Below, one piece after another: positions 1 to 64,000 of a stretch of DNA of 64,000 bases. How positions within the stretch are numbered: position 1 is the first letter of the stretch; every line of letters starts with the position of its first letter. The position numbers and the translations under genes were made by a program. The DNA is taken from assembly GCF_055900595.2 (NCBI RefSeq), contig NZ_JBVWEU010000002.1; one strand, written 5' to 3'. The notes below the pieces were generated by a model, which searched no databases, was not told where the DNA came from, and saw only the letters and a program-made list of their open reading frames with translations. This stretch comes from a plasmid.

Positions 1-978
1 GTGGATAAGTCGTCCGGTGAACTGGTGACACTGACACCAAACAATAACAACACCGTACAACCTGTGGCGCTGATGCGTCTGGGCGTTTTTGTACCGACCC
101 TTAAATCACTGAAGAACAGTAAAAAAAATACACTGTCACGTACTGATGCCACGGAAGAGCTGACACGTCTTTCCCTGGCCCGTGCTGAGGGATTCGATAA
201 GGTTGAGATCACCGGCCCCCGCCTGGATATGGATAACGATTTCAAGACCTGGGTGGGGATCATTCATTCCTTTGCCCGCCACAACGTGATTGGTGACAAA
301 GTTGAACTGCCTTTTGTTGAGTTTGCAAAACTGTGTGGTATACCTTCAAGCCAGTCATCCCGCAGGCTGCGTGAGCGCATCAGCCCTTCCCTGAAGCGCA
401 TTGCCGGTACCGTGATTTCGTTTTCCCGTACCGATGAGAAGCACACCCGGGAATATATCACCCATCTGGTACAGTCAGCTTACTACGATACTGAGCGGGA
501 TATTGTGCAGTTACAGGCCGATCCCCGCCTGTTTGAACTGTACCAGTTTGACAGAAAAGTCCTTCTCCAGCTTAAGGCGATTAATGCCCTGAAGCGACGG
601 GAGTCCGCCCAGGCACTCTACACCTTTATAGAGAGCCTGCCCCGGGATCCGGCACCGATATCGCTGGCGCGGCTGCGTGCACGCCTCAATCTGAAGTCTC
701 CTGTATTTTCCCAGAACCAGACGGTCAGACGGGCAATGGAGCAGTTGCGCGAGATTGGATATCTTGATTACACGGAGATCCAGCGGGGGCGGACAAAATT
801 CTTCTGTATTCACTACCGGCGTCCCCGGTTAAAAGCGCCGAATGATGAGAGTAAGGAAAATCCGTTGCAACCTTCACCTGCGGAAAAAGTCAGTCCGGAG
901 ATGGCGGAGAAGCTTGCCCTGCTTGAGAAACTGGGCATCACGCTGGATGACCTGGAAAAACTCTTCAAATCCCGCTGA
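1..978 (+). CDS. repA: RepFIB-type replication initiator RepA (iteron-binding Rep protein)
   Basis: 325-aa ORF starting at GTG at the window edge (5' control region is off-window); translation resembles the RepFIB initiator as I recall it; followed immediately by iteron-like repeats. Confidence 0.75.
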
Positions 979-1010
979 ACATAAACTGTAGTCAGTGAAG
1001 AGCGCTCCTT

Positions 1011-1245
1011 TACTGACTACAGCTTATATTAACCGGTGCAGTGAGTGGTCTGCTCACTGCAGTTTATATTCTGTTTCCTGCAGTGCTGTCTGTAGCTGAG
1101 CTGCCATCTGCCTGTCCCTTACGTAAGTGATCCCGTAACCTGATGCTGAGGCATTGCTCCCTTCATAAAACATGACTTACTCACTACAGCTTATATACAT
1201 GCTCCAGCTTATGTTATGTCTGTTCTGCTGACCACAGCTTATATA
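1011..1245. repeat. Iteron-like direct repeats downstream of repA (about 4-5 copies of a CACTACAGCTTATAT-type unit; a further copy near 1628-1640) plus an 11-bp inverted repeat at about 986-1023
   Basis: Repeated ACAGCTTATAT cores read directly at about 1014, 1054, 1180, 1232 and 1628; arrangement typical of Rep-protein binding sites. Confidence 0.6.
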
Positions 1246-1262
1246 AGGAAGCGCGTATGCCG

Positions 1263-2003
1263 TCACCTCAGGGGAGGCAGTGTACGCAGGATCTCCGCAG
1301 CATCCCGCCCGTCACCGGTGAAAGGCACTGCCAGCGTGGCAGCCATATCCAGTGCAAACACTCTGGTATAAACCTCCATCGAACGTGGATCCCTGTGACC
1401 AGCCAGTGCCTGGATGACTTTCCGGGGCTGGCGGTGATAGAGCATGTGCATGATATAGCTGTGCCGGAAGGTGTGTGGTGTGACCGGAATCGAAAAGTGT
1501 ACTCCGTCAGCTTCGGCCCGTCTGACAGCCTGCTTCAGCCAGTTGCGCATGGTTTCGTCGGTCACGGCCCATAATGGTTCACGACGACGGGGCCGGGTGG
1601 TGATCATCCAGCTTTCCATCTGCCTGACATAGCTTATATCTGTCAGCGGAACCAGGCGCACTTCATCTTTTGGCGGGCGTCCGCGTCGCGCACGCACTTT
1701 TTCGGACAGGATCCGCACAAACGGTCTTACTCCATTCAGGTCAAATGATTCCGGCGTCAGCATCCGGGCTTCGCCAATACGCATTCCGGTATTCCAGAGG
1801 GTGGCGAACAGCATATGGTGACGCTGATCCGGCATATAGAAAAGAAGGGCACTCACTTCCGGGGCCAGCAGGTAGGCCGGTGTGGCCCCCGTGGAAGTGG
1901 CCATTCTTCTCAGGGAGAGCGCTGTTGCAAAATCCACCCCCGGCGCAATGGGTAACAGGGAGACGCGTTCTGGTGAATTCTGCAGGGGAATGACATTGTT
2001 CAT
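1263..2003 (-). CDS. int: Tyrosine site-specific recombinase (phage-integrase family), the RepFIB-associated int/resolvase
   Basis: 246-aa ORF; C-terminal segments [13 protein letters not shown] and [11 protein letters not shown] fit the R-H-R-Y catalytic region of tyrosine recombinases; position next to RepFIB. Confidence 0.75.
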
Positions 2004-2686
2004 GAGTTATTTTTCACGTAGCACACGCACTGTTTATGGATACAGGTATTCTGACCTGAACGCCCGGATCCTTCCACGACAATAAATCGCAGCGCGCGGA
2101 TCCTTTTGTTTGATTATCACGCATTATTGCGGGTAAAACCAAATACGTAAAGGCGCATTTTGCCGCTGGGATCCCGTCTTAAGCCAGTCATGGTGCGGGC
2201 TGAGGGCTGGTTTACCGTTTTTGGGAGAATTGGGGTAATGCCAGGACAGGCAGAAACGGAGAAAAAATCCTGCAGACGCCCTTAAAAGACAACTGAAAAT
2301 TTCTGACTCCATATTCCTCTGGTTTCAGACTGCTTAATCACATCATCAACCTGATACATAACAAACAGATTCTGTTCACAGAATGAACAATTAAGTAAAT
2401 AGTTAGATTATGCGAAAAAGTTACAGATATTTCTCACCATCGTTATTGAATAATATGTCTTCACACAAACAATATTAATATTTTGAGTGTAAGCCCTGAC
2501 TCAAAGAAAGAAATGTCTGTTTTCGGAATCAAAAATATATAGTTATCAAAATACATTAATTTCAAATTTGAAATTAATGTAAAACGATTTAGTAAATGTT
2601 ATGATATTATAAATCTACTCCTCCATGTTTAGAGGAGTATTTGCAGACTGGACGCTCTTATATAGTTACTTACCTTTATACATATT

Positions 2687-3589
2687 CTAACATAAGCATT
2701 TACCAACCTTACAGGGAACAGACCATAGTAGTTTATATTTCCATTCAGGTCTGAATGCACCGATAGAATATATCATCTTTTTATTATTATCCTGACAATA
2801 CCTTCGTGCTTTATCTATATTCAGCCACATAAGGACACTTCCCGGACTTAGTTTCATGCAATTCTCATCATTCAGAACTGCACCATTTGGAACGTCATAA
2901 TAAACATTACATGAGCTTTCAGATTTCAGTACTATATCAATAGCACACGGTTTATTATCCCAGAATAGCACATGGCCAAACATAAGTTCTCGTAAGTGAG
3001 AAATAAACATTAACAGATTATCATATTCGTAGCAAGGTAGGGTACCTCCAAACCGGGAATGAAAAAGTGATATATAAGAGCTGGATATTTCTTTATCGGA
3101 TAACTGGCTTATACACTTAATCTCTCCGCCATTCCTGATAAATCTCTGGATTTCATTTCGGCGAGTTTTTTCAAATTTAGGTGAAAAAGATTCCTTTATA
3201 ATACAATTTTGTTTTTTTCTGGCTATTTTCCATGTTGCATTGATAATATTTTGTTTATTTATAATTGATAATTTATTAGTTTTATCCGGAAAAAAACATC
3301 TTGCATGTGGGGAAAAAGGAATTAATACCTCATCAGATGAAAGAGGATAAGACCTTCTTGCCATTATCCCAATTTGTTTTCCATTGCACAGAAAATATGA
3401 GCCTTTGATATCACCATCTTTTTCATAGTGAAAAAAATCAAACTTCCAGTCATGATGTATCATAAAGTATGAAACAACATCCGGATGCATGTTTACACTA
3501 CCACCGTATTTTTCAAAAGTTTTTTTGTACGTTTCGAATGTAGATGGTTTCCAGGCCGTAATAATGCGCTTTATATTTTTAATTGACAA
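2687..3589 (-). CDS. mig-14: Mig-14-like protein
   Basis: 300-aa ORF in a visibly AT-rich islet directly downstream of hlyF on the same strand; call rests mainly on the conserved hlyF/ompT neighbourhood of ColV-type plasmids. Confidence 0.5.
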   Translation of the reverse strand: MSIKNIKRIITAWKPSTFETYKKTFEKYGGSVNMHPDVVSYFMIHHDWKFDFFHYEKDGDIKGSYFLCNGKQIGIMARRSYPLSSDEVLIPFSPHARCFFPDKTNKLSIINKQNIINATWKIARKKQNCIIKESFSPKFEKTRRNEIQRFIRNGGEIKCISQLSDKEISSSYISLFHSRFGGTLPCYEYDNLLMFISHLRELMFGHVLFWDNKPCAIDIVLKSESSCNVYYDVPNGAVLNDENCMKLSPGSVLMWLNIDKARRYCQDNNKKMIYSIGAFRPEWKYKLLWSVPCKVGKCLC

Positions 3590-3657
3590 AGTTATATCCT
3601 CGGCGTTTTTATATATTATGAGTGCAACACCAACAATAATTCTGATTATGATAAATA

Positions 3658-4773
3658 TTATTTAAAATCAACTTCCATTTGTTGTTGAATTGAAAGGTGT
3701 TTTGTCGTTTCTATACAGTATTTAATATAATCAGTAAACTTTGGCGGTTTAGGCATTCCGATACTCAGTAGCTTGTCGTTACTGAAACAAACATTGAGCA
3801 TACTGAACGCTCCATATAAACGAATGGCTTTTAACATAAGGCGTTCGTTACAGGGACCAAAAATATTTTTAAAGTCATGACGGCTCATTGCCAGTATGTC
3901 ATAACTGACTTTAGTATATCTGTCTCCAACAGGAACACAGTTCAAAGCACGGGCTACAGCTTCGTCAATAGCAGAGAACGTCACACTACTTTCTTTACCT
4001 GCTGATATATGAACAATCTCACCATTAATTAACGAGCTTTCAAGCAACATTAGCAATGCATCAGCACAATAATCTACAGGGATAACATCTATTTTATCAT
4101 CCAGAGAGCACATAAATTTTTGCAACATTAACCCCATTCTGAATACCCAGAAAATACTGGTTGAAGGTAAGCACCCTAAACGACTGTGGCCAACAATAAT
4201 TGATGGTCGGGCAACCAACAAAGGTAAATCAGGACACTGCTTACGCATCAGATATTCTATTGTTGCTTTTGAATGCGTATACTCCACTAAATGTTCACCT
4301 GTTTCTGATGAAGCAGACTCTTCCTTAACTAGCGACCCCGTATGAGGTGTACAAGACATAGCAGTACCAACATGAAGGAAGCGTTTCAGTCCTGCCACTT
4401 TTGCCATTCTTCTTGCAAAAGCAAGTGTACCTGTAACATTCACATTCCATATAAAAGGATTATTACCAAAAGAAGCTATAGCCGCACAGTTTATAACATG
4501 AGTGACTTCATCAAGACGAGGATCCATGAGAAAGGCTTCCGGATTATTTAGATCCCCAGGCAAGATGTTATCATTAGTTAATGCATGCAACCTTTCCTCA
4601 CAAACATTAAATTTACGCATATTTTCTTTAATTCTTTCCAGTCCCGCTTGTGGAGTAGGTGCTCGTACTAAAAGTAGCAAATTTATATTATTACAGTTAT
4701 CCAGCAGCTTATCCAGGACCGCGCCACCAAGAAATCCTGTTGCACCTGTAAGTAATAACAATTTCATATCCAA
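3658..4773 (-). CDS. hlyF: HlyF-like NAD(P)-binding epimerase/dehydratase-fold protein
   Basis: 371-aa ORF with N-terminal Rossmann motif LLLTGATGFLGGAVL; AT-rich; adjacent to plasmid ompT and mig-14-like. Confidence 0.7.
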   Translation of the reverse strand: MDMKLLLLTGATGFLGGAVLDKLLDNCNNINLLLLVRAPTPQAGLERIKENMRKFNVCEERLHALTNDNILPGDLNNPEAFLMDPRLDEVTHVINCAAIASFGNNPFIWNVNVTGTLAFARRMAKVAGLKRFLHVGTAMSCTPHTGSLVKEESASSETGEHLVEYTHSKATIEYLMRKQCPDLPLLVARPSIIVGHSRLGCLPSTSIFWVFRMGLMLQKFMCSLDDKIDVIPVDYCADALLMLLESSLINGEIVHISAGKESSVTFSAIDEAVARALNCVPVGDRYTKVSYDILAMSRHDFKNIFGPCNERLMLKAIRLYGAFSMLNVCFSNDKLLSIGMPKPPKFTDYIKYCIETTKHLSIQQQMEVDFK

Positions 4774-5199
4774 CCTCTTTTGTTTTCATGTAATCATTAT
4801 AAAAATAAATTATCTTACATAAACAATTATTAAACAAAATCAAGAGAGATTAAATGTAAAAACAATGTTTGTTTTTATATGGCAGGATCCTTCAGGTTAT
4901 TGCGTATGTTTTTATTGGATGTTCTGCTTATTATTGATGAGTAATAGCATTATAATAAAGTTCATATTGTTAACATCGCTTATCAATTATTTTTATGTCG
5001 ATAACACTGTGTCGTTATGCATGAAGAGTGGCAGGGCAGCATCGTTAAAAATACAAGAGTTAACAGAAACACTTTTATCGTGGCGCACATATATCCTCCA
5101 CATATTATAAAAAATAAAAAGACCACCATCAGAAGTGCTGGCCTTTTGTTTATCATATTTAAAGTGTCATGAAAAAATTAAAAACAGGCATGTTTCAGG

Positions 5200-6159
5200 T
5201 TAAAAATAATACTTCAGACCAGCTGTGGTCATAAAGTTATAGCTTTCAATGCCTGCACCATTTTTGGTGTGATCAGATATATTCAAATTTCTGGAGTACA
5301 GAGAAGTATCACCTTTCTTATTAGTAATACGGTTCCATGTTCCTTCGACATAAACTTTAGCTGCAGGTGTAATATAATAACCAGCATGTAGTGAGACAGA
5401 GTAATAGTTCTGATTATTTACATCGCTACGATAGGTGATCCTTTTCTCAGGGTTGTAATGCTCATCATTATCCGATGCCTTCACCCATCCGCTATATTTG
5501 AAACTCCCACCGAACTCAAAGCTATCATACAGATAATTACCGGTTAACCCTATATAGGGCATTTTAAAGTGTTGTTTGTAGCCTATAGCTCTTTCACCAT
5601 CTGGAAATGATCCCGTTTCATCCCGGAAGCCTCCCTCACTACTATAGATATAAGAGCCTCCTTTTGCTGTAAAGCTATAACGATTTTCCTGGTAACCAGC
5701 CATAAGACCTAACTGATAGTCTGGTTGATTCAGGAGCCATCCCTTAATATTCAGGTCGAATTCATTAGCAAAATTTAGACGGGTATTCGGATGTTTACTC
5801 TCATCAGTCCAGGTTCCGGGATTGCTCGTATCCAGCCAGTCCCTGTCCACCATATTGCCTCCACGACCAGCTAATGTTGTCCACCCTGAGGCACCGACAG
5901 ATACTCTGGGTAACAGATCCCAGTTAAATGCCCCCTTGACAATTGGCGCATTACTGTATTTCCAGTCCAGCTGGCTGGCTTTGCGCCCTTTTTCTTCAGG
6001 CAGATAAACCCGTTCTTTGGCCTTGCCACTTAAAGTGCCAAAATCAATCTCCGTACTGATTTTCTCCGGTGTAAAAGAAAGCCCAGTATCAGAAGCCAGT
6101 GCAGCAAACGCTACAGGAGCTGAGAGTGCAGTAGCAAGAATCTTTAAGTACATAGACAA
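5200..6159 (-). CDS. ompT: Omptin-family outer-membrane protease (plasmid OmpT)
   Basis: 319-aa ORF with signal peptide; long stretches closely similar to E. coli OmpT as I recall it (e.g. WTDESKHPNTRLNFANEFDLNIKGWLL, DNDEHYNPEKRITYRS). Confidence 0.85.
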   Translation of the reverse strand: MSMYLKILATALSAPVAFAALASDTGLSFTPEKISTEIDFGTLSGKAKERVYLPEEKGRKASQLDWKYSNAPIVKGAFNWDLLPRVSVGASGWTTLAGRGGNMVDRDWLDTSNPGTWTDESKHPNTRLNFANEFDLNIKGWLLNQPDYQLGLMAGYQENRYSFTAKGGSYIYSSEGGFRDETGSFPDGERAIGYKQHFKMPYIGLTGNYLYDSFEFGGSFKYSGWVKASDNDEHYNPEKRITYRSDVNNQNYYSVSLHAGYYITPAAKVYVEGTWNRITNKKGDTSLYSRNLNISDHTKNGAGIESYNFMTTAGLKYYF

Positions 6160-7439
6160 GTTAACTCCATTCCACTCGTTTGTTTTTGATAAATATTTTT
6201 TATTTACTCGTAGTAGTCAACTGAAAAATGCTGTTTTATTTAACGTTTGTTTACAATGTGGCCGCATGTCGCTTTATTTATTCCCTTTTATGTCAGAATA
6301 TCAGGGGAGTCAGTCAAACCCGGTATGATTACTGCCCCGGTCATCCATGTTCCAGGAAATATCAGGGCATACAGGGTGCTGGTAACTGCGAATAAGGCCC
6401 TGGTCGGACACTTTATGCCGGGAACGTCTGTAACATGGAAACCGGTACCTTCTTCCTGGGTTTATTTTGTTAACTCTTATCTAAAGGGAGACAAAATGGC
6501 CAAATCCTGCGATTATGAAGCAATCAGGGGCTTTATTAGCGTTAATGTCGGCAAAGATACCAATAACGCCATTACAGTTAATTATTCAGATAGCGTTTGT
6601 GCGACAATGCATTACCATTCGACGAAAATAAACTCAGGTGGTTGATATCAGAAATCAACCGTGGCTCCACCTACAAAAAAAGTTGCTGGTTTATAAATCC
6701 CTCCTTTCTGATTAATAAGAAAACTAATAACATATGAGTGTGATTACTTGTTCAGATAAGTTAATTATCTTAGTGATTGATATTTATTTTGTTTCAGTGA
6801 AAATGATGCTTTTATTAGAAAATTTATAAATACCAAGTCGGTGGTGTTTATTAGTGTAATGGAGGGGAGTGCGTAAATCGTTCATGTAACACTTCCTTCC
6901 AATAATACTTTATAAATCAATAGATGTATGATTACTTATTTCCTGAAATATCATATATATTGCTATATTTCTTAACGAGATATTCTTATTTTATTGATAA
7001 TTGCATCTCTTTTATTTAATGTAAAGCTTTCTTATTAATCTTCTAATGTATTGCAAAATGGTAGATGCTGAGTAATCAACAGACTTGTATGTAAAGTCAA
7101 GATTAACGTTGCTAAAGCACGCATCAATTTTCTGATAAAAGGATGGGGTTGTTTTTTTCGATAAAAAAAATTCTTGTCTAACCACTGGTGAAATAAGATT
7201 ATTATTACCCCGAATTAATACTGAGCCTAACAATAGAATACAAAAAAAACAAAATGCTTTAAATAAGGGGAGCACTATAAGTTATCCTCTTTACTTTATG
7301 CTTACCAACTCATTTATGTTACTTTATAACATAACCCATCTTGCGTTGTAAACAGACTCGTTTTAGTTCCATGCACCTTTTGAGATCGTGACCAAATAAT
7401 GGCGTTAGTGATGTTCTTCCAGTGTCATATGGTTAAGTA

Positions 7440-8460
<1,021 letters not shown>

Positions 8461-9120
8461 AACAATTATTATCAACAACTTGGAAGGAGTAAGACTACCC
8501 GTGGCGATTCAATATTAGATCATTGATGGAGATATAAATGGCTCACTTTTTATCGGTTGTTGACGATACGTTTATCAAGTATACATGAAAATTTCTTCAT
8601 ACCAGCTATATGAGACGTTAAGACTAAAAATCTTACTCCCAAAATGACTATGTTGTTGCAGTTTGGTTTATTGACTCTTGTCTATAGTTCACCGAATGCC
8701 AAGATGAGGGAGCGAGGAACTTTACTGTCTACGCCTCTCTTCCTGGTTACAAAGACAAGCGTAAAACTCACCATCCATTAGAACTAAAGGCACTTTCCTG
8801 AGCAGAGTTTTCATCTGCAAGATAAAAGCTATTTTACAGCCGTAAAGTCCAGTGAAACGAAAGAGAGGTTAGTGAATTAATTACTTGATGTATTAAAGTA
8901 TAATGGGCGTAGATAACACCTTAATACGAAATCTTGTCAGACTTTCCCGGTAATTAGTAATACTGTTGAAACAAAGCGAGAGGGGGTTAGCCCAATTTAC
9001 GCAAATAAATAATAATCTTGATTATGATTAATTCCAAATAAGTATATTTTTCCAGTAGATGCTGGGCATTAACTAAGAAAACCCAGAATACCACTTTCAT
9101 TGTTATGGAAAACATGGACA

Positions 9121-10308
9121 ATGTTAATGAAATATATTTCTCACCGCGCCATCATTTGTACCTTGACACTGTTGATCATTATTATCACCGTTTTGTTCAC
9201 CTTTCTGAGAAGCTCTGATGTGCCAGAATATATTACTGCCCCGGTGCGCAAAGGCGATATAGAAAATTCTGTTCTGGCGACAGGCCGTATTGATGCAATT
9301 GAACGGGTAAACGTAGGGGCACAGGTATCAGGGCAATTAAAATCACTGAAAGTGAAACAGGGCGACCATGTGACTAAAGGGCAGTTGATTGCCGAAATTG
9401 ACGACCTACCTCAGTGTAACGATTTGCGTAATGCCGAAGCTGCACTCAACGAAGTGAAAGCAGAACTTCAATCCAAGCAGGCGCTCCTGAAACAGGCTGA
9501 ACTGCGTTTTAAACGCCAGCTCCGGATGCTAAGAGAAAATGCCAGCTCACACGAAGATTTTGAGTCTGCGGAGGCAATGCTTGCGACCACTCGCGCTGAA
9601 TTACTGTCTCTGAATGCCAAACTGGTCCAGGCACAGATAGAAGTAGATAAGAAAAAGCTTGCCCTTGAATATACGCGAGTCGTAGCGCCAATGGATGGAA
9701 TTGTTATTGCCATTGTCACTCAGCAAGGGCAAACCGTTAACTCAAACCAGAGTGCCCCAACAATTATTAAACTCGCTCGTCTGGATGTCATGACCATTAA
9801 AGCACAGATCTCCGAGGCTGATATAACCCGTATTTCTGTGGGGCAAAAAGCCCGCTTCTCTATCTTCTCCGAACCGGACAAGCACTACAGCGCAACACTG
9901 CGTGCCGTTGAACTGGCACCAGAATCGGTAATGAAAGATGACTCTCTCGCCAGCAACACTTCAGCATCAGGCTCCGGAACTTCAAATGCGTCCGTTTATT
10001 ACAATGCTCTATTCGATGTGCCTAACCCAGAAAATCGACTTCGTATTGCCATGACTGCTCAGGTTACCCTGATTACTGATGAAGCCCAAAATACACTGCT
10101 GGTACCCATTCAGGCAGTGCACAGAAATGAGGGGAAGAAGCAACAGGTCCTGGTGCTGGCAGCAGATGGCAGGCTGGAACCCCGGAATGTGAAAACTGGT
10201 ATCACGAACAGCGTGGATATTCAGATCCTCGAAGGTTTAAATGTCGGAGAAAATGTCGTGCTGTCGCTGCCGGATAAGAAAGAGCCCGAAGAAAGGATTA
10301 TGCTGTGA
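9121..10308 (+). CDS. etsA: Periplasmic adaptor (membrane fusion protein, MacA-like) of the ets efflux system
   Basis: ORF track starts at TTG 9100; first ATG at 9121 precedes an N-terminal TM helix; coiled-coil/barrel-sandwich adaptor-like sequence; overlaps the next gene by 4 nt. Confidence 0.75.
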   Translation: MLMKYISHRAIICTLTLLIIIITVLFTFLRSSDVPEYITAPVRKGDIENSVLATGRIDAIERVNVGAQVSGQLKSLKVKQGDHVTKGQLIAEIDDLPQCNDLRNAEAALNEVKAELQSKQALLKQAELRFKRQLRMLRENASSHEDFESAEAMLATTRAELLSLNAKLVQAQIEVDKKKLALEYTRVVAPMDGIVIAIVTQQGQTVNSNQSAPTIIKLARLDVMTIKAQISEADITRISVGQKARFSIFSEPDKHYSATLRAVELAPESVMKDDSLASNTSASGSGTSNASVYYNALFDVPNPENRLRIAMTAQVTLITDEAQNTLLVPIQAVHRNEGKKQQVLVLAADGRLEPRNVKTGITNSVDIQILEGLNVGENVVLSLPDKKEPEERIML

Positions 10309-12245
10309 AAAAACTTATTGAGTTAAAAGGGGTTAGCCGAACTTATGGCAACGGAGATCAAACGCGGACCGTCCTGAAAAATGTCGATTTGACAATCGTT
10401 GCTGGAGAAATGGTGGCAATCATTGGAGCCTCTGGCTCAGGCAAATCAACCTTAATGAACATAATGGGTTGCCTTGACGTACCCAATAGAGGTGATTACT
10501 ACATCGACGGACAAAATGCCGCCTGTCTTTCACCCGATGAGCTGGCTAGAGTGCGCCGGGAACACATTGGCTTTATATTCCAGCGCTACCATTTGATACC
10601 TGATCTTAGCGCACTTGGTAACGTGGAGATCCCGGCCATTTACGCCAACAGCGAACGCGACAGCCGTCGGCAACGTGCAACGGCGTTGCTGGGCAGACTG
10701 GGACTGGAAGGACGTGAGCATCATAAACCTTGCGAACTTTCAGGCGGTCAGCAGCAACGCGTCAGTATTGCCCGAGCACTGATCAACGGTGGAAAGATAA
10801 TTTTGGCGGATGAGCCAACTGGTGCTCTGGATTCGCAATCCGGGCAAGAAGTGTTAGCCATTCTGAATGAACTTAATCGACGTGGTCATACTGTAGTAAT
10901 GGTGACCCACGATATGAAGGTCGCCCGGCACGCAAAGCGAATCATTGAGCTGTGTGATGGCGAAATCATCGCTGATAGTGGAGGTTGCGTATCTGCGACG
11001 GAAACACTACCAAAAACCAACAGAATCCGGCAAAGCTATTGGAAAACACTGCTCGATCGAACGCGTGAATCGATGCAAATGGCGCTAAAAGCGATGAAGA
11101 CGCATCGCTTACGCACCACGCTTACCATGATCGGGATTGTTTTTGGTATCGCCTCCGTTGTCACTGTTGTGGCATTGGGTGAAGGAGCCAGGCAAGAAAC
11201 ACTGGAAGAGATTAAAAGTCTGGGGACAAACGTGGTCAGCATTTATCCCGGGCAGGATTTGTTCGATGACAGCATTGAGAGTATTAGAACATTGGTACCT
11301 GCTGACGCAAATGCACTGGCGAAGCAAGGGTTTATCGATAGCGTCAGCCCGGAAGTTAGCGCTTCAGACAACATTCGTTTTCTGGGTAAATCTGCGATAG
11401 CGTCCATTAACGGCGTTGGGCGGGAACATTTCCGGGTAAAAGGTATTGAGTTGTTGCAAGGGACTACTTTTAGAGACGATCGCAACGCTCTACAGGAAGT
11501 TATTATCGATGAGAATACTCGTAAGGCCATTTTCGACAACACAGGGTTACAGGCTCTGGGGCAAATAGTCTTTCTTGGTTCTGTACCAGCACGAGTGGTT
11601 GGCATCGCTAAAAGTAACAACCGTAGTGATGCATCAAATCGCATTACTGTGTGGATGCCTTACAGCACGGTGATGTACCGTATTGTGGGTAAACCAGTTC
11701 TGACCGGTATTAGCGTCAGGCTAAAAGACAATGTGGATAACGAGGCTGCAATCAGCGCTATCTCCCAACTATTAACCCGGCGTCACGGCATAAAAGACTT
11801 CCAGCTTTATAACTTTGAACAAATAAGAAAGTCTATCGAACACACCTCAATGACCTTCAGTATTTTAATTCTTATGGTCGCATGTATCTCACTAATGATC
11901 GGCAGTATCGGGGTGATGAACATCATGTTGATTTCTGTAACGGAACGAACTCATGAAATTGGCGTACGAATGGCGGTTGGCGCGAGACGCAGCGACATTA
12001 TGCAACAGTTTATTATTGAGGCCGTATTGGTTTGCCTGATTGGTGGCGCACTCGGTATTGCACTGTCGTATATCACAGGTGCGCTCTTTAACGCTCTGGC
12101 GGACGGGATATTCGCAGCTATATATTCGTGGCAGGCTGCTGTTGCTGCATTTCTTTGCTCAACCTTAATCGGCATAATCTTCGGGTATCTCCCAGCCCGC
12201 AAGGCAGCAAGGATGGACCCGGTTATTTCACTGGCCAGCGAATAA
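10305..12245 (+). CDS. etsB: MacB-like ABC transporter (N-terminal ATPase fused to C-terminal permease)
   Basis: 646 aa; Walker A GASGSGKST, signature LSGGQQQRVSIARAL, Walker B IILADEPTGALD, then FtsX-like permease region. Confidence 0.8.
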   Translation: MKKLIELKGVSRTYGNGDQTRTVLKNVDLTIVAGEMVAIIGASGSGKSTLMNIMGCLDVPNRGDYYIDGQNAACLSPDELARVRREHIGFIFQRYHLIPDLSALGNVEIPAIYANSERDSRRQRATALLGRLGLEGREHHKPCELSGGQQQRVSIARALINGGKIILADEPTGALDSQSGQEVLAILNELNRRGHTVVMVTHDMKVARHAKRIIELCDGEIIADSGGCVSATETLPKTNRIRQSYWKTLLDRTRESMQMALKAMKTHRLRTTLTMIGIVFGIASVVTVVALGEGARQETLEEIKSLGTNVVSIYPGQDLFDDSIESIRTLVPADANALAKQGFIDSVSPEVSASDNIRFLGKSAIASINGVGREHFRVKGIELLQGTTFRDDRNALQEVIIDENTRKAIFDNTGLQALGQIVFLGSVPARVVGIAKSNNRSDASNRITVWMPYSTVMYRIVGKPVLTGISVRLKDNVDNEAAISAISQLLTRRHGIKDFQLYNFEQIRKSIEHTSMTFSILILMVACISLMIGSIGVMNIMLISVTERTHEIGVRMAVGARRSDIMQQFIIEAVLVCLIGGALGIALSYITGALFNALADGIFAAIYSWQAAVAAFLCSTLIGIIFGYLPARKAARMDPVISLASE

Positions 12246-12248
12246 TAT

Positions 12249-22702: not shown

Positions 22703-22960
22703 TCAGCCCTGTTTAAAGCCCGGCTTGCCGTTTTTGGCTCGCCATTCCTTCACTTCTTTTACGATACCTTCAGGACTGTCCTCACGGTCATCCCTTGGAT
22801 AATAAATAAGATCAGAACCATCAGGGTGTTCAGCTAATCGACGAAATTCATCCACTAATTTATCATCATCAGCCTCAGTTTCACCTTCAGCCCGGCAGAT
22901 TTTTCTGACGAACTCCAGAAACTCCGCCTCGGTATAGTCAGAAATCGTTTTCTTTTCCAT
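22703..22960 (-). CDS. Nuclease-colicin-type immunity protein (Im family)
   Basis: 85 aa; [12 protein letters not shown] ... [12 protein letters not shown] ... GKPGFKQG closely parallels the DNase-colicin immunity proteins as I recall them; starts one nt after the toxin stop. Confidence 0.75.
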
Positions 22961-23296
22961 TTACTTATTTCCTCTGTGAATTTCAATATGATGCTTGGGT
23001 GTCACTACCCTGAGATTATCGATATCATAAACAGCGCCACCATCCGTAACGCGCTTGATATGGTGCAGTTCGAAACGTTCTCGTTCACCTACACGCTCTG
23101 ATTCAGGAACAAACGAAGATTTACCTTTTGTAACCAGAACCTTATTCTGATTTTTGAACTGCTTCAGTAACTCCGGATCTTTCCCCACTTCCATCCACAA
23201 CGCCTTACGGAACCACGGCAGCCTGGAGGCTGCAAATCGGGGTGTGGCAGAATATGAGCTTTCAGAGTAACCATCCAGAATGAGTTCCCATGTCAC
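22961..23296 (-). CDS. HNH DNase toxin domain (colicin E9/pyocin-type C-terminal nuclease), probably a truncated remnant
   Basis: 111 aa ending ...RERFELHHIKRVTDGGAVYDIDNLRVVTPKHHIEIHRGNK (HNH motif); no translocation or receptor domains upstream. Confidence 0.6.
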   Translation of the reverse strand: MTWELILDGYSESSYSATPRFAASRLPWFRKALWMEVGKDPELLKQFKNQNKVLVTKGKSSFVPESERVGERERFELHHIKRVTDGGAVYDIDNLRVVTPKHHIEIHRGNK

Positions 23297-23946
23297 ACAA
23301 CCTAGAGCACCAGAAAGTCCACACCAGAATGGTGAAAGAGGTTCTGAAAGCCGTCGCCAGAGCCAATAATCACCCTTATCAGTCCGTATTTACAGACTTT
23401 ATCGCCGGTCATCCCTCCTGCACGGTCTGTTTCTGGGAAACCTTCAACAAAATGTACCCGGATTCACCGTACGAATACGTCACGTTCTGCCATACCTGCC
23501 GTCGTTTGATTTATACGAAACAGAAGCGGAGATGAAGGCGGATGACCCGAAGTGGTGGTGATTTTCAGCCCCGACCGCTGAAACGCCTGTTCACAATGTC
23601 GCGGTATAAAAATCGACCATGCAGAGAGAGAAACCACCGGAGTGGTGGGAAAAGCAGAAAGGCTCACGTGGCATAAGGCGTGGACAGCGGTATCGTCTGG
23701 TTTTTCAATTTCCTATACGTGAACACAATCTGCAATTCGGTATACAGCGAACCTGCCACCATAAGTGTTTTTATACCACTTAACTGGCTCAGCACCGGGG
23801 GCAGGCTTCATTCTGAATTCATCGCGCAGACGTCCTTTCGAGAAACACCTGTCTTCGGCAATCTCCTGCGCACGTCTGGTGACCAGCTCATCATTATTCA
23901 TGGTTCTTGCATCTCCGTCAGACGTTTTTATATCCGGACAGCCCCT

Positions 23947-24100
23947 CTATGGCCACTTCTGTGCAGTATGCAATACACGCAGGATATACACTTTTCCCCA
24001 CTGGCTGTCGACCTCATAAACCAGAACAAAATGCGGGTGAATAACCAGTTCCCGGGTACCTTCCACACGACCATTGCGGCCTTTATACGGCTGCCCGGCT
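23947..24100 (-). pseudogene. 3' fragment of a RelE/ParE-family toxin gene
   Basis: C-terminal ...GTRELVIHPHFVLVYEVDSQWGKVYILRVLHTAQKWP; the N-terminal part of the ORF is antisense IS66 sequence. Confidence 0.4.
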
Positions 24101-24109
24101 AGGCTGCTG

Positions 24110-24942
24110 GCTGAACACCCGCAAGGTTCACACTGATGACACACCAGTAAAAGTACTGGCACCGGGCAGGAAGAAGGCGAAAACAGGATATGTCTGGACG
24201 TATGTCCGGGATGACCGGAATGCCGGTTCGCCAGAACCTCCGGCGGTCTGGTTCGCCTACTCACCGGACCATCAGGGTAAACATCCGGAGCAACACCTTC
24301 GTCCCTTCCGGGGTATCCTGCAGGCAGATGCGTTCGCAGGTTACGATCGGCTGTTCAGTGCCGAACGTGAAGGCGGCGCGTTGACGGAAGCAGGATGCTG
24401 GGCTCATGCGCGGCGCAAAATCCACGATGTATATATCAGTACCAAAAGCGCGACGGCGGAAGAAGCACTGAAACTAATCGGCGAACTGTACGCCATTGAG
24501 CACGAAATACGCGGGTTGCCGGTGTCTGAACGCCTGGCGGTCAGGCAAATGCAGAGTAAACCGCTACTGACTTCCTTGTATAAGCTGATGCAGGAGAAAG
24601 AACACACGTTATCGAAAAAATGCCGTCTGAGAGATGCGTTCCGGTATATCAGGAAGCACTGGGTTGCGTTGTGCAACTTCTGTGATGACGGTCTGGCGGA
24701 GGCGGACAATAACACAGCGGAAAGAGCGCTTCGTGCAGTCTGTCTCGGAAAGAAAAATTACGTGTTCTTCGGTAGCGATCACGGCGGCGAGCGTGGTGCA
24801 CTGCTGTACGGGCTGATCGGCACCTGCCGTCTGAACGGTATCGATCCGGAAGCGTATCTGCGCCATATTCTGAGCGTACTGCCGGAATGGCTTTCCAACC
24901 GAGTTGACGAACTCCTGCCATGGAACGTAGTACTCACCAATA
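24110..24942 (+). mobile_element. IS66-family transposase gene fragment (C-terminal half), frameshifted, cut at 3' by the IS629-like copy
   Basis: ...VKVLAPGRKKAKTGYVWTY... then CWAHARRKIHDVY...DNNTAERALR...LPWN. Confidence 0.6.
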
Positions 24943-25687
24943 TGAACCGCCCCGGGTTTCCTGGAGAGTGTTTTATCTGTGAACTCAGGCTGCCAGATCA
25001 TCGTTTCCGATGGAAGCATAATAAGCTTTTTCTGCTTCTGCCGGAGGAGTATGGCCCAGCCTTTCCAGCAATCGTCGATTGTTATACCAGTCCACCCACG
25101 TGAGTGTGGCCAGCTCCACTTCTGTCCGGTTTTTCCAGCTCTTACGGTGTATTACCTCCGCTTTGTAAAGGCCATTGATGCTCTCCGCCATCGCGTTGTC
25201 ATACGAGTCGCCTGTACTCCCTGTTGATGCCAGTAATCCGGCTTCCTTAAGCCGCTGTGTGTAGGCCAGCGATACATACTGAGAACCTTTATCACTGTGA
25301 TGGACTGTGCCGGACGGTCGACGGGCCCATAACGCCTGCTCCAGAGCATCCAGCACGAATGTCGTTTCCATAGACGATGCGGCTCAGTTCACGATTTTCA
25401 CGTTCCAGCTCTTTCAGACGCTGACGTTCAGCGGTGGTGAGCCCGCCATCACCGCCTCCCGTATCCCGCTCATGCTGGCGTACCCAGACACGCAGAGTCT
25501 TCGGTGTACAGCCAATCTTTGGGGCAATGGAACAAATTGCCGCCCACTGTGAGTCATATTCGCCCTGACTTTCCAGAACCATACGAATCGCCCTCTGACG
25601 GACTTCGGGGGAAAAACGAGTATTTTTAGTCATTCTGTTTACCTCTTTCTCAGGGAGTTTAGTCTCCAGGATTCCCGGGGCGGTTCA
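24943..25687 (-). mobile_element. IS629-like element with an internal deletion of roughly 570 bp (orfA 3' end through mid-orfB)
   Basis: Same terminal sequences as the 14012-15321 copy, but the orfA translation diverges after RENREL and the orfB N-terminal half is absent. Confidence 0.75.
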
Positions 25688-26121
25688 GTAATACCGGTGA
25701 TCTCGAGGCCCGTTTGCAGAAGAACGGGAGTGTTCGTTTCCGTGACCGTCGGACGGGAGAGTTTGTCTGTACGGATTATGGTGACAGGGTTGTTTTCCGT
25801 AATCACCATGACCGCAATGCGCTGGCAGATAAACTGGATTTGATTGCACCTGTATTGTTTGAGCGTGATCCCAGAATGGGCTTTGAACCAGAAGGAAACG
25901 ACAAACAATTTAACCAGGTCTTTGCTGAAATGGTTGCCTGGCATAATGTGACAGGCCGTACCGGTCACGAAGACTACAGGATTACACGACCGGATGTGGA
26001 TCATCACCGGGAAGGAAGTGAACGCTACTACCGCGATTATATCGCGGCGAACAGCAACGATGACGCATCACTGCCTCCGCCGGAGCAGGATAAACGCTGG
26101 GAACCGCCATCTCCCGTATGA
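25688..26121 (+). pseudogene. 3' fragment of an unidentified gene, cut at 5' by the IS629-like end
   Basis: Open frame from the IS boundary to a stop at 26121; no family recognised by eye. Confidence 0.25.
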
Positions 26122-26173
26122 CCTGTGTCCCTTAGCGAAAATCTCGTAGCTTCTCTCTCAATGAGGGCGGGTA

Positions 26174-26306
26174 TTTGACATCCTCCACGCCCTAAGGACG
26201 TGGGTTCCTGCTTCAACGGGCGGCATCCGTCATCCGCCAATACATTGAATAGCAGCAGACACCTGGTTAGGTGGAAAACAGCGCTTTATATCCCCGTTGA
26301 AGGACG
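26174..26306 (+). repeat. Copy A of a ~134-bp direct repeat bracketing cluster 1
   Basis: Near-identical to 34882-35016 (a few mismatches); begins TTGACATCCTCCACGCCCTAAGGACG and ends with hairpin CCCCGT-TGAAGG-ACGGGG. Confidence 0.8.
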
Positions 26307-26579
26307 GGGGTAAGGGGTATTTGTTAAAAATCAGCACTATCCCTGCCAAATAGGATGATTAATATCACAATATATCGACAATTTTTTTAATATTAAACAA
26401 ATAAACATTTGAAAAAAGTTGTTTATGAATGTCATAGATTGATGTAAATCACATTTTTCATAACAACATTTAGACACCTCAAAAATATTCGCTCCTGTAA
26501 AACAACTTTTTTTTCTGTTGTGGGTCACCTTTATATTGAATACTCGTCACCAGTAAACAATATATACTGGAGATTTGTC

Positions 26580-27248
26580 ATGACGATATCCATTTTTCAG
26601 GCTCAACCCTTTGAATTACCCTTTGATCCGTGCACAACGGCACTGATCATGATAGACATGCAACGTGATTTTGTCGAAGCAGGAGGGTTTGGAGAAGCAT
26701 TGGGTAATGATGTTTCACTGGTTCGCACGGCTATCGCACCATGTAAAGAAGTTCTGGCAGCCGCACGTCAAAAAGGAATTATGGTTATTCATACCCGTGA
26801 AGGCCATCGTGAAGACTTAAGCGACTGCCCATCAGCCAAACTGACGCGCGGCGGAAAAACCTTTATTGGTGAACCAGGACCGATGGGACGCATTCTGGTC
26901 AGGGGTGAAGCAGGTCATGACATCATTCCTGAACTGTATCCGGTGACAGGCGAACCTGTGATTGATAAACCCGGTAAAGGCGCTTTTTATCAAACCGACT
27001 TACATCTGATTTTGCAAAAGCGTGGTATCAAGACACTTATTGTTTGTGGCGTGACTACCGAAGTTTGCGTAACCACCACCGTGCGTGAAGCAAATGACCG
27101 TGGCTATGAATGCATCATACCGGAAGATTGCGTTGGCTCCTATTTCCCGGAATTCCAGAAATACGCCCTTGAGATGATCAAAGCACAAGGTGCCATTTTC
27201 GGTTGGGTTACTGATTCCAAAGCCATTATTGCAGGTCTGGAAGGCTAA
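26580..27248 (+). CDS. Isochorismatase-family cysteine hydrolase (amidase-type)
   Basis: Start taken at ATG 26580 (GGAG about 7 nt upstream); MIDMQRDF (Asp), DKPGKGAF (Lys) and LIVCGVTTEVCV (Cys) match the family catalytic triad pattern. Confidence 0.7.
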   Translation: MTISIFQAQPFELPFDPCTTALIMIDMQRDFVEAGGFGEALGNDVSLVRTAIAPCKEVLAAARQKGIMVIHTREGHREDLSDCPSAKLTRGGKTFIGEPGPMGRILVRGEAGHDIIPELYPVTGEPVIDKPGKGAFYQTDLHLILQKRGIKTLIVCGVTTEVCVTTTVREANDRGYECIIPEDCVGSYFPEFQKYALEMIKAQGAIFGWVTDSKAIIAGLEG

Positions 27249-27253
27249 CGCCG

Positions 27254-28114
27254 ATGGTACAGGTTACGCTTTGTGCATCGTCGTTGGGATATCTTTTCCC
27301 GCAGAATGAAACGCAAGATTTACGTCTACATAGCGCTTTTAAACATGCGGTAAATCTGTATTCAGACGCGGGAACATTCATCACTCTGTTGTGTGCGCAA
27401 ACGTATCTGAATCTCCCTGATGCTGCCAGAGTCTGGCTACCTGAATGTTGGGACTGGCGAAGAGAGATTGCCCATTCAGATCCCATTCAATTAACCCCAG
27501 GCTTACTGCGGACACCTCGATTTTGTGTGGCGCTCGATAACGCAACGCTCTGGCAGTCGCCATTTGTGGGGGGAATGCTGACTCTTGAGGCATTGCCTTT
27601 GGTTTTCCAGCACTACCCCACGATAGCATCGCAACGGCTTTTATTTTGTCTGGAGCATAACGTTCAAAGCACATTGCACCTGCCGGATAGTCTCACGCAC
27701 CAGGGATTAGATATTATGGAACATCCAGATGCGCTGGAACGCCAGGTACCCCAACTGATCGGCTTTGGTAAAGGCTTAACGCCCGATGGAGATGACTATT
27801 TGCTGGGCTATCTGGCAGCCCTCTGGTTATGGCAACTCCCTGCACCACTTGCCAATCATCAATACAGGTTGCAGAAGGCAATTGAACAACATGCACACAA
27901 CACCACGGATATAAGTCGTCATTATCTGCAACGTGCGCTTCAGGGACATTTTTCAGAACCGATTTGCCGGTTACTCGCACAACTGGTTGGGAGCGCATCG
28001 GCAATGACAATCGCATCCTGTACAGAACAGATCATGCAATTTGGCGCAACATCAGGAGTAAATTGCCTTGCAGGAATGCTGCATGGATTTCGAACCCTGA
28101 ACACCATGAATTGA
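27254..28114 (+). CDS. DUF2877-family protein (YlbF/YahE-like)
   Basis: 286 aa; same position relative to the FdrA-like gene as in cluster 2; motif GLTPDGDDYLLGYL shared with the 43104 paralog (GLTPSSDDYLVGL). Confidence 0.55.
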   Translation: MVQVTLCASSLGYLFPQNETQDLRLHSAFKHAVNLYSDAGTFITLLCAQTYLNLPDAARVWLPECWDWRREIAHSDPIQLTPGLLRTPRFCVALDNATLWQSPFVGGMLTLEALPLVFQHYPTIASQRLLFCLEHNVQSTLHLPDSLTHQGLDIMEHPDALERQVPQLIGFGKGLTPDGDDYLLGYLAALWLWQLPAPLANHQYRLQKAIEQHAHNTTDISRHYLQRALQGHFSEPICRLLAQLVGSASAMTIASCTEQIMQFGATSGVNCLAGMLHGFRTLNTMN

Positions 28115-28208
28115 TTTCAACCTTTTCTCCCGTAGCCCGTTTATGGGGCTACACGGGGATGCTTTGCCCGAATTTTGCTATCGGGCGGAATGGAACAGGC
28201 GTAACAGC

Positions 28209-29768
28209 ATGAAAGTTAAATATAAAGTTTTCAGTAATCTTTATCAGGACTCAGTTTCTCTGATGCAGATTTCCGCGCAAATCAGCAAGTTGCCCGGTAT
28301 TCAACAGGCCTCGGTCGTCATGGGAACACCCAATAATCTCGAGCAATTGCGCGATGCGGGTCTGGGTAACGAAATCAACGCCAGTCCCAATGATTTAGTG
28401 ATTGCAGTCATGGGTGAAGAAGATATTTGCAATGAAGCACTGCTACTGGCCCAGCAACGTCTGACCAGCAAACCCGATGATGAAACGGATTGTGGCATTA
28501 AATCACCGGAAAAGGTCAGCCTGGAAATGGCACTGGAAGCTGAACCCGAAGCCAACCTGGCACTCATTTCTGTACCGGGAGACTACGCCGCCGCCGAAGC
28601 AATTAAAGCGTTAAACCTCGGAATGAACGTGATGATGTTCAGCGATAACGTCAGTATCGGGCAGGAAAAATACATCAAAACGCTTGCCCGAGAACGTCAG
28701 CGCATCGTAATGGGACCTGACTGTGGAACCGCCATTGTTAACGGCATTCCGTTAGGCTTCGCTAATGTGGTGAAACGCGGAGCAATTGGTGTTATTGGCG
28801 CGTCAGGCACCGGGCTACAGGAAGTGACTTGCCGAATCGACCAGCTCGGAGCGGGTATTTCTCAGGCGTTGGGAACAGGCGGACATGATCTCAGTGAAGA
28901 GATTGGTGGAATATCAATGCTCTTTGCTTTAGATGCGCTGGCACAAGACGATGAAACTCACGTGATTGTGCTTATTTCAAAACCGCCTTCACCGATCGTT
29001 GCCCGGACTATTCTGGAGCGCGCCGAGGCTTGTGGAAAACCCGTGGTGGTGAATTTCCTCGGGGCGAATCCGCATGATCTGGCACGTCCCAATATCACTG
29101 CCGCCACCACACTTGCCAGCGCCGCCGACATCGCTGTGGCGTTACTGAATGATCAGCCACTTCCGGCTGTCGAGAACGAGGTTTCCTGCGACGATCTCAC
29201 AATGTTACAAAACGCCTGCCAAAGTCTGCCAGTCCATCGCCAGGCGATACGCGGTGTTTTCGCCGGAGGAACCTTCTGTTACGAAGCTCAGCTTATCTGC
29301 CAACAAAAGGGATTCCATGCCGCCTCCAATACGCCAGTTGCGGGTAATCGTGCTCTGGCAAATATCTGGCAAAGTGAAGATCATACACTGATTGATATGG
29401 GGGACGATGATTTCACCCGTGGCAAACCGCATCCAATGATCGACCCGACTCTGCGCAATCAACGTCTGCTCAACGAACTCAACGACTCACATACTGCCGT
29501 TGTGTTATTCGACCTTGTACTTGGTTATGGCACCTCCGCTACGCCTGTCAGCGAATTACTGGACCAACTTTCACACATCGACATGAATAATGCACCGTTG
29601 CTGATTGCCCACGTTTGCGGAACAGAAGCTGATCCGCAAATACGCAGTCAGCAGATAAGCTCACTACAAAATGCAGGCGTCATCATTGCCAACAGCAATG
29701 CACAGGCGGCGCTATGGGCCAGCACCGTTGCACAGACTCAGTTGCAGAAAAAGGAGCTAAATGCATGA
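28209..29768 (+). CDS. FdrA-like protein (acyl-CoA-synthetase/succinyl-CoA-synthetase-alpha fold)
   Basis: Start at ATG 28209 (MKVKYKVFSNLYQDSVSLMQIS...); clear paralog of ORF 43912-45459 (e.g. MGPDCGTAIVNG, GASGTGLQE, TRGKPHPMIDPT). Confidence 0.7.
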   Translation: MKVKYKVFSNLYQDSVSLMQISAQISKLPGIQQASVVMGTPNNLEQLRDAGLGNEINASPNDLVIAVMGEEDICNEALLLAQQRLTSKPDDETDCGIKSPEKVSLEMALEAEPEANLALISVPGDYAAAEAIKALNLGMNVMMFSDNVSIGQEKYIKTLARERQRIVMGPDCGTAIVNGIPLGFANVVKRGAIGVIGASGTGLQEVTCRIDQLGAGISQALGTGGHDLSEEIGGISMLFALDALAQDDETHVIVLISKPPSPIVARTILERAEACGKPVVVNFLGANPHDLARPNITAATTLASAADIAVALLNDQPLPAVENEVSCDDLTMLQNACQSLPVHRQAIRGVFAGGTFCYEAQLICQQKGFHAASNTPVAGNRALANIWQSEDHTLIDMGDDDFTRGKPHPMIDPTLRNQRLLNELNDSHTAVVLFDLVLGYGTSATPVSELLDQLSHIDMNNAPLLIAHVCGTEADPQIRSQQISSLQNAGVIIANSNAQAALWASTVAQTQLQKKELNA

Positions 29769-31189
29769 ATACCTTATTTAATCAGCCTTTGAAGGTCGTG
29801 AACGCGGGGCTACACAGTTTTGCTGACAATATTCAACATGCAGGAGGGCATGCTATATCCCTCAACTGGCAGCCGCCAGCACAAGGTGATATTGACACCG
29901 GTTTGGTTCTGGCGTCATTACTACGCCATCCACTGGTAGAAAGTGCCAACCAAATCGCCATGACACGTTATCTCGAAGCACAGCCCGTGTTGGTGGATGT
30001 CATGCTCGCTAAAGAAGCCATCCCCGAAATGGCTGAACAAAAACGCATTTTACACTCTGGTCCACCGATTGCCTGGGAAGATATGTGTGGTCCGGTAAAA
30101 GGGGCGATTATTGGTGCCATGCTGTACGAAGGCTGGGCTACAAGCCAGAAAGACGCAGAAAACCAGATAAACGCAGGCGAAATCGACCTTGCTCCTTGTC
30201 ATCATTATCACGCGGTTGGACCAATGGCAGGCATTATCAGCCCGTCGATGCCATTATGGGTGGTGGAAAACAAAACCAACGGCCATCGTACTTTTAGCAA
30301 TTTCAATGAGGGTCTGGGTAAGGTTCTCCGTTTTGGTGCCAATAACGATGAAGTTCTCAATCGTCTGGCCTGGATGCGTGATGAACTGGCGCCGGCCATG
30401 AAAGCAGCAATCGCACAACACGGCGAGCTGGAACTCAAGCCATTAATGGCGCAGGCGCTGCATATGGGGGATGAAGTTCATAACCGCAATGCTGCCGCTA
30501 CCGGTTTGCTGATTAAGCGCCTGCTCCCGGCATTGCTGGCCTGCTCTCTTCCACAGGAACATATCCAGCGCGTCGTGGCATTTATCACAGGTAACGATCA
30601 CTTCTTCCTCAATTTGTCGATGGCTGCCTGTAAAGCAATGATGGATGCCGCCGCCAATGTACCGTTCAGTTCAATGGTTACGGTGATGGCGCGTAACGGG
30701 GTGAATTTTGGTATTCGGCTTTCCGGTACTGGCGATCGCTGGTTTCAGGCTCCTGCCAATGCAGTTGAAGGTCTGTTCTTCCCCGGATTTGGCGTTGACG
30801 ACGCCGCTTCTGACCTGGGTGATAGCGCAATTACTGAAACCGCAGGTGTGGGTGGCTTCGCGATGGCGTCATCTCCGGCGATTGTTAAATTTGTGGGAGG
30901 CACCCCTGCCGATGCCACCAATAACAGCCGTCGGATGCAGGCAATCACCCTCGGCGGTAACCCCGCATTTACACTTCCAGCCCTCAATTTTGCCCCCACC
31001 GCAGCAGGTATTGATGCGTGTAAAGTGACCGATCGTGGCATTTTACCGGTCATCAATACGGGTATCGCCCACAAACAAGCGGGAGTCGGACAAATTGGTG
31101 CCGGGATCACCACTGCACCGATGGCCTGTTTTGTCGCTGCTGTACGTGAACTGGCGGAGATCGTCGCAAAGGAGAACCATCATGGTTAA
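29765..31189 (+). CDS. DUF1116-family protein (YlbE/YahG-like)
   Basis: Start ATG overlaps the upstream stop; paralog of 45459-46877 (LFNQPL..VN.G, HSGPPI.WE.MCG, GDSAITET.GVGGFAMA). Confidence 0.65.
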   Translation: MNTLFNQPLKVVNAGLHSFADNIQHAGGHAISLNWQPPAQGDIDTGLVLASLLRHPLVESANQIAMTRYLEAQPVLVDVMLAKEAIPEMAEQKRILHSGPPIAWEDMCGPVKGAIIGAMLYEGWATSQKDAENQINAGEIDLAPCHHYHAVGPMAGIISPSMPLWVVENKTNGHRTFSNFNEGLGKVLRFGANNDEVLNRLAWMRDELAPAMKAAIAQHGELELKPLMAQALHMGDEVHNRNAAATGLLIKRLLPALLACSLPQEHIQRVVAFITGNDHFFLNLSMAACKAMMDAAANVPFSSMVTVMARNGVNFGIRLSGTGDRWFQAPANAVEGLFFPGFGVDDAASDLGDSAITETAGVGGFAMASSPAIVKFVGGTPADATNNSRRMQAITLGGNPAFTLPALNFAPTAAGIDACKVTDRGILPVINTGIAHKQAGVGQIGAGITTAPMACFVAAVRELAEIVAKENHHG

Positions 31190-32138
31190 GCCACTGGCTG
31201 TCGTCGCGGTTGGCGGCAATGCGCTCATTCAGGACGATAAACGCAATAGTATTCCCGATCAATATGTTGCAGTAATGGAAAGCGTGCAGCATATCGTTGA
31301 TATGGTTGAAGCCGGATGGGAGCTGGTGCTAACCCATGGTAATGGCCCGCAGGTAGGCTTTATTCTGCGCCGCTCTGAACTTGCCAGTAACGAAGTTTCT
31401 CCGGTTCCTCTGGATTACGCCGTGGGTGATACCCAAGGCGCCATTGGATACATGTTCCAGAAAGCGCTGCATAACGAATTGGCTCGCCGTGGCATAAACA
31501 AACCGGTAATTGCCCTGGTGACACAAACGCGAGTCAGCCCATATGACGATGCTTTCGCCAGCCCCAGTAAACCGATTGGCGCGTTTCTTGATGAAGAAAC
31601 AGCACAACAACGCCAACAACAACTCGGCTGGACGCTGATGGAGGACGCCGGGCGTGGTTGGCGGCGTACAGTTCCCTCTCCTGCGCCACTGGAAATTATT
31701 GAGCACCACACCATCGCTCACCTTGTGCGCCAGGGATATCTGGTTATAGCCTGCGGCGGCGGCGGTATACCTGTGGTGCGAGACGGGCAACAACTGAAAG
31801 GTGTGGAAGCCGTGATCGATAAAGACCTGGCCTCCGCATTGCTCGCCAGTCAGTTAGGCGCTGATCTGCTGGTGATCCCCACCGGTGTAGAAAAAGTGGC
31901 GATTCACTTTGGTACACCACAACAACAATGGCTCGACGCTATCAGCGTCTACGAAGCTCAAACGCTGTTGCAGGAAGGTCAGTTTGGTGTCGGCAGTATG
32001 CAACCCAAAGTGGAAGCCATTATTGATTTCATCAATGCCAGCCAGCAACAAGGCAAACAGGCCAGCGGACTGATTACTTCACCGCAAACCATAAAAGCAG
32101 CCCTGGCACATCAGAGCGGAACATGGATAACCCTTTAA
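31182..32138 (+). CDS. Carbamate kinase
   Basis: Start at ATG 31182 (overlaps upstream gene by 8 nt); AVGGNAL ... THGNGPQVG ... ACGGGGIPVV motifs. Confidence 0.8.
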   Translation: MVKPLAVVAVGGNALIQDDKRNSIPDQYVAVMESVQHIVDMVEAGWELVLTHGNGPQVGFILRRSELASNEVSPVPLDYAVGDTQGAIGYMFQKALHNELARRGINKPVIALVTQTRVSPYDDAFASPSKPIGAFLDEETAQQRQQQLGWTLMEDAGRGWRRTVPSPAPLEIIEHHTIAHLVRQGYLVIACGGGGIPVVRDGQQLKGVEAVIDKDLASALLASQLGADLLVIPTGVEKVAIHFGTPQQQWLDAISVYEAQTLLQEGQFGVGSMQPKVEAIIDFINASQQQGKQASGLITSPQTIKAALAHQSGTWITL

Positions 32139-32154
32139 TTCTCTGGAGAACACA

Positions 32155-32544
32155 ATGACTACAACACTTTTAGCCGTTAACGGAACGCTGATGCGCGGTC
32201 TGGAACTCAACCCAAATATGCAAAAAGCTGGCGGTATTTTTGTCCGTGAAGACCGAACTGACGCCCATTACCGGTTATGGAGTATTAATGATCGTCATCC
32301 CGGAATGATCCGCGTGAATGAAGGAGGAGCACACGTAGACGTAGAAATCTGGCAACTGCCTCTGGCCAGTTTTGCCGAACTGTTAATGAACGAACCCGAA
32401 GGCCTGACCATTGGAAAAATCAAACTTGCCGATGGTAGCGAAGTACTGGGCGTACTGGCAGAAAGCTGGCTGACTGAAGGCCAGAAGGAGATTACAGCAC
32501 TGGGGGGCTGGCGCAAATACACCGGGAATTTTCACACGATGTAA
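32155..32544 (+). CDS. Small gamma-glutamyl-cyclotransferase-like (AIG2/allophanate-hydrolase C-domain-like) protein
   Basis: 129 aa; weak by-eye resemblance only. Confidence 0.4.
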   Translation: MTTTLLAVNGTLMRGLELNPNMQKAGGIFVREDRTDAHYRLWSINDRHPGMIRVNEGGAHVDVEIWQLPLASFAELLMNEPEGLTIGKIKLADGSEVLGVLAESWLTEGQKEITALGGWRKYTGNFHTM

Positions 32545-32569
32545 CGCGCATTTATAAAGGAAACATATT

Positions 32570-33790
32570 ATGCGTAAAGAAGATAATATGAATACGGCAT
32601 CAGGATTGCGTATTACCATGATTTTGCTGGGTATTGCCGTCACACCTGTGCTGTTGTCATCCTCAAGCCTCGGCAATCAACTTTCCAGTGGTAGTTTAAT
32701 TAGCGTCGTACTATTAGGCGGCGTCATTCTGACCTTACTTTCAGCCATCACCATTAGTGTGGGAGAAAAAGCCCGCCTGCCAACATACGGTATTGTGAAA
32801 TATTCATTTGGCGAAAAAGGGGCCATCGCCATTAATATTTTGATGGCTATAAGTCTGTTCGGCTGGATTGCCGTTACCGCTAATATGTTTGGTCATTCGG
32901 TGCATGACTTACTGGCGCAGAATGGGATTGAAGCGCCACTGGCACTGTTAGTGGCAGCTGGTTGTGTCATTTTTGTCGCCTCTACGGCCTTTGGTTTTTC
33001 CATTCTGGGCAAAGTTGCCCAGGTCGCCGTGCCGGTTATCGCACTGGTGCTGTGTTATATACTCTATGTGGCAACCCATACCGAAGTATCAGCGCCAGCA
33101 GCGATAGCGGAGATGAGTACAGGTGTCGCCGTTTCCACCGTTGTTGGCACTATTATTGTGCTGGTTGCTACACTTCCCGACTTCGGTAGTTTTGTACATA
33201 ACCGAAAACATGCTCTGATTGCCGCAGGTATGACGTTTCTGGTTGCCTACCCTCTGCTATACTGGGCGGGTGCAACGCCGAGTGCCATTAGCGGCCAGGG
33301 CTCTTTACTGAATGCTATGGCAGTATTCGGTGCGGTTATGCCTGCAGCACTGTTGCTGATATTCGCCTGCGTCACCGGTAATGCGGGCAATATGTTCCAG
33401 GGGACGTTGGTAGTTTCCACACTGCTTAGCCGCTTTCCCAAATGGCAGATTACCGTTGCGCTGGGTATCCTTTCCGCCATCGTAGGCAGTATGGATATTA
33501 TGGCGTGGTTTATTCCGTTTCTGCTGTTCCTGGGTATCGCGACTCCCCCAGTTGCCGGAATTTATATCGCTGACTTTTTCCTTTATCGCCGTAATGGCTA
33601 TCAAGAGTCGGTGTTAACTCAGGAGTCACAGGTTAAAGTACTGACATTCGCTGCATGGATCACAGGCACAGCGGTTGGCTTTATGACCGTAAAAGGCTTA
33701 TTCACCCTGACGACGATCCCTTCAGTTGACTCCATTCTGGTGGCATGTATCGCGTATGCGATTCTCAGTCGGGCAAGTCAACACCGCTAA
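32570..33790 (+). CDS. NCS1-family permease (cytosine/purine/hydantoin-type)
   Basis: 406 aa, about 12 hydrophobic segments; resemblance to CodB-type permeases. Confidence 0.6.
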   Translation: MRKEDNMNTASGLRITMILLGIAVTPVLLSSSSLGNQLSSGSLISVVLLGGVILTLLSAITISVGEKARLPTYGIVKYSFGEKGAIAINILMAISLFGWIAVTANMFGHSVHDLLAQNGIEAPLALLVAAGCVIFVASTAFGFSILGKVAQVAVPVIALVLCYILYVATHTEVSAPAAIAEMSTGVAVSTVVGTIIVLVATLPDFGSFVHNRKHALIAAGMTFLVAYPLLYWAGATPSAISGQGSLLNAMAVFGAVMPAALLLIFACVTGNAGNMFQGTLVVSTLLSRFPKWQITVALGILSAIVGSMDIMAWFIPFLLFLGIATPPVAGIYIADFFLYRRNGYQESVLTQESQVKVLTFAAWITGTAVGFMTVKGLFTLTTIPSVDSILVACIAYAILSRASQHR

Positions 33791-33867
33791 TTCCTGGGTA
33801 TACTCAGGCAATGATTACGGCTGAATCTGGAGAGATTCAGCCACTTTACCACTGACCAGGGAGCCTT

Positions 33868-34758
33868 ATGTTCATCTCAGACGAAACGATTCGAATTATT
33901 CATCTGGTCGCCAGACACCAGAACATCACCACCGCAGCCGAACAGTTAAATAAAGTCCCTTCTACTATCAGTTACACCCTGAAGAAAGCGGAAGAAACCC
34001 TGGGCGTTGAACTGTTCATTCGTAAGGGACGATATATTGAATTATCTCCGGCGGGGAGTTACTTCATCGAACATAGCAAAAATATTCTCCGCGATCTGGA
34101 TGCATTAAAGCGCAACACAGTGCTGATTCACGATGGTATTGAGCGTGAACTGACAATTGCGGTGAACAATATTATACCTGGTGATTTTCTGGTGTCATTT
34201 ATTCAAGATTTTGAACGGCAATTCACATCAACAACACTGACGGTAGATATTGAAGTATACAACGGCTGCTGGGATGCGCTGTACAGTAAACGTGCTGATC
34301 TGGTCTACGGTGCTCCTCATGCAGTACCAAGCAGTGAAGGCATCATTAGCGAACCGGTCGGACAAATAGAATGGGATTTTGTCGTCAGCCCACTTCATCC
34401 ACTGGCAGTGAAGCGGAATCCATTAGAAAATAGTGAATTGCGTCATTATCCTGCGGTTTGTATCCGGGATACCTCCGTTAACTTCCCCCCAATGCAAGCC
34501 TGGTTGTTGGAAGGACAAAAACCTATTTTTGTTCCTGACTTCGCCATGGCAATCAGCTTAATAGAACAAAACGTCGGTATTGGTTATATTCCACATCATC
34601 TGGCATTGCCGTTATTGAACAGAGGTAAATTGCTTAAAAAGCCAATGCGCGAACATAAACACGCCACCAAGTTATTTCTTGCCGCTCGTTCCGATGGTAT
34701 AGGAAAAGCCTGTCTGTGGTGCATGTCGTATTTAAGAAATAAGCAATTCATGGCGTAA
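33868..34758 (+). CDS. LysR-family transcriptional regulator
   Basis: 296 aa; N-terminal HTH (TAAEQLNKVPSTISYTLKKAEETLGVELFIRKGR). Confidence 0.75.
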   Translation: MFISDETIRIIHLVARHQNITTAAEQLNKVPSTISYTLKKAEETLGVELFIRKGRYIELSPAGSYFIEHSKNILRDLDALKRNTVLIHDGIERELTIAVNNIIPGDFLVSFIQDFERQFTSTTLTVDIEVYNGCWDALYSKRADLVYGAPHAVPSSEGIISEPVGQIEWDFVVSPLHPLAVKRNPLENSELRHYPAVCIRDTSVNFPPMQAWLLEGQKPIFVPDFAMAISLIEQNVGIGYIPHHLALPLLNRGKLLKKPMREHKHATKLFLAARSDGIGKACLWCMSYLRNKQFMA

Positions 34759-34881
34759 TACCATCAATACAGTGATATTGCCAGGCTCTTCCAGGGTTAT
34801 ACTGAATGCAATGATCCGAAAGGATGATGAATGGATTGATTCATACCACAAGTTTTCATTTTGACATCCTCCACGCCCTAA

Positions 34882-35016
34882 GGACGAGGGGTCCTGCTTC
34901 AACGGGCGGCATCCGTCATCCGCCAATACATTGAATAGCAGCAGACACCTGGTTAGGTGGAAAACAGCGCCTTATATCCCCGCTGAAGGACGGGGTTTTA
35001 CGGTGCACGGATAAAA
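34882..35016 (+). repeat. Copy B of the ~134-bp direct repeat bracketing cluster 1
   Basis: Near-identical to 26174-26306; ends CCCCG-CTGAAGG-ACGGGG followed by TTTTA (terminator-like). Confidence 0.8.
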
Positions 35017-35191
35017 GGAGCATGAATGATGGAGTATGTAGAAGTATCGGAGAAAATTTGATATTCTTCTTGATAAAATGAGATTTTCTGCACATATAAG
35101 CATACAGGAGATTCATAGTACAAAAATAAAAAATCATAATAATAAACTTAAATTGACATAACTATAATCAACTTTGAACAGGAATATATTA

Positions 35192-35581
35192 ATGATAAAA
35201 CAAAAGGTATTTTTCTCAGGTACTGTACTAGCTATTTTTTTATCTCTCAGCAACGTATCTTTGGCTTCCGGCCTGGATAAAAACATGCAGTCTCTTGCCA
35301 AAAGTATGAGTATTCTACAATCTTCCAATGATAAATCATCACTATTAAATGCTCTTGAAATGATGGATAAATCTGTAGATTCTTCTATGAATATTATTCC
35401 TGAAAAGATAGATGTTAATGATAAAGTTTCTGTAGATAATTATAAGGAAGAGTTAAAAAAACTACAACATGAAATCAATATTGCAAAAAAGAAAGTTGAG
35501 GACGGGAATATAGAATCATTACGTGAGTCTCTGGATAAAATGAACGATATAAAACTTGAAGGTCACCGAAAATTCAGATGA
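35192..35581 (+). CDS. Secreted cytochrome b562-family protein
   Basis: ATG 35192 then signal peptide MIKQKVFFSGTVLAIFLSLSNVSLA; mature N-terminus ...DKNMQSL and C-terminus ...LEGHRKFR parallel the Met/His heme-ligand positions of cytochrome b562 as I recall it; AT-rich. Confidence 0.5.
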   Translation: MIKQKVFFSGTVLAIFLSLSNVSLASGLDKNMQSLAKSMSILQSSNDKSSLLNALEMMDKSVDSSMNIIPEKIDVNDKVSVDNYKEELKKLQHEINIAKKKVEDGNIESLRESLDKMNDIKLEGHRKFR

Positions 35582-35832
35582 TCTACAAAAATAAATTTTA
35601 ATATTTAAATACGGCAATATATTTTATCATGTATTGCCGTCTTGGCGTATTCTTTCCGTTCCATTCAATTGCATCTGGCATAACAAGAGAAATAGTAGAC
35701 TCCTCATTACTGCTGTTGTATAACTGCGCACCATAATCTGCTAGACTGGCCCCCTGAATCTCCAGACAACCAATATCACTTAAATAAGTGATAGTCTTAA
35801 TACTAGTTTTTAGACTAGTCATTGGAGAGCAG

Positions 35833-36198
35833 ATGATTGATGTCTTAGGACCGGAGAAACGCAGACGGCGTACTACACAGGAAAAGATCGCTATTGTTCA
35901 GCAGAGTTTTGAACCGGGAATGACGGTCTCCCTTGTAGCCCGGCAACACGGTGTGGCAGCCAGCCAGCTATTTCTCTGGCGCAAGCAATACCAGGAGGGA
36001 AGTCTTACTGCTGTGGCCGCAGGAGAGCAGGTCGTTCCTGCCTCTGAACTTGCTGCTGCCATGAAGCAGATTAAAGAACTCCAGCGCCTGCTCGGCAAAA
36101 AAACGATGGAAAATGAACTCCTTAAAGAAGCCGTTGAATATGGGCGTGCAAAAAAGTGGATAGCGCACGCGCCCTTATTGCCCGGGGATGGGGAGTAA
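35833..36198 (+). CDS. insC: IS2 transposase OrfA
   Basis: [56 protein letters not shown]... matches IS2 InsC as I recall it. Confidence 0.85.
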
Positions 36199-36821
36199 GC
36201 TTAGTCAGCCGTTGTCTCCGGGTGTCGCGTGCGCAGTTGCACGTCATTCTCAGACGAACCGATGACTGGAAAGATGGTCGCCGCAGCCGTCACTCCGATA
36301 ATACGGATGTGCTTCTCCGTATACACCATGTTATCGGAGAGCTGCCCACGTATGGTTATCGTCGGGTATGGGCGCTGCTTCGCAGACAGGCCGAACTTGA
36401 TGGTATGCCTGCGATCAATGCCAAACGTGTTTACCGGATCATGCGCCAGAATGCGCTGTTGCTTGAGCGAAAAACCGCTGTACCGCCATCGAAGCGGGCA
36501 CATACTGGCAAAGTGGCCGTGAAAGAAAGCAATCAACGATGGTGCTCTGACGGGTTCGAGTTCCGCTGTGATAACGGAGAAAAACTGCGAGTCACGTTCG
36601 CGCTGGACTGCTGTGACCGTGAGGCACTGTACTGGGCGGTCACTACGGGCGGCTTCGACAGTGAAACAGTACAGGACGTCATGCCAGGAGCGGTGGAACG
36701 CCGCTTCGGCAACGAGCTTCCGGCGTCTCCAGTAGAGTGGCTGACGGATAATGGTTCATGCTACCGGGCTAATGAAACACGGCAGTTTGCCCGGATGTTG
36801 GGGCTTGAACCGAAGAACACA
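36156..36821 (+). pseudogene. insD: IS2 transposase OrfB, 3'-truncated
   Basis: First about 222 aa match IS2 InsD; the ORF then reads through into unrelated ABC-ATPase sequence. Confidence 0.8.
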
Positions 36822-37292
36822 GAGTTGAGTGCGTCTATCCTGGAGAACGTTGCTGTTGTGCCTCAAAAAGCCGTTCTGGTGCAGGGAACTATTCGTGATA
36901 ATATTCTGTATGGAACCGATGACATTCTTCCCGATGATGAACTGTTTTGCATCCTGAATTCATTAGGGTTAATTAAAGAGGACTGCGGAGAACATTTCCT
37001 TGCTTTCCTAGACCGGGATATTAATCCTCTGGGTAGTGGTTTGAGTGGTGGAGAGATCCAGCGATTATGCATAGCCCGCGCCCTAGCCCGTAAGAAAAAG
37101 ATTATCGTACTTGATGAACCCACGGCCTCTATTGGCGAAGAACTCGCGATAAAGATCATTACCTATATCCGGCAGCATTGCCCTACCGTTATTATTACAA
37201 CTCATAATCCACGAATTCTGGAGCTCGCCGATCATTTTTTTGATGGTATGTCAAAGTCTTGCGTCATTGCTGGAGAAGGCAGAGACCAATAA
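36822..37292 (+). pseudogene. C-terminal fragment of an ABC-transporter ATP-binding domain
   Basis: ...[11 protein letters not shown] ... [15 protein letters not shown] ... [12 protein letters not shown] ... VIITTHNP; no Walker A or upstream portion. Confidence 0.55.
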
Positions 37293-37493
37293 ACCACACA
37301 CGTTAATTCATTTATATCTAATCGGGGTTGTACGCCGGAAACGCCGAAATTTCCGATACAGCGAATTTGTTGATTTTTGAAGCATGTTTGGAAGGTTTTG
37401 ACGTGTACGTTTATGGTGCAGTAAGTGAGAATTTATTCGTACCAGCCATATGATACGTTACGGGCAGTGATTTTTCGCGCTAGACAGCTATTT

Positions 37494-37746
37494 GGGGTTT
37501 GGGGAGTAGTGGAACTCAAAAGGCGGTTAAGCGGTTCAATTGAATGGTCAATAACAGGTAAATCAATCTGTTGAGATCAACAACGTCGTTTGTTCCGCAA
37601 ACGGCCAGGATGAGTAAAGCCAACTTGGCCCCCCCCAAAACAGATAGCCAAGAACGCAGATTCACGATGTAAATTGGCTGGTTGATTTTTGGCTATTTAA
37701 AATGACCGCTTAACGGCGGTTATTGTTCCACTGAGCCTCAAACCCC
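37494..37746. repeat. Pair of inverted Tn3-family 38-bp terminal repeats about 250 bp apart (miniature Tn3-derived element or internally deleted transposon)
   Basis: Arms GGGGTTTGGGGAGTAGTGGAACTCAAAAGGCGGTTAAG and (reverse complement) GGGGTTTGAGGCTCAGTGGAACAATAACCGCCGTTAAG resemble the Tn3 IR GGGGTCTGACGCTCAGTGGAACGAAAACTCACGTTAAG. Confidence 0.5.
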
Positions 37747-37969
37747 GAAACCTGGATTTTTCCGCGACCAGTAACGGCGTGGGTTGTCACATAAACGACC
37801 GATTGAGTGACTGTCACTGAAACAACGATTTCTGCATCAGATTTCGTCACATAACCCGTCACCTATTCAACGTCATGCAAATCTGTCAATTACTGGCTTT
37901 GGTTACGGAATTTTCTAGGTTTTCGGCTTAGAACCCCAAATAGTCTTAACGTGGTTTATTTTCCGAATT

Positions 37970-38248
37970 TCAAGCGCCCCCCTGGATGAGCGTGATGATT
38001 ACTGGCGGACCTTTGACGTTCCAGCAAATTCCCCTGTTCCACATAGGTTTCCAGATATGACCGGTTATTTTCACGTTCGGTGTACGTGTTACAGCTGCAT
38101 TATCAATATCATCAGGGATAAAATTGTAAGATCGTGGAAAATGTTTATTCATAGCCCGGATGATGGCTGTCTGTGCATCCTTTGTTCGGGCGCGGTGTTT
38201 CCATTCACGCCAGCCATCCACCTCAGAAATAATAACAGTAATCATCAA
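37970..38248 (-). CDS. Hypothetical protein
   Basis: 92-aa ORF between the Tn3-IR pair and the FinO-domain gene; no recognisable motif. Confidence 0.2.
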   Translation of the reverse strand: MMITVIISEVDGWREWKHRARTKDAQTAIIRAMNKHFPRSYNFIPDDIDNAAVTRTPNVKITGHIWKPMWNRGICWNVKGPPVIITLIQGGA

Positions 38249-38302
38249 AACCTCGTGTCGTTACTCAATTTTGATTCCATAGCGGGACAGCATTTCACAT
38301 AA

Positions 38303-38968
38303 TTATGCCCCGTTATGAATGCAGGCGTCCTTCAAATTGCTGTCCGGTGTGACAGTTTTCGATGGTTGGTTGCAACGAGCATCTTCTGTCTCTTTCATCC
38401 TGGCGTTATAACGCTGCGTGTGTTTTTCAAGTTTTGCCTGCGCATACAGCGCTTCTTCCTCCGTTACAGTTCCATGAACTTTGCCATCCAGACCATAACG
38501 CGGAGTACCTGCGACTGATATACGCTGCAGATATTTGTAACCGCCAGTAATCATCCTTACAGCACAATTCCATTCTTTTACAGTTAGTCCACACTCAGGA
38601 CTGGCCGAAATAAAAGCCATGACATCCTTTGAGATGCCTATTTTAAATGCATGATATCCCCCCTCTTCAGCCCGTAACTGAGGGAATGTTTTTTTAACAC
38701 AGTCCAGACTGTGTCGGATAAACTCATGATTCCATCTATTGTTCTTCTTTTTTTTCTTCTTCTTACGTCCTGTTTTTTTCTGTTGTTCCGGGGAACCGGC
38801 CACTGTGGCTGGTATTTCAGGAGGTAATGAGTCGGTTTTAAATTCCATTACTGGCGCTGGTTTTATATCATCAGGAACTGCCTGTACAGCATCATCCTGA
38901 TGAGAAAGAATTCGTCTTTTTTTCTTAATAATAACAACAGGTGACGGTTTCTTTGTAACACTGCCCAT
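38303..38968 (-). CDS. FinO/ProQ-domain protein (putative RNA chaperone) with lysine-rich N-terminal region
   Basis: C-terminal region (FPQLRAEEGGYHAFKIGISKDV...LTVKEWNCAVRMITGGYKYLQ...GTPRYGLDGKVHGTVTEEE) parallels the canonical FinO at 60264-60824; KKKKKKKNNRW tract; start taken at second ATG. Confidence 0.55.
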   Translation of the reverse strand: MGSVTKKPSPVVIIKKKRRILSHQDDAVQAVPDDIKPAPVMEFKTDSLPPEIPATVAGSPEQQKKTGRKKKKKKKNNRWNHEFIRHSLDCVKKTFPQLRAEEGGYHAFKIGISKDVMAFISASPECGLTVKEWNCAVRMITGGYKYLQRISVAGTPRYGLDGKVHGTVTEEEALYAQAKLEKHTQRYNARMKETEDARCNQPSKTVTPDSNLKDACIHNGA

Positions 38969-39070
38969 ATACACACCTCTGCGTATCGTTAATATATAAT
39001 GCACGACATACAGATAGTATATATCTGAGTCGGTAAAGTCACCAACAGAAGAATAATAACATGTATTTCA

Positions 39071-39349
39071 TTACTGTTCGCGAATTATCACTCTGGATTC
39101 CTTCCTGGTGACATAAGTACAGTTATCAGGTACATCTTCCATAATAAAAGACATTGCCCCGATTTTAACATTACTTCCGATTTTCACATTTAACCCAATA
39201 ATACATGTATGGGCACCAATATCGACATTATCACCAATAACAATATAGTTTTCCCTACTGTCAGAAACCTTTTCACCAATGGTTGTATTCTGCCGTATAA
39301 TGACATTCTCACCGATATCAACATTACCATGAATGACGATTCCTGCATG
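39071..39349 (-). pseudogene. C-terminal half of a hexapeptide-repeat (LbH) acetyltransferase gene, separated from its N-terminal half (54358-54678) by the IS1-bounded unit
   Basis: Reads HAGIVIHGNVDIGENVIIRQNTTIGEKV...IGDNVDIGAHTCII... directly from the IS1 end; the 9 bp TCCTGCATG abut the IS1 end. Confidence 0.6.
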
Positions 39350-39631
39350 GGTAATGACTCCAACTTATTGATAGTGTTTTATGTTCAGATAATGCCCGAT
39401 GACTTTGTCATGCAGCTCCACCGATTTTGAGAACGACAGCGACTTCCGTCCCAGCCGTGCCAGGTGCTGCCTCAGGTTCAGGTTATGCCGCTCAATTCGC
39501 TGCGTATATCGCTTGCTGATTACGTGCAGCTTTCCCTTCAGGCGGGATTCATACAGCGGCCAGCCATCCGTCATCCATATCACCACGTCAAAGGGTGACA
39601 GCAGGCTCATAAGACGCCCCAGCGTCGCCAC
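39350..39631 (-). mobile_element. IS1 fragment (right-end about 280 bp, inverted), truncated internally
   Basis: Starts GGTAATGACTCCAACTTATTGATAGTG; encodes the InsB C-terminus on the minus strand. Confidence 0.8.
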
Positions 39632-40486
<855 letters not shown>

Positions 40487-41095
40487 TAATTACACTGTGG
40501 GTTGACGCCGGAAGAATCAGAGAACAGATACCGTTCTTACTGTAAAACGTGGCTAATATTAATTGAGCACTGCAGTGTTCAGAGCACAAAGAAGAAAAAA
40601 GATGTGTGCGAATGCCTGTAATGTGTTAAAAGAATGTTCCGCGTTTCCGGTACGCTTTTCGTAACTAACAATGCAGGGTGACGTAACGCTGGTTGTGCCG
40701 GAAACGCGTCCCTCCCCCTATCTTTCCTGTTTGGATTTGCCCCTATATTTCTGGATTATCCGACAAAACCGGCGTGAAGTATTACTCTCGTCGCCCAGCA
40801 CCATAAGGATAACGCCCATAAAATCATGAAACTTTTCTTCCAGATTGGATACAATCAGGCCGAAACGGTGATGAATATTATCCAAATCTGATGGTTCGTA
40901 GCGTTTTCAGCCCCCAGATTCTGAGTTGCCTGTAGGGATGATTTCAATTCCCGATTTGTCTATCGCATAGAGAAAAAGAATTTCATTTCTGTTCACCAGA
41001 ACCCATGTAACCCACTCCAATTCGTTATTTATCTCACTGATTGCCCTTCATTTATCTCATTGATGCACCGAAAGGTAAAACTGCCATCCGGTGCA

Positions 41096-42025
41096 TCACG
41101 CTCGATGCATCAAATCCTGATAAATCCCCGTCAGTATTCCTTGTAAGCTAAATTCTCTTTTTATCCACTGAGTGACTTGACCGCTTGCCGAATGCCTGGT
41201 TGCCAACAGCATTCGTGAATCCTGACGTGGGTTGTGGATCTGCCGTGTCACCAGCAATGACTTTTCCATCGCTTCACGCACCATATAGTCTGGCAGAAAA
41301 CCGATTCCCTCCCCCAAGATCTGGCACTGAAGCTTAGTATTAAAGTCGGGAACCAGAATCGACTCTTGCCCGTGTAACAGCCAGCCGACTTTTTTGTTTA
41401 TAGTGTTTGCAGTGTCTTCCACCATGATGTTCGGGTACAGACGTAACTGACTCTCAGAAATGGGCTCAGGAATAAACGCCAGCGGATGAGCCGGAGAAAT
41501 CGCGAACAACCAACGAATCATGCCGATTTCAATGTAATCAATTCCACCACCGTCCAGTAACGTATCGGGCGCGCCAATGGCGATATCAGCCTGGTTATTA
41601 ATGAGTGAATCCCAGACGCCATTATACACCTCTGTAGTAATAGCTATCTGGCAGGTTGGAAAGTGTTCCCTGAGCACTTGCAGAAGCCGAGCTGTATGCT
41701 GAGGGGTATACAACAGTTGATTAATACAAATGCGCACCCGGGATTTAATTCCCTGAGCGATGGCATCAACTCTACGTATGATGGAGTGGTAATCGTTGAG
41801 CAGGTCAGTTGCTTTGCAAAAAAGGTAGTGCCCGGGCTCGGTCAGCTCAATGCTACGGGTAGTTCGGGTAAAAAGCACCACGTCAAGCCCCATTTCCATA
41901 CGCTTGATAGTGTAACTAATTGCCGATGTGGTTAAGCCCAGTTCCTTCGCCGCCTTGCTGAAACTTCTATAGCGGGCAGCCATAGTAAATGCCAGTAAGT
42001 TTTCTTCCGTAAATATTGAATTCAT
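41096..42025 (-). CDS. LysR-family transcriptional regulator, divergent from cluster 2
   Basis: Start taken at internal ATG 42025 (MNSIFTEENLLAFTMAARYRSFSKAAKELGLTTSAISYTIKRME...); HTH plus LysR substrate-binding domain. Confidence 0.75.
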   Translation of the reverse strand: MNSIFTEENLLAFTMAARYRSFSKAAKELGLTTSAISYTIKRMEMGLDVVLFTRTTRSIELTEPGHYLFCKATDLLNDYHSIIRRVDAIAQGIKSRVRICINQLLYTPQHTARLLQVLREHFPTCQIAITTEVYNGVWDSLINNQADIAIGAPDTLLDGGGIDYIEIGMIRWLFAISPAHPLAFIPEPISESQLRLYPNIMVEDTANTINKKVGWLLHGQESILVPDFNTKLQCQILGEGIGFLPDYMVREAMEKSLLVTRQIHNPRQDSRMLLATRHSASGQVTQWIKREFSLQGILTGIYQDLMHRA

Positions 42026-42412
42026 CTTTCTTTCCTCTGGCGACAATACACATACACAACATGATGATTGTTGAATGTATTTGTAATTCTTATAACCGAC
42101 AATCAGTTTTGAAAAAACTAACACCGTATTTACATTTAATTTGAAGGAAATCACACATCTGAATTTTAATTACAGGCAGCTATCCGTGCTGCAGACCACC
42201 TTTATTTATATGACTGCGGATTAATGGCTAAAATATCCCCAGCTATAATAGAAATATTGCACTATATCACACTCTCTTATTATTGTTAATTTTGTTTCAA
42301 TAATTCATGGTCTAATGATGAGTAAATTTTAAATGGATGGTGCTCTATGCATTCTGTTGCTATTCTTGGCTTGTTATATTTGTAAAATCTTAAAAAGAGC
42401 AGGAGATCGATT
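42026..42412. promoter_or_regulatory. Divergent control region between the LysR gene and the cluster 2 operon
   Basis: 387-bp AT-rich intergenic region between divergently oriented genes; inferred from arrangement only. Confidence 0.35.
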
Positions 42413-43018
42413 ATGTCCAATAAAGAACTCATTACAGAATTTCTGCTGGCGGCAGAACAAGGTAATTCCGATGGATTAAAATCATGCCTTGATAAAAAGG
42501 TTGATATTAATGCGACTAACCGCGAGGGGCGTACTGCAATTATTATTGCCAGTCTGAATAAACATTATGACTGCGTTTCTTTATTGATTTCCGCAGGTGC
42601 TGATATTAATAAACAAGATCAAACTTGTTTTAATCCCTTCCTGATTGGCTGCCTGAATAATGATTTAACACTGTTGCGTACGGTATTACCGGCTAACCCC
42701 GACCTTAATTGCCTAACCCGTTTTGGCGGTGTTGGTATTACACCTGCCTGCGAAAAAGGCCATGTCGAGATTGTACGTGAATTGCTGATGCGTACTGATA
42801 TCAATGTCAACCATACTAATTTTGTTGGCTGGACGCCGCTCCTAGAGGCCATCGTGCTGAATGACGGCGGTGAAAAGCAGCAGGAGATCGTCAAACTGTT
42901 GCTTGAGCATGGCGCAAACCCGCACATGACGGATAAATACGGTAAAACCCCGCTGGAGCTGGCGCGAGAAAAAGGCTACCACAAAATTGCCGAGTTGCTG
43001 ATTTCGGCTGGAGCCTGA
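42413..43018 (+). CDS. Ankyrin-repeat protein (YahD-like)
   Basis: 201 aa; repeated ...G.TAL..A...GH...V..LL..GAD.N.. units. Confidence 0.75.
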   Translation: MSNKELITEFLLAAEQGNSDGLKSCLDKKVDINATNREGRTAIIIASLNKHYDCVSLLISAGADINKQDQTCFNPFLIGCLNNDLTLLRTVLPANPDLNCLTRFGGVGITPACEKGHVEIVRELLMRTDINVNHTNFVGWTPLLEAIVLNDGGEKQQEIVKLLLEHGANPHMTDKYGKTPLELAREKGYHKIAELLISAGA

Positions 43019-43103
43019 CAACAGGAGCACGATTATCGCTATATTATCACGGCAATCTTTTCGGGCACTAACCGCAGACTGCGCGTTTCTCACTTTTCGG
43101 GGA

Positions 43104-43952
43104 ATGGGCCAGGTTGAACAGGTTTTTTCCCATGCGGTAAATCTGTTAATACCTGAACAGCAGCGACTGCTGACGTTACTGAGTGAGGATTGTGATAACG
43201 CACCTAACAGTTGTCGTTTAGCACTGACACATTATGAAGACCTTTTTCACCCCGGTGAACAGGTCAATTTTAGCGGGTCTGGAATAACTGTTGGAAATGA
43301 TAAATGGATAGAAATAACCGGTTGTCAGATGTGGCGAATACCACGGTGGACATCTGATTCAGCAAGCCTTGCCAAAGTCGGCTGGCAGCATTGGGAAGAG
43401 TTTATCCGCCAACAACTAAGAAGCAACGACACATTATTTCTGTACCAGGGTGACAATCCATTTTATCAGGAAATTTCTCGCCAATTACTCAACCGCCGAA
43501 AAAATTTGCTGAAGGCGTTGTGTACAGGAGAAAACATCACTGCGGCAGTCAACCAGTTAATTGGTCTTGGAATAGGGCTGACGCCATCATCGGATGATTA
43601 TTTAGTAGGTTTAAGCACTATTTTATTTATTCAAGGACATCCACTAAGGAAGTATAGATACGATTTCTTAGCAGCATTACAACTTGCAGGAAATAACATA
43701 ACGCTTCTCAGCAAAATAACGTTAGAGGAAGCATTTAATCAGCGTTATCGGGAAAGAGTCGGACGGCTACTGAACCAATTTATTACTGAGCCACAACCCA
43801 TTTCTACGCAATATGTTACTGACATAAAAAATATAGGCTCAAGTTCTGGATGCGACATGCTGTATGGCATGGCGGATGCCTGCGCCCTGAGCCACAGGTC
43901 CGGAGGTAATTATGTCAATCAGGATAGTTGTAAAAAAAAACACGTATTTTGA
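43104..43952 (+). CDS. DUF2877-family protein (YahE/YlbF-like)
   Basis: 282 aa; paralog of 27254-28114. Confidence 0.55.
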   Translation: MGQVEQVFSHAVNLLIPEQQRLLTLLSEDCDNAPNSCRLALTHYEDLFHPGEQVNFSGSGITVGNDKWIEITGCQMWRIPRWTSDSASLAKVGWQHWEEFIRQQLRSNDTLFLYQGDNPFYQEISRQLLNRRKNLLKALCTGENITAAVNQLIGLGIGLTPSSDDYLVGLSTILFIQGHPLRKYRYDFLAALQLAGNNITLLSKITLEEAFNQRYRERVGRLLNQFITEPQPISTQYVTDIKNIGSSSGCDMLYGMADACALSHRSGGNYVNQDSCKKKHVF

Positions 43953-45459
43953 TTCTGTTTCACTGATGTCTATCTCCACGCGCGCAAATAAGCTTGATGG
44001 AGTTGAGCAGGCATTTGTTGCTATGGCGACAGAGATGAATAAGGGGGTGCTGAAGAATCTCGGTCTGCTGACCCCTGAGCTGGAAGAGGCGAAAAGTGGC
44101 GATCTGATGATTGTCATTAAAGGTACCAGCGAGGAGGCGAACGAGCGGACGCTAATAGCGATTGATGAGCTGTTTGCGCATAAAGAACAGGGAGGCCAGC
44201 ACGAAGCACGCTATGCCACGATTGCCAGTGCGAAGAAGCATGCTCCAGAGAGTAATCTGGCGGTGATCTCTGTCAATGGCCTGTTTGCTGCTCGTGAAGC
44301 TCGTCAGGCACTACAAAATAACCTCAATGTTATGCTGTTTTCTGACAACGTCTCTCTTGAGGACGAGCTGGAACTCAAGCATCTGGCACATGAAAAAGGG
44401 TTGTTGATGATGGGGCCTGATTGTGGAACCGCCATCATTAACGGCGCAGCGTTGTGTTTTGGCAATGCAGTGCGTCGCGGCAACATCGGAATCATTGGTG
44501 CCTCCGGTACGGGTAGCCAGGAGCTGAGCGTACGCATTCACGAATTTGGCGGCGGGATTTCCCAGCTGATTGGGACAGGTGGACGCGATATGAGTGAAAA
44601 AATTGGCGGCCTGATGATGCTTGACGCGATTAGCATGCTGGAGGCCGATCCACAAACTGAGATCATTACGCTTATATCCAAACCTCCTGCACCAGCGGTA
44701 GCCCGTAAGGTGCTGGAACGTGCGCGCACCTGTCACAAGCCTGTGGTGGTGTGTTTCCTCGGACGTGAGTCCACCCCTGCGGATGAAGAAGGCCTACAGT
44801 TTGCCCGCGGTACTAAAGAGGCTGCCTTGAAAGCGGTACTGTTGACTGGTGTGAAAAAAGAGAGTCTGGATTTGCATCCGCTCAACTGGCAGCTGATTGA
44901 AGAGGTTCGCTCCCGTCTGACTCCACAACAAAAGTATATCCGTGGCCTGTTCTGTGGTGGCACGTTATGCGATGAAGCGATGTTTACTGCCATGGAAAAA
45001 CTCTCGGATGTGTATAGCAATATTCACCCGAATCCGGCGTTCCGCCTTACAGATCTCAACCGTAGCGTGGCGCATACCTTCCTCGATTTCGGCGATGATT
45101 ATTTTACCAACGGCAAACCACATCCGATGATCGATCCCACCAATCGCATTACCCGGCTCTTGCAGGAAGCACAGGATCCTGAAGTTGGCGTGATCGTGAT
45201 GGACTTCATTCTTGGATTTGGATCACATGAAGATCCGGTTGGAGTGATGCTGGATACAATTGTTGAAGCCAAAGAAATTGCTGCCGCAGACGGTCGCCCG
45301 CTTGAGATCCTCGGCTATGTGCTGGGAACCGACCTTGATACACCGTCGCTGAAAAAACAGTGTCAGATGTTGACCGATGCCGGGGTTATTTGGGCAAGCA
45401 GTAGCACCAACACCGGATTACTGGCACGTGAATTTATATTTAAAGGGGAGGAAGGCTGA
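43912..45459 (+). CDS. FdrA-like protein (YahF-like)
   Basis: 515 aa; paralog of 28209-29768. Confidence 0.7.
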   Translation: MSIRIVVKKNTYFDSVSLMSISTRANKLDGVEQAFVAMATEMNKGVLKNLGLLTPELEEAKSGDLMIVIKGTSEEANERTLIAIDELFAHKEQGGQHEARYATIASAKKHAPESNLAVISVNGLFAAREARQALQNNLNVMLFSDNVSLEDELELKHLAHEKGLLMMGPDCGTAIINGAALCFGNAVRRGNIGIIGASGTGSQELSVRIHEFGGGISQLIGTGGRDMSEKIGGLMMLDAISMLEADPQTEIITLISKPPAPAVARKVLERARTCHKPVVVCFLGRESTPADEEGLQFARGTKEAALKAVLLTGVKKESLDLHPLNWQLIEEVRSRLTPQQKYIRGLFCGGTLCDEAMFTAMEKLSDVYSNIHPNPAFRLTDLNRSVAHTFLDFGDDYFTNGKPHPMIDPTNRITRLLQEAQDPEVGVIVMDFILGFGSHEDPVGVMLDTIVEAKEIAAADGRPLEILGYVLGTDLDTPSLKKQCQMLTDAGVIWASSSTNTGLLAREFIFKGEEG

Positions 45460-46877
45460 TGAGCCAGACACTGTTTAATCAGCCGCTGAACGTTATTAAT
45501 GTCGGTATCGAAATGTTCAGCGATGACATGAAAAAGCAGAATGTACCGGTAACCCAACTTGACTGGACACCGCCAGGCCAAGGAAACATACAAGTGGTAA
45601 CGGCACTGGACGACATTGCCGCTTCACCACTGGCAGACAAAATTGCAGCTGCTAATCAGCTGGCGCTGGAACGCATTATCCAGTCGCATCCTGTGCTAAT
45701 TGGCTATGATCAGGCGATCAACGTCGTGCCGGGTATGACCCGTAACACTATCCTTCACGCCGGGCCGCCAATCCACTGGGAAAAAATGTGCGGCGCAATG
45801 AAGGGCGCAGTAACCGGGGCTCTGGTATTTGAAGGACTGGCGAAAGATCTGGATGATGCCGCCGAACTAGCTGCTTCAGGTGAAATCATCTTCTCTCCGT
45901 GCCACGAACATGACTGTGTCGGCTCAATGGCGGGTGTCACGTCTGCATCGATGTTTATGCACATCGTCGAGAACAAAACCTATGGAAACCGCGCATATAC
46001 CAATATGAGCGAGCAGATGGCAAAGATCCTGCGTATGGGCGCTAACGACCAGAGCGTTATAGAGCGTCTTAACTGGATGCGAGATGTACTGGGACCTATG
46101 TTGCGCGATGCTATGAAGCTGGCGGGCGAAATCGATCTGCACTTGATGTTAGCGCAGGCGCTGCATATGGGCGATGAGTGCCATAACCGCAACAACGCCG
46201 GGACGGCGCTGCTGATTCAGACGCTGACGCCGTGGATTATTCAGACTGGCTACCCTGTTGAGCAGCAGCGTGAGGTGTTCGAGTTTGTCCTCAGTAGTGA
46301 TTACTTCTCAGGACCAACATGGATGGCAATGTGTAAAGCCGCAATGGACGCTGCGCACGGCATTGAATACAGCACCGTGGTGACAACGATGGCACGCAAT
46401 GGTGTTGAGTTCGGTCTTCGTATTAGCGGTTTGCCGGGCCAGTGGTTTACCGGTCCGGCGCAGCAGGTGATTGGGCCGATGTTTGCGGGCTATAAGCTAG
46501 AGGATTCCGGACGTGATATCGGTGATAGTGCAATTACCGAAACCTACGGCGTTGGCGGTTTCGCTATGGCGACGGCACCAGCTATTGTGTCACTGGTGGG
46601 CGGAACAGTTGAGGAAGCTATTGATTTCTCACGTAAAATGAGAGAAATCACTCTCGGAGAAAACCCCAACGTCACCATTCCCCTGCTTGGTTTTATGGGC
46701 GTACCGACCGCTATCGATATTACACGTGTAGGCAGTACAGGCATTCTGCCGGTAATTAACACAGCCATTGCGCACAAAGACGCAGGGATCGGCATGATCG
46801 GCGCAGGAATTGTTCACCCGCCGTTCACTTGTTTTGAAAAGGCGATCCTCAACTGGCGTGACCACTACTGCCAATAA
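45459..46877 (+). CDS. DUF1116-family protein (YahG/YlbE-like)
   Basis: 472 aa; start overlaps upstream stop; paralog of 29765-31189. Confidence 0.65.
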   Translation: MSQTLFNQPLNVINVGIEMFSDDMKKQNVPVTQLDWTPPGQGNIQVVTALDDIAASPLADKIAAANQLALERIIQSHPVLIGYDQAINVVPGMTRNTILHAGPPIHWEKMCGAMKGAVTGALVFEGLAKDLDDAAELAASGEIIFSPCHEHDCVGSMAGVTSASMFMHIVENKTYGNRAYTNMSEQMAKILRMGANDQSVIERLNWMRDVLGPMLRDAMKLAGEIDLHLMLAQALHMGDECHNRNNAGTALLIQTLTPWIIQTGYPVEQQREVFEFVLSSDYFSGPTWMAMCKAAMDAAHGIEYSTVVTTMARNGVEFGLRISGLPGQWFTGPAQQVIGPMFAGYKLEDSGRDIGDSAITETYGVGGFAMATAPAIVSLVGGTVEEAIDFSRKMREITLGENPNVTIPLLGFMGVPTAIDITRVGSTGILPVINTAIAHKDAGIGMIGAGIVHPPFTCFEKAILNWRDHYCQ

Positions 46878-46989
46878 CAATAACCGGGGCTAACGCAGTT
46901 AGCCCCACAGTAGCGGAAAACGTTGTTTACCTTCAGGGCTGGGCGATCTCCATGATCGCAAACGATGCTTAACCTGTTAAGGAGATTCC

Positions 46990-48540
46990 ATGAACAGCAT
47001 AAAACTAGAATGGAAACGTGGTGACTGGGCGGCTTACTTTGGACTGATGACCAACAATCTGACTAACCTGCTGACAATGATGGGTCTGCTAATTTTTGTC
47101 GTCGGAATCCCTACTGAAATTGTCTATGGACGCATTGCGCCTGCCTTTGGTCTTGCAGTGCTGGCGGCCAGTGTCTGCTACTCCTGGTTTGGTCTACAGA
47201 TGGTGAAGAAAACCGGTCGTAGCGATGTAACGGCGCTGCCGTCTGGACCGAGCGCACCCTCAATCTTTACCGTGACATTCCTGGTGCTGATGCCGGTTTA
47301 TCAGCAAACCAAAGATGCCAACTTTGCTATTCAGATAGGATTGGTGTGGTGCTTTGTCGAAGCGTTGATCCTGGTCGGTGGCTCCTTCCTGGGTGAGACT
47401 ATCCGCAAGATGATCCCGCGTACAGTGCTGCTTTCTTGTCTGTCCGGACTGGGGTTATTACTGCTGGCAATGAACCCGATGCTGCAAGCGTTCGAAGCGC
47501 CGACAGTTTCTTTCATCGTCCTGTTATTGATCTTCATTAACTGGTTCGGTAAGAAGCCGATTTTTCCCCATATTCCTACCGGTTTGCTGTTGCTGATTGC
47601 TGGTACGTCCCTAGCGTGGATATCCGGTTTACAAAGCCCGGAAGACATTAAAGCGTCGATGTCTTCCTTCGGCTTCAACCCGCCGGAAATTCATGTAAGG
47701 AGCTTCCTGCAAGGTTTGCCGCACGCTCTGCCATATCTGGCTTCTGCAGTTCCTTTGGGCCTGGCTAACTACATTTTTGACCTCGAGAACATTGAAAGTG
47801 CGCACGCGGCTGGTGATGAATACAACACCCGTAAGGTCATGATGGCGAACGGCTTTGCCTCCATGCTCGGTTGCATGCTGGGTAATCCGTTCCCGGTAAC
47901 CGTATATGTTGGGCATGCAGGCTGGAAAGCTATGGGCGCTAGTATCTGCTATACCCTCGCATCAGGCATCACTATGTTCCTGGTGCCATTGTTTGGGTTG
48001 GGCGCGTTTATGCTCGCCATTATTCCCATGACTGCTATAGTGCCAATTCTGGTTTTTATCGGTGTGGTAACCGCCAATCAGGTGGTGCGAGAAACTCCTA
48101 AAGTCGAGGTTCCCGTCATTTTCATCTGTCTGTTCCCATGGGTCGCCAACTGGGCATTGACCATCGTTAACAGCGTGATGGGCGCAGCCGGAACATCCGC
48201 TGAGAAACTTGGTAGCGACCTGTTGCACAGCAAAGGCGTCTATTACGATGGACTGATGCATCTGGGAAGCGGTGCACCGCTGGCCAGCATGCTGTGGGGA
48301 TGCATTGCTATCTTTGCCATTATGAATAAGCCGCTGCGCGGGGCGATAGCTGCATCCTTTGGAGCACTGTTATCGCTGTTTGGCGTGATTCACTCCCCAG
48401 CGGTTGGCTTTGCGGAAGGCAGCTCGATTGTGTTTGTTGTGGCCTACCTGATGATGCTTGCTATGTTTGCCCTCAAGCATGTTATTGATAGCCGTGAAAC
48501 AGTGGCTGCGTCTGAGCAGGAAGAGACTAAAACGACCTGA
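46990..48540 (+). CDS. Polytopic permease (nucleobase/NCS2- or AzgA-like; family uncertain)
   Basis: 516 aa with 12 or more hydrophobic segments; sits between the DUF1116 and carbamate kinase genes. Confidence 0.5.
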   Translation: MNSIKLEWKRGDWAAYFGLMTNNLTNLLTMMGLLIFVVGIPTEIVYGRIAPAFGLAVLAASVCYSWFGLQMVKKTGRSDVTALPSGPSAPSIFTVTFLVLMPVYQQTKDANFAIQIGLVWCFVEALILVGGSFLGETIRKMIPRTVLLSCLSGLGLLLLAMNPMLQAFEAPTVSFIVLLLIFINWFGKKPIFPHIPTGLLLLIAGTSLAWISGLQSPEDIKASMSSFGFNPPEIHVRSFLQGLPHALPYLASAVPLGLANYIFDLENIESAHAAGDEYNTRKVMMANGFASMLGCMLGNPFPVTVYVGHAGWKAMGASICYTLASGITMFLVPLFGLGAFMLAIIPMTAIVPILVFIGVVTANQVVRETPKVEVPVIFICLFPWVANWALTIVNSVMGAAGTSAEKLGSDLLHSKGVYYDGLMHLGSGAPLASMLWGCIAIFAIMNKPLRGAIAASFGALLSLFGVIHSPAVGFAEGSSIVFVVAYLMMLAMFALKHVIDSRETVAASEQEETKTT

Positions 48541-48566
48541 ATAGCCTGCAAACGGAAGATAATTCT

Positions 48567-49529
48567 ATGAAAGAACTTGTGGTCGTTGCCATTGGTGGCA
48601 ACAGCATTATCAAAGATAACGCCAGCCAGTCGATTGAGCATCAGGCGGAGGCGGTGAAGGCCGTCGCCGATACGGTTCTGGAAATGCTGGCTTCCGATTA
48701 CGACATTGTGCTGACCCACGGCAACGGGCCGCAGGTCGGTCTGGATTTACGCCGCGCGGAGATAGCCCACGAGCGCGAAGGGCTACCCTTAACGCCGCTG
48801 GCGAACTGTGTGGCGGATACGCAAGGCGGCATTGGCTATCTGATCCAGCAGGCGCTGAACAACCGGCTGGCGCCTCACGGCGAGAAAAAAGCCGTCACCG
48901 TGGTGACTCAGGTGGAAGTGGATAAAAACGATCCGGGGTTTGTCCATCCCACCAAGCCCATCGGTGCATTCTTTAGTGAAAACCAGCGTGATGAACTACA
49001 AAAGGCAAACCCTGACTGGCGTTTTGTTGAAGATGCCGGACGGGGCTATCGCCGCGTGGTCGCCTCGCCGGAACCGAAACGTATTGTCGAAGCACCTGCC
49101 ATTAAGACTCTGATCCAGCAAGGCTTTGTGGTGATTGGCGCGGGCGGCGGTGGCATTCCGGTGGTGCGTACTGACGCAGGGGATTACCAAAGCGTGGACG
49201 CGGTTATCGACAAAGATCTCTCTAGCGCGCTACTGGCTCGCGAAATTCACGCCGACATTCTGGTGATCACCACCGGCGTGGAAAAAGTGAGTATTCATTT
49301 TGGGAAACCCAACCAGCATGCACTGGATACAGTGGATGTCCTAACGATGGCCCGTTACATGCAGGAGGGTCACTTCCCGCCTGGGAGTATGTTACCGAAG
49401 ATTCTTGCCAGTCTGGAGTTCCTGGAACGTGGAGGTAAAAGAGTGATTATCACCACGCCTGAATGCCTGTCCGCGGCACTGCGTGGCGAAACAGGCACCC
49501 ATATTATCCACTCCCAAGAGGAGACGTAA
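48567..49529 (+). CDS. Carbamate kinase (YahI-like)
   Basis: 320 aa; AIGGNSI ... THGNGPQVG ... GAGGGGIPVV; paralog of 31182-32138. Confidence 0.8.
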   Translation: MKELVVVAIGGNSIIKDNASQSIEHQAEAVKAVADTVLEMLASDYDIVLTHGNGPQVGLDLRRAEIAHEREGLPLTPLANCVADTQGGIGYLIQQALNNRLAPHGEKKAVTVVTQVEVDKNDPGFVHPTKPIGAFFSENQRDELQKANPDWRFVEDAGRGYRRVVASPEPKRIVEAPAIKTLIQQGFVVIGAGGGGIPVVRTDAGDYQSVDAVIDKDLSSALLAREIHADILVITTGVEKVSIHFGKPNQHALDTVDVLTMARYMQEGHFPPGSMLPKILASLEFLERGGKRVIITTPECLSAALRGETGTHIIHSQEET

Positions 49530-50626
49530 ATTAAGGAAAGCGACCGCCGCCGTGAATTTTTAATGTTCATTGCAGATTATCGTGGGCTGGAAATGATAAC
49601 GGTTGGGGAGTTATTGTTTAGTTGCTAAAACAGAACGATAACCAACCCCAACCGTTCTCAATTTCGAATACTATCTTTTCCATTTATCTCTGGATAGGCT
49701 TTGACGTCGTCCCTACTGAGTAAAATCCCCCTCATCATCCACCTAAAACCGATTGAAAACGGTCATTACTCTTGTGGCAAACAGGCTAAAGCCGTTCACG
49801 ATGCTTCACTTCGCACCTTATCGTAATGAACAATACTGGTATTTCCAGTTCAGTTACGCCTACCCGTCTACCGCATTCTTTGCCCTAACTACGGCATAGT
49901 TCGGGATTATATCAGCTGGCTAAAGCCTTATGCTCATCAGACCACATGACTCATTGAGCATGTTGAGGCGTTACTCAAAATCTTGCCGATTAAACATATT
50001 TCGTAATTTCTTACCCTGCACTAGCATATCATCAATACTATCGACAAACGTCAGTTGCAAATAGAGGTCACAGGGTCTGATTGATGTACTGCCAAGGCCG
50101 GGTCATGAAAGAGTTTGCCCTGTTCAAAGCTCATCGTTACGCACCGTCGTAGCCGATGCGGATACTCATCAATCCTCTGGATAGGTGAGGTGCGTAGTAG
50201 AGAAGCTCGGTCGTTTTTCGTTAATCTGAATCAGTACTGTCAACATATTCAAGTCGTTAATATGGATATGAATACCTCCTTTGACCTAGAGGTACAGATG
50301 CACTACCCCCCAAGCTGTCAACGACGGATGAAAAGTGGCTCTTCCGCAACCTGGATGGAGATTTTCATGCCAGTGGACTCATGACCCTCTGCCTGAGTAG
50401 TTCAAATCCGGCTCGACCATACATCTGGCCTTTCAGCATTTTTAGCCAATTTACATGACTTTCGACACCCCCCATTATTCCAGCGACTGCTGATTGCCTC
50501 ACATATAGCCGCAGCATCAGCTGCCATCCTTGCAGCCACGCGCCGAAGTTACCACTTTCTCGTTGCTCTTTTAACCACTCCCTCCATGGGTCCAGAAGTC
50601 CTCACTCTGGAGGCCGGGTTGACATT

Positions 50627-51439
50627 TCAGGGAATGTTCCTGAACACACCCAGAGACTGTCTGTCACACGTGATAAGCCTGTAATACGGGATAAGCCTGT
50701 AATACGGGATATTTCCCCTGAACCCACATCCCTTGTTATGTAGTGCCATAACCTCTGTCCAACGCTGATGCCGTTTTTGGCGGGTTTGCTGTTTAAGGCG
50801 TTCCGGACGACGGAGCGATGCTACAGGCACAGACAGTACTGGCTTAGGTGATTTCTTTGGTGACAACCCACTGGCAACAAGACGTATCAGAGGCATCTGT
50901 CTGTACATCATTCGTTCAGGCGCATCGCCAATATTTTTTAGCCGGTGCCATCGAGCTGCTATCTGTCTGGCCTGAGGTGCACCTTCACGTGATGCTGTCG
51001 CATAGACTCCGCCACGGTCACATGAGACAACCTGTATTTCCGGATATTTTCTGAACCAGGTCGCCAGCGTACTCTGCTCGCAACCGGGAAGCAGGACGAG
51101 GGGACGGTGAGTATAAAGATTGACGATTAACGTACCGTAATGGTAGCCCCGATGCCACGCCCACTCATCAATACCGACATGAGGCGCGCCTGACTGTTTC
51201 GTCTCCGGGGTATTAATAACCCTGCGAAGAAGAGTATCAGCACTGCAACGGAGCCCCACTGCCGTTGCTGCCTGTTTCCCGGCCTCACCTCCGGCTATTA
51301 ATCCCAGTTGATGTTGTAAATTTTGTAACACCTGTGAAGAATGCTGGGAGTGAACCGGCGAAGGGGGCAAGCGACCCGGCAAAAATTTTACGTGAACAAG
51401 CCGGGTTACGGCAGTACCAGTGGCGGACGGAAAATACAA
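50627..51439 (-). pseudogene. ISL3-family transposase fragment (N-terminus missing), with an in-frame tandem duplication near the C-terminus
   Basis: ...GIDEWAWHRGYHYGTLIVNLYTHRPLVLLPGCEQSTLATWFRKYPEIQVVSCDRGGVYA...; NIPYYRLIPYYRL from a direct 18-bp duplication; upstream end cut near the IS1 left end. Confidence 0.45.
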
Positions 51440-51685
51440 GCCATAGCGTCTGCCCTGAGCAGGGTAGATGCTGTATCCGGCGCCGACGATAACTATGAAC
51501 AGAGTCGCTACGCTTAAAGCATTCAGGACTTGTGCTGTTTTGCGTTTTCCGTGGAGATGGAGGGTTATACCGTCAGAGCTAATAATTTGTCGACTGCATC
51601 TCCATCCGCAAGGTAACTGTAGAAGTGTCTGGTGATGCTGCCAACTTACTGATTTAGTGTATGATGGTGTTTTTGAGGTGCTCCA

Positions 51686-53992
<2,307 letters not shown>

Positions 53993-54357
53993 CTAAATCG
54001 CGCCAGCGCTGGCTGTTTTACGCGTATGACAGTCTCCGGAAGACGGTTGTTGCGCACGTATTCGGTGAACGCACTATGGCGACGCTGGGGCGTCTTATGA
54101 GCCTGCTGTCACCCTTTGACGTGGTGATATGGATGACGGATGGCTGGCCGCTGTATGAATCCCGCCTGAAGGGAAAGCTGCACGTAATCAGCAAGCGATA
54201 TACGCAGCGAATTGAGCGGCATAACCTGAATCTGAGGCAGCACCTGGCACGGCTGGGACGGAAGTCGCTGTCGTTTTCAAAATCGGTGGAGCTGCATGAC
54301 AAAGTCATCGGGCATTATCTGAACATAAAACACTATCAATAAGTTGGAGTCATTACC

Positions 54358-54678
54358 TCCTGCATGATGAGGTAACATGAGGCCTTTACCAATCCGCGCG
54401 CCCAGGCCGATATCACATCCATACCGTTCCATAAGTGCATTTTTTATCTTTATCGCACATTTCCTTTGTTTTTGGTTTCCAGAGATAAACATCTCATTGG
54501 CCAGGCGCCACCACATCAGAAAGCCTCGTTGTCTCTGCAACCCGTTTCTTATCAGGCGGTGTAAGACAAACTTATCCCGCATGATGACTTCGGCTTTCCA
54601 GTATTCTGACAGATTACGACTTTTACCTGACAATAAAAAGGTGGCAATATGAAAATAAGCTAATGGATTTTTCATCAT
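54358..54678 (-). pseudogene. N-terminal half of the hexapeptide-repeat (CysE/WcaB-like) acetyltransferase gene interrupted by the IS1-bounded unit
   Basis: MMKNPLAYFHIATFLL...WRLANEMFISGNQKQRKCAIKIKNALMERYGCDIGLGARIGKGLMLPHHAGG then IS1; joins in frame with 39071-39349 once the 9-bp duplication is removed. Confidence 0.6.
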
Positions 54679-54781
54679 AAAAACGACCTTAAAGAATAAA
54701 GAAAATATTCTGTATTGTGGAATAAAATAACATAACTATCAGAAATACTTTTAAAGTAATATCAGTCAGCTTTAAAGATAA

Positions 54782-55069
54782 CTATCTCATTCTCTCACTG
54801 GCGAGATTATAAACGTTACTACGTTCACGTTTACCTACCGCGACAACCGCAATAATTAGCATGTCATCAATAACCTGATAGACCAGACGAAACCCCGATG
54901 CGCGAAGTTTGATTTTGTAGCAGTCTTTTAATCCACGCAGTTTTGCGGAAGGAATATGAGGATTTTCGCTGCATTTCTTTAGTTTTTTCGCAAACTGCTG
55001 TTGAATGGATTTATCCAGTTTCAGCCATTCTTTGAGCGCATCATCCCTGAATTTTACTGTATAAGTCAT
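54782..55069 (-). CDS. RelE/ParE-family toxin
   Basis: 95 aa; ...GFRLVYQVIDDMLIIAVVAVGKRERSNVY; overlaps antitoxin gene by 4 nt. Confidence 0.75.
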   Translation of the reverse strand: MTYTVKFRDDALKEWLKLDKSIQQQFAKKLKKCSENPHIPSAKLRGLKDCYKIKLRASGFRLVYQVIDDMLIIAVVAVGKRERSNVYNLASERMR

Positions 55070-55317
55070 AAATAACTGTCCAGGTCCACATCATGCAGTG
55101 GCTGATTGCTGCGTTCAGTAACCAGTTTCACCAGTTCCTGGTCATCCAGCGCATCAAGCATCCTTTCATAGAGTTCCGCAGGCACACAGTAGAATGCCGG
55201 CTGATTCCGGTTAAGAATGGCGACAGGATAACCATCTCCGGCACTGACTGTAGCCATAGGATTTTTTTTCAGTTCACTGACACTTGCACTGGTGTCAGAC
55301 AGAATGATGTTAGGCAT
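55066..55317 (-). CDS. Phd/YefM/RelB-type antitoxin
   Basis: 83 aa, upstream of and overlapping the toxin gene. Confidence 0.7.
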   Translation of the reverse strand: MPNIILSDTSASVSELKKNPMATVSAGDGYPVAILNRNQPAFYCVPAELYERMLDALDDQELVKLVTERSNQPLHDVDLDSYL

Positions 55318-55427
55318 AACGTACCTTTGAGACTGTTTAACAAGTCTTAAAGATACCTCTGAAAGGACCGGTTAACAAGTCTGTATTACTCATACTTTTG
55401 CAAATACATTTAATGCTGGTTTTATTG

Positions 55428-55668
55428 TTCTGATGCCGCGTGAGCGGCATGGAAGGCGGTATAATGTAGCTACATATGGCACAAGAGTAAAACCGCCGAA
55501 GCCCGGCGTAAGCCGGTACTGATTGATAGATTTCACCTTACCCATCCCCGTCCTGCTAAGCCATGCCCGCTGTCAGCCATGAGAGAGCTTATGTGCGCGG
55601 TCGGAGTGGTCCCGACGAGGGTTTACCCGAAGTCGGGGCGTATCTCCGCGTTAGCGGGCCGTTAGGGC
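55428..55668 (+). other. Second, shorter copy of the structured IS110-3'-flank-like segment (no transposase gene attached)
   Basis: Aligns with 17036-17160 and 17330-17425 (e.g. shared GTGCGCGGTCGGAGTGGTCCCGACGAGGGTTTACCCGAAGTCGGG); lacks the about 165-bp middle segment. Confidence 0.4.

Positions 55669-64000: not shown

Follow-up and report, generated by a model that had tools for sequence, protein, structure and literature searches.

Two known replication modules, RepFIB and IncFII, at the two ends of a 64-kb window from an IncF plasmid

Does a stretch of plasmid DNA of 64,000 nucleotides (hereafter the window) with replication genes at both of its ends carry two independent replicons, and are these replicons of known kinds? 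Our analysis indicates that the window is very probably the RepFIB-to-tra half of an Escherichia coli ColV-type IncF virulence plasmid, with two independent and already characterised replication modules. RepFIB is located at one end of the window and IncFII at the other, and both modules are well known, with nothing new in either. Among the large plasmids of E. coli, FIB:FII multi-replicon plasmids are the most common type, and experiments have dissected both of their modules. These are textbook modules that co-occur in thousands of sequenced plasmids, and beyond correct annotation the finding matters little. Our analysis established which genes and RNAs are present, where the iterons lie, how close the homologies are and that the window has no third replicon; the control mechanisms invoked below come from published work on P307, pO157, F, R1 and R100. 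Both replicons are probably active in this plasmid.

Comparison with sequenced plasmids revealed that the window is nearly collinear with pMTY1886_IncF, starting at base 1 of that record, and consequently the annotated GTG of repA was evidently the point at which the source record was made linear. This plasmid was the best match (99.8%, with differences in insertion sequences, IS), and the E. coli complete-genome set contained no perfect full-length match. Positions 1-2100 were 100% identical to five E. coli plasmids, p135-3 and pMTY1886_IncF among them, and 99.7% identical to the RepFIB-int module of classical ColV/ColBM plasmids (NC_007675, NC_011747), the virulence plasmids of avian and extraintestinal pathogenic E. 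coli that include pAPEC-O2-ColV and pS88. Features common to ColV/ColBM plasmids follow the RepFIB-int module: a mig-14-like gene, an SDR oxidoreductase gene, an omptin gene, an ets-like efflux operon and an eit-like iron-uptake operon. However, the best matches of the window differ from the ColV/ColBM plasmids in having a DNase-colicin remnant and two fdrA/carbamate-kinase metabolic clusters. The likeness to ColV is set by shared genes and module identity.

The repA gene of the RepFIB module (1-978, + strand) encodes an iteron-binding initiator of 325 aa when read from its annotated GTG, and the product matches Pfam Rep3_N (E=5.9e-11). The gene is 98.7% identical at nucleotide level to RepFIB repA of plasmid F, and positions 1-2246 share 97.9% identity with RepFIB and int of that plasmid. 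The RepFIB repA proposed in an earlier reading, made from the sequence only, was thus borne out. The same sequence-only reading had placed a RepFIB replicon at 1-2003, a label that is correct for a unit that is not complete, as the start of the window cuts off the origin half of the replicon together with the true start of its gene. The FIB assignment also survived typing in silico with primers whose sequences we take to be those of Villa et al. 2010: the reverse primer matched exactly at 583-603, and the forward primer matched exactly in the 100%-identical p135-3 (L001), at 2921-2944 of that record, 57-80 nt upstream of repA and outside the window. The RepFIB modules of P307, F and pO157 were reportedly described by Saul et al. 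1989 and by Gibbs, Spiers and Bergquist 1993, and more recently by Lloyd et al. 2025 (PMC11983097). The window shares with them the same repA, the E-J iterons in two triplets and the adjacent int, and its 100%-identical relatives share the upstream DnaA box, the B/C/D/D' iterons and a CTG start.

Translation of RepFIB RepA begins at a CTG that follows a ribosome-binding site, and not at the annotated GTG (PMC11983097, Lloyd et al. 2025). In p135-3 this CTG is located 42 nt 5' of the GTG, in frame with the open reading frame of the window, where it reads GGAGGCTTTCTG and the upstream frame is open; the repA of the window thus lacks the first 14 codons of the gene. The CTG, the ribosome-binding site, the promoter, the DnaA box and the origin iterons all lie outside the window and are visible only in 100%-identical relatives, and the state of these upstream parts in the present plasmid is taken from relatives with 100% identity over 1-2300. 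A record whose linear form begins at the annotated GTG of RepFIB repA has its replicon cut in two, with the origin and the CTG landing at the opposite end of the record, and window-based scans of such records see the control half only.

Six iterons of 17 bp with the consensus CTGACYACAGYTTATRT lie directly 3' of the repA stop and are arranged in two triplets, 979-1069 and 1180-1244. The first triplet is composed of the inverted iteron E (979-995, - strand; CTGACTACAGTTTATGT, with 0 mismatches to the degenerate consensus) and of iterons F (1013-1029; CTGACTACAGCTTATAT) and G (1053-1069; CTCACTGCAGTTTATAT), and the second of iterons H (1180-1196; CTCACTACAGCTTATAT), I (1198-1214; ATGCTCCAGCTTATGT) and J (1228-1244; CTGACCACAGCTTATAT), all five on the + strand. 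Iteron I is the most degenerate and was recovered by a repeat search (71% to the reference) and by a scan with an 11-mer. The letters E to J were assigned by order and two-triplet layout and not from a published coordinate table; an iteron K is also named in PMC11983097. Iterons E and F form a dyad with a 15-bp stem right after the repA stop, the hairpin at 3986-4022 of p135-3 (L001) corresponding to 986-1022 of the window.

The iterons upstream of repA (BCDD') belong to the origin, and the downstream E-J block is a control element that alone cures a RepFIB plasmid, whereas the upstream block does not (PMC11983097). The array at 979-1244 is the copy-control set E-J and not the origin; the iterons of the sequence-only reading stand, with their status refined in this way. 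The origin elements are found in p135-3 200-380 bp upstream of repA. They consist of a DnaA box, TTATCCACA (L001 2625), with five GATC sites within 50 bp, and of three inverted iterons, B, C and D, at an exact spacing of 21 bp with a fourth 44 bp further (L001 2741-2845). According to the published mechanism, RepA monomers would bind origin iterons B, C, D and D' beside the DnaA box and the GATC cluster just upstream of repA, and iterons E-J would titrate RepA and 'handcuff' the origin iterons, thereby setting copy number and FIB incompatibility. The FIB(K)-type plasmids found in Klebsiella and E. coli keep the positions of the array, have CAGTCAAT as iteron core as against CAGCTTAT, and carry a repA with about 62% nucleotide identity. 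The iteron core changes along with repA, as would be expected of a protein and the sites that it binds.

The IncFII module at the other end of the window is complete (55925-57699, - strand) and contains repA2/copB, the CopA RNA gene, tap, repA1 and oriR. The repA2-repA1-oriR set proposed at 55900-57699 was recovered there in full, with CopA and tap in addition, and all five parts scored above curated thresholds. The repA2/copB gene (57451-57699, - strand) encodes a transcriptional repressor of divergent allele (Pfam RepB-RCR_reg, PF10723, E=4.4e-34; NF010256, 138 bits against a cut-off of 87). The gene of the CopA antisense RNA (57223-57313, + strand) matched Rfam RF00042 over its full length with 97.9 bits, the gathering score being 60, and its predicted fold has two stem-loops. 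The tap leader peptide (57131-57205, - strand; Pfam RepA1_leader, E=2.7e-13) is followed by the initiator gene repA1 (56281-57138, - strand), which encodes 285 aa and scored 574 bits with TIGR03474 (incFII_RepA; cut-off 446.9) and 606 bits with NF010313 (cut-off 478). As read from the sequence, the tap stop (57131-57133) overlaps the repA1 start (GTG at 57138), an arrangement of translational coupling. The oriR segment (55925-56110, - strand, limits approximate) lies some 175 nt past the stop codon of repA1 and contains a DnaA box, TTATCCACA (56097-56105), followed by an AT-rich region.

The order of these parts is that of the IncFII replicon of R100 (NR1) and R1, and most of them are close to R100 in sequence. 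RepA1 shares 268 of 285 residues with its R100 counterpart (94%) and Tap 23 of 24 (96%), oriR is essentially identical (3 mismatches in about 240 aligned columns that span the DnaA box and the AT-rich region), and loop II of CopA is identical. In contrast, CopB is two residues shorter than in R100 and has diverged to 58% identity (49/84 residues against R100, 49/85 against F), and a few substitutions are found between stem-loops I and II of CopA. The low identity of CopB accounts for the overall identity of 90% to R100. Among the best 5000 plasmid records only 6 had at least 99% identity over the 2-kb IncFII module, so that this combination of alleles is uncommon. By the mechanism described for R1 and R100, CopA would pair with the repA1 leader and block translation of tap, to which translation of repA1 would be coupled; CopB would repress the repA1 promoter, and RepA1 would act in cis on oriR. 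Judging from the divergence of CopB, repression of the promoter may differ in specificity here.

Each of these assignments has a competitor. The repeats at 979-1244 could in principle reflect chance similarity within an AT-rich spacer, and the 11-mer alone, with 2 mismatches allowed, is indeed not rare (25 matches in the window against 14.4 expected). However, when up to 3 mismatches were allowed, the degenerate 17-mer CTSACYACAGYTTATRT gave five matches clustered within 979-1244 and one elsewhere in 64 kb, about 1.1 being expected; the five copies in the array had at most 1 mismatch and the single outside match had three, and the total of 6 was reached in 0 of 100 shuffles. This non-random clustering confirmed the ACAGCTTATAT-type repeats that had been noticed from the letters. 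Furthermore, the same six downstream sites are kept in plasmid F, and in the relatives further copies of this word stand 21 bp apart ahead of repA. The shuffle test and this recurrence refute a chance origin, to which we attach a negligible probability, and leave a true iteron array. An iteron array may nevertheless belong to a silent remnant, as in plasmid F, where RepFIB is defective by a weak ribosome-binding site (PMC11983097); IncFII alone would then maintain the plasmid, and the position of the origin half outside the window means that the state of RepFIB is not directly readable. Against this, repA is intact, as are all six control iterons, and every examined plasmid that is 100% identical over 1-2300 has GGAGG before the CTG, within a ribosome-binding region that is the exact 29-mer given for the functional P307 clade (PMC11983097), and not the AGAAGG of F. 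Apart from this site, the module differs from that of F by 2.1% over 2.2 kb and has the same structure. We therefore consider a silent RepFIB quite unlikely and favour a working one. For the second replicon the choice lies between IncFII proper and RepFIC, the F-plasmid type of the FII family. The PLSDB MOB-suite typing of the near-identical pMTY1886_IncF returns 'IncFIC', and plasmids of avian E. coli commonly combine IncFIB with IncFIC(FII). These labels are however unreliable, given that R100 itself is called 'IncFIA' and that the equally identical p135-3 has no IncFIC label, and direct comparison pointed elsewhere. Both FII typing primers matched exactly and delimited a 261-bp product (57136-57396) that shares 96.2% identity with R100 and 93.5% with the RepFIC remnant of F. 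The module as a whole is 90% identical to R100 over 2.3 kb and 81% identical to F over the shared 670 bp, and a three-way alignment of the product revealed that the loop II region of CopA, which sets incompatibility, is that of R100, with several differences from RepFIC of F. A RepFIC identity is thus very improbable, and sequence comparison supports IncFII rather than RepFIC for the second replicon, in agreement with the FII assignment made earlier.

The same typing raised the question of a third replicon, as the PLSDB MOB-suite labels of the nearest plasmids read 'IncFIA, IncFIB' or 'IncFIA, IncFIB, IncFIC'. Searches of the window with RepE of F by blastn and tblastn recovered no RepE homologue, and RepFIA was rejected as a candidate. 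Since R100 is also labelled 'IncFIA', the label reflects the FII replicon, and an 'IncFIA' call of PLSDB MOB-suite should not count as evidence for a third replicon.

The gene next to the RepFIB control iterons (int, 1263-2003, - strand) encodes a tyrosine recombinase of 246 aa, as had been proposed from the open reading frame, and matches Pfam Phage_integrase (E=1.3e-14). It is a paralogue of ResD, the resolvase of F, with 47% identity over 257 columns (E=4e-66). In an alignment to IntI4 the motifs R, HTFRH (HxxR), GH and VYT were in register, and about 50 residues precede the catalytic domain. The stretch formed by repA, the iterons and int was covered over at least 80% of its length in 3176 of the best 5000 plasmid records. 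An iteron-like word inside int (1624-1640) was considered as a possible seventh iteron. Plasmid F and a Citrobacter plasmid of the same iteron type also have it; because it is coding sequence, its conservation proves nothing. Recombinases of similar size that stand beside an iteron replicon are known in ResD with rfsF, in the RepFIA region of F, and in Rsd/RsdB of the Salmonella virulence plasmids. Unlike resD of F, int has no ccdAB upstream. An experimental study of the activity or the site of the RepFIB-linked recombinase was not found in the searchable literature.

The non-coding block immediately upstream of int (2004-2246, - strand, 243 bp) is a candidate for the int promoter and a recombination site. 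When compared with FIB(K)-type plasmids, it was the best conserved part of the whole RepFIB-int module, with 86.6% identity against 81% for the int coding sequence, 62.5% for repA, 55% for the iteron region and about 55% for the sequence beyond 2246. Within the block we found three direct repeats that contain GGATCC (2061-2174) and a promoter-like site (2151-2123). A search of 1995-2270 for a lox-like dyad (arms of 8-14 nt, spacer of 4-10 nt, at most 2 mismatches) found none, and when the block was compared with the 580 bp that precede ccdA in F, where rfsF presumably lies ahead of ccdAB-resD, nothing beyond trivial matches of 12-19 nt appeared. A spread sample of 40 plasmid records yielded 16 alignments that stopped at 2246-2248.

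These patterns bear on whether the recombinase is a maintenance function of the replicon or the integrase of a mobile element that merely neighbours RepFIB. Most records annotate it as 'integrase', and the contrast between int with its upstream block (81-87%) and repA with the iterons (55-62%) in the comparison of FIB with FIB(K) indicates that the two halves of the module have separate histories. The frequent end of homology between plasmid lineages at 2246-2248 points the same way. In the ResD/rfsF systems of IncR and IncI1 plasmids, homology between plasmids is reported to end at rfsF, where modules are switched (PMC9412624, PMC8004404), and the break observed here resembles these ends. Against a mobile element, the closest characterised relative of the protein is the multimer resolvase of F, the protein is short, neither a pair of attachment-site-like repeats nor cargo bounded by such a pair was seen, and the place and orientation of int next to repA are constant in plasmids of E. 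coli, Klebsiella and Citrobacter. An integrase that is a mere neighbour therefore appears unlikely. By analogy with ResD, the recombinase would most likely resolve plasmid multimers at a site within the 243-bp block upstream of its own gene, and we infer from the same analogy that the block carries the site. A more specific proposal, in which the block would serve the ResD paralogue both in multimer resolution and as a recurrent junction that joins cargo regions to FIB replicons, is offered tentatively and is less likely than not; it would explain why the block is conserved above the coding parts and why homology stops at 2246-2248. The recombinase and its conserved block are the only part described here without a demonstrated function in the searchable literature.

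The region between the two replicons was mapped by transferring to the window the RefSeq annotation of pMTY1886_IncF, whose DNA is 99.7-99.96% identical. About 13 IS elements or fragments were located there, in line with the IS density remarked upon in the sequence-only reading. These include IS3-family fragments (about 7.4-8.5 kb), IS1203 (14012-15322), an IS110-family gene (16052-17062), IS66 and IS3 fragments (about 24.1-25.7 kb), a frameshifted IS2-like element (about 35.8-37.3 kb), and IS1 pieces at 39344-39630, 51631-52039 and 53993-54367, the last two of which enclose IS100 (about 52.1-53.9 kb). Relative to pMTY1886_IncF, the window lacks one copy of IS1 and part of another, and carries IS1203 in inverted orientation. 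That reading had also linked the IS elements to rearrangement between the replicons, tolerated because a second replicon is present. The rearrangement is upheld by the variation in spacing and orientation; the role of the second replicon as the reason for tolerance does not follow from it. Among plasmids with replicons 99.7-100% identical to those of the window, the distance from FIB to FII ranged from 23.8 to 62.1 kb (with values of 55.8, 57.6, 59.2 and 62.1 kb among them), and the relative orientation of the replicons was reversed in two records, p135-3 and NZ_MW808987, which shows that the region between the replicons has been rearranged.

Two hairpins with terminator-like scores lie downstream of the RepFIB replication gene. 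The first has a 15-bp stem that forms from iterons E and F (window 986-1022), directly 3' of the repA stop codon, and the second (1037-1061) uses iteron G as its right arm. According to PMC11983097, rep is followed by no obvious secondary structure. An additional iteron-like word, CTGACATAGCTTATATC, occurs at 1624-1640 inside the coding sequence of int, the adjoining tyrosine recombinase gene, where it is flanked by a short dyad (CTGACA...TGTCAG). Both F and a Citrobacter plasmid that shares this iteron type retain the word, which may have arisen by chance or may correspond to the 'iteron K' named in PMC11983097.

The non-coding block upstream of int (2004-2246) was the most conserved part of the module when compared to FIB(K)-type plasmids, the Klebsiella and E. 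coli relatives with a diverged repA, with an identity of 86.6% that exceeded those of int (81%) and repA (62.5%). The block has three direct repeats that include GGATCC (2061-2174), and homology was sharply lost just past position 2246 in F and in Klebsiella, Citrobacter and E. coli relatives.

The RepFIB-int segment is adjoined by a ColV-type virulence cluster (2687-6159) with all genes on the minus strand, which encode a Mig-14-like protein (2687-3589), an SDR oxidoreductase (3658-4773), whose gene we take to be hlyF, and an omptin protease (5200-6159). The cluster is followed by an ets-like MacAB/TolC efflux operon (9100-13619). On the other side of the RepFIB origin, beyond the window, the closest plasmids (L001 1-1911, from p135-3, and a further relative, L009) carry directly upstream a chaperone-usher fimbrial operon, which may encode the PL fimbriae reported in bioRxiv 10.1101/2021.07.20.453171. 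Replicon labels of relatives must be read with care: the PLSDB typing gives R100 (NC_002134.1), the archetypal IncFII plasmid, the MOB-suite label 'IncFIA', and this label on relatives of the window is therefore not indicative of a RepFIA replicon.

IS1203 (14012-15322), within which the ALIL frameshift pseudoknot of the element was matched by Rfam at 14870-14986, is in the opposite orientation to that of the near-collinear plasmid pMTY1886_IncF, and the IS1 copy that lies beside it there is missing from the window. An Rfam match to STnc490 (13960-14033; 59.5 bits against a threshold of 56, with a length of 74 nt for a model of 124 positions) abuts the IS1203 boundary and is therefore probably IS-derived. 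Farther along, IS1 pieces at 51631-52039 and 53993-54367 lie on either side of IS100 (istB, 52105-52887; istA, 52884-53906), and the segment 51631-54367 looks like an IS1 into which IS100 inserted.

At ~22700-23200, the annotation of a 99.9%-identical relative shows a gene for bacteriocin immunity and an ORF of 78 aa labelled 'HNH endonuclease signature', which together look like the leftover of a DNase-type colicin with its immunity gene. Two divergent paralogous metabolic clusters (26520-34758 and 41096-49529) each contain DUF2877, fdrA, DUF1116 and carbamate kinase genes together with a LysR regulator; megablast within the window returned no match between them.

Past oriR of the IncFII replicon, at a distance of ~600 bp and on the side opposite repA1, the minus strand encodes a RelE/ParE toxin together with a Phd/YefM antitoxin (54782-55317). 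A hok/sok-type toxin-antitoxin locus (57983-58278) adjoins repA2, the same placement as in F, with sok matched by Rfam at 58120-58278 on the minus strand. A strong Rfam match (178 bits) to the antisense RNA AS-pc02 was found at 59834-60019.

Follow-up and report, generated by a model that had tools for sequence, protein, structure and literature searches.

The AT-rich region of the 64-kb stretch of DNA analysed (the window) is, judged by sequence identity, the well-studied hlyF/mig-14/ompT islet that ColV/ColBM-type IncFIB virulence plasmids carry for antimicrobial-peptide resistance and vesicle production. Its identity and gene content were already known, and the finding was in this respect largely ordinary. 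Past the 3' end of the hlyF-mig-14p operon lay a GC stem-loop, which is probably a conserved 3' transcript-end stem-loop or stabiliser acting as RNA on the mRNA strand, and a 30-bp palindrome, which is real but, by comparison of lineages, appears specific to the ColV lineage and dispensable. The explanation proposed, in which confidence is about evenly balanced, is a ColV islet with a PhoP-activated operon, a conserved GC hairpin at the transcript end, and a lineage-specific palindrome that would serve as a weak back-up terminator-like signal and not as an operator. Coordinates of the features are in Table 1.

Table 1. Positions of islet genes, flanking backbone features and non-coding elements in the window
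Feature	Position	Strand	Remarks
RepFIB replication initiator gene repA	1..978	+	Pfam Rep3_N/Rep3_C; 'repFIB replication protein A' in AP026455; backbone flank, outside islet
Tyrosine recombinase gene int	1263..2003	-	Pfam Phage_integrase 1e-14; backbone flank
Junction of IncFIB backbone and AT-rich islet	2290..2320, approximate		GC drop from ~47-56% to 30-34%
Imperfect palindrome ACACAAACAATATTAATATTTTGAGTGT	2463..2490		80% complementary; one of the better-kept stretches of 3' non-coding DNA
GTTAT direct repeat, left copy	2542..2546		Read from sequence and pBCE049 alignments; one end point of the pBCE049 56-bp deletion
Perfect palindrome TACATTAATTTCAAATTTGAAATTAATGTA	2552-2581	-	30 bp, 15-nt arms, no spacer
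GTTAT direct repeat, right copy	2598..2602		Read from sequence and pBCE049 alignments
GC stem-loop in mig-14p 3' UTR, TACTCCTC...GAGGAGTA	2616-2639	-	Terminator-like in scan; 10 pairs, AACA loop, tail GAUUUAUAAU
mig-14p, Mig-14 family antimicrobial-peptide resistance protein	2687-3589	-	Pfam PF07395, 7e-84; second gene of hlyF operon
hlyF, SDR of HlyF/CprA family promoting outer-membrane-vesicle production	3658-4767	-	Pfam NAD_binding_4, 1.8e-37
PhoP box TGTTTAATAATTGTTTA of hlyF promoter	4820-4836	-	Exact match, -53 to -69 from hlyF ATG
ompTp / arlC, plasmid omptin protease	5200-6159	-	Pfam Omptin PF01278, 4e-119; separate transcription unit
PhoP-box-like direct repeat TATTTAACGTTTGTTTA, candidate	6237..6253	+	1 mismatch; 78-94 nt upstream of ompTp start; pattern search

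Genes, composition and borders of the islet

The islet DNA matched many E. coli ColV-type plasmids at 100% in the sequence search, and more than 650 near-identical IncFIB ColV-type plasmids carried the islet. The three minus-strand genes named in the sequence-only reading (mig-14-like, hlyF and ompT) were all confirmed by Pfam family matches. Mig-14p, annotated in hundreds of plasmids, matched PF07395 with 281.7 bits (cut-off 22) over residues 35-297 and profile positions 1-263 of 264, and was 99.7-100% identical to the plasmid protein family. It is a full-length member of the Mig-14 family, and its identity to ColV Mig-14p, shown experimentally to confer cationic antimicrobial peptide resistance (PMC5913352), predicts the same resistance here. 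The hlyF gene was a 100% DNA match to records with a CDS annotated hlyF, and the LLTGATGFLG (TGxxGxxG-type, Rossmann) and YTHSK (YxxxK) motifs of HlyF were seen in the alignment to MxaA. OmpTp matched PF01278 with 397.5 bits over profile positions 1-283 of 283, was approximately 99% identical to the solved structure of pOmpT (PDB 7xw0), and matched OmpT (1i78) with E = 3e-159. The ompTp gene, also named arlC, of pathogenicity island PI-6 (PMC6854850), is transcribed apart from hlyF-mig-14p (PMC5913352).

The GC content was 36.6% at 2100-6200 vs 50.6% in the remainder of the window (mig-14p 33.3%, hlyF 38.4% and ompTp 42.6%), and the GC3 of the three islet genes was 28-38% vs 59-62% in the adjoining int and repA. 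Both GC content and codon-position composition of the islet were thus clearly apart from those of the backbone, in agreement with the foreign origin that had been suggested. The AT-rich zone, with GC content also profiled in 1-kb steps, started at ~2290-2300 and extended to ~9100, far beyond the end at 6200 first given to the islet. Identity to E. albertii plasmid L012 dropped from ~97-100% to ~70% at ~2290-2320, and the sequence up to ~2246-2297 was common to thousands of IncFIB plasmids. The RepFIB-int backbone was 96-99% identical to that of E. albertii plasmids up to ~2300; past this point, the islet genes had a DNA identity of just ~82% and the 3' non-coding part was unalignable. Composition and the contrast in identity between backbone and islet support foreign, horizontally acquired AT-rich DNA, which would have been joined to the RepFIB-int backbone at ~2300.

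The islet genes were differently arranged in other lineages. The islet behaves like an exchangeable allele at one fixed position beside RepFIB-int, and some of its parts are replaced in related lineages by virK or by an alpha/beta hydrolase; a metagenomic lineage (L017) carries hlyF-mig-14-virK(DUF535).

[quoted passage not shown] The PhoP box of the hlyF promoter, TGTTTAATAATTGTTTA, was identical to the published site and in the same position, and the published site was bound in EMSA (PMC5913352). The pattern searched was the direct repeat (T/G)GTTTA-N5-(T/G)GTTTA upstream of the -35 region, and it also returned the candidate upstream of ompTp; a preprint describes arlC expression as PhoP-dependent, with a conserved PhoP site (10.1101/2020.02.28.965145). 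The AT content of the islet was well above that of the backbone, as in H-NS-silenced xenogeneic islands, and it is from AT content alone that H-NS control, also proposed earlier, might be expected. No direct link of H-NS to hlyF, mig-14p or ompTp was found in the literature searched, in which the documented regulator is PhoP (PMC5913352).

Stem-loop at the 3' end of mig-14p

The GC hairpin, previously placed at about 2616-2640, occupied 2616-2639 and started on the minus strand 48 nt past the mig-14p stop codon (2687-2689). Its fold had an energy of -13.9 kcal/mol, with 4 of 10 pairs being G-C and a 4-nt loop, and it formed 10 pairs on the minus strand vs 8 on the plus strand. Over five diverged lineages, 98% of the cells compared were paired, 8 of the 10 pairs varied, and 3 had double compensatory changes. 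Paired cells were 49/50 in the sense orientation (mRNA strand) vs 40/50 in the antisense, the gap resulting from 9 cells being G-U. The hairpin was part of the minimum-energy fold of every lineage folded. Such covariation of the mRNA strand across the five lineages supports the hairpin as a 3' transcript-end stem-loop.

The earlier suggestion of a terminator was thus sustained as to location and as to a transcript-end element, but a classical intrinsic terminator is not proven, because a U-rich tail followed the hairpin in only 2 of the 5 lineages. The tail was GAUUUAUAAU, an interrupted U tail, in the window and UUUUACAU in the chromosomal lineage, and there was no U-rich tail in E. albertii, L013 or L018. 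The more distant mig-14 genes of Salmonella and Klebsiella plasmids had ordinary GC terminators at the matching place. Neither the GC hairpin nor the palindrome hairpin resembles a strong E. coli intrinsic terminator, and actual termination of transcription at either of them is presumed. In the explanation proposed, transcription of hlyF-mig-14p would run leftward (minus strand) from the promoter with the PhoP box at 4820-4836 and, approximately 48 nt after the mig-14p stop, the transcript would reach the GC stem-loop (2639-2616), which would end the mRNA, stabilise it, or both.

The 30-bp palindrome: rarity, variation and possible roles

A perfect palindrome of 26 bp had been reported at about 2553-2578. 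The palindrome is real and perfect; the 26-mer lies at 2554-2579, and the full palindrome is 30 bp long, at 2552-2581. It was the sole perfect palindrome with arms of at least 8 nt in the whole 64 kb. The longest arm in simulations of the AT-rich zone was 13 in 1000 first-order and 11 in 500 third-order Markov runs; no simulation reached the observed arm length of 15, which places the palindrome far beyond chance. It started 106 nt past the mig-14p stop, 35 nt beyond the GC hairpin and ~550 bp from the int start.

As minus-strand RNA, the palindrome gave a 13-bp AU-rich stem and an AAUU loop followed by UUUUGAU (fold -15.3 kcal/mol; z = -5.8); the plus-strand tail, AAAACGAUUU, was A-rich, not U-rich. 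Only 2 of the 13 stem pairs were G-C, hence the palindrome fell short of the GC criterion of the terminator scan and was not reported by it. The palindrome fits a lineage-specific AU-rich hairpin plus UUUU, possibly a weak back-up terminator, better than it fits a regulator site. A polymerase reading through the GC stem-loop would meet this second, weak terminator-like hairpin (2581-2552 plus UUUU) before int and the RepFIB replicon, which may bring an insulating benefit to the replicon.

In the chromosomal lineage the palindrome had the same length but was degenerate (10/15 pairs, with one C-G to A-T compensatory change), and the minimum-energy fold was without the palindrome hairpin. In E. 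albertii plasmids it was almost absent, with merely a 5-9 bp stem at its position. The pBCE049 lineage had lost it in a 56-bp deletion between GTTAT repeats, with mig-14 and hlyF intact, and from this natural deletion any function of the palindrome would be dispensable. A single variant was seen within the ColV lineage, a central (loop) T-to-C change, and in five ColV-lineage haplotypes 0 of 26 stem positions varied, which is weak evidence, as only ~1.3 changes were expected. The imperfect palindrome at 2463..2490 was kept in the ColV, pBCE049, chromosomal and E. albertii lineages. In pGA_Eco2, an IS1 was inserted into the 30-bp palindrome.

An RNA hairpin needs no symmetry through its loop, and the perfect symmetry thus points to a cause or a function at the DNA level. 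Two adjacent changes, ColV-specific relative to both outgroups, create complementarity in the palindrome, which probably arose through template switching that corrected an older imperfect inverted repeat. The same changes and the same symmetry through the centre also suit a functionless palindrome, a neutral by-product of template switching (quasi-palindrome correction) in fast-evolving AT-rich non-coding DNA. Accordingly for such a by-product, 2530-2615 was the least conserved stretch of the 3' region, blastn gave no alignment of 2382-2676 with the E. albertii lineage although the coding DNA was 82% identical, and the GTTAT-flanked deletion of pBCE049, which left the genes intact, is of the slippage type that palindromes provoke. 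The ColV islet copies were at least 99% identical, so that the perfection of the palindrome has not been tried by time; if it is neutral, its perfection would reflect only the youth and near-clonality of the ColV islet. An entirely neutral palindrome is nonetheless somewhat unlikely: a 13-bp hairpin plus UUUU on the mRNA strand affects a reading polymerase somehow, selected or not, the chromosomal lineage retains 10 of the 15 pairs (one of them compensatory), and the stem was invariant, for what so few expected changes can tell, in the ColV haplotypes.

The palindrome had also been proposed as a regulator-binding site. A dimeric transcription factor, or a nucleoid protein such as H-NS or IHF, that bound there to regulate the islet or its neighbours would agree with a perfect 15 + 15 nt dyad far beyond chance, with an AT-rich context that suits nucleoid proteins, and with an islet known to be PhoP-regulated. 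This proposal was not borne out, and such a site is improbable. The palindrome sits beyond the 3' end of the operon, ~550 bp away from where int starts, and not at a promoter; promoter-like sites in the region were no commoner than in shuffles. Nor does it look like the direct-repeat box of PhoP. Across the 64 kb, its half-site and core recurred no more often than chance allows, and the promoters of hlyF and ompTp contained neither. The chromosomal and E. albertii lineages had not conserved it, it was deleted in pBCE049, and typical operators are shorter than 30 bp without spacer. The wider possibility of a selected DNA-level element of ColV plasmids, either a cruciform- or hairpin-forming site or a putative dimeric-protein site, is given an equally low probability.

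A recombination site of the adjoining int (plasmid multimer resolution), or a mobile-element end or joint, has very little likelihood. The size and dyad (two ~11-13 bp arms) resemble tyrosine-recombinase core sites, int is ~550 bp away, and the IS1 insertion of pGA_Eco2 falls in the palindrome. Yet the int of E. albertii plasmid L012 was identical at 245 of 247 residues and this plasmid is palindrome-free, which largely refutes the int-site reading. The palindrome is, moreover, inside the islet and not in the int-RepFIB backbone common to thousands of IncFIB plasmids; the window contained neither another copy of it nor a matching end; and the chromosomal islet copy has a degenerate version without int nearby. 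As its centre is symmetric, a recombination site would have no direction.

Significance and comparison with known systems

The islet is of medical importance. That hlyF, mig-14p and ompTp are both markers and effectors of the virulence plasmids of avian, urinary and neonatal-meningitis E. coli is established and unchanged by this analysis. A small addition is that the 3' stem-loop of the operon is conserved in evolution as an RNA element of the mRNA strand. The palindrome, being lineage-specific and apparently dispensable, is best not regarded as a regulatory site short of experimental proof. Should it prove to shield the replicon from read-through induced by PhoP, it would modestly illustrate how virulence cargo is reconciled with replication of the plasmid.

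Genes, gene order and sequence were the same as in the ColV hlyF-mig-14p operon plus ompTp (Zhuge et al. 2018, PMC5913352), with no gene difference; ompTp is the arlC of PI-6 on pO83 of AIEC NRG857c (McPhee et al. 2014, as cited in PMC6854850). The ColV islet literature examined makes no mention of the 3' stem-loop or of the 30-bp palindrome; in PMC5913352, for instance, the word 'terminator' occurs 0 times. The islet resembles the Salmonella enterica mig-14/virK/pgtE system in having a Mig-14 family protein (58-63% identity), an omptin partner and PhoP dependence. Unlike the ColV islet, Salmonella mig-14, reported as a single transcription unit (PMC5913352), is without an hlyF partner, and downstream of the Salmonella plasmid homologue there is an ordinary GC terminator and no palindrome. 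HlyF is like CprA of P. aeruginosa, a cytoplasmic SDR with Rossmann and YxxxK motifs, special outer-membrane vesicles and two-component control (PMC11752146; 10.1101/2025.03.27.645671), but cprA is chromosomal and PmrAB-regulated, whereas hlyF is plasmid-borne, PhoP-regulated and co-transcribed with mig-14p.

The two hairpins resemble tandem Rho-independent terminators in being mRNA-strand stem-loops just past the last stop codon, the second then followed by four U. They differ from such terminators in that the U tract of the first is weak or interrupted, and absent in three lineages, and the stem of the second is AU-rich (2/13 G-C) and not conserved. Quasi-palindrome correction by replication template switching produces Ripley-type mutations. 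The palindrome is like the products of this process in that, with three lineages compared, an imperfect repeat (10/15 pairs in the chromosomal lineage) was perfect in one lineage, and a short-repeat deletion flanks it.

Islet genes, composition and origin

The first 9 kb of the window was 99.8-100% identical to many complete ColV-type E. coli IncFIB/IncFIC plasmids, and more than 620 plasmid records covered 80% or more of this 9-kb query. Genes were called from the annotation of plasmid records and from our own Pfam scan, which agreed.

Features of the window, with coordinates and basis or remark
Feature	Coordinates	Strand	Basis or remark
RepFIB repA	1-978	+	annotation + Pfam
Tyrosine recombinase "int"	1263-2003	-	annotation + Pfam
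62-aa ORF	2124-2312	-	rejected as gene
22-aa ORF	2410-2478		rejected as gene
Imperfect palindrome	2463-2490		ACACAAACAATATTAATATTTTGAGTGT
Perfect palindrome, 30 bp	2552-2581		TACATTAATTTCAAATTTGAAATTAATGTA
GC hairpin	2616-2639	-	arms TACTCCTC/GAGGAGTA
21-aa hydrophobic ORF	2625-2690	+	rejected as gene
Mig-14 family protein (mig-14p)	2687-3589	-	PF07395 at 7e-84
HlyF, SDR	3658-4767	-	NAD_binding_4 at 2e-37
PhoP box of hlyF	4820-4836	-	exact copy of TGTTTAATAATTGTTTA
Omptin (ompTp/arlC)	5200-6159	-	PF01278 at 4e-119
PhoP-box-like direct repeat	6237-6253	+	TATTTAACGTTTGTTTA, 1 mismatch
IS3-family remnant	7347-7810		79% identical to Salmonella plasmid IS3 transposase gene
IS3-family remnant, rve fragment	7940-8227		
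ets/macB-like efflux genes	from 9120		

The islet is already known. In ColV plasmids hlyF and the mig-14 orthologue "Mig-14p" form a single operon and ompTp a separate unit (Zhuge et al. 2018, PMC5913352); PhoP binds a box upstream of hlyF (-69 to -53), and the operon is induced about 50-fold by acid pH and cationic peptides (PMC5913352). The copy of this box in the window lay 53-69 nt from the hlyF ATG at 4767. The ompTp gene and arlC, which pO83 carries in "pathogenicity island 6", are one and the same (PMC6854850). Reports on its dependence on PhoP conflict (no in PMC5913352; yes, for arlC, in bioRxiv 10.1101/2020.02.28.965145), and the PhoP-box-like repeat was located 78-94 nt upstream of it. 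The second, truncated omptin reported beside arlC for some plasmids (PMC6854850) did not occur in the window. The omptin was approximately 99% identical to the solved plasmid OmpT structure (PDB 7xw0), and Mig-14p had no relative among solved structures. HlyF contained the SDR motifs TGATGFLG and YTHSK; the HlyF/CprA family, HlyF included, drives the production of host-damaging outer-membrane vesicles.

The three genes had been described from the sequence as more AT-rich than the neighbouring backbone, and both GC content (36.6% in 2100-6200 vs 50.6% in the remaining window) and third-codon-position GC (mig-14p 28%, hlyF 30%, ompTp 38%; repA and int 59-62%) agreed with that description. The switch to AT-rich DNA was at about 2290-2300, and in a 1-kb profile the AT-rich zone ran to about 9100, past the right edge first assigned to the islet. 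Its 3 kb beyond ompTp (6160-9119) were almost gene-free by annotation and included IS3-family remnants. Further AT-rich 1-kb bins at 35001-36000 (35% GC) and 42001-43000 (39% GC) may be other foreign islets. Control of the islet by H-NS, as proposed from the sequence, is a possibility suggested by its AT content; a literature search found no paper linking H-NS directly to hlyF, mig-14p or ompTp.

Foreign origin was supported by composition and by comparison of window 1-4840 with E. albertii plasmids (L010-L012), which had the gene order RepFIB-int-mig-14-hlyF, as in the window. Their backbone was 96-99% identical to the window up to about 2300 (int 245/247 identical), vs approximately 82% DNA identity in the islet genes (protein: Mig-14 84%, HlyF 86%), and 2382-2676 could not be aligned by blastn. 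Backbone up to about 2246-2297 was common to thousands of IncFIB plasmids. Because the E. albertii backbone was near-identical while the islet had diverged, the islet is an allele that occupies a fixed site and evolves separately, and the difference between E. albertii and ColV looks like allele replacement there. The E. albertii plasmids carried an autotransporter and a PPC-domain gene at the position of ompTp in ColV.

The GC hairpin downstream of mig-14p

On the minus (mRNA) strand the GC hairpin had a stem of 10 pairs capped by an AACA loop (-13.9 kcal/mol), vs only 8 pairs on the plus strand, and a terminator scan called it terminator-like on the minus strand. It was compared across five lineages in which Mig-14 was 80-100% identical (ColV, the E. 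coli NS-NP030 chromosome, E. albertii, L013 and L018), with the DNA past the hairpin being unrelated in L013 and L018. Covariation was scored in an alignment restricted to the hairpin and checked by hand; an RNAalifold consensus of four lineages was left out, as MAFFT had misaligned the E. albertii sequence.

The imposed stem gave standard pairs in 98% of 50 cells, with 8 of the 10 pairs variable among the five lineages and both-sided changes in three (A-U to G-C, C-G to U-A, and U-G to U-A/C-G). Shifting the partner by 1-3 columns decreased pairing to 40-65%. Nine cells were G-U, equivalent to C·A on the opposite strand, and therefore 49/50 cells were paired on the mRNA strand vs 40/50 on the other. 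The hairpin was present in the minimum-energy fold of the 3' UTR of every lineage. These comparisons are good evidence that the mig-14p message carries, at its 3' end, an RNA stem-loop under selection.

The sequence-only reading had proposed a terminator. Its placement at a transcript end agreed with the covariation on the mRNA strand; the U tract did not hold generally, as the tail was U-rich in only two of the five lineages (window, GAUUUAUAAU; chromosomal lineage, UUUUACAU) and not in the other three. Reading the hairpin as a classical intrinsic terminator is thus less clear, and it could equally well be a 3' stabiliser, with termination being Rho-dependent or of another kind.

The palindrome and its possible functions

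The palindrome was real, and the 26-mer first noted was part of a 30-bp perfect palindrome with corrected coordinates, the only one with arms of at least 8 in 64 kb. Markov simulations of the AT-rich zone gave longest arms of 13 (1000 first-order) and 11 (500 third-order) and typical arms of 6-7; since these fell short, chance in AT-rich DNA does not account for it. Its fold on the mRNA strand was a 13-bp stem with only two G-C pairs, an AAUU loop and then UUUUGAU (-15.3 kcal/mol, z = -5.8), and the opposite-strand tail was AAAACGAUUU; the palindrome was terminator-like on the strand of the operon only. The most likely function, with slightly less than an even chance, is a weak second terminator: the 13-bp hairpin and UUUU after a weak first terminator would provide a second, weak stop before int and the RepFIB replicon, which lie in the direction of transcription of this strongly inducible operon.

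Comparison of lineages, retrieved via protein look-ups, speaks against a conserved function. Across approximately 670 plasmids of the ColV lineage the region was 98-100% identical, a near-identity uninformative either way, and the one variant seen (central T-to-C, KS-NP019_P1) was in the loop. The pBCE049 lineage was without 56 bp including the palindrome, with Mig-14p (95% identical) and HlyF (97%) both intact and the GC hairpin kept. The ends of the 56-bp gap were GTTAT direct repeats (2542-2546 and 2598-2602), a signature of slippage across a hairpin. An insertion with a 5-bp target duplication was rejected, as the more distant chromosomal lineage also had a palindrome-like sequence, which makes deletion from pBCE049 more parsimonious. 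That chromosomal version, of the same length, retained 10 of 15 pairs (one by a compensatory C-G to A-T change), with one G-U and four broken, and formed no hairpin in its minimum-energy structure. The E. albertii lineage had a stem of only 5-9 bp at this position, and conservation within the 3' non-coding region was lowest in the stretch around the palindrome.

The palindrome was symmetric through its centre, which an RNA hairpin does not need, and a DNA-level origin is therefore indicated. In ColV, two neighbouring changes that neither outgroup shares created complementarity, which fits an older quasi-palindrome corrected by template switching, with three lineages being too few for proof. 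A purely neutral palindrome is the next most likely reading after the weak terminator, but somewhat unlikely.

A regulator-binding site, as suggested from the sequence, was unsupported given the poor conservation, the deletion in pBCE049 and a half-site lacking further copies: neither the half-site nor the 14-bp core recurred in the window beyond chance, or at all in the hlyF and ompTp promoters. In an informal comparison by eye, none of several operator consensuses (Fur, CRP/FNR, PurR/Cra, TyrR, ArcA, IHF, SlyA, parS) fitted in sequence and spacing. Protein binding is improbable. A recombination site or element end is very improbable. The former, acting with the adjacent int, was essentially refuted by conservation of int where the palindrome was absent, as with the near-identical int of the E. 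albertii plasmids. The latter was rejected because the half-site was single in the window and IS1 in plasmid pGA_Eco2 represented one insertion followed by deletion. This IS1 (L004:3264-4032) lay inside the palindrome (equivalent to window 2553/2554), two bases from its left edge, with the DNA beyond replaced and a triplicated GGGAGAATT motif in the left flank. The palindrome is a real oddity, though one that is lineage-specific and dispensable.

With a permissive E-value, the only Rfam match in 1-10000 was a chance-level CbSR1 (6697-6773, E = 0.88); neither the palindrome nor the hairpin was matched. Small ORFs were checked in 2004-2700. The 22-aa frame was lost in the chromosomal lineage, and the 21-aa ORF was without a Shine-Dalgarno sequence and its ATG was ATT in that lineage. 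The 62-aa ORF, labelled "serine/threonine protein kinase" or hypothetical in many RefSeq records, had no Pfam match and sat in backbone at the junction with the islet, so that its annotation is probably spurious. The imperfect palindrome was among the better-conserved 3' non-coding blocks, and was found in all four alignable lineages, E. albertii included.

The islet in other lineages

The arrangement of the islet is mosaic across other lineages. The E. coli NS-NP030 chromosome contained an IS-flanked copy (L005:7375-10631) with a frameshifted and internally deleted mig-14 pseudogene, a 496-aa alpha/beta hydrolase at the hlyF position, and an omptin with 71% DNA identity. A plasmid origin of this copy is suggested by the approximately 100 bp of IncFIB backbone that it also carried (corresponding to window 2184-2290). 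In L013-L016, further lineages, the omptin was inverted and adjoined efflux genes. In one otherwise identical plasmid (NZ_CP120558.1), the equivalent of 1-9000 was interrupted at some point by a group II intron (ltrA reverse transcriptase/maturase), its match to the 9-kb stretch spanning 11,271 bases in two pieces.

A metagenomic contig (Logan SRR27492628, L017:151-3207; Mig-14 identity 73%) had the order hlyF, mig-14 and a DUF535/VirK-family gene (Pfam 3.7e-64) 59 nt downstream of mig-14. A decayed virK remnant in window 2000-2700 was rejected, the best tblastn match of the L017 DUF535 protein being non-significant (E = 0.84). At the place occupied here by the GC hairpin, more distant mig-14 genes of Salmonella and Klebsiella plasmids had GC-rich terminators of the ordinary kind, complete with T-runs. 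L017 unites the plasmid hlyF operon with the mig-14/virK pairing known from Salmonella.

Follow-up and report, generated by a model that had tools for sequence, protein, structure and literature searches.

The two short open reading frames (ORFs) beside eitD in this plasmid are very probably the remains of a decayed, SOS-inducible HNH-DNase bacteriocin operon (bacteriocin, immunity, lysis), whose decay has left an orphan immunity gene. The remnant measures ∼527 bp (22686–23212) and lies between eitD and IncI1-derived pseudogenes in the window, by which we mean the whole 64-kb stretch of plasmid DNA that was analysed. The features on which the argument draws are these:

21438–22625, plus strand: eitD, encoding an MFS transporter; it closes the eitABCD iron-transport operon and runs convergently to the immunity gene
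22686–22702, minus strand: the last 17 bp of operon-derived DNA past the immunity stop codon, where blastn homology to the intact operon ends
22703–22960, minus strand: a complete colicin/pyocin DNase-immunity gene of 85 aa, with PF01320 and Im2 matches
22961–23296, minus strand: the 111-aa ORF with a GTG start, resembling a colicin-type DNase in its C-terminal part only
22961–23212, minus strand: what is left of the bacteriocin gene, a 3′ end of 83 codons and the stop codon, with PF21431 and E2/E9 chain matches
23210–23213: the recombination/deletion junction, at (G)TTC, which is common to yagA codons 2–3 and a bacteriocin Phe codon
23213–23296, minus strand: the foreign 28-codon N-terminal extension of the 111-aa ORF, IncI1 DNA from the region upstream of yagA
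23290–23595, plus strand: an IncI1-derived patch with a frameshifted hypothetical gene divergent from yagA, the start of a pseudogene run to ∼26121

Colinearity and gene content identify the window as an IncF ColV-type virulence plasmid. From position 15321 onward it is 99.9% colinear with pAPEC-O2-211A-ColV, its ends carry ets/RepFIB and tra/finO/RepFII genes, and the 1.8 kb around the remnant share 99.9% identity with pAPEC-O2-ColV, the plasmid of APEC IMT5155 and many others; the cva operon does not lie inside the 64-kb window. The pseudogene run consists of the frameshifted hypothetical gene, a truncated 3′–5′ exonuclease, yacB, ISEc43, an IS3-family element and nikB. Both genes of the remnant have been annotated in databases since the deposit of pAPEC-O2-ColV (UniRef Q3L7G4_ECOLX) and RefSeq gives both as intact CDS; we found no publication in the literature describing this eitD-adjacent remnant.

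A preliminary description of the locus had assigned a colicin/pyocin-type HNH motif to the 111-aa ORF, and profile and chain alignments bear this out. The Pfam model PF21431 (Col-Pyo_DNase) matched with an E value of 3.8e-32, and the DNase chains of colicins E2 and E9 with 2.5e-28 and 1.2e-27, respectively; these values, like those of the immunity gene below, lie far outside the range of chance. All the HNH residues aligned, E9 H102, H103, N118, H127 and H131 corresponding to H78, H79, N94, H103 and H107 of the ORF, and E9 R54, R96 and E100 are likewise kept in the alignment to E2/E9. The name given to the ORF, an orphan HNH DNase toxin domain, nevertheless claims too much, since only positions 44–124 of the 124-position Pfam model are present and the first 28 codons are not bacteriocin sequence. 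The DNase-like part takes up residues 29–111, and the match itself covers ORF residues 28–108, aligned to ∼52–133 of the 134 residues in E2/E9; it encodes the immunity-binding exosite and the HNH motif, and the N-terminal ∼52 residues, ∼40% of the domain, are absent. One candidate for a degenerative change, G95E, was ruled out, as glutamate is also found there in intact Klebsiella aerogenes homologues.

A full colicin/pyocin DNase domain comprises ∼124–134 residues and includes an N-terminal basic loop with E9 R5 or E7 R447. The 111-aa ORF does not encode such a complete domain, and we judge the toxin fragment almost certainly dead, neither exportable nor importable, because the basic loop, ∼40% of the fold and all delivery domains are gone. 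The nuclease of colicin E7 (NColE7) provides a precedent that predicts loss of DNase activity in the fragment: its HNH motif is active only together with the N-terminal loop, deletions at the N-terminus destabilise the protein and the HNH motif alone misfolds (PMC4104000). Some residual nicking by a 77- or 111-aa product is conceivable, since neither the catalytic HNH residues nor the exosite for immunity binding has suffered any change that would disable it. These two lengths are the gene models between which RefSeq alternates, 111 aa (WP_011402682.1) and 77 aa from the ATG at 23194 (WP_000451769.1). Truncated DNase ORFs that start at residues ∼47–53 are in mild excess in databases (7 of ∼30), a count confounded by query start, contig ends and gene calling.

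By alignment the 111-aa ORF is a chimera, its first 28 codons apparently being chance read-through of foreign DNA. Positions 23595–23210 are 97.7% identical to the IncI1 plasmid NZ_OP378630 (2205–2591 of the locus compared, L003), a stretch that contains a small hypothetical gene, the 73 nt between it and the divergent yagA, and the first 7 nt of yagA itself. The search for degraded colicin sequence in 23297–23700 that the preliminary description had proposed found none, this being IncI1 backbone. The 28-codon extension spans the yagA start, the 73-nt region between the hypothetical gene and yagA, and 7 nt antisense to the divergent hypothetical gene. A four-way DNA alignment across the junction showed that IncI1 sequence continues through ...GCCGTGGTTC and that bacteriocin sequence begins at (G)TTCCGTAAGG; IncI1 homology ends at 23210 and bacteriocin homology begins at 23213, the two overlapping in a microhomology of 3–4 nt (23213–23210). 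The GTG start of yagA (23216–23214) is in a frame other than that of the DNase ORF, and across the junction the yagA frame meets a stop after three codons (TAA, 23207–23205). The DNase frame has no stop over these 28 codons, which begin with a GTG located antisense within the neighbouring gene; by our own estimate a random stretch of 27 codons has about a 27% chance of staying open.

The second ORF was described as an intact gene of the DNase-immunity type, and so it proved. PF01320 aligned end to end (model positions 2–82 of 82, E value 1.5e-38), the best solved relative was Im2 (2no8_A; E value 1.8e-45, 85.5% identity), an Enterobacter homologue reached 86.7% identity, and RefSeq carries the protein as WP_000412701.1, ‘bacteriocin immunity protein’. 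It follows the toxin ORF immediately, as also stated earlier, its ATG directly abutting the toxin TAA (22961/22960). A GAGG Shine-Dalgarno sequence (22974–22971), 10 nt upstream of this ATG, lies inside the toxin remnant, where it is encoded by the ...HRG codons as in native operons.

This placement of an immunity gene right after the nuclease is what a nuclease bacteriocin operon should show; receptor-binding and translocation domains, an SOS promoter and a lysis gene are all missing. Nuclease bacteriocins with receptor-binding and translocation domains typically exceed 350 aa. The preliminary description had reported that these domains and a lysis gene were lacking, and both statements stand. 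On searching the 64-kb window with tblastn, a 1,220-aa relative of the toxin (described below) matched only 23212–22964, by its last 83 residues, and no other bacteriocin sequence was found; the Lysis_col protein of the closest intact operon gave no significant match, and 77 bp separate the immunity gene from the end of eitD. The nearest LexA box (CTGT-N8-ACAG) is at 26934, with none within about 3.6 kb of the remnant.

The ancestry of the remnant is best seen from its relatives in Salmonella enterica. A word-indexed protein search returned only 12 short fragments, whereas an exhaustive HMMER search of 1.84 billion representatives yielded P0013 (ENN6995750.1), an ‘S-type pyocin domain-containing protein’ from S. 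enterica of more than 905 aa, cut at the contig end, the last 83 residues of which are 90% identical to the toxin remnant. Its contig (L008) continues with an 85-aa immunity gene and, 128 nt after that, a Lysis_col gene. A cluster-mate, P0162 (EIM2852953.1, contig L013), is the 1,220-aa relative and is likewise followed by immunity and lysis genes, on a ColE1-like contig that also encodes Rop, MobC/NikA-like, BrnT/BrnA and ParE proteins. Both operons thus have Pyocin_S and Col-Pyo_DNase domains, an 85-aa immunity gene and Lysis_col. By blastn, 23213–22686 of the window correspond to 2466–2993 of L008 at 78.6% identity, a homology that starts at the junction and stops 17 bp beyond the immunity gene, and the two share the length of the immunity protein, an identical helix II and the same stop/start and ribosome-binding-site organisation. 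The intact operon also has a LexA box (CTGTATATAAATACAG, 54 nt before the ATG), an N-terminal delivery region of ∼1,140 residues (Pyocin_S), DNase residues 1–∼52 and Lysis_col, none of which the window retains. In its exosite segment (KQFKNQNKVLVTKGKSSFVPESERVG-R-R) the fragment departs from P0013 at two residues. Since DNA identity is only 79%, we regard the Salmonella operon as a relative and not as the direct parent. A true parent (>90% DNA identity) was not found in PLSDB or by the word-indexed and exhaustive protein searches, and neither PLSDB nor the complete Escherichia coli genomes held an intact bacteriocin above ∼77% DNA identity; the best intact matches in PLSDB, at ∼76–77%, were an Enterobacter S-pyocin-like gene and ColE2. 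The colicin E2/E9–Im2/Im9 systems belong to the same families (PF21431 and PF01320) and share the HNH and helix-III residues, with 86% identity for Im2, but the toxin remnant is only 58% identical to colicin E2 over 81 residues, and the window lacks their T and R domains, their lysis gene and their SOS promoter.

Comparison with these relatives also bears on specificity. Im proteins act by binding the DNase exosite. In the 85-aa protein the helix-III motif (D51, Y54, Y55 and P56) is kept, in a segment identical to that of Im2. Of the 12 positions that differ from Im2, 6 fall in helix II (residues 28–44), where D33 is kept and N34D, R38D, A28E, E31A, E41R and T44A are changed. We take D33, N34 and R38 of Im2 to be specificity-determining positions, as in the Im2/Im9 literature. 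Helix II is identical to that of the P0013-linked immunity protein, and in this specificity helix the window protein is, on alignment, not an Im2 allele; given this identity and the N34D and R38D differences from Im2, the pair would therefore be of the P0013 specificity type and not of the E2 type. If the immunity protein is made, it stands roughly an even chance of binding the exosite of incoming P0013-type DNases, and E2-like ones with lower affinity.

Whether it is made depends on a promoter. In consensus and relaxed scans no sigma-70-like site of ≥8/12 was found upstream of the immunity gene on its own strand, and ColE2 and the Salmonella operon score equally poorly there; because these authentic operons score no better, the scan is uninformative either way. 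The -10-like hexamers TATGAT and GATAAT occur at homologous codons in the window and ColE2, all at only 7/12, and carry little weight. We put the odds evenly on the immunity gene still being transcribed, via the captured yagA upstream region or via a weak promoter inside the toxin 3′ end.

We next consider how widely the remnant is spread, using a 510-bp piece of it as a query against 5,426 complete E. coli genomes. Some of this piece was present in 152 of them, almost always on a plasmid; 99 had the whole piece at 100% identity and about 50 more had part of the immunity gene only. In PLSDB, the full stump was present in 75 of the 223 eitD-positive plasmids. The junction with eitD is common to all variants of the remnant and their upstream sides differ. 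The form found in the window has an intact immunity gene behind the 83-codon toxin stump. In one variant (L006) the immunity gene lacks its first 14 codons and has a foreign N-terminus and P63H, in another (L007) it is cut by IS1A, and in pHK17a-like IncF plasmids its place is taken by ISEcp1-blaCTX-M-14, homology ending exactly at the immunity stop codon; on other plasmids homology ends at 22676, 22660 or 22652. This series indicates that the locus is being worn away step by step from its upstream end, and that the immunity gene poses no strong barrier. The ∼100 full-length copies are essentially identical, a sister lineage differing by 3 nt, and their conservation consequently says nothing on selection. 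Retention of the immunity gene is apparently not strongly selected, since sister plasmid lineages have eroded or lost it.

Orphan immunity genes occur on E. coli plasmids, in some cases beside heavily truncated bacteriocin genes that recur on many of them, according to a recent survey (PMC12546727, Nat Commun 2025), which listed 243 plasmids with only one DNase-type case and demanded >99% identity to toxin-adjacent immunity genes. The window resembles those orphans in having an immunity gene without a working toxin on a large virulence/AMR plasmid, with the same truncation on many plasmids. Unlike them, the remnant, although present on 75 PLSDB plasmids, has no intact cognate toxin among E. 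coli plasmids, and for that reason was probably missed by the screen. A similar structure is present on the Yersinia frederiksenii plasmid NZ_MT039225 (L023), where a 118-aa chimeric ORF ends in 78 residues of DNase, from E2 residue 58, and an intact immunity gene of 85 aa comes next, sharing 92% identity with that of the window. Its foreign N-terminus is a different one, its flanks are IS110-family elements and cui, and its helix II is Im2-like; judged from these differences, it is the product of a separate truncation event.

We propose the following course of events. The ancestral operon would have comprised bacteriocin, immunity and lysis genes, the closest intact relative being that on the ColE1-like Salmonella enterica contig. 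As the junction shows, illegitimate recombination at the 3–4-nt microhomology deleted the promoter together with the coding sequence for receptor binding, translocation and the first ∼52 DNase residues, fusing the remaining 83 toxin codons to the region upstream of yagA; the lysis gene was lost through another break, 17 bp beyond the immunity gene. The yagA upstream region, now pointing into the remnant, or a weak internal promoter could transcribe the immunity gene, and the immunity protein, if expressed, would neutralise DNase bacteriocins of P0013 specificity tightly and E2-like ones weakly via the DNase exosite. The preliminary description had left two readings open, a decayed nuclease bacteriocin operon retaining immunity and a minimal toxin–immunity pair. 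The first is upheld by the clean junction at 23213–23210, the absence of a lysis gene, of a nearby SOS box and of any further bacteriocin sequence, and the shorter stumps in sister plasmids.

The second reading, a minimal intracellular pair of the addiction type in which an active short HNH DNase held in check by the Im protein stabilises the plasmid, is very improbable. In its favour, the ORF has the full set of HNH catalytic residues and the exosite to which an immunity protein binds, the two genes directly adjoin and RefSeq calls both intact, but the N-terminal ∼52 domain residues are gone, the N-terminus is an accidental one read through from foreign DNA with no agreed start codon, both genes have been lost in sister plasmids, and the NColE7 results (PMC4104000), with their need for the N-terminal loop and the misfolding of the HNH motif alone, argue against an active nuclease. 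Even slighter is the probability that the locus is an orphan cassette, toxin tip plus immunity gene, from a polymorphic toxin system in the manner of T6SS, CDI or Rhs, serving as a recombination substrate for the swapping of toxin ends. Short DNase ORFs are common in databases and the DNase domain is shared with T6SS effectors, the NCBIfam model for the VPA1263 T6SS effector DNase scoring 84.6 bits, which is sub-threshold against its curated cutoff of 900; NCBIfam and Rfam scans gave nothing beyond this match. In practice the cassette is excluded by its relatives, by homology that runs through the immunity gene and by the yagA junction: the closest proteins, at 90% amino-acid identity, are bacteriocins that have a Pyocin_S domain and are accompanied by lysis genes, the DNA homology continues for 17 bp into operon-specific intergenic DNA, and the junction is to unrelated yagA DNA. 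Nor does the window hold a full-length bacteriocin, T6SS, CDI or Rhs gene with the upstream homology that swapping would need.

The main live alternative is a completely inert fossil, which shares the origin of the decayed operon and differs from our preferred explanation only in the last, conjectural step, the immunity gene being silent or without benefit and awaiting deletion. We give it slightly less than an even chance. In its favour, neither a promoter nor a LexA box can be recognised, the locus lies among a run of pseudogenes, the full stump persists in only about a third of the eitD-positive PLSDB plasmids (75 of 223), and in sister eit plasmids the immunity gene has been lost or truncated on at least four independent occasions. 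Against inertness, nothing has disrupted the immunity ORF, its Shine-Dalgarno sequence or the residues conserved in helix III, the fusion brought in the entire upstream region of yagA, correctly oriented, a toxin of the cognate type exists in Salmonella, and the independent Yersinia remnant also has an intact immunity gene behind a toxin stump of ∼78 codons. The earlier suggestion that retained immunity would still protect against related bacteriocins is accordingly plausible. A more specific reading, in which the gene is a working orphan defence that shields ColV-plasmid APEC/ExPEC in the poultry or human gut from a Salmonella enterica DNase bacteriocin, is possible but on present evidence rather unlikely; as part of that same tentative reading, the ∼250-bp toxin stump would persist as the carrier of the expression signals of the immunity gene. 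The similar-sized stump in Yersinia hints at the same constraint.

We conclude that the remnant is a case of ordinary gene decay on a mosaic plasmid in which an orphan immunity gene has been left. Annotations of the ‘HNH endonuclease signature motif containing protein’ of ColV plasmids should mark it as a fragment of a pseudogene and not as a nuclease or toxin. Its neighbour is a widespread orphan immunity gene of the DNase type, present on 75 PLSDB plasmids and in 99 complete E. coli genomes, and will probably be overlooked by identity-based surveys that demand a cognate toxin in E. coli. If this gene is not functional, the locus represents routine erosion of an operon on a mosaic plasmid. 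If it is functional, major virulence plasmids of avian and human ExPEC bear ready protection against a Salmonella-type nuclease bacteriocin, which would bear on the proposed antimicrobial use of colicins or salmocins in poultry.

The remnant lies beside a stretch (window 23290-26121) in which pseudogenes of IncI1/IS origin are densely packed. Their names were taken from the RefSeq annotation of pAPEC-O2-211A-ColV, the colinear plasmid.

Pseudogenes within window 23290-26121
Hypothetical gene, frameshifted
3'-5' exonuclease, N-terminal part only
yacB, C-terminal part only
ISEc43 transposase fragment
IS3-family transposase, frameshifted
Relaxase NikB, C-terminal part

On the other side of the remnant, 4 nt past the stop codon of eitD, in the gap where eitD and the immunity gene converge, is a perfect G+C-rich hairpin of 8-9 bp (window 22629-22650; AGAGCGGG-CTGTT-ACCCGCTCT). 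A T-run is absent from both strands at this hairpin, which could end the eitD and immunity transcripts alike.

The remnant is not retained in every eit region. In the form represented by L024 (pHK17a, NC_016039; 3504-5032), that of IncF CTX-M-14 plasmids of ∼70 kb, eit-region homology runs up to the final base of the immunity gene's stop codon (window 22703) and no further, giving way there to ISEcp1-blaCTX-M-14 and indicating that the whole remnant has been replaced by a resistance transposition unit.

Elsewhere in the window, two paralogous gene clusters are carried on the one plasmid (27254-32138 and about 43100-49400), both comprising DUF2877, the acyl-CoA synthetase fdrA, DUF1116 and carbamate kinase according to the colinear plasmid's RefSeq annotation. 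Scanning the window for CTGT-N8-ACAG returned five perfect palindromes, against 0.7 expected from shuffling, none of the five being near the remnant.

LexA-box-like palindromes in the window
2030
12063
26934
38340
53464

We also compared where other DNase truncations begin. Of ∼30 short colicin-type-DNase ORFs, 7 that are unrelated to one another have homology starting at DNase residues 47-53 (database proteins P0007, P0009, P0039, P0075, P0083, P0126 and P0137), which is the place of the window junction, at the conserved F-R-K/E-A-x-W codons. Either a recombination hot spot or a module boundary could account for this shared start point; the clustering could just as well be an artefact of where the query begins, of contig ends and of how genes were called. 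A second, independent remnant of the same kind is found on a Yersinia frederiksenii plasmid (L023, NZ_MT039225; 5001-5616), where a 118-aa chimeric ORF resembles the DNase from E2 residue 58 onward but not before it, and an immunity gene of 85 codons, still intact, comes next. IS110-family elements flank this remnant and a cui colicin-immunity gene is nearby.

Immunity proteins of the window protein's 90%-identity cluster are also encoded by L009-L012 (∼1700-5260; Klebsiella aerogenes and metagenome contigs) and L014 (1876-5258; Erwinia tasmaniensis plasmid CU468133). Here the immunity gene has a lambdoid prophage setting, with a lambda-P-like replication gene on one side and ninB/ninE/Q on the other. 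Upstream of it is a gene for a 640-690-aa protein with a colicin-type DNase at its C-terminus (63-66% identical to the window fragment), itself preceded by a tail-fibre-like gene (Gp34_trimer and Peptidase_S74). These loci look like a nuclease bacteriocin, prophage- or plasmid-borne, that is coupled to a tail-fibre-like gene.

Finally, the Salmonella enterica bacteriocins P0013 (on L008) and P0162 (on L013), members of one 90%-identity cluster, are near-identical in the N- and C-terminal parts of the DNase and wholly unlike in the exosite segment (residues ∼66-98), and the immunity proteins of the two loci differ. On sequence comparison this difference has the look of a textbook-like swap of a specificity module.

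Follow-up and report, generated by a model that had tools for sequence, protein, structure and literature searches.

The reading frame at positions 25688-26121 of the plasmid DNA analysed here (64,000 nucleotides in all, hereafter the window) is, on the evidence of its sequence, a real gene fragment, namely the 3' end of nikB, spanning codons 757-899 of 899. We put the probability at about 0.95 that this fragment is a non-functional remnant of 143 of the 899 codons, lying in the variable virulence region of an IncF ColV-type plasmid and left there by an IS-mediated deletion. NikB is a MOBP-family HUH relaxase of the R64/ColIb-P9 type that nicks the oriT of IncI1-type conjugative plasmids. An earlier, sequence-only reading had offered the frame as the possible tail of a mobilisation, replication or toxin gene cut by an IS, and of these options mobilisation proves right, the gene being the IncI1-type relaxase nikB. 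Coordinates are collected in Table 1.

Table 1. Features at the nikB remnant and its IS boundary (window coordinates)
Feature	Position	Strand	Remark
nikB-derived DNA	25688..26114	+	last two bases of codon 756, then codons 757-898
nikB pseudogene as annotated by PGAP in identical plasmids	25687..26121	+	includes the stop TGA 26119-26121
Variable 3' end	26115..26121	+	last codon Val (not Gly) and stop, from allele comparison
TTG of the 135-aa ORF	25714..25716	+	internal Leu765 codon, CTG in intact nikB
IS629-like IS3-family element, 745 bp	24943..25687	-	IRL end is the nikB truncation point

Identity of the fragment

On the plus strand the frame is open from 25663, inside the terminal repeat of the IS629-like element, to the TGA at its end, and the program-made list of open reading frames gives a 135-aa ORF with a TTG start at 25714-26121. 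The sequence-only reading had run the frame from the IS boundary to 26121; an open frame is indeed present there and contains the peptide quoted at the time (…RFRDRRTGEFVCTDYGDRVVFRNHHDRNALADKLDLIAPVLFERDPRMGFEPEGNDK…), but 25688 is two bases out of frame, since 25688-25689 merely finish the Gly756 codon and the first whole codon opens at 25690.

The same reading had proposed a protein homology search, in which a lack of homologues, together with a lack of expression, would mark the frame as spurious. Searching the PLSDB plasmids with the 143-aa translation (tblastn) brought up a homologue in approximately 2,580 plasmid records. Matches at 99-100% identity have E values from 4e-93 to 2e-91. 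Intact genes annotated as 'IncI1-type relaxase NikB' in hundreds of plasmids align at 99.3% over 142 aa (E 2e-91), and over 1,000 plasmids show this 99.3% amino-acid identity to NikB residues 757-898. In an alignment with the 899-aa NikB of plasmid pS1400_89 the fragment covers residues 757-899, and at the DNA level 25688-26114 matches the pS1400_89 gene (positions 3999-4425 of locus L002) over 427 bp at 97.0% with 13 mismatches and 0 gaps, while the closest intact nikB alleles reach 97.2% over the same 427 bp. A megablast search of complete E. coli genomes with 25680-26330 matched 1060 records, of which the top matches listed are annotated 'relaxase NikB'; the whole 651 bp is present at ≥99% identity in 120 records, corresponding to 119 of 5426 complete E. 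coli genomes, which have the short junction in common. By these alignments, the similarity of the frame to nikB is far beyond chance.

The profile search that had likewise been proposed was informative for the intact protein and blank for the fragment. Intact NikB carries a Relaxase domain (MobA/VirD2-type HUH, PF03432) at residues 85-203 and two TraI_middle stretches, the best at 477-567, according to Pfam, and it matches the NCBIfam model TraI_MobP_relax (NF041893) over residues 1-325 with 414.6 bits against a cut-off of 250 bits. On its own, the fragment matches no NCBIfam family, leaving the NF041893 cut-off unreached, and in Pfam it draws just LPD7 at an E value of 0.05, below the cut-off. 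Given this lack of a family match, the identification as nikB rests on direct similarity to the full-length gene.

The remnant is already known in the sense that public annotation names it. In pAPEC-O2-211A-ColV (NZ_CP030791.1, whose record coordinates are those of the window plus 46052), PGAP describes locus APECO2_RS27025 as 'relaxase NikB; incomplete; missing N-terminus', and this pseudogene is 100% identical to ours in sequence and junctions, with like neighbours on both sides; the two plasmids differ only upstream of window position 15321. A literature search for nikB together with ColV yielded no paper discussing the remnant, and the one relevant paper places nikB on an IncI2 plasmid.

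Compared with IncI1-type NikB, the fragment retains the reading frame and the C-terminal …EPPSP, but it represents only 16% of an intact gene, and its surroundings are not those of an IncI1 plasmid. The IncI1 gene order is oriT-nikA-nikB with trbC convergent downstream (PMC4288162), as is also seen in the IncI1 region of pS1400_89, and NikA is required for recruitment of NikB to oriT (PMC12857230). When the 8.4-kb IncI1 region was compared with the window, the 427-bp nikB segment was its only match; the window holds no nikA or oriT upstream of the fragment, no trbC downstream of it and no further piece of nikB.

We also compared the 3' ends of other nikB alleles (loci L002, L003, L004 and L009-L012) with window positions 26110-26121. 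In the window, nikB homology stops at approximately 26114 and the frame ends in 'V-stop', with no trbC or other IncI1-like sequence following. Different IncI-type plasmids diverge right after …EPPSP, their last residues being G, MR, VLSR, V, GM or L. The 'V-stop' of the window adds a further variant to an end that varies naturally. Across the nikB alleles of IncI1, IncI-gamma/K, IncK2/Z and IncX1-associated plasmids, similarity ends after (E/K/T)PP(S/T)P, the last one to four residues vary, and so do the downstream genes (trbC, a DUF2971 gene and others), a pattern suggesting that recombination has repeatedly had its boundary at the extreme 3' end of this gene.

The truncating IS element and the probable history of the deletion

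The IS629-like copy lies where the sequence-only reading had placed it, bounded by terminal inverted repeats that start TGAACCGCCCCGGG and differ, over their first 25 positions, at positions 15-16 only, and foreign DNA begins at the next base. Its description as deleted also stands: a full-length element of this kind measures ~1.31 kb and encodes an orfA/orfB transposase, and the present copy lacks 563 bp relative to intact copies, matches the intact window copy at 14012-15321 in two blocks and is labelled by PGAP as a frameshifted DDE transposase. It is 98.6-98.7% identical to an intact copy in plasmid unnamed1 of E. coli AR_0085, compared with 94-95% to the window copy at 14012-15321. Its flanks, ATA | GTA, do not form a 3-4 bp target-site duplication and are consistent with a deletion or recombination junction. 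No such duplication was found at any of the three IS copies examined (two in the window and one in AR_0085), so that none survives there that could date the IS events. On the left, the element adjoins a fragment of an ISEc43 (IS66-family) transposase in the window and an HTH gene in AR_0085; because the left flanks differ between plasmids and target-site duplications are lacking, the IS has evidently acted as a recombination point more than once.

Several further features of this neighbourhood were observed. The two IS629-like copies in the window have the same orientation. Collinearity between the window and pAPEC-O2-211A-ColV begins only at 15321, the right end of the intact copy, which suggests another IS-mediated rearrangement at that position. 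Left of the deleted copy, 22961-24942 is a dense mosaic of gene fragments comprising a bacteriocin immunity gene with a short HNH-endonuclease ORF, one fragment each of a 3'-5' exonuclease and of the yacB toxin, and the ISEc43 transposase fragment, in which both ends are missing.

The AR_0085 plasmid (IncK2/Z, NZ_CP029742.1) carries a longer form of the same remnant, AM464_RS27855, which spans codons ~404-899 and is described by PGAP as 'IncI1-type relaxase NikB, missing N-terminus'. Over the common part it has 0 mismatches to the window, and the next 10,069 bp of AR_0085 are collinear with window 25688-35756 at 99.69%. The intact 1311-bp IS629-like copy of AR_0085 ends 2389 bp upstream of the position that matches window 25688, and the interval is occupied by vapC, vapB, iteron-like repeats and nikB codons 404-756. 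The two plasmids therefore share the nikB allele, its 3' junction, the downstream island and an upstream IS629-like copy of one lineage; they differ in that AR_0085 keeps codons ~404-756, the vapBC module and an intact IS, whereas the window is without these 2389 bp and without 563 bp inside the IS. Since the window equals the AR_0085 arrangement minus exactly 2389 bp abutting the IS end, we infer an IS-mediated adjacent deletion. The earlier proposal that the gene had been cut by the IS is borne out in this form, with nikB homology beginning at the first base past the IS end and the longer remnant placing the deletion directly against it.

All 85 plasmid records with the exact allele (E814 with terminal Val) carry it as a remnant, and among plasmid records we found no intact gene with both features that could represent a donor allele. 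The junction of the IS with codon 757 is common to 69 plasmid records, and the long remnant is present in at least 11 plasmids, most of them of chicken origin. The allele differs from intact nikB at 14 nucleotides, and 13 of these changes are synonymous (pN/pS ~0.02), indicating that the divergence arose between working alleles and not after truncation, and that the remnant itself has hardly altered since it was truncated.

On grounds of parsimony, the long remnant is probably ancestral to the short one. In the older module, a nikB already short of its 5' part (codons ~404-899 remaining) would have been fused to the downstream island, an arrangement that survives in IncK2/Z and other poultry-associated plasmids. 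From it, the 2389 bp holding vapC, vapB, the iteron-like repeats and codons 404-756 would have been lost by IS-mediated adjacent deletion, either through intramolecular transposition from the IS end or because another copy of the IS inserted at codon 756 and then recombined with the first. The internal 563 bp of the IS would have been lost later or separately, and the remnant, presumably without activity, would persist only by hitch-hiking with the element and the island on either side of it.

Probable loss of function and alternative readings

The Relaxase/HUH domain (PF03432) and both TraI_middle domains are absent from residues 757-899, and with the catalytic domain missing, oriT nicking and transfer activity would be expected to be absent as well. 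Nor is the frame a complete ORF, as it enters from the IS repeat and its first start-type codon is the internal Leu765. A promoter scan of 25400-26600 gave no plus-strand promoter-like site, the IS transposase is transcribed away from the nikB fragment, and the one terminator-like hairpin (25709-25728) does not exceed the expectation from shuffled sequence. Lacking the catalytic domain, the TraI-middle domains, nikA, oriT, a promoter and a start of its own, the fragment is most readily understood as an inactive pseudogene scar, and it is probably silent. The host plasmids are typed IncFIB/IncFIC, MOBF and MPF_F, which implies that they transfer via their own F-type relaxase.

An AlphaFold2 model of the fragment (pLDDT 75, from a shallow alignment of 8 sequences) has a four-strand sheet and three helices over residues 1-122, followed by a disordered tail, such that residues 1-122 could form a compact alpha/beta unit. 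A Foldseek search with the model returned nothing from the PDB at E≤0.001, its top matches being ricin A chains whose superposition is meaningless (TM ~0.3, rmsd 9-16 Å), and a PDB sequence search with the fragment also returned nothing. Three sub-threshold Rfam matches within 25500-26600 at E≤1 (TMV_UPD-PK1, U6 and HgcC) were set aside as chance, and an antisense ORF at 25639-26007 (122 aa) and an overlapping +2-frame ORF at 25994-26149, both without family matches, were judged spurious.

A different outcome would be that translation from the TTG at 25714 yields a 135-aa C-terminal NikB fragment with a function of its own, for example by titrating the coupling protein or secretion apparatus of IncI1 plasmids and so hindering competing IncI1 transfer. 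We consider this very unlikely. The TTG does have a GAGG motif 5 nt upstream, from which read-through transcripts might be translated, a compact fold is predicted, and the sequence is invariant across two plasmid backbones. However, the TTG is a synonymous variant of an internal leucine codon, the upstream DNA offers no promoter-like site on this strand and an IS transposase that runs in the opposite direction, and recent common descent accounts for the invariance, given that the flanking 10 kb are also 99.7% identical. Moreover, the gene is cut at codon 404 in one lineage and at codon 757 in the other, as expected of decay and not of a selected product, and PADLOC found no defence or other family match. 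The more specific proposal that ColV plasmids keep the 135-aa fragment as a decoy against incoming or co-resident IncI1 plasmids, that is, as a relaxase-derived fertility-inhibition factor, is extremely unlikely.

The remaining alternatives concern how the frame came to lie where it does, or whether it is coding sequence at all. That the IS simply inserted into an intact resident nikB, with the 5' part of the gene now across the element, is scarcely credible: the homology does start exactly at the IS end, but the far side of the IS is the ISEc43 transposase fragment, no target-site duplication flanks it, no other nikB, nikA or oriT sequence lies in the window, and the plasmid with the longer remnant shows nikB already 5'-truncated before the event. 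Far-side flank, missing duplication and lack of another nikB piece together refute simple insertion for the window. A spurious, non-coding frame has negligible probability; the lack of a Pfam or NCBIfam match for the fragment alone is all that speaks for it, and it is refuted by the NikB homology and by substitutions relative to intact alleles that are almost all synonymous. The preferred reading accordingly remains a nikB remnant trimmed by IS-mediated deletion.

The downstream island and implications for plasmid typing

Downstream of the remnant, 26580-34758 encodes a cysteine hydrolase, DUF2877, fdrA, DUF1116, a carbamate kinase, a hypothetical gene, a cytosine permease and a LysR regulator. 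This 8.5-kb island is bracketed by a 136-bp direct repeat (26174-26309 and 34860-34995) with 97% identity between its copies. The 3' two-thirds of the repeat (26225-26310) is ~88-90% identical to the tnpA 3' end and terminal hairpin (CCCCG-TTGAAGGA-CGGGG) of an IS200/IS605-family element that, with TnpB, resides on the IncI2 plasmid pVE362, and the repeats could be two miniature IS200/IS605 derivatives or what is left of full elements that formerly lay on either side of the island. Immediately before the IS200/IS605-like part, 26167-26212 contains a hairpin segment (CCACG-CCCTAAGGA-CGTGG) that matches short stretches in other plasmids at 91-95%; at the one such locus examined, in H78, the match adjoins klcA and antirestriction genes, and a small annotated hypothetical CDS overlaps it. 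Approximately 17 kb downstream of the first cluster, a second DUF2877-fdrA-DUF1116 cluster occupies window ~43104-46877 (L006 43741-47514, offset -637). It is divergent, with ~65% DNA identity in fdrA, and adjoins ankyrin-repeat and LysR genes, and the plasmid thus holds two paralogous copies of a poorly understood metabolic module.

In the MOB-suite typing given in PLSDB, the ColV-type plasmid NZ_CP123047.1 is recorded as 'MOBF,MOBF,MOBP' and the AR_0085 plasmid as 'MOBP,MOBP,MOBP', and another plasmid with the identical short remnant is MOBF only. Remnants of nikB, especially the 496-codon form, may inflate relaxase counts, and they call for caution both in relaxase-based plasmid typing and in automated ORF calling.

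As a relaxase pseudogene scar, and neither a toxin nor a new gene, the frame is of little importance in itself. Its value is as a historical marker, recording that the adjoining metabolic island was formerly attached to a transfer region of IncI1 type and that the module of truncated nikB and island has since passed between IncK2/Z and IncF ColV backbones and been cut back further by IS629-like elements.

Follow-up and report, generated by a model that had tools for sequence, protein, structure and literature searches.

Miniature IS609 derivatives flank a chromosome-type operon on a virulence plasmid and probably serve its gain or loss by homologous recombination

Insertion sequences of the IS200/IS605 family typically lack terminal inverted repeats. 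Intact IS609 of E. coli, exemplified by the ydcM-insQ copy of K-12, consists of tnpA and insQ/TnpB, and the translated K-12 tnpA shows an HUH motif together with a YIEQQ tyrosine region. In IS608, the distances from hairpin to cleavage site are 19 nt (left) and 10 nt (right), and the corresponding tetranucleotides are TTAC and TCAA (PMC3201880). Palindrome-associated transposable elements (PATEs) are gene-less IS200/IS605 derivatives found in archaea, cyanobacteria and Geobacillus (PMC10055086). Like the repeats described here, they are non-coding, possess short LE and RE with hairpins, and are mobilisable only in trans (PMC10055086). A second likeness is offered by the IS26- or IS1-bracketed resistance and virulence modules of IncF plasmids, in which IS-derived direct repeats surround an acquired module and one-hybrid-copy variants exist. 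Those modules are bounded by full insertion sequences encoding a DDE transposase, whereas the locus analysed here, in a 64,000-nt stretch of plasmid DNA (the window), is bounded by 135–150-bp non-coding relics of a single-strand transposon lacking target duplications.

A repeat search of the window identified two direct repeats, at 26174–26309 and 34860–34995 (136 nt, 97% identity), whose alignment contained 4 mismatches at positions 26201, 26205, 26285 and 26297 in copy A coordinates. The 19-mer from the repeat start, with up to 3 mismatches allowed, occurred at only two sites in the window (chance expectation 0.01). The first-pass annotation had described a bracketing direct repeat of ~134 bp; the repeat is real and copy A was located correctly, but copy B had been placed at 34882–35016, ~22 nt too far right. 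IS-derived sequence in copy B does extend 15 nt past the shared 136 nt, to 35010. A GC hairpin at the end of each copy, CCCCG(T/C)TGAAGGACGGGG, was seen as reported, as was the T-run (TTTT) after copy B, and neither an integrase in the annotation of the bracketed segment nor terminal inverted repeats in either copy were found, also in agreement with the earlier reading. The lack of inverted repeats, being typical of the IS200/IS605 family, is no argument against a transposon origin, contrary to what that reading had suggested.

Comparison with IS609 showed both repeats to be, as judged by homology, gene-less miniature derivatives of this element. Blastn against K-12 IS609 returned three collinear segments (1–39, 69–93 and 1646–1750; 88–100% identity). 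The 5′ 38 nt of the repeat were 92% identical to the IS609 terminus directly beyond the insQ/TnpB stop codon, the following 25 nt matched the 3′ coding end of insQ at 100%, and the last 85–105 nt matched the 3′ end of tnpA and the terminus there at 88–90%; the genes adjoining the IS609 matches are annotated as IS200/IS605 transposase and InsQ/TnpB. The repeats thus share with IS609 both termini and the subterminal hairpins (88–100%), the terminus TGTCAA on the active strand and the flanking TTAT. They differ from it by the loss of ~1.6 kb including both genes, of 42 nt beside the RE hairpin and of 2 nt in the LE hairpin loop, and by the absence of evidence for mobility; copy A, in addition, has no LE tip.

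On the minus strand, hairpins were predicted at both subterminal positions, CCCCG..CGGGG at LE and CCACG..CGTGG at RE, with both loops near-identical in IS609 (CCCTGAAGGA). The minus-strand order of copy B is TTAT, 15 nt (the LE tip, 34996–35010), LE hairpin (34978–34995), RE hairpin (34871–34889) and AGGATGTCAA, so that 10 nt with TCAA at their end come after the RE hairpin. This geometry matches that of IS608 and the asymmetry of the family, in which the left cleavage tetranucleotide lies outside the element, some 15–19 nt 5′ of the LE hairpin, and the right cleavage site inside it, 10 nt 3′ of the RE hairpin; copy A lacks the LE part. It retains, on the same strand, the RE hairpin (26185–26203) followed by AGGATGTCAA, and the LE hairpin (26292–26309), while neither the LE tip of 15 nt nor the cleavage site is left; the predicted fold of copy A has z = −3.8. 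Copy A ends at the foot of its LE hairpin, where it is fused to a stretch with homology to the 3′ end of ysgA. In copy B, a t>a change at 34887 weakens the RE hairpin by breaking its stem. Copy B shares sequence with four independent IS609 insertions as far as ...GGATAA, beyond which they diverge, and TTAT stands beside the LE of the K-12, EC958, M18 and ES1 copies of IS609, whose flanks differ otherwise. From these five insertion sites (four IS609 copies and copy B) and the analogy with TTAC of IS608 we infer TTAT as the IS609 TAM, for which a literature search found no published assignment. Comparison of flanks revealed no target-site duplication around the copies. End homology, hairpins in place of inverted repeats, geometry and insertion next to TTAT all point to a non-autonomous IS609 derivative. 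Multiple dispersed copies define PATEs, whereas mini-IS609 is found at a single locus and in rearranged descendants of it, with most of the guide-RNA region deleted; as the two copies of each plasmid share that locus and no dispersal was seen, we class it as an IS609 relic rather than an active PATE family.

Table 1 Coordinates of the repeats, the bracketed operon and the plasmid flanks in the window
Feature	Position	Strand	Basis or remark
nikB relaxase 3′ relic, IncI1-type; left flank of copy A	25714–26121	+	annotated 'relaxase NikB, incomplete'
Copy A, mini-IS609, truncated, 135 bp	26175–26309	−	blastn: IS609 1–39, 69–93, 1646–1732
Junction: last ~10–20 nt of ysgA homolog and native operon promoter region	26310–26579	+	homology to E. 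coli chromosomal ysgA-to-cysteine-hydrolase interval begins at ~26316
Captured 8-gene operon	26580–34758	+	RefSeq annotation of identical plasmid, Pfam, orthologous chromosomal cluster
Cysteine hydrolase/isochorismatase	26580–27248	+	
AllH/DUF2877	27254–28114	+	
FdrA/AllF	28209–29768	+	
DUF1116/AllG	29765–31189	+	
Carbamate kinase	31182–32138	+	
AH_C-like protein	32155–32544	+	
Cytosine/purine permease	32567–33790	+	
LysR regulator	33868–34758	+	
~100 nt from LysR stop to copy B	34759–34860	+	goes along with copy B
Copy B, complete mini-IS609, 150 bp	34861–35010	−	IS609 match to position 1750 = window 35012
TTAT (ATAA on +), putative target/left cleavage tetranucleotide (TAM), abutting copy B LE	35011–35014	−	conserved beside IS609 LE
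cybC (cytochrome b562); right flank of copy B	35192–35581	+	annotation

The first-pass annotation had offered two functions for the repeats, either as att-like sites in recombination or as a repeated terminator or sRNA element, here acting on the cluster. Both would draw on the GC hairpin ending each copy, on the TTTT after copy B and on the TTGACA with which the element begins, and a small RNA would find a precedent in the guide RNAs that gene-less IS200/IS605 derivatives can encode (PMC10055086). However, no recombinase is present among the eight genes (for metabolism, transport and regulation) or next to the segment, whose flanks are the nikB relic and cybC, and ordinary homologous recombination over 135 bp is the best reading of any exchange between what are relics of IS609. 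Rfam returned no match at its gathering score, and hits at E<10 were noise; TTGACA lacks an acceptable −10 box after it; neither the promoter nor the terminator scan flagged the element, the hairpin failing the latter and the 4-T run after copy B falling below its criteria; and of the TnpB-side end, from which a guide RNA would come, only ~65 nt are left, broken by the 42-nt deletion. The IS609 ends account for all of these features, which makes a regulatory or att-like role extremely improbable. A leading-region single-strand promoter (Frpo/ssi-like), which the TTGACA start had suggested, was likewise dropped on the homology to IS609 ends.

The segment between the repeats is 8.55 kb long and carries the eight-gene operon, a cargo that sequence comparison showed to be of evident chromosomal origin. 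An orthologous operon adjoins ysgA in ~1,500 of 5,426 E. coli genomes, where the cluster sits between ysgA and a murR/rpiR-like gene, and is also present in many other Proteobacteria. The same eight genes occur there in the same order (isochorismatase-family hydrolase, AllH/FdrA/YlbE-like, carbamate kinase, cytosine permease, LysR), and E. coli supplied the best homolog of the first gene among species representatives (95% amino-acid identity). The plasmid operon is nevertheless a diverged ortholog, cut inside ysgA and after LysR, with DNA identity rising from ~80% at the 5′ end to 94% at the LysR gene; from ~34786 onward the sequence has no E. coli chromosomal counterpart. No IS609 end was found beside the chromosomal homologs at 80 loci.

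All copies of the element found (168 + 269 + 6) have the same four junctions. Copies at unrelated loci were absent from PLSDB, 5,426 E. coli genomes, JGI metagenomes and 100,044 species representatives, in which only the same junctions or IS-mediated rearrangements of them occurred, and the species representatives contained no exact match to the mini-specific junction. The element is therefore not the common intergenic sequence at many unrelated loci that would have refuted the earlier reading, and its presence at a single locus gives no indication that it transposes, serves as an att site or belongs to an sRNA family. The whole unit was seen between one pair of flanks only, nikB′ and cybC; the nikB relic is 97% identical, up to ~26114, to nikB of ~1,450 IncI1 plasmids, and cybC accompanies the mini element wherever the right flank is intact. 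Other contexts were truncations by IS1, IS421 or IS2, or scaffolding artefacts, among the latter a whole unit apparently on the chromosome between pepQ and fadB (L009) with 100-N gaps on both sides. In the three-copy plasmid p1337a (H235; H280 is a second such plasmid), 14 kb are tandemly duplicated in association with an IS, and there is no further insertion site. Plasmid p135-1 has a porin region of chromosomal origin fused to the final 53 nt of copy A (4 records, 3 genomes); the rarity of this arrangement led us to read it as a secondary rearrangement, and it was rejected as the donor state. Searches revealed no donor replicon and no unoccupied nikB′/cybC site, and a reciprocal product, that is a circle or tandem junction (LysR-downstream/mini/ysgA′), was absent from the 5,426 E. 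coli genomes and the JGI metagenomes.

Plasmids with a single copy were informative about the route by which the operon may come and go. Four PLSDB plasmids, 2 further E. coli plasmids and 1 metagenome contig carried one hybrid copy and no operon, with the left flank of copy A and the right flank of copy B, which upheld the earlier proposal of a unit present or absent through recombination between the repeats. At the four variable positions the hybrid copy reads t,t,c,c, the ancestral states with IS609 as outgroup. The derived bases of copy A (26285 and 26297) lie in its right, cluster-proximal part, and the derived base of copy B at 34887, present in 17/17 copy B sequences read, lies in its left, cluster-proximal part; the g at 34891 varies from one B copy to another and is of later origin than the structure. 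Derived bases on the cluster-proximal sides fit the pattern expected if a resident and an incoming copy had undergone a single crossover, an argument that rests on three fixed differences and hence has a naive chance estimate of ~1 in 8. The crossover can be narrowed no further than to the 80 nt from 26205 to 26285, which are compatible with homologous exchange and offer no definable core.

These observations make it likely that the two mini-IS609 copies allowed the chromosomal operon to be gained or lost by homologous recombination inside the repeat. At first, the plasmid would have had a complete mini element of 150 bp between the nikB relic and cybC, and an incoming 8.55-kb piece of chromosome, comprising the ysgA 3′ end and the eight-gene ureide/carbamate-type operon, would have borne a slightly diverged mini copy without the LE tip. 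Recombination of the two inside the ~135-bp shared sequence, assumed to depend on RecA, would have placed one chimeric copy on either side of the insert, and the reverse crossover would delete the operon and leave one hybrid copy, so that the repeats today would act as portable homology making the operon both gainable and losable. The route of recombination is here an inference, as are its direction (gain versus loss) and the state in which the DNA came in (circle or double crossover); the plasmids with one copy may be either ancestral or revertant. The joint between copy A and ysgA′ is illegitimate under whatever model, and loss of the LE tip is not accounted for by homologous recombination.

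Alternatively, the mini element was duplicated in place or inserted twice independently, the operon arrived later by illegitimate recombination, and the differences between copies are ordinary later mutations. The late origin of the g at 34891 and the illegitimate copy A/ysgA′ joint are in keeping with such a history. It would, however, need derived bases to be cluster-proximal in each copy by chance, as well as 2% divergence within 135 bp against the surrounding 11.5 kb, which is 99.9–100% identical among plasmids, and in the case of independent insertion TnpA cannot produce a copy without the LE tip; we regard it as unlikely.

The same anatomy could be read as a composite IS200/IS605-type transposon, in which the outer ends (copy B LE and copy A RE) and IS609 TnpA acting in trans move the 8.8-kb unit as single-stranded DNA and the single-copy plasmids are later deletions. 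The outer LE with its TTAT and the outer RE with its consensus hairpin and TCAA terminus are intact, whereas the inner LE lacks the cleavage tip and the inner RE carries the stem-breaking change; under this reading, such crippled inner ends would favour movement of the whole unit, and in some E. coli a tnpA is annotated without a pseudogene flag. Against it stand the single flank context with no second target site seen, the failure to find an empty donor joint, the lack of tnpA in the window, and the complete single mini element at the identical site, more simply explained by homologous recombination; to our knowledge, an 8.8-kb cargo is also far above known IS200/IS605 elements. A composite origin is accordingly quite improbable; if true, it would predict an excision joint of GGGCGGGTAT and ATAAAAGG and an RE-LE circle junction with IS609 TnpA in trans. 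It is very improbable that 26175–35010 is a functional cargo-carrying composite that IS609 TnpA of the host chromosome could mobilise as 8.8 kb of single-stranded DNA, possibly with retention through an RE-side RNA guiding chromosomal InsQ/TnpB; its operon would be the first natural operon-sized peel-and-paste cargo in enterobacteria.

IS-derived repeats around acquired modules are a well-known theme, and no new mechanism is required here. Homologous recombination between the mini-IS609 copies would explain why, in avian and human extraintestinal E. coli, ColV/ColBM-type virulence plasmids are polymorphic for the presence of the operon, a chromosomal set of nitrogen-catabolism genes recruited to the plasmid and held excisable between two 135-bp relics. 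Decayed IS200/IS605 ends, left unmarked by annotation pipelines ('none' under every hit), can serve as portable homology in plasmid evolution.

A repeat search of the window found a 136-nt direct repeat of 97% identity, the two copies of which (A, left; B, right) bracket the eight-gene cluster and differ at four aligned positions. The 19-mer that starts the repeat, allowing ≤3 mismatches, occurs at only two places in the window (chance expectation 0.01). The first-pass annotation had located copy A correctly and set copy B about 22 nt too far right; the hairpin that it reported, CCCCG(T/C)TGAAGGACGGGG, closes each copy, and TTTT then follows copy B. The window belongs to an IncF ColV-type plasmid, in which CopA and sok were detected (Rfam), and the 11.5 kb around the repeats is 99.9-100% identical to avian pathogenic E. 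coli plasmids such as pAPEC-O2-ColV (NC_007675).

In a sensitive blastn search of 5,426 complete E. coli genomes, separate parts of the repeat matched the two ends of IS609-type elements, which in K-12 and EC958 comprise tnpA (IS200/IS605 family transposase) and the divergent insQ (RNA-guided endonuclease TnpB). Direct comparison with K-12 IS609 gave three collinear segments, and by this alignment each copy is a "mini" element, IS609 with ~1.6 kb deleted and both genes gone. An additional 42 nt, lying between imperfect direct repeats GTGGATCCCTGC and GTGGGTTCCTGC, is absent from the mini, and no further IS609 sequence or InsQ-like coding sequence occurs elsewhere in the window. The mini, unannotated until now, is a new and non-autonomous derivative of a known insertion sequence.

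Coordinates of the repeat copies, the cargo genes and neighboring elements (window positions)
Feature	Position	Strand	Description
Direct repeat	26174-26309; 34860-34995		copy A; copy B
Mismatches A/B	26201, 26205, 26285, 26297		SNP1-4
Mini element, copy A	ends 26309, foot of left-end hairpin	-	15-nt tip carrying cleavage site absent
Mini element, copy B	34861-35010	-	150 bp; full left end present
IS609 1-39	A 26175-26212; B 34861-34898		terminus beyond insQ stop codon
IS609 69-93	A 26200-26224; B 34888-34910		25 nt of insQ 3′ coding end, 100% identical in copy A
IS609 1646-1750	A 26225-26309; B 34911-35012		tnpA 3′ end and other terminus
Left flank of copy A			3′ relic of IncI1-type nikB relaxase gene (nikB′)
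Gene 1		+	cysteine hydrolase, isochorismatase family
Gene 2		+	AllH/DUF2877
Gene 3		+	FdrA/AllF
Gene 4	29765-31189	+	DUF1116/AllG
Gene 5		+	carbamate kinase
Gene 6		+	AH_C-like protein, 129 aa
Gene 7		+	cytosine/purine permease
Gene 8		+	LysR regulator
Right flank of copy B			cybC, cytochrome b562
Putatively paralogous match	30449-30517; 46152-46220		69 nt, 77% identical; first arm in gene 4
Inverted repeat	39350-39630; 54077-54357		281 nt, 99% complementary, arms 14.4 kb apart
IS3-family element	13960-15311		ALIL frameshift pseudoknot 14870-14986; - strand ORFs 14054-15267
Second, partial IS3-family copy	24941-25677		repeats D1/D2, 95-98%
STnc490 match	13960-14033		Rfam; Hfq-binding sRNA family, which we take to be art200 of IS200
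GGGGTC...GTTAAG repeats	17425-17473; 18228-18276; 37938-37982		three copies of 45-49-nt inverted-repeat sequence
Recombinase ORF	17640-18230		196 aa
Direct repeats D4/D5	17045-17427; 55447-55658		136 nt at 85%, 106 nt at 96%; 38 kb apart
eit-like ABC/MFS iron transporter genes	18585-22625		
Colicin remnant	22703-23296		bacteriocin immunity gene and HNH endonuclease-motif gene

Read on the - strand, with the left end (LE) first and the TnpB-side right end (RE) last, copy B has the order TTAT / CCGTGCACCGTAAAA / hairpin CCCCGTCC..GGGG ... hairpin / AGGATGTCAA /. Both subterminal hairpins were predicted by single-stranded DNA folding (copy A, z = -3.8, with 0/200 shuffles folding as well). This layout is the asymmetric geometry of IS608, which has neither terminal inverted repeats nor target duplication and is cleaved on the left at the tetranucleotide TTAC, external to the element and 19 nt 5′ of the left hairpin, and on the right at TCAA, internal to it and 10 nt 3′ of the right hairpin (PMC3201880). 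Four independent IS609 insertions, adjoining ydcL, yhgE, a DUF1869 gene and a TetR gene, share with copy B the sequence up to ...CACCGGATAA and diverge beyond it, from which we infer that TTAT is the IS609 target motif. Copy A of one plasmid (locus L012, 2322-2440) carries a 14-nt deletion (GCAGACACCTGGTT), which shows that this relic is free to decay.

The alternatives that the repeats are att sites, members of a terminator family or an sRNA, the first two raised with an sRNA element in the first-pass annotation, were not supported: no recombinase is annotated among the eight genes between the repeats, the mini has no Rfam match, and promoter and terminator scans do not flag it. Some gene-less IS200/IS605 derivatives encode a guide RNA (PMC10055086); a working guide RNA from the mini is unlikely, judging from its sequence, because its TnpB-side end is down to ~65 nt and is broken by the 42-nt deletion.

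Upstream of copy A, the nikB relic is cut short by the partial IS3-family copy, and the colicin remnant sits between the iron transporter genes and that relic. The GGGGTC...GTTAAG repeats, two of which flank the recombinase ORF, resemble Tn3-family terminal repeats. Separately, TTGACATCCTCCACGCCCTGAAGGAC and GGGGATATAAGGCGC are fused in ~60-kb plasmids (the one examined being IncI2), as in the mcr-1 plasmid pMCR-M17059 between repA and hok (locus L099, 2204-2245). This fusion joins an IS609 TnpB-side terminus to the inner portion, inverted, of the opposite end, which makes it a rearranged IS609 relic smaller still than the mini.

Pfam matches and the RefSeq gene calls of an identical plasmid placed all eight cargo genes on one strand. 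In ~1,500 of those 5,426 E. coli genomes the same genes, in the same order, lie on the chromosome, with ysgA on one side and a murR/rpiR-like gene on the other; the plasmid and chromosomal operons share ~80% identity at their 5′ ends and 94% within the LysR gene. Chromosomal homology begins at ~26316, in the last codons of ysgA (remnant ysgA′) and a few bases past the end of copy A, and fades at ~34785. Homologous operons are widespread in Proteobacteria, and the best species representative for the first gene is E. coli (95% amino-acid identity). The chromosomal orthologs and the start of homology within ysgA thus identify the cluster, at the level of sequence, as a captured chromosome piece of a close relative, cut within ysgA. 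The donor of the operon was not found, and none of 80 fetched loci had an IS609 end beside the chromosomal homologous operon. The 69-nt match of gene 4 presumably falls within a paralog that belongs to a second cluster, so that this plasmid has the AllFGH/carbamate kinase pathway twice, in diverged versions. The 281-nt inverted repeat appears to bracket a second, paralogous operon seen in related plasmids (LysR, ankyrin protein, AllH, FdrA, YlbE, xanthine permease, carbamate kinase), and the segment between its arms may be an IS-bounded module.

The mini was found in 86 PLSDB records (168 places), each of them a conjugative E. coli or Klebsiella plasmid, in 146 records from 138 complete E. coli genomes (269 places, 21 of them chromosomal) and in 5 JGI metagenome contigs; its specific internal junction had no exact match in 100,044 species represented by one genome each. 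All copies read show only four junctions, nikB′/mini, mini/ysgA′-cluster, LysR-downstream/mini and mini/cybC, apart from secondary events: an IS1 that cuts the left flank of copy B in chromosomal islands, a plasmid segment truncated by IS421 and sited in the chromosome, a 14-kb tandem duplication, and, rarely (4 records), the final 53 nt of copy A joined to a porin region of chromosomal origin. With only these junctions, the mini is not the dispersed intergenic repeat that the first-pass annotation had weighed against its own reading, and the PLSDB, E. coli and JGI copies read give no sign of its transposition. One apparent chromosomal copy of the whole unit, between pepQ and fadB (locus L009, 1757-1866 and 12011-12100; GCA_003028795.1, CP028309.1), has 100-N gaps on both sides and is probably a mis-scaffolded plasmid contig in a "complete" chromosome.

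A single mini without the cluster was present in four PLSDB plasmids (pTB-nb2 and pE32-3, the two records opened, are IncK2/Z), two further E. coli plasmids (E15 and E16) and one metagenome contig (L104); E15 and E16 were each counted as single-copy from one 150-nt place at 98.7% identity, their flanks unread. Where flanks were read, the left one is that of copy A, the right one that of copy B, and the left-end tip is complete, as in copy B. This arrangement is the exact product or substrate of a crossover within the repeat. An unoccupied nikB′/cybC site was not found.

IS609 copies, used as outgroup, give t,t,c,c as the ancestral states of the four variable sites, and single copies have the same states. 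Copy A reads t,t,t,t in 19/19 sequences, both derived bases lying in its right, cluster-proximal part; copy B has one of two readings, a,t,c,c and a,g,c,c, and its derived a, present in 17/17 sequences, lies in its left, cluster-proximal part. The g is missing from 7 of the 17 B copies and so arose later. The observed A/B arrangement is exactly what one crossover would yield between a resident mini with t,t,c,c and an incoming a,t,t,t mini without the left-end tip. This polarity is suggestive of a crossover, short of proof, the argument using three fixed sites with a naive chance estimate of ~1 in 8. A reverse crossover within the repeat would remove the operon and leave one hybrid mini between nikB′ and cybC; in the central 80 nt it would restore t,t,c,c, and plasmids with a single mini may thus be either ancestral or reverted. 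The reciprocal circle would carry LysR-downstream / a..t,t hybrid / GTAAGGGG-ysgA′, and no such circle or tandem junction was present in the 5,426 E. coli genomes or in the JGI metagenomes.

In principle, the unit could instead be a composite transposon, IS609 TnpA acting in trans on the outer ends to move the whole 8.8 kb, a route expected to leave GGGCGGGTAT/ATAAAAGG as the donor joint and TGTCAA/CCGTGCAC as the RE-LE junction of a circle. The left end of B and the right end of A, which form the outer pair, are indeed intact and both inner ends defective, and some E. coli have a tnpA without a pseudogene flag; WP_000604932.1 of strain M18 is an example of an intact IS609 TnpA. However, only one site is known for the unit, the window has no tnpA, and homologous exchange is the simpler account of how one complete mini can occupy that same site.

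We therefore consider it probable that the IS609 relics served as portable homology, the operon being gained, and losable, by homologous recombination within them. The cassette recombining between repeats that the first-pass annotation proposed was right in outline and wrong in kind, the probable process being homologous recombination and the repeats IS relics. The role of the relics here is what IS-derived repeats are well known to do, and its significance is modest.

Follow-up and report, generated by a model that had tools for sequence, protein, structure and literature searches.

The three-part carbamoyltransferase of Escherichia coli is built from one FdrA-like, one DUF1116 and one DUF2877 subunit. 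This enzyme, AllFGH, which acts in anaerobic allantoin degradation in E. coli K-12, has been shown experimentally to be an oxamate carbamoyltransferase (OXTCase) (PMC11326118). The enzyme is phosphorolytic and has a catabolic carbamate kinase as its partner (PMC11326118, PMC9843812), and it has given its names to the Pfam families AllH (DUF2877) and AllG (DUF1116). Its genes are ordered AllF-AllG-AllH-AllK and are linked to allantoin genes. A second K-12 locus, YahEFG-YahI, has the order DUF2877, FdrA-like, DUF1116, carbamate kinase, and is accompanied by a LysR regulator, an ankyrin-repeat protein and the YahJ amidohydrolase.

A different group of enzymes degrades triuret and cyanuric acid. 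In Herbaspirillum and Rhizobium the route is hydrolytic and starts with TrtA or AtzD, followed by TrtB, BiuH and AtzF. The operons in which TrtA was defined contain biuH and atzF as well. It has been described as ultraspecific for triuret, with weak activity on formylurea, and it shares its product, 1-carboxybiuret, with AtzD (PMC7948467).

The window analysed here, 64,000 nucleotides in all, is part of an IncF ColV/ColBM-type APEC plasmid. An earlier note, made from the sequence alone, described in it an eight-gene operon around a core of DUF2877, FdrA-like, DUF1116 and carbamate kinase genes and suggested import and ring opening of a cyclic amide or ureide. Is this a further oxamate carbamoyltransferase system, or does the operon serve another substrate? 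Here we compare the locus with these described systems.

Gene content and organization

The region contains eight intact genes, all in one direction (Table 1). The open reading frame listing and translation agree with the overlaps read earlier, which are 4 nt (ATGA at 29765) between g3 and g4 and 8 nt (at 31182) between g4 and g5. From g1 to g8 the spacings are 5, 94, -4, -8, 16, 25 and 77 nt, and a GGAG/AGGA-type ribosome-binding site precedes each of the eight start codons. Identical plasmids carry RefSeq annotation with matching coordinates for the eight genes. Minus-strand open reading frames within the region are no longer than 154 aa, are all nested in plus-strand genes, and were treated as spurious.

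Table 1. Features of the locus, in positions of the window
Feature	Position	Strand	Length	Assignment
Putative upstream regulatory region	26320-26579	+		Conserved blocks in alignment
TCACA boxes	near 26365 and 26449
Dyad	26408-26422			TTTGAAAAAAGTTGT
-10-like element	26538-26546			GAATACTCG
g1	26580-27248	+	222 aa	Isochorismatase-like cysteine hydrolase, TrtA (triuret hydrolase) type
g2	27254-28114	+	286 aa	AllH-family (DUF2877) subunit of three-part carbamoyltransferase
AllH-AllF spacer	28115-28208	+	94 nt	Two predicted hairpins
g3	28209-29768	+	519 aa	FdrA/AllF-like subunit, succinyl-CoA-ligase-alpha-like fold
g4	29765-31189	+	474 aa	AllG-family (DUF1116) subunit
g5	31182-32138	+	318 aa	Carbamate kinase (carbamoyl phosphate + ADP -> carbamate + ATP)
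g6	32155-32544	+	129 aa	Stand-alone allophanate-hydrolase C-terminal domain (AH_C)
g7	32570-33790	+	406 aa	NCS1-family, CodB-like permease; RefSeq start 32567
g8	33868-34758	+	296 aa	LysR-type regulator related to PunR and AllS

Families were assigned by NCBIfam and Pfam profile searches. These agree with all eight earlier calls. Two of the calls are refined: the hydrolase is of the TrtA type and the GGCT-like protein is an AH_C domain. The core proteins belong to the FdrA, DUF1116 and DUF2877 families, with g2 matching Pfam AllH (PF11392, E 3.3e-26), g4 matching AllG (PF06545, E 8e-99) and g3 passing the NCBIfam FdrA subfamily model (NF004760, 491.6 bits against a cut-off of 433) and containing the Pfam domains Ligase_CoA and CoA_binding. 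The proposed homology with fdrA/ylbE/ylbF is borne out by these matches, and the oxamate-type carbamoyltransferase once proposed for those genes has since been demonstrated in AllFGH (PMC11326118). The GLTPDGDD motif of g2 is unchanged across 22 homologues, and His408 of g3, in an HPMID motif, is constant in 10 diverse ones.

Identity with both AllFGH and YahEFG is about 40/47/25–34% for g3/g4/g2. Individually, g3 is 40–42% identical to AllF and YahF, g4 is 47–48% identical to AllG and YahG, and g2 is 25–34% identical to YahE, AllH and the copy in cluster 2 of the window (about 41.1–49.5 kb), an orthologue of the YahEFG-YahI locus. The g4 protein and its module orthologues in many genera are 72–87% identical. 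By sequence the triad is a third lineage, in a clade apart from the All and Yah clades. With only about 40–48% identity to AllFG and 25–34% to AllH/YahE, its substrate is not readable from sequence. A comparison of neighbourhoods, which the earlier note had called for, likewise separates the triad by its linked genes. The order AllH-AllF-AllG-kinase is that of the yah locus and differs from that of K-12 allFGHK, and the linked genes encode a TrtA-type hydrolase, AH_C and an NCS1 permease rather than allantoin enzymes or the ankyrin-repeat protein and YahJ. The 94 nt spacer between g2 and g3 has a minimum free energy of -33.2 kcal/mol as RNA, and its second hairpin (GCCCGAATTTTGCTATCGGGC) is found again, with compensating changes, in Citrobacter and Edwardsiella.

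Carbamate kinase g5 exceeds the cut-offs of the NCBIfam arcC equivalog (TIGR00746, 365.2 against 358.25) and of PRK12352 (375.7 against 266), and is 48% identical to YahI and 39% to AllK. The permease g7 scores 148 bits against a cut-off of 326 in the NCBIfam cytosine permease model, and so is not CodB itself. Its orthologues match Pfam Transp_cyt_pur, it is 68–93% identical across modules, and it is predicted to import the substrate.

The earlier view of g6 as a cyclotransferase-like decoration does not hold: the match to AH_C (PF21986) has an E value of 4.7e-42 against 1e-3 for GGACT, so the protein does not point to a cyclotransferase step. It aligns in NCBIfam to residues 472–595 of the 600 of allophanate hydrolase, the entire C-terminal domain of AtzF, KlAH and the DUR1,2 AH domain, and matches the C domains of 4ISS and 4GYR (E 1e-11). 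PDB entry 5C5Z, about 91% identical, appears to be a closely related allele. At 129 aa and lacking the amidase-signature N domain, g6 cannot be allophanate hydrolase. Decarboxylation of an N-carboxy compound, or partnership with the hydrolase, is a candidate role.

The LysR protein g8 falls below the NCBIfam cut-offs for PunR (275.8; cut-off 345) and AllS (205; cut-off 372). It probably regulates the pathway, and its transcription may be separate from that of the structural genes. An alignment of the 260 nt 5' of the hydrolase gene from 14 Enterobacterales loci contains conserved blocks (Table 1) that we infer to be a putative promoter or LysR box. A simple promoter scan of this region gave no signal above chance.

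A TrtA-type hydrolase

The closest solved structure to g1 is TrtA (6XIX/6XJE; E 2e-79, 58% identity); BiuH (6AZO) is more distant, at E 3e-71 and 54% identity. The three were compared at a signature of 15 catalytic, substrate-binding and TrtA/BiuH-discriminating residues, the roles of which are taken from PMC7948467. At all 15 (D26, F31, F37, N43, E74, K130, K133, A135, V158, T159, E161, C163, Y188, Q203 and I206) g1 is the same as TrtA, whereas BiuH differs at seven. The signature is kept in all 38 module orthologues of g1 examined. Against the NCBIfam BiuH model g1 scores 280 bits and TrtA 256, both below the equivalog cut-off of 370 that a true BiuH (410) exceeds. The predicted reaction of g1 is triuret + H2O -> 1-carboxybiuret + NH3. 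Judged by these residues it is a TrtA-type deamidating enzyme for a linear polyureide, not a ring-opener, contrary to the earlier suggestion. According to the TrtA authors no single signature residue switches specificity (PMC7948467), so the identical signature makes triuret likely, not certain.

Distribution and a sister module

About 40 species, all of them Gamma- or Betaproteobacteria, have the seven structural genes in a fixed order. In our survey of about 38 species-level genomes of Enterobacterales, Burkholderiales, Neisseriales and Dyella, plus Vibrio, Photobacterium and Psychrobacter, order and content were invariant. Of the eight-gene operon first described, these seven therefore stand as a conserved unit, but the LysR gene does not, being downstream in Enterobacterales, upstream in Vibrio and Photobacterium and absent in several Burkholderiaceae. 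Scored with an ORF/BLAST table, 38 genome loci had neither a BiuH, as a second isochorismatase-like paralogue, nor a full-length allophanate hydrolase within 9 kb.

The plasmid pAPEC-O2-211A-ColV carries the region with 100% identity, and PLSDB contains 80 plasmids, each of them predicted to be conjugative, in which it is at least 99% identical. The virulence-plasmid setting noted earlier is correct, the carriers being poultry-type E. coli virulence plasmids. However, there is also a chromosomal copy, ~94.5% identical: of 5,426 complete E. coli genomes, roughly 1,500 have it, inserted between ysgA and metE (about 29% of chromosomes), including E. coli B and B2 ExPEC; in the latter it is part of the tkt1 island described in the literature. 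The operon, then, is not confined to plasmids, and on E. coli chromosomes it is a common accessory element. When uric acid is oxidised chemically, triuret and cyanuric acid are both formed, and triuret is present in human urine (PMC7948467), which fits carriage by avian and urinary ExPEC.

A sister module, AtzD-NCS2-AllH-AllF-AllG-CK-LysR, was found in Klebsiella michiganensis and Huaxiibacter and appears to be uncharacterised. It is present at at least 99% identity in 47 plasmids; carriers include IncC, IncR and other plasmids of Klebsiella, Citrobacter and Enterobacter. Its back end is of the same orthogroup as that of the operon (AllH 35, AllF 64, AllG 78, CK 70 and LysR 65% identity), and its AllG and AllF fall within the clade of the TrtA modules, outside those of All and Yah. 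The front end differs. In place of hydrolase, AH_C and NCS1 permease it has AtzD, the amidohydrolase that opens the cyanuric acid ring (538 bits, cut-off 360), an NCS2 permease and one more membrane protein; BiuH, AtzE and AtzF are all absent from the module. Ring opening by AtzD is confined to the sister module. Since TrtA and AtzD both yield 1-carboxybiuret, the back end common to the two modules must act on carboxybiuret or on the first product of its decay.

Proposed pathway and alternatives

What, then, might the operon degrade? Every substrate that we assign to its enzymes is one that we infer. The literature searched includes no paper that gives the substrate or assigns a triuret function, in line with the earlier note; the comparisons above allow the substrate to be narrowed to triuret/carboxybiuret. 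We give about an even chance to the operon being a self-contained, ATP-yielding module for the uptake and catabolism of triuret (carbonyldiurea) or a very close polyureide. Triuret would be imported by g7, and g1, with its full match to the active-site and second-shell signature of characterised TrtA, would remove one terminal amide to give NH3 and 1-carboxybiuret. With phosphate, the triad (g2–g4) would then split off the terminal carbamoyl group of carboxybiuret, by analogy with the AllFGH reaction (oxalurate + Pi -> carbamoyl phosphate + oxamate) and from the intermediate shared by the two front ends. This is the N-acylurea phosphorolysis predicted for both systems. The allophanate produced would, purely by conjecture, be cleaved likewise, giving in total two carbamoyl phosphates and one carbamate. 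With g5 assigned above its curated cut-off, carbamoyl phosphate and ADP would give ATP and carbamate, which would decay to NH3 and CO2. Induction would be by g8. In this scheme g6 is part of the triuret-specific front end, with no necessary role, which counts against the reading. So do further points: both partners in the TrtA-defining operons, biuH and atzF, are absent from the module; the AtzD module has no g6, even though the two front ends are expected to yield one product; and no riboswitch or other ligand-specific element was detected for the operon.

The same front end might instead lead through biuret, with carboxybiuret decarboxylated by g6 here and spontaneously in the AtzD module, and biuret then cleaved with phosphate by the triad to carbamoyl phosphate and urea. 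Allophanate hydrolase carries out successive reactions with its N and C domains (PMC5770610), so a stand-alone C domain beside an amide hydrolase could decarboxylate its N-carboxy product. Moreover, g6 travels with the hydrolase and not with the triad, the canonical pathway uses a dedicated decarboxylase, TrtB, and carboxybiuret also decarboxylates on its own (half-life about 20 min; PMC7948467). Only one ATP would be gained by this route, and the urea would have to leave the cell or be passed to urease. In many of the hosts, such as E. coli, Edwardsiella and Salmonella, urease is typically lacking (cf. the remark in PMC11326118), and at least half of the nitrogen would go to waste. Biuret is also neutral, unlike oxalurate, the carboxylate that is the family's known substrate; the AtzD module is without any decarboxylase; and trtB is missing from comammox Nitrospira contigs with allFGHK beside trtA/biuH (PMC12625717). 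We consider the biuret route rather unlikely. A little more doubtful is that the substrate of g1 is some other acyl-urea or ureide, such as formylurea, a product of urate oxidation (oxalyl or other) or a natural compound not yet known, the triad phosphorolysing the resulting N-carbamoyl acid and triuret being no more than the nearest characterised analogue. Identity of only 58% between g1 and TrtA, the formylurea activity of TrtA, the missing biuH and atzF, and the failure of triuret chemistry to account for g6 and a CodB-like permease would all suit such a compound, but the 15 matching first- and second-shell residues are those of a triuret-ultraspecific enzyme, and the AtzD module independently indicates carboxybiuret.

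Could the triad and kinase be a second OXTCase system, fed with oxalurate from allantoin or parabanate, while the hydrolase, AH_C and permease do an unrelated or feeder step? The families and the linked carbamate kinase are those of allFGHK, and such co-located genes in nitrifiers have been annotated as oxalurate catabolism (PMC12625717). This is improbable given the separate clade, the low identity to AllFGH (40/48/32%) and the absence of nearby allantoin genes, which adjoin K-12 allFGHK; oxalurate would also leave the strict seven-gene synteny with a TrtA-type hydrolase, and the AtzD swap, unexplained. Least probable, and very much so, is the pyrimidine (Rut-like) nitrogen salvage that the paper on the BEN2908 genome (PMC12928451) put forward for GR29, the copy on the chromosome. 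There the CodB-like importer would bring in a pyrimidine and the RutB-like hydrolase would release carbamate for the kinase, consistent with 32% identity of g1 to RutB and 26.5% of g7 to CodB (PMC12928451) and with RutB as the second-best NCBIfam model for g1. However, g1 is far closer to TrtA/BiuH (E 2e-79 against 2e-30 for RutB), neither RutA nor any other rut-pathway homologue is among the genes of the module, the AtzD module has no connection with pyrimidines, and carbamate kinase requires carbamoyl phosphate, not carbamate, to make ATP.

Overall the earlier interpretation is partly supported. If the triuret pathway is correct, it would share with the Herbaspirillum/Rhizobium pathway a TrtA-type first enzyme and the predicted intermediate 1-carboxybiuret, but in place of TrtB, BiuH and AtzF it would have an AllFGH-like complex and carbamate kinase, keeping carbamoyl groups as carbamoyl phosphate and ATP rather than hydrolysing them. 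Triuret would then be used without biuret hydrolase, allophanate hydrolase or urease, and all four nitrogens and up to two ATP would be obtained from each molecule.

Gene layout and plasmid setting of cluster 1

ORF listing and translation placed the eight co-directional genes of cluster 1 (g1 to g8; see table) intact on the + strand, and the junctions described in the earlier note were exact: an ATGA overlap at 29765 and an 8-nt overlap at 31182, between g4 and g5. The intergenic gaps from g1 to g8 are, in order, 5, 94, -4, -8, 16, 25 and 77 nt, and all eight start codons are preceded by a Shine-Dalgarno-like motif. Identical plasmids in RefSeq are annotated with the same gene coordinates. 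Minus-strand ORFs inside the region are short and nested, and were treated as spurious.

The virulence-plasmid setting was also borne out. The window belongs to an IncF ColV/ColBM-type plasmid of avian pathogenic E. coli, and the 8.5-kb region is 100% identical to that of pAPEC-O2-211A-ColV. In PLSDB, 80 plasmids carry the region at 99% identity or more, all of them predicted to be conjugative, from hosts that include chicken, duck, swine and human. Cluster 1 is embedded in a mosaic with colicin-immunity remnants and IS fragments among its upstream sequences; evidently it was inserted into decayed remains of mobile elements, or is bordered by them. Chromosomal homology stops at ~34752. Directly 3' of the LysR gene the G+C content falls to ~35%.

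How might the operon be expressed? The 260 nt upstream of g1 have diverged from the chromosomal copy, which is why megablast homology starts only at 26566, yet alignment shows that they are homologous and contain blocks conserved across Enterobacterales. Loss of the native promoter from the plasmid copy, as the megablast boundary might imply, was therefore rejected. The short repeats in this region are AT-rich and could not be interpreted by themselves; comparison across species was more informative. Scans for σ70 promoters and intrinsic terminators between 25.9 and 35.7 kb gave no more matches than expected from shuffled sequence, so the limits of the transcription unit could not be drawn from them. 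In an Rfam scan of the whole window, neither a riboswitch nor any other RNA family matched within 26-35 kb; the matches elsewhere in the window are features usual for IncF plasmids and IS elements. The spacer of 94 nt that parts the AllH and AllF genes can fold into a pair of stable hairpins (-33 kcal/mol). The second of these, GCCCGAATTTTGCTATCGGGC, is kept in Citrobacter and Edwardsiella with compensating base changes, and may serve in the processing or stability of the mRNA.

Features of cluster 1, its surroundings and related loci (window coordinates unless an accession or locus is given)
Feature	Coordinates	Assignment or setting	Evidence
Rfam matches above gathering score outside cluster 1	13960-14033; 14870-14986; 57223-57313; 58120-58278; 59834-60019	STnc490, ALIL pseudoknot (IS3-type frameshift signal), CopA-like RNA, sok antitoxin, AS-pc02	Rfam
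ABC-transporter and MFS genes	~18.6-22.6 kb	upstream of cluster 1	annotation
Pseudogene fragments	23700-26121	5' of cluster 1: exonuclease, yacB toxin, ISEc43, DDE transposase, truncated relaxase nikB	
Truncated relaxase nikB	25687-26121	upstream of cluster 1	
A/T-rich dyad	26408-26422	conserved block upstream of g1	
Two TCACA boxes		conserved blocks upstream of g1	
-10-like GAATACTCG	26538-26546	conserved block upstream of g1	
Cluster 1, g1 to g8	26580-34758	+ strand	
g2 (DUF2877)		AllH PF11392	Pfam E 3.3e-26; K-12 AllH 32%, YahE 25% identity
AllH-AllF spacer	28115-28208	two hairpins	
g3 (FdrA-like)		FdrA-like	Pfam Ligase_CoA 2.5e-38, CoA_binding 3.3e-9; K-12 AllF 40%, YahF 42% identity
g4 (DUF1116)		AllG PF06545	Pfam E 8e-99; K-12 AllG 48%, YahG 47% identity
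g5		carbamate kinase	NCBIfam arcC equivalog passed, 365.2 vs cut-off 358.25
g7		NCS1/Transp_cyt_pur, family level only	CodB equivalog NF008241 failed, 148 bits vs cut-off 326
g8		LysR regulator	nearest PunR and AllS, under both NCBIfam cut-offs
AT-rich segment	34759-37292	directly 3' of LysR gene	
Cytochrome b562 gene	35192-35581	downstream AT-rich segment	
Frameshifted IS3 transposase		beyond cytochrome b562 gene, within 34759-37292	
Cluster 2	41096-49529	yah orthologue	
Extra ORF of cluster 2	46990-48540	between DUF1116 and carbamate kinase genes	annotated hypothetical protein
AtzD sister module, Klebsiella michiganensis	L045:4987-15065	plasmid contig	
AtzD sister module, Huaxiibacter chinensis (L040)			
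AtzD sister module (L069)	NZ_MG252895.1 187977-198056		
Carbamate kinase of chromosomal copy, strain NRG857c (L074)	NC_017634.1 4047296-4048252		

Protein families of a conserved seven-gene module

Profile searches against Pfam and NCBIfam placed the three core ORFs in the FdrA, DUF1116/AllG and DUF2877/AllH families, as proposed earlier, and g3 scores above the NCBIfam FdrA subfamily cut-off (491.6 bits versus 433). At family level the locus has the make-up of an AllFGH-type three-subunit carbamoyltransferase, with three adjacent genes of the right families, linked to a catabolic carbamate kinase by the 8-nt overlap of g5 with g4. It is not an orthologue of the oxalurate-type AllFGH: identities are 40, 48 and 32% for the AllF-, AllG- and AllH-like proteins, the clade is a separate one, and there are no adjacent all genes, whereas K-12 allFGHK adjoins allantoin-utilisation genes. 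Comparison with the neighbourhoods of the K-12 all and yah loci found that cluster 1 copies neither. In neighbour-joining trees of AllG and AllF homologues, where the All clade includes Enterococcus and Lentilactobacillus members, cluster 1 has a clade of its own apart from the All and Yah clades. By sequence, the triad is a third lineage.

The window also contains a paralogous cluster 2, orthologous to K-12 yahB-yahD-yahE-yahF-yahG-yahI (53–93% identity), so the plasmid carries two different AllFGH-like systems. An extra ORF of 516 aa is present in cluster 2. Within the FdrA-like family, His408 of g3, in an HPMID motif, is invariant in ten proteins from all three clades and Gram-positive bacteria, as are other Gly-rich motifs. 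His408 is a candidate catalytic residue of the enzyme class. The score of g7, far under the NF008241 cut-off, rules out the cytosine permease CodB.

The earlier note had described g1 as an isochorismatase-family cysteine hydrolase. The family stands, since g1 orthologues match Pfam Isochorismatase, and can be refined to the TrtA type, the triuret/biuret hydrolase pair being closest: the best matches among isochorismatase-like hydrolases are TrtA (6XIX, E 2e-79), BiuH (6AZO, E 3e-71) and RutB (E 2e-30). TrtA has the catalytic triad D24, K129, C162 and contacts its substrate through F29, E72, K132, Q202 and the V157-T158 cis-peptide. Six positions separate TrtA (consensus F35, N41, A134, E160, Y187, I205) from BiuH, which has Y, Y, S, D and T at the first five and, in the Rhizobium enzyme, V at the last (PMC7948467). 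The Asp-Lys-Cys triad and the Val-Thr cis-peptide are present in g1, where D26, K130, C163, V158 and T159 align with TrtA D24, K129, C162, V157 and T158. At the separating positions g1 has F37, N43, A135, E161, Y188 and I206, plus Q203, which is the TrtA consensus. Overall g1 equals TrtA at 15 of 15 positions and Rhizobium BiuH differs at 7 of 15; the 15-residue signature is kept in all 38 module orthologues from other genomes. Against the NCBIfam BiuH equivalog NF050097 (cut-off 370 bits), g1 scored 279.8, with 256.3 for TrtA and 410.5 for Rhizobium BiuH as controls. By this score and the seven differing residues, g1 is not of the BiuH type. According to the TrtA authors no single signature residue switches specificity (PMC7948467), so triuret would be the most likely substrate of g1, not a proven one. 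The genomic context from which TrtA was first defined, biuH with atzF, was found within 9 kb at none of the 38 loci scored.

GGCT-like was not the best name for the 129-aa g6, which matches AH_C (PF21986, E 4.7e-42) and only weakly GGACT/AIG2 (PF06094, E 1.1e-3, 20 bits) in Pfam. The AH_C and GGACT folds may be related. The protein aligns with residues 472–595 of the 600-residue NCBIfam allophanate hydrolase model. Pfam finds AH_C alone and no N-terminal amidase-signature domain, which excludes an allophanate hydrolase, expected at ~600 aa. PDB entry 5C5Z, ~91% identical to g6, was deposited as "Glutamyl-tRNA amidotransferase", a name that looks carried over from the amidase part of allophanate hydrolase, as this protein is the AH_C domain only.

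To survey the module, one genome per species was scanned with the DUF2877 profile and every ORF was scored against a reference set. The order hydrolase, AllH, AllF, AllG, carbamate kinase, AH_C, NCS1 is unchanged across ~38 species. The carriers are Enterobacterales (Escherichia, Citrobacter, Buttiauxella, Edwardsiella, Budvicia, Rahnella, Serratia, Limnobaculum and Enterobacter), Burkholderiales (Caballeronia, Paraburkholderia and Burkholderia), and also Silvimonas, Amantichitinum and Dyella. Precomputed Pfam tables confirmed the same families in Edwardsiella, Caballeronia, Citrobacter, Vibrio vulnificus, Psychrobacter and Photobacterium profundum. Identity across modules is 78–94% for the hydrolase, ~70–96% for AllG, 70–89% for AH_C and 68–93% for the permease; AllH is far more divergent, at 34–91%. 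Neither a second isochorismatase-like gene (BiuH being detectable by this method) nor a full-length allophanate hydrolase lies within 9 kb at the 38 genome loci. The position of the LysR gene varies: it follows the module in Enterobacterales, precedes it in Vibrio and Photobacterium and is absent from several Burkholderiaceae. The conserved unit is thus seven structural genes with an associated regulator. The eight genes of the earlier note lie together on this plasmid, though not as an eight-gene unit across taxa.

A sister module with AtzD and the proposed route

Two genomes, those of K. michiganensis and H. chinensis, contain a sister module with 35, 64, 78, 70 and 65% identity to cluster 1 in AllH, AllF, AllG, carbamate kinase and LysR, respectively. 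In both, the hydrolase, AH_C and NCS1 permease are all missing. They are replaced by the cyanuric acid amidohydrolase AtzD (NCBIfam equivalog, 538 bits versus a cut-off of 360), an NCS2 permease and a multi-pass membrane protein, in the order membrane protein, AtzD, NCS2 permease, AllH, AllF, AllG, carbamate kinase, LysR. The membrane protein (411 aa) was rejected as an analogue of AH_C, being multi-pass and without a Pfam family. In neighbour-joining trees the sister-module AllG and AllF nest within the TrtA-module clade. At 99% identity or more, the sister module is present on 47 PLSDB plasmids, mostly conjugative, from Citrobacter, Klebsiella, Enterobacter, Leclercia, Raoultella, E. coli, Aeromonas, Shewanella and Serratia. 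On an example IncC/IncR plasmid its neighbours are IS26 on one side and a mer operon on the other, and genes for BiuH, AtzE and AtzF are absent nearby. The module is apparently uncharacterised and may allow enteric bacteria to use cyanuric acid; no relevant paper came up in literature searches that paired cyanuric acid hydrolase with carbamate kinase or sought cyanuric acid genes on plasmids of Enterobacteriaceae.

What does the shared back end act upon? AtzD and TrtA both yield 1-carboxybiuret, from cyanuric acid and triuret respectively (PMC7948467). A single orthologous back end is thus joined to two unrelated front ends with a common product, and most simply it would consume carboxybiuret, or biuret arising from carboxybiuret decay. 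Allophanate is disfavoured as the entry point because the AtzD module has no enzyme making it from biuret.

The gene content, family membership, TrtA signature, module conservation and front-end swap, all observed directly, narrow the substrate to triuret/carboxybiuret. The g7 permease would import triuret and g1 would convert it to carboxybiuret and NH3. With phosphate, the AllH/AllF/AllG-like complex would then cleave the terminal carbamoyl group, giving carbamoyl phosphate and allophanate; this step is proposed by analogy with oxalurate, likewise an N-acylurea carboxylate. Allophanate would probably undergo the same cleavage, giving carbamoyl phosphate and carbamate, after which g5 would produce ATP. 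Neither urease nor allophanate hydrolase would be needed for such stepwise phosphorolysis, which would free all four nitrogens and yield up to two ATP. E. coli is typically urease-negative, and the scheme would suit such hosts for that reason. The main alternative is a route via biuret ending in urea. There, decarboxylation of carboxybiuret would fall to g6, a role modelled on allophanate hydrolase, whose N and C domains catalyse successive reactions (PMC5770610). The scheme is weakest at g6, which goes with the triuret-type front end and is missing from the AtzD module, though both front ends should yield the same product. For the phosphorolytic, ATP-conserving route from triuret through carboxybiuret we consider the chances evenly balanced. 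What the evidence suggests is that the pathway for triuret and cyanuric acid has an ATP-conserving, phosphorolytic variant based on an AllFGH-type carbamoyltransferase.

Distribution and biological meaning

The operon is not plasmid-specific. It is present in 1,555 of 5,426 complete E. coli genomes (~29%), at 1,522 chromosomal places (~94.5% identity) versus 128 plasmid places. In B-lineage strains, and likewise in Citrobacter amalonaticus, the chromosomal site is between ysgA and metE; in B2 strains the operon lies at one end of the 16-kb "tkt1 island". Carriers include B-lineage laboratory strains and most B2 ExPEC, as well as ColV/ColBM virulence plasmids of avian pathogenic strains; K-12 is without the operon.

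Being annotated and widespread, the operon is uncharacterised rather than unknown. The tkt1 island was described in 2012, with the operon genes listed merely as yahE/F/G-like hypotheticals (PMC3349570), and a 2026 genome paper, which pointed out the similarity to Photobacterium, guessed at a Rut-like function on pyrimidines (PMC12928451). For nitrifier genomes, a 2025 study reported trtA/biuH beside allFGHK, sometimes with codB, and read them as adjacent biuret and oxalurate pathways; the comammox contigs with allFGHK had no trtB (PMC12625717). In the literature searched we found no proposal of an AllFGH-type enzyme acting on carboxybiuret, biuret or allophanate. The fdrA and DUF1116 genes of a UPEC transcriptome paper are the K-12 all genes and not this operon. 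In a transposon screen of the Crohn's-associated strain NRG857c, the carbamate kinase NRG857_19070 was an in vivo gut fitness gene, read there as arginine or pyrimidine biosynthesis (PMC8016931). Mapped by chromosomal position only, it is probably the kinase of the chromosomal operon; the screen's supplementary files contain no tags of the NRG857_19070 type.

Uric acid is the main form in which birds excrete nitrogen. Scavenging of oxidised urate would fit the presence of the module on APEC plasmids and in ExPEC from birds and the urinary tract. More tentatively, and with rather less than even confidence, the observations can be joined into one reading: the AllFGH-type family may have diversified into an unrecognised phosphorolytic polyureide pathway that dismantles carboxybiuret, made by a TrtA-type hydrolase from triuret or by AtzD from cyanuric acid, to carbamoyl phosphate, one carbamoyl unit after another; biuret hydrolase, allophanate hydrolase and urease would not be needed to gain up to two ATP and all of the nitrogen. 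As an ExPEC/APEC trait adapted to the host, the triuret version would harvest oxidised uric acid in birds, urine and the inflamed gut, and the cyanuric acid version would be spreading on multidrug-resistance plasmids.

Commercial compounds and simple coupled assays suffice to test the triuret/carboxybiuret hypothesis. Its confirmation would give the FdrA/DUF1116/DUF2877 enzyme class a second known substrate and the hydrolytic triuret, biuret and cyanuric acid pathways an energy-conserving alternative. It would also provide another reading of the co-located trtA/biuH and allFGHK of nitrifiers, and the sister AtzD module would explain how cyanuric acid might be used by enteric bacteria without BiuH and AtzF. 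In ExPEC, the operon would be a plasmid- and island-borne trait linked to the chemistry of uric acid oxidation in the host.

Follow-up and report, generated by a model that had tools for sequence, protein, structure and literature searches.

Why does a single virulence plasmid of E. coli carry two gene clusters that are each linked to a carbamate kinase, and what might each of them do? The window, the whole 64,000-nucleotide stretch of DNA analysed here, is an IS-rich part of an APEC-type IncF plasmid (an avian-type virulence plasmid of E. coli), in which fragments of IS2, IS1, IS3, IS100, ISL3 and IS66 crowd the region and GC content is patchy. Both clusters reported in the initial annotation were located, at 26580-34758 and 41096-49529, and each encodes AllH-, AllF- and AllG-like proteins together with a carbamate kinase and a LysR regulator. 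The LysR genes are counted as part of the units, which takes cluster 1 to 34758 and makes cluster 2 begin with a divergent gene at 41096. Cluster 1 comprises the following genes:

26580..27248, + strand: isochorismatase-like cysteine hydrolase of the TrtA (triuret hydrolase) type, 222 aa (PDB ranking, specificity residues)
27254..28114, + strand: AllH-like (DUF2877) subunit, 286 aa (Pfam PF11392 AllH, E 3.3e-26)
28209..29768, + strand: AllF-like (FdrA family) subunit, 519 aa (NCBIfam NF004760, 491.6, cutoff 433)
29765..31189, + strand: AllG-like (DUF1116) subunit, 474 aa (PGAP name DUF1116)
31182..32138, + strand: carbamate kinase, 318 aa (TIGR00746 arcC, 365.2, cutoff 358.25)
32155..32544, + strand: stand-alone allophanate-hydrolase C-terminal-domain protein (AH_C), 129 aa (allophanate hydrolase model)
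32570..33790, + strand: NCS1-family permease, 406 aa (resembles NCBIfam cytosine permease and TIGR00800 ncs1)
33868..34758, + strand: LysR regulator of the PunR/AllS subgroup, 296 aa (NCBIfam PunR 275.8 and AllS 205.3, both below cutoff)

Cluster 2 comprises:

41096..42025, - strand: LysR regulator, YahB ortholog, 309 aa, divergent from the operon (84.5% to K-12 YahB)
42413..43018, + strand: ankyrin-repeat protein, YahD ortholog, 201 aa (71.6% to YahD)
43104..43952, + strand: AllH-like (DUF2877) protein, YahE ortholog, 282 aa (52.6% to YahE; PGAP name DUF2877)
43912..45459, + strand: AllF-like protein, YahF ortholog, 515 aa (83.1% to YahF; NF004760, 489.9, cutoff 433)
45459..46877, + strand: AllG-like protein, YahG ortholog, 472 aa (90.0% to YahG; yah clade in the AllG tree)
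46990..48540, + strand: 516-aa permease of an unannotated family with a 7+7 UraA/SLC26 fold (AF2 model, Foldseek)
48567..49529, + strand: carbamate kinase, YahI ortholog, 320 aa (93.0% to YahI; NF009007, 629, cutoff 266)
49530..49559, + strand: yahJ remnant, first ~30 bp (blastn homology to K-12 yah ends at 49559)

The core proteins had been described as homologous but diverged, with three conserved blocks (MGPDCGTAI.NG, GASGTG.QE and GDSAITET.GVGGFAMA), and all three motifs are present in both copies. Pairwise identity between the clusters is 25-49% (AllH 24.8%, AllF 43.8%, AllG 47.2%, carbamate kinase 49.2%, LysR 29.4%), and blastn aligned their DNA over two weak segments only (64.5% over 358 bp and 76.8% over 69 bp). 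With proteins this far apart and DNA that is essentially unalignable, a recent duplication is excluded, as the initial annotation had argued. Either cluster is 39-47% identical to K-12 AllFGH/AllK, about the same distance as that between the two clusters: the AllF-like subunit of cluster 1 is 43.8% identical to its cluster 2 copy and 41.6% to K-12 FdrA/AllF, the AllG-like subunit 47% to both its cluster 2 copy and K-12 YlbE, and the AllH-like subunit 25% to both its cluster 2 copy and K-12 YlbF. In the AllG tree the plasmid copies fall into different clades, each with its own neighbourhood kept across phyla. By sequence, both clusters belong to the AllFGH + AllK module family and separated long ago within it. 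The pattern supports the idea of related pathways with different substrates, both supplying carbamoyl phosphate to carbamate kinase, the difference in substrates being suggested by gene context. Our explanation as a whole, in which ancient AllFGH + AllK modules are represented by a yah type in cluster 2 and a triuret route in cluster 1, has a probability of roughly 0.6.

Other parts of the initial annotation stood only in part. An NCS1 transporter is present in cluster 1, and the label “NCS2/AzgA-like” for the permease of cluster 2 holds for the fold but not by sequence. Different accessory enzymes had been described for the two clusters; cluster 1 has its own, but the sole extra protein of cluster 2 is the ankyrin-repeat protein, which is not an enzyme, and the accessory enzyme expected there, YahJ, is reduced to the 30-bp gene remnant. 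The phylogeny does separate two clades, but transporter type does not divide the pathways.

Cluster 2 is the ortholog or xenolog of the K-12 yahB-yahJ locus (part of the y-ome, function unknown), with the same gene order and 53-93% identity for YahB, YahD, YahE, YahF, YahG and YahI. It differs in that the yahG-yahI gap of K-12 holds only the small ORF yahH where cluster 2 has the 516-aa permease, of which a search of the K-12 yah locus found no trace, and in that yahC is missing and yahJ is cut to its first codons. The DNA of the two loci is 69-89% identical, and the source of cluster 2 was therefore not a K-12-type E. coli chromosome. The remnant reads IKESDRRREFL (MKESNSRREFL in YahJ) and has transposase fragments downstream; the loss of yahJ is an IS-associated truncation at an IS junction, and cluster 2 may thus be incomplete. 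The partners of the yah clade in the AllG tree are the ankyrin protein and the 516-aa permease; the ankyrin gene heads yah-type modules in Brevibacillus, Janthinobacterium, Avibacterium, Aeromonas and Enterobacter, and in the modules of Bosea and Neobacillus the ankyrin part is an Ank-TPR fusion. PF11392 is found in orthologs of the AllH-like protein, and the LysR regulator scores 268 bits to AllS. Cluster 2 would represent a horizontally acquired yahB-yahDEFG-yahI operon in its ancestral form, with the dedicated permease kept, and its substrate would presumably be a ureide that is imported and can be used without first being hydrolysed in the cytoplasm.

The 516-aa permease itself has no sequence match in Pfam, NCBIfam or PDB, and neither PF00860 nor PF00916 matches any of 34 members of its family; homologs that share 62-88% identity with it occur in Proteobacteria and Firmicutes. 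Foldseek matched its AF2 model (pLDDT 87.2) to SVCT1, SLC26Dg, BicA, UraA and AZG1/2 with probability 1.0, and the model predicts the 7+7 inverted-repeat core/gate fold of the NAT/NCS2, AzgA and SulP/SLC26 transporters as well as their short strands in TM3 and TM10. However, sequence identity to these transporters is just 11-16%, and the hhalign comparison with the AzgA-type GhxQ (probability 36%) is suggestive at most. The permease is a separate family, tightly linked to AllFG modules.

For cluster 1, the best PDB matches of the hydrolase are the TrtA structures 6XIX/6XJE (269 bits, 58% identity), followed by BiuH 6AZO (243 bits, 54%), with RutB at 109 bits. The D-K-C triad is present, and all six residues that discriminate TrtA from BiuH (positions taken from PMC7948467) are in the TrtA state; the length is TrtA-like, without the BiuH N-terminal extension, and the score against the NCBIfam BiuH equivalog is 279.8, short of the cutoff of 370. 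AllFG-linked homologs of the hydrolase agree with TrtA at four of these six positions; they have A or S at 134, E at 160 (H in the Firmicutes group) and Y at 187 (F in the Firmicutes group). Because specificity was shown to depend on second-shell residues, and single mutations did not switch it (PMC7948467), a related substrate, e.g., another acyl-urea, is possible for an enzyme that is 58% identical to the one and 54% to the other. In the allophanate hydrolase model, which has 600 positions, the AH_C protein aligns to residues 472-595 (E 1.5e-30); it has a near-identical E. coli ortholog in PDB 5C5Z and matches the C-domains of 4ISS/4GYR at E about 1e-11. The carbamate kinase also passes NF009007 (375.7, cutoff 266); the NCS1 permease scores 148 bits against the cytosine permease model, under its cutoff of 326, and its Avibacterium ortholog has PF02133. 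Synteny of the LysR gene extends to Serratia, Edwardsiella, Budvicia, Silvimonas and Paraburkholderia.

A genome scan yielded 80 related loci, which were annotated locally, and the AllG tree placed 27 loci from many phyla, each flanked by 6 kb or more, in the clade of cluster 1, which is separate from the yah clade and has TrtA-like, AH_C and carbamate kinase neighbours. Within these 27, a TrtA-like isochorismatase-type hydrolase occurs in 24, a carbamate kinase in 26, AH_C or a full allophanate hydrolase in 19 and an ankyrin gene in none; AllH was detected in only 13, a number lowered in part by limited sensitivity where identity is about 25%. A BiuH-type hydrolase turned up in none of these loci except L025, and there is no further recurring accessory gene. 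Stand-alone AH_C is found at 18 loci; at seven, AllFG has a full-length allophanate hydrolase beside it, and three of these pass the TIGR02713 cutoff. NCS1 permeases and relatives of the 516-aa permease each occur in nine of the 27 loci, and beyond enterobacteria and Burkholderiales a 38-40% identical relative of the latter replaces NCS1 in cluster-1-type modules.

Triuret is an oxidation product of uric acid, and cluster 1, judged from its sequence, probably encodes a new way to gain energy from this compound. Following the biochemistry of AllFGH and AllK (PMC11326118, PMC9843812), a three-protein non-classical carbamoyltransferase would use phosphate to cleave an N-acyl-urea, giving carbamoyl phosphate, which a catabolic carbamate kinase would convert to ATP, CO2 and NH3. 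The TrtA-type hydrolase is predicted to turn triuret into 1-carboxybiuret and NH3, as shown for its homolog TrtA. Carboxybiuret, which closely resembles oxalurate in structure, would then react with Pi on the AllFGH-like enzyme to give carbamoyl phosphate and allophanate, which would be a new activity for enzymes of this kind, and the carbamate kinase would yield ATP (the family function shown for AllK). The AH_C protein may handle the allophanate-derived N-carboxy intermediate, a step for which other taxa would use a full allophanate hydrolase, while import would fall to the NCS1 permease and operon control to the PunR/AllS-like LysR regulator. The E. coli cluster has the C-domain of allophanate hydrolase only, and the scheme does not account for the fate of allophanate.

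Could both clusters instead be extra sets of oxamic transcarbamylase and carbamate kinase, a redundant backup of chromosomal allFGHK in anaerobic allantoin use? We consider this unlikely, even though the four core proteins are 25-47% identical to AllF/G/H/K, both LysR regulators resemble AllS/PunR, and allFGHK homologs near trtA/biuH have been read as oxalurate genes (PMC12625717); birds, moreover, excrete urate, so that allantoin and oxalurate should be plentiful. However, no allB, allC, allD or allE homolog was found in either cluster or in the 80 related loci, the conserved partners differ clade by clade, and the hosts already have allFGHK. The three lineages are also about equidistant, which fits long-standing functional separation.

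It is similarly improbable that the two clusters hitch-hike on the plasmid and have no function there at present, being IS-captured chromosomal fragments whose adjacency is accidental mosaicism. Such an origin would agree with the many IS fragments, the break inside yahJ and the patchy GC, but all 15 ORFs of the two clusters are intact and run to the full length of their distant orthologs, and the arrangement is maintained at ≥99% identity in more than 100 plasmids. The complete modules of Aeromonas and Janthinobacterium match cluster 2 and also lack yahJ, and the same module types adjoin on the chromosome of Avibacterium paragallinarum, with one AllH and one carbamate kinase in common, and again in a Mycobacteriaceae MAG (locus L085). 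The 23-kb two-cluster arrangement is present in at least 63 PLSDB plasmids, copies of each cluster with ≥99% identity in about 120-150 complete E. coli records, and a chromosomal cluster 1 in about 28% of complete E. coli genomes. Promoter and terminator scans gave results no better than chance level. Under the reading as two ancient modules, both clusters would have reached APEC-type IncF plasmids through IS-mediated assembly.

Least probable is a Rut-like pyrimidine pathway in cluster 1, with NCS1 pyrimidine import, RutB-like release of carbamate from a ureido-acid and nitrogen recovery by the rest, as suggested for the chromosomal copy GR29 from 26.5% identity of the permease to CodB, its best named relative, and 31.8% of the hydrolase to RutB (PMC12928451), since the bit scores and the TrtA signature of the hydrolase favour TrtA over RutB, RutA/C/D/E/F-like genes are not conserved nearby, half of the related modules have a non-NCS1 permease, and the allophanate hydrolase link has no role in Rut chemistry.

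Among known systems, the AllFGH + AllK set of E. coli (allF operon; PMC11326118, PMC9843812) shares with the plasmid clusters the FdrA-like, DUF1116 and DUF2877 families, an adjoining carbamate kinase, a tightly packed overlapping operon and the presumed conversion of a ureide and Pi via carbamoyl phosphate to ATP. It differs in that identity is only 25-47%, in that the plasmid clusters have no allantoin genes nearby and each have their own transporter, regulator and accessory proteins, and in a segment of ~42 residues that lies at the C-terminal end of AllF in K-12 but at the N-terminal end of the AllG-like proteins of both plasmid clusters. With the TrtA, TrtB, BiuH and AtzF pathway of Herbaspirillum sp. 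BH-1 (PMC7948467), cluster 1 shares the triad, the substrate-contacting residues and the TrtA-specific residues of the hydrolase as well as an allophanate-hydrolase-related protein; it has no BiuH, TrtB or AtzF amidase domain, but an AllFGH-like enzyme and a carbamate kinase instead, and if the scheme is true the carbamoyl group would be kept as ATP rather than hydrolysed. Cluster 1 has its chromosomal copy in GR29 of APEC BEN2908, a module that was taken as pyrimidine-related (PMC12928451). Contigs of comammox Nitrospira and ammonia-oxidising archaea have, like cluster 1, a TrtA/BiuH-type hydrolase, AllFGH, AllK and sometimes codB co-located, and nitrifier-type loci also occur in our scan (L024, L025); the comammox contigs with allFGHK are without the carboxybiuret decarboxylase trtB, and allFGHK beside trtA/biuH was there regarded as a merely co-located oxalurate pathway, i.e., two separate adjoining pathways (PMC12625717). 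Action of the AllFGH-like enzyme on the hydrolase product was proposed in neither study.

Two gene sets that the initial annotation had described as homologous but diverged were borne out by ORF calling and translation, each with its core genes running in one direction:

26580-34758 (+), cluster 1: hydrolase, AllH-like, AllF-like and AllG-like proteins, carbamate kinase (CK), a 129-aa protein, NCS1 permease, LysR
41096-49529 (LysR on -, all others on +), cluster 2: divergent LysR, then ankyrin protein, AllH-like, AllF-like and AllG-like proteins, 516-aa permease, CK

The motifs that had been quoted as common to the core proteins are found in both clusters, and global alignments of cluster 1 with cluster 2 gave identities of 24.8% for AllH, 43.8% for AllF, 47.2% for AllG, 49.2% for CK and 29.4% for the LysR proteins, while at the DNA level blastn returned merely two weak segments. 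With core identities of 25-49% and unalignable DNA, the near-identity that a recent duplication of one cluster should have left is clearly absent, and this origin is ruled out, in agreement with the initial annotation. Genes of cluster 1 either overlap (AllF/AllG by 4 bp, AllG/CK by 8 bp) or are separated by very short gaps.

The families that make up an AllFGH/AllK module, FdrA/AllF, DUF1116/AllG and DUF2877/AllH, are co-encoded in both clusters. Both AllF-like proteins exceed the cutoff of the NCBIfam FdrA subfamily (NF004760), the AllH-like (DUF2877) protein of cluster 1 matches the Pfam AllH model PF11392, DUF1116 and DUF2877 are named by PGAP in both clusters, and orthologs of the module proteins carry PF06545 and PF11392. 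A CK adjoins in each case, that of cluster 1 passing TIGR00746 and NF009007 and that of cluster 2 passing NF009007 with 629 bits, and both LysR proteins are nearest to the models of the purine-related regulators AllS and PunR, at scores below cutoff. AllFGH was established in 2024 as the oxamic transcarbamylase of anaerobic allantoin catabolism, with YbcF/AllK as its catabolic carbamate kinase (PMC11326118, PMC9843812); the reaction is oxalurate (H2N-CO-NH-CO-COO-) + Pi <-> carbamoyl phosphate + oxamate (PMC11326118). Linkage to allantoin genes, which would point to oxalurate as substrate, is absent, as no homolog of allB, allC, allD or allE occurs in the window clusters or in 80 related loci. 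With the K-12 yah and all loci as comparison references, cluster 1 is about equally far from Yah (25-50%) and from AllFGH/AllK (25-47%).

The border between AllF and AllG differs among these loci. About 42 C-terminal residues of K-12 FdrA/AllF share homology with the N-terminus of the AllG proteins of both clusters and of YahG (E 1e-6 to 1e-8), at the following positions:

Window 29765-29900: the shifted segment in cluster 1
Window 45459-45610: the shifted segment in cluster 2
L003 (K-12 locus) 17200-17348: the segment at the 3' end of fdrA

As the segment belongs to AllF in some lineages and to AllG in others, the gene boundary has moved between them, a shift which, from the sequences, implies that AllF and AllG would interact physically.

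By orthology and by the order yahB / yahD-E-F-G-I, cluster 2 is identified as the yah operon. Identities with the K-12 proteins are 84.5% for YahB, 71.6% for YahD, 52.6% for YahE, 83.1% for YahF, 90.0% for YahG and 93.0% for YahI, and blastn alignments are collinear at 69-89% DNA identity. Cluster 2 differs from its K-12 counterpart in being without yahC and in the end of homology 30 bp into yahJ, where transposase debris follows, whereas K-12 has the small ORF yahH alone at the site of the 1.55-kb permease gene of cluster 2. A permease remnant in the K-12 yah locus was considered and rejected, as tblastn with the permease found no trace there; in the reverse direction, tblastn found none of yahC, yahH and yahJ in the window, save for the 30 bp of yahJ. 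This yahJ remnant (within 49530-49620), in which the start codon is now ATT, marks the cut end of the captured yah segment. K-12 YahJ has a Tat-like signal at its N-terminus (SRREFL...AHA), so that this amidohydrolase is probably periplasmic, which hints at a preparatory step in the periplasm. A strong GC-rich hairpin of 10 bp (46885-46907) lies within the 112 bp that separate the AllG-like and permease genes of cluster 2, and could act in internal attenuation or as a site of RNA processing. A search for literature on yah gene function found nothing usable.

Yah-type modules elsewhere vary in their accessory genes. That of Aeromonas has the exact plasmid arrangement (LysR / Ank-AllH-AllF-AllG-permease-CK), that of Janthinobacterium has an identical gene set but carries LysR downstream, and that of Enterobacter has a YahJ-type amidohydrolase in addition and is without AllH. 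An extra small CDA-fold deaminase is present in Brevibacillus and Neobacillus, a PucR regulator in Brevibacillus and Bosea, and an ankyrin-TPR fusion in Bosea and Neobacillus. The core yah-type module includes no cytoplasmic hydrolase, and its substrate is therefore probably imported ready for phosphorolysis.

For the 516-aa permease of cluster 2, the earlier label of NCS2/AzgA-like holds at the level of fold and fails at the level of family. The protein has no match in Pfam (none at E <= 10), in NCBIfam or, by phmmer, in the PDB; PF00860 (Xan_ur_permease) matches 0 of 34 family members, and a precomputed PF00860 match exists for one among the 120 homologues listed. Source labels of the homologues vary from xanthine permease to AGZA family and SulP. 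Against single K-12 transporters, hhalign was suggestive at most for the AzgA-type GhxQ (prob 36%, E 3.8e-4, 236 collinear columns) and weak for UacT (E 0.58), leaving structure prediction and Foldseek as the only informative means of classification. An AlphaFold2 model on 34 sequences (pLDDT 87.2, pTM 0.82) has the predicted 7+7 TM inverted-repeat fold of UraA, with short strands in the third and tenth helices, and Foldseek aligned it, always at prob 1.0 and at 11-16% identity, with NAT (SVCT1, UraA), AzgA (AZG1/2), SLC26/SulP (SLC26Dg, BicA, prestin) and SLC4-like Bor1 proteins, no fold relative being clearly nearest. The permease is a distinct, unannotated family. Among the matches listed, homologues with 62-88% identity come from Enterobacter, Aeromonas, Providencia, Janthinobacterium, Bosea, Brevibacillus, Paenibacillus, Photobacterium and Pasteurellaceae; the family (46990-48540 and homologues P0002-P0120) is unusually conserved among Enterobacterales, Aeromonas, Burkholderiales, Rhizobiales, Pasteurellaceae and Bacillales, yet has no Pfam or NCBIfam model. 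More distant relatives, at 38-40% identity, stand in for NCS1 in many cluster-1-type modules, and transporter type thus does not discriminate the two pathways. Taken as a whole, the observation of two diverged clusters is confirmed and its interpretation as two related pathways supported, with the permease family and the accessory genes corrected.

The best PDB match of the cluster 1 hydrolase is TrtA, the triuret hydrolase of Herbaspirillum (6XIX/6XJE; 269 bits, 58% identity), followed by the biuret hydrolase BiuH (243 bits, 54%) and, at a long distance, RutB (109 bits). Alignment to 6XIX shows the isochorismatase-like fold, the TrtA triad D24-K129-C162 and the substrate contacts E72, K132 and Q202 all kept. 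A RutB-like identity is ruled out by score. BiuH comes closer, the NCBIfam biuret hydrolase equivalog matching over the full length, but the 279.8 bits obtained lie under the cutoff of 370, and six positions are reported to separate TrtA from BiuH (F35/Y, N41/Y, A134/S, E160/D, Y187/T, I205/V; PMC7948467). The cluster 1 hydrolase has the TrtA residue at 6/6 of these and the BiuH-state residue at 0/6, which together with the cutoff rules out BiuH, and it is without the N-terminal extension of that enzyme. Known TrtA combines high triuret activity with about 10^4-fold discrimination against biuret. Its canonical neighbours biuH, atzF and trtB are all absent from the window, where an allophanate-hydrolase C-domain (AH_C) protein alone is present. 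This is the 129-aa protein, an isolated C-domain that matches model positions 472-595 of 600 and in which a model search found no amidase-signature N-domain; 5C5Z is the structure of a near-identical E. coli ortholog, and literature on this domain yielded nothing usable. The 406-aa permease of cluster 1 matches the CodB model at 148 bits (cutoff 326), TIGR00800 at 58 bits (cutoff 353) and the NCS1-related CytX, all below cutoff, and its Avibacterium ortholog carries PF02133; it is likely an NCS1 protein at family level, without an assignable substrate.

To place both copies in a wider context, an AllG alignment was scanned against one genome per GTDB species, which resulted in 80 loci whose neighbourhoods were annotated by local BLAST against our own reference set, and a neighbour-joining tree of AllG was calculated. 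The copies of clusters 1 and 2 branch in separate clades. The ankyrin protein and the 516-aa permease go with the yah clade, which holds cluster 2, K-12 YahG, Brevibacillus, Janthinobacterium, a single Avibacterium copy and a single copy of a Mycobacteriaceae MAG. The cluster 1 clade has 49 leaves, from Enterobacterales, Burkholderiales, Mycobacteriaceae, Nitrospira, Chloroflexota, Rhodospirillales and others; in the 27 of its loci that have 6 kb or more of flank on each side, an isochorismatase-like hydrolase is present in 24, an AH_C homolog in 19, CK in 26 and an ankyrin protein in none. The full cluster 1 order with NCS1 and LysR recurs in Serratia oryzae, Edwardsiella hoshinae, Budvicia aquatica, Silvimonas and Paraburkholderia, and is kept in Caballeronia-type loci, among which LysR was detected in one (L042) only. 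Every AllFG-linked hydrolase has the TrtA-type signature, with a variant (H160/F187) in a Firmicutes subgroup, and the only BiuH-type protein in these loci is a second copy in a Nitrospira MAG. The AH_C homolog stands alone (about 130 aa) in 18 loci, and a full-length allophanate hydrolase adjoins AllFG in seven, three of which score 790-817 (equivalog cutoff 511). When unannotated ORFs were clustered all-versus-all, no further accessory enzyme recurred near cluster-1-type modules, only regulators and divergent AllH. In E. coli the AllFGH family comprises three or more deep lineages with conserved partners of their own, and one of these lineages is linked across phyla with a triuret-hydrolase-like enzyme and allophanate hydrolase.

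Two variants of this arrangement were seen. Full-length allophanate hydrolase genes (620-789 aa) adjoin cluster-1-clade AllFG-CK in several Proteobacteria MAGs (L027, L032, L033, L035, L044, L084), about 1-3 kb upstream of AllF on the opposite strand, E. coli having the 129-aa C-domain alone. In Firmicutes (L055, L057, L062, L066, L083) the module reads PucR, permease, hydrolase, second permease, AllH, AllF, AllG, CK; its hydrolase, with H160 and F187 in place of E160 and Y187 of TrtA, may act on a different substrate.

The product that TrtA makes from triuret is 1-carboxybiuret (H2N-CO-NH-CO-NH-COO-). Its decay to biuret has a half-life of about 20 min, and in the known pathway carboxybiuret is processed by TrtB (carboxybiuret decarboxylase), BiuH and AtzF (PMC7948467). 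One NH is the sole difference between carboxybiuret and oxalurate, the AllFGH substrate. Cluster-1-type modules consistently have a TrtA-like enzyme upstream, an allophanate-handling protein downstream, which in E. coli cluster 1 is the allophanate-hydrolase C-domain alone, and CK, with neither BiuH nor TrtB. The simplest reaction to connect these three would be carboxybiuret + Pi -> carbamoyl phosphate + allophanate, and ATP formation would come next. We found no paper proposing carboxybiuret phosphorolysis. In comammox bacteria, contigs with allFGHK beside trtA/biuH have no trtB, and were read by their authors as carrying a separate oxalurate pathway (PMC12625717); the missing trtB fits the phosphorolysis model. 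We put the overall explanation of both clusters at a probability of roughly 0.6, and regard the specific phosphorolysis step as a tentative proposal, somewhat less likely than not.

Large IncF plasmids from avian E. coli and from other extraintestinal strains match the region at 99.9-100%, among them pST95-32-2, APEC O2-211 and the IMT5155 p1ColV plasmid. At least 80% of the 23-kb two-cluster stretch is present as a single piece in at least 63 PLSDB plasmids; as IS matches dominate a search with the whole region, records with at least 80% coverage are the sole figure used. Cluster 1 also has a chromosomal copy, at 90-95% nucleotide identity, in 1,559 of 5,426 complete E. coli genomes, noted as the uncharacterised 'GR29' region in APEC BEN2908 (PMC12928451); K-12 is without it. 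In the annotation of NZ_CP043952.1 both clusters sit among IS fragments, a RepFII replicon, an eit-like ABC transporter and bacteriocin genes, and PGAP names for the cluster proteins are generic ('acyl-CoA synthetase FdrA', 'DUF1116', 'DUF2877', 'cysteine hydrolase'; 'hypothetical protein' for the 516-aa permease). Promoter and terminator scans of both clusters gave counts at or below shuffled expectation and were left unused, and literature on ColV plasmids with carbamate kinase provided nothing usable.

Several neighbouring features of the window deserve mention in their own right. A four-gene transporter set upstream of cluster 1 (18585-22625; substrate-binding protein, FecCD-type permease, ABC ATPase, MFS protein) corresponds to the eit-like genes annotated on the reference plasmid. 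A chimeric ORF (36156-37292) starts as an IS2-type transposase (InsD-like) and continues in the same reading frame into the ATPase domain that forms the C-terminus of an ABC exporter; its pieces appear in PGAP as a truncated IS3-family transposase and an 'ATP-binding cassette domain-containing protein', and it is probably what is left of a gene for bacteriocin export. Annotation of the stretch between the clusters shows, at 35174-35581 and 38303-39004 (-), a low-GC gene for cytochrome b562 and one of the ProQ/FinO family with a lysine-rich linker, neither of which has an obvious link to either cluster.

The two module types are neighbours in other genomes as well. In Avibacterium paragallinarum (L008, CP173231.1 1193696-1215216, locus 5487-19721) a yah-type and a cluster-1-type set are immediate chromosomal neighbours, in the order LysR-Ank-AllF-AllG-permease (506 aa), then LysR-TrtA-like hydrolase-AllF-AllG-AH_C-NCS1, with one AllH and one CK common to both sets, and a Mycobacteriaceae MAG (L085) likewise has both AllFG pairs together. 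Functional cooperation, and not chance, may therefore lie behind their proximity on the plasmid. In a joint reading, which we consider rather unlikely as a whole, cluster 1 would encode a new carboxybiuret (or allophanate):phosphate carbamoyltransferase that replaces TrtB and BiuH and enables ATP formation from polyurets of urate oxidation, and the yah-type module with its 7+7 permease would serve a second ureide (biuret, allophanate or another acyl-urea) within one network. Such a network would account for the adjacency on APEC plasmids, in A. paragallinarum and in the Mycobacteriaceae MAG. Uric acid is excreted by birds, and triuret is a urate oxidation product as well as an impurity of urea fertiliser. 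As both well-documented cases of adjacency come from poultry pathogens, a relation to urate ecology in these hosts can be put forward as speculation.

These modules matter on several grounds. AllFGH was identified only in 2024, and no other member of its enzyme class has been characterised, the K-12 yah operon included. Avian E. coli carry the modules on virulence plasmids and a second poultry pathogen has them too, so that the result could bear on pathogen nutrition in uricotelic hosts and on polyuret turnover in soils, and, if the triuret model is true, a new ATP-yielding nitrogen pathway would be possible; the permease defines an unannotated, very conserved transporter family. Compared with known systems, the finding is not categorically new, given that the enzyme family, cluster 2 as the yah operon and cluster 1 as a noted uncharacterised region were already known. 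What is new against the searchable literature are the clade-specific contexts conserved across phyla, the TrtA signature, the allophanate link with the reaction proposed from it, and the definition of the permease family.

Follow-up and report, generated by a model that had tools for sequence, protein, structure and literature searches.

Few proteins are used as often as cytochrome b562 as a model or fusion partner (BRIL) and, to our knowledge, no physiological function is established even for the canonical cytochrome. Two described systems place a member of the family next to an exported catalase-peroxidase. In Y. pestis, katY, cybC and cybB form a single transcript (PMC2231364), and in Y. 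pseudotuberculosis H2O2 induces cybB and cybC by 6.7-7.5 log2-fold and katG as well (bioRxiv 10.64898/2026.03.04.709318). In addition, the Yersinia operon encodes a membrane cytochrome b561 (cybB), through which a connection to the quinone pool is possible. On pO157, the L7018 gene is annotated as encoding a 'putative cytochrome b562 family protein'. O157:H7 produces the protein, at a 6.3-fold higher abundance in vivo, in infected piglets (PMC3686733). In the pO157-type plasmid inspected, the gene of its equivalent, WP_001172748.1, starts 46 nt past katP.

The gene considered here is carried by a stretch of plasmid DNA of 64,000 nucleotides (hereafter the window). The ORF list gives a coding sequence at 35192-35581 (+ strand, stop codon counted in), from ATG 35192 to TGA 35579-35581, for a precursor of 129 amino acids. 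An AGGA Shine-Dalgarno motif (35180-35183) is found 8 nt 5' of the ATG. A longer version starting at TTG 35174 was rejected and the ATG taken as the start, because this TTG is not conserved in the divergent allele described below as the 77% allele. RefSeq already annotates the identical protein, WP_000595317.1, as "cytochrome b562" in pAPEC-O2-211A-ColV and dozens more plasmids; its recognition here is a rediscovery and the gene is not new. Our literature search found no paper discussing the ColV copy itself. What the present analysis adds is solely the position of its closest relatives, whose genes stand directly behind the periplasmic catalase-peroxidase gene katP.

The original prediction had located this gene on a virulence plasmid, in an AT-rich islet between the repeat of a metabolic gene cluster (cluster 1) and an IS2 element, and its description of the locus was accurate. 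The window opens with RepFIB, int, mig-14, hlyF, ompT and etsABC and represents a ColV-type virulence plasmid, of which positions 15321-39630 are 99.9% identical to pAPEC-O2-211A-ColV. Over the 560 bp from 35084 to 35643, the GC content is 28.2%, versus a window mean of 49.2%, and falls within the bottom 0.25% for segments of this size. GC3 is 0.26 in the b562 gene, and the two genes upstream have values of 0.43-0.50. Self-BLAST reveals a 136-bp direct repeat, whose right copy flanks the segment on its left side (34860-34995, no strand assigned); the left copy, at 26174-26309, is 97% identical, and the pair brackets the eight genes of cluster 1 (allH/allF/allG/carbamate-kinase-like). To the right, IS2 extends from its left inverted repeat inwards (35742-36820, +), as read from the sequence and by comparison with the complete IS2 of a chromosomal locus (L015). 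It is cut off at ~36820, where it is fused to an ABC-ATPase gene fragment. The nearest gene 5' of the b562 gene, 434 nt off, encodes a LysR regulator. A functional membership of the b562 gene in the allH/allF/allG/carbamate-kinase cluster was considered and rejected, because the gene lies outside the repeat bracket, differs in base composition and occurs without the cluster in the 77% allele.

The assignment to the b562 family had been made from a signal peptide and from Met and His residues near the two termini, and this call from the letters of the DNA proved sound. The N-terminus of the precursor contains K3 and K5, then a 14-residue hydrophobic core (VFFSGTVLAIFLSL), then SLA/SG. These n-, h- and c-regions line up with the signal peptide of E. 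coli CybC, and in the family alignment SLA/SG coincides with the known CybC cleavage site (SFA/ADLEDNM). Residues 1-25 (MIKQKVFFSGTVLAIFLSLSNVSLA; 35192-35266, +) are thus predicted by alignment to form a Sec-type signal peptide, with cleavage after Ala25 to give a 104-residue mature protein. In the predicted structure of the precursor, pLDDT is <50 across residues 5-24, as expected of a signal peptide.

Sequence profiles lead to the same family. Pfam PF07361 (Cytochrom_B562) is matched with 55.8 bits, for a gathering cut-off of 30, and the match is end to end (residues 28-129 on profile positions 2-102 of 102). The best NCBIfam match is the cytochrome b562 model (NF011632 / PRK15058, 2.3e-18), and the PDB sequence matches, which are weak (best E = 0.0011), are all cytochrome b562. 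In an alignment of the ColV protein with 24 relatives, E. coli CybC among them (A1), only three columns are invariant over the 25 sequences, namely Met32, Pro70 and His125. Met32 (mature Met7, codon at 35285-35287, +) is aligned with CybC Met7, and His125 (mature His100, codon at 35564-35566, +) with CybC His102; these two residues are the predicted axial haem ligands. At most of the positions that contact the haem in the 256B structure, the residue is kept (L3, L10, M33, P45 and R106) or conservatively replaced (F61 by Y and Y105 by F). The ColV protein has no cysteine and no CXXCH haem-attachment motif, and it has no Pfam match to the cytochrome c' / c556 class. A Class II c-type four-helix cytochrome (c', c556) was ruled out on these grounds; because the protein is without cysteine, its haem would be bound non-covalently.

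The AlphaFold2 model, computed with the family alignment, has a pLDDT of 84.8 and helices at residues 27-44, 48-66, 78-103 and 107-128, so that the mature protein is predicted to be an up-down-up-down four-helix bundle. When the model is compared with the PDB using Foldseek, the best 50 matches are all b562, engineered variants or BRIL fusions (TMt 0.90-0.91, rmsd 1.3-1.5 Å). The profile search and the structure prediction that had been proposed as checks both support a b562-type reading of the ORF at 35192-35581, for which haem binding is predicted from the ligand columns and the model.

The ColV protein and CybC (256B) have in common the PF07361 domain, the length class, a Sec-type signal peptide (predicted for the ColV protein), the Met/His ligand positions and the lack of cysteines, and the predicted ColV bundle superposes on 256b with a TM of 0.91 and an rmsd of 1.3 Å over 104 columns. 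However, the two proteins are only 19% identical, and the score of the ColV protein against the NCBIfam CybC equivalog, 66.7 bits, is below the cut-off of 130. The ColV protein also shows a two-residue deletion in the loop between helices 2 and 3 and, in the pocket, the replacements Y101 to G and F65 to L. Finally, its gene is very AT-rich and is carried by mobile DNA instead of occupying the cybC locus of the chromosome. By these comparisons, the ColV protein belongs to a divergent b562 subfamily and is not a CybC orthologue or equivalog.

A HMMER search of 1.84 billion representatives gave 31 matches at E<=1e-3. Outside the protein's own cluster, the closest full-length relative (P0057) is 45% identical and the rest are 25-33% identical. 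Using tblastn, a ~45% homologue was found in ~494 plasmid records, typically of the pO157 type. L7018, likewise among the closest full-length relatives outside the ColV clade, is 42.6% identical to the ColV protein by alignment and 45% by tblastn; as with the ColV gene, its gene resides on a plasmid of pathogenic E. coli and is AT-rich relative to its neighbours, and the ligands are the same. In a simple neighbour-joining tree of the mature regions (50 bootstraps), the ColV clade is sister to L7018 plus P0057 with 100% support. Identity to these two proteins is 43-45%, versus 19-31% to other family members.

The genes of these relatives follow peroxidase genes. That of P0057 is located 38 nt downstream of the gene of a 737-aa PF00141 peroxidase, and those of the more distant P0073 and P0083 are 28 and 53 nt downstream of genes of 730-738-aa PF00141 peroxidases. 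The peroxidases encoded upstream of the b562 relatives carry an N-terminal signal peptide in four cases out of four and are 73-100% identical to KatP. Mutual identity is 29-53% among the b562 partners and 73-87% among the KatP proteins themselves; the small cytochrome thus evolves much faster than the enzyme. Nine genomic contexts of b562 genes were sampled, with a bias towards relatives of the ColV query, and every katP-type gene examined has a b562 gene 28-53 nt downstream.

By contrast with L7018, the ColV gene has no katP near it. No KatP-like sequence is detected in the 64-kb window by tblastn with KatP, and no katP remnant is detected upstream of the b562 gene by tblastx; the gene is called an orphan for this reason. 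Together with the tree, this identifies it, at the level of sequence, as an orphan that branched off from the b562 lineage linked to katP. Other differences from L7018 concern the intergenic DNA and the protein. A GC-rich hairpin stands between katP and the L7018 gene, whereas the ColV gene has an upstream region and a hairpin of its own. Proteomic evidence exists for L7018 (PMC3686733) and none was found for the ColV protein. The likeness to the Yersinia system, which serves as the functional model for this clade, comes from the published operon structure and induction, and the ColV gene is accompanied neither by cybB nor by a katY/katP homologue.

A scan with the clade alignment over one genome per species identified no donor species for the AT-rich b562 DNA. 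It returned only short katP-b562 contigs (L018, L019 and L020). These three contigs of 3.4-3.9 kb, binned into Lachnospiraceae MAGs, encode KatP proteins 97-99% identical to pO157 KatP, and by this identity they are probably mis-binned E. coli plasmid DNA.

Taken together, the available data make it likely that the product of the ColV gene is a b-type cytochrome, small, soluble and periplasmic, which would carry single electrons or haem in connection with peroxide defence and whose gene would have become separated from a former katP pair. The katP-b562 pairs, the Yersinia operon and the co-induction by H2O2 all point to periplasmic peroxide defence and, by analogy with the gene neighbourhood in relatives, the carrier role is probably linked to it. 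It can be proposed that the protein is exported by the Sec pathway and that, in the periplasm, the 104-residue four-helix bundle would ligate one haem b through Met7 (helix 1) and His100 (helix 4), acting as a diffusible one-electron carrier or as a haem holder. An origin in a katP-b562 pair, parallel to the H2O2-induced katY-cybC-cybB of Yersinia, would account for the connection with peroxide defence. The orphan gene travels within a 560-bp module on ColV plasmids, in a chromosomal fragment flanked by IS1 and IS2 and, as the 77% allele, in an integrase island. Most likely, its product would serve haem peroxidases in the periplasm of the host cell, or other periplasmic acceptors, as a source of reducing equivalents or of haem. 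Against this reading stand the absence of the katP partner from the window, the lack of a convincing promoter, OxyR site or Fur box, the existence of frameshifted alleles and the NCBIfam score below the equivalog cut-off.

The regulatory signals were searched in the region upstream of the gene (35084-35191, +), which is shared by the alleles and includes, besides the AGGA motif, possible promoter elements. A candidate promoter, TTCATA-17-CATAAT, is found at 35112-35140. The TTGACA (35153-35158) and TATAAT (35163-35168) hexamers were rejected as a promoter, their spacing of 4 nt being too short. A sigma-70 promoter scan gave 4 matches versus 5.3 expected by chance, and none is established. The OxyR tetranucleotide-repeat motif has zero matches at <=3 mismatches in the whole window.

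Since the ligand and fold evidence would fit equally well, one may ask whether the protein holds or delivers haem b in the periplasm as a haem-binding or buffering protein and is not an electron carrier, a reading that is the foremost alternative but that we consider rather unlikely. In a first version, it would be the haem donor of exported KatP-type enzymes, which must acquire their haem after Sec export; the place of b562 genes right after those of Sec-exported haem enzymes suits delivery as well as redox chemistry. In a second version, it would take up or pass on haem derived from the host, the virulence plasmid being rich in iron-acquisition functions. In iron-starved Y. pestis, CybC is up 4.7-fold and KatY is down, and CybC is listed as Fur-linked together with hmuT and hmuS, which lends slight weight to this idea; it should, however, be noted that the CybC spot ran at an apparent 5 kDa and is possibly a fragment (PMC2835676). 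The window does contain an iron/siderophore-type ABC transporter and an MFS gene (~18585-22625), but no haem-uptake genes are adjacent to the b562 gene, and the best Fur-box match upstream of it, 13/19, is equalled in 16% of shuffles, i.e. it is at chance level. Moreover, haem that is bis-ligated by Met and His, as in b562, is tightly bound, which is untypical of a transfer protein.

The mobility of the gene was examined through its alleles. The locus is present in about 84-86 of the 72,556 PLSDB plasmids. Among 5426 complete genomes of E. coli, 152 contain the module (128 plasmid and 47 chromosomal places). Among the module copies listed, all are annotated as intact CDS. Three allele classes are distinguished: the ColV allele, the 77% allele, whose identity to it is 77% at the nucleotide and 71% at the protein level, and a mosaic (L003). 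The 77% allele is found in a chromosomal integrase island adjoining xthA-ydjXYZ-ynjA, with an IS5 fragment and ssb, perC and proQ-like genes as flanks. The mosaic (8001-8387 of L003) resembles the ColV allele over its 5' ~120 nt (92-97% identity) and the chromosomal 77% allele over its 3' ~270 nt (98-100% identity), a pattern that indicates homologous recombination between b562 alleles. At the upstream junction of L003, an apparent 175-bp deletion coincides with an 'NN' scaffold gap. The chromosome of strain AR13438 carries the same segment as positions 34791-36820 of the window, with an IS1 cutting its left side and with a complete IS2.

Comparison of these contexts bounds the shared DNA between ~35084-35095 and 35640-35643, the left edge of homology being at ~35095 with the 77% allele (L004/L016) and at 35083 with L003. 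At its 3' end, the conserved segment contains a terminator-like hairpin (35611-35640, +) with a 12-bp stem (ACGGCAAUAUAU/AUGUAUUGCCGU). Its centroid energy is -14.9 kcal/mol (z = -3.5), and one shuffle in 200 was as good. The hairpin is kept in the 77% allele through a compensatory swap of T:A to A:T; the T-tract after it is weak. An Rfam scan of 34500-36000 (E<=1) found no RNA family, neither the repeat nor the module giving a match. As delimited by these homology edges, the upstream region, the gene and the hairpin are a self-contained 560-bp module occurring in at least three genomic contexts. With its GC content of 28%, the module could be subject to H-NS silencing.

These features also bear on the view that the gene is a hitch-hiking relic, an intact but irrelevant passenger, probably silenced by H-NS, left after IS activity broke a katP-b562 unit and persisting only through the clonal youth of the surrounding ColV region. 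The mosaic surroundings made of IS2, IS1 and truncated genes, the extreme AT-richness and the absence of a partner gene, a clear promoter and an OxyR site are all consistent with such a history. Furthermore, identity is >=99% in 138 of the 171 module records, so conservation within ColV plasmids says little. Frameshifted alleles are known, two being broken in the signal peptide (P0031 and P0036) and one lacking the His ligand (P0042), and the gene is therefore dispensable in some lineages. Nevertheless, between the mature parts of the ColV and 77% alleles dN is 0.14 for a dS of 0.60, and the resulting dN/dS of 0.24 argues that the protein is under purifying selection; both ligands are kept in the divergent alleles. 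The upstream region and the hairpin accompany the gene in three unrelated contexts, including the compensatory change in the stem, and allele recombination in L003 left the reading frame intact. In addition, the recurrence of orphan b562 genes on conjugative elements suggests a stand-alone utility. All this makes the relic view a distinctly unlikely one.

Further orphan genes of the b562 family were indeed observed on mobile elements (L021 4001-4384, L012 5001-5390 and L024 4001-4381). Their contexts are the leading region of an F-like plasmid, from SLT to psiA/psiB, a position beside TraU/TraG_N and a place among IS elements.

That the protein is a four-helix protein without cytochrome function, for instance a plasmid establishment or anti-defence factor, is very improbable: the homologue between SLT and psiA/psiB in an F-like leading region, the relative beside ssb, perC and proQ-like genes and the fast evolution (the partners share 29-53% identity, and the KatP proteins that they accompany 73-87%) would be compatible with it, but the Met and His ligands are invariant in the whole alignment, ColV clade included, the predicted signal peptide would place the protein in the periplasm, remote from defence at the level of DNA, and the ColV protein has no PADLOC match and no meaningful PHROG match.

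If the reading as a periplasmic cytochrome linked to peroxide defence is retained, the katP-b562 association offers a testable lead on the physiological role of cytochrome b562, and the ColV orphan provides a natural stand-alone version for genetic study in ExPEC/APEC. A broader proposal, which we regard as rather doubtful, is that the b562 family is a dedicated periplasmic partner of exported catalase-peroxidases, as electron donor or haem supplier, of which the mobile orphans would be portable versions. If this were true, the copies on ColV plasmids, in an F-like leading region and on an element with tra genes would strengthen, in trans, the periplasmic defence of their recipients against peroxide or haem, and they would contribute to the survival of ExPEC/APEC in the face of the host oxidative burst.

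Some observations were made on the DNA around b562 genes. The spacers between katP and b562 genes (L006 5919-5964, L002 7963-8000, L009 4948-5000 and L008 4973-5000) contain a perfect GC-rich hairpin in three cases out of four, e.g. GAGGGAGGGCACCTCCCTC. Possible roles of this hairpin are attenuation, or the processing or stabilisation of the mRNA, by which the enzyme:cytochrome ratio would be set. In the ColV plasmid, two GC-rich hairpins (GCCCTAAGGACGAGGGG and CCCCGCTGAAGGACGGGG) are found in either copy of the 136-bp repeat, and its left copy comes after a relaxase-like ORF fragment (25714-26121). The repeat may serve as a site of recombination or mark the border of an inserted unit. As an empty site with a single repeat, H55 was uninformative, since it carries the left copy plus cluster 1.

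Cluster 1, of the AllH type (26580-34758), has a paralogue in the same window, cluster 2 (~41100-49530, approximate coordinates transferred from the reference plasmid). Both encode DUF2877/AllH, FdrA/AllF, DUF1116/AllG, a carbamate kinase and their own LysR regulator. Cluster 1 has a cysteine hydrolase and a cytosine/purine permease in addition, and cluster 2 an ankyrin-repeat protein. Catabolic genes of the oxamate/oxalurate type are present here in duplicate on a virulence plasmid. On the other side of the b562 gene, orfB of IS2 runs into the 3' part of the ABC-transporter ATPase gene to form a chimeric ORF (36156-37292, 378 aa), of which RefSeq annotates only the ATPase part. Lastly, remnants of a small Col-type plasmid are found at 22703-23296 and 25714-26121, with cluster 1 on one side and the genes of the iron-type ABC transporter on the other; they comprise a bacteriocin immunity gene, a C-terminal fragment of an HNH-nuclease colicin and the mobilisation/relaxase-like ORF fragment.
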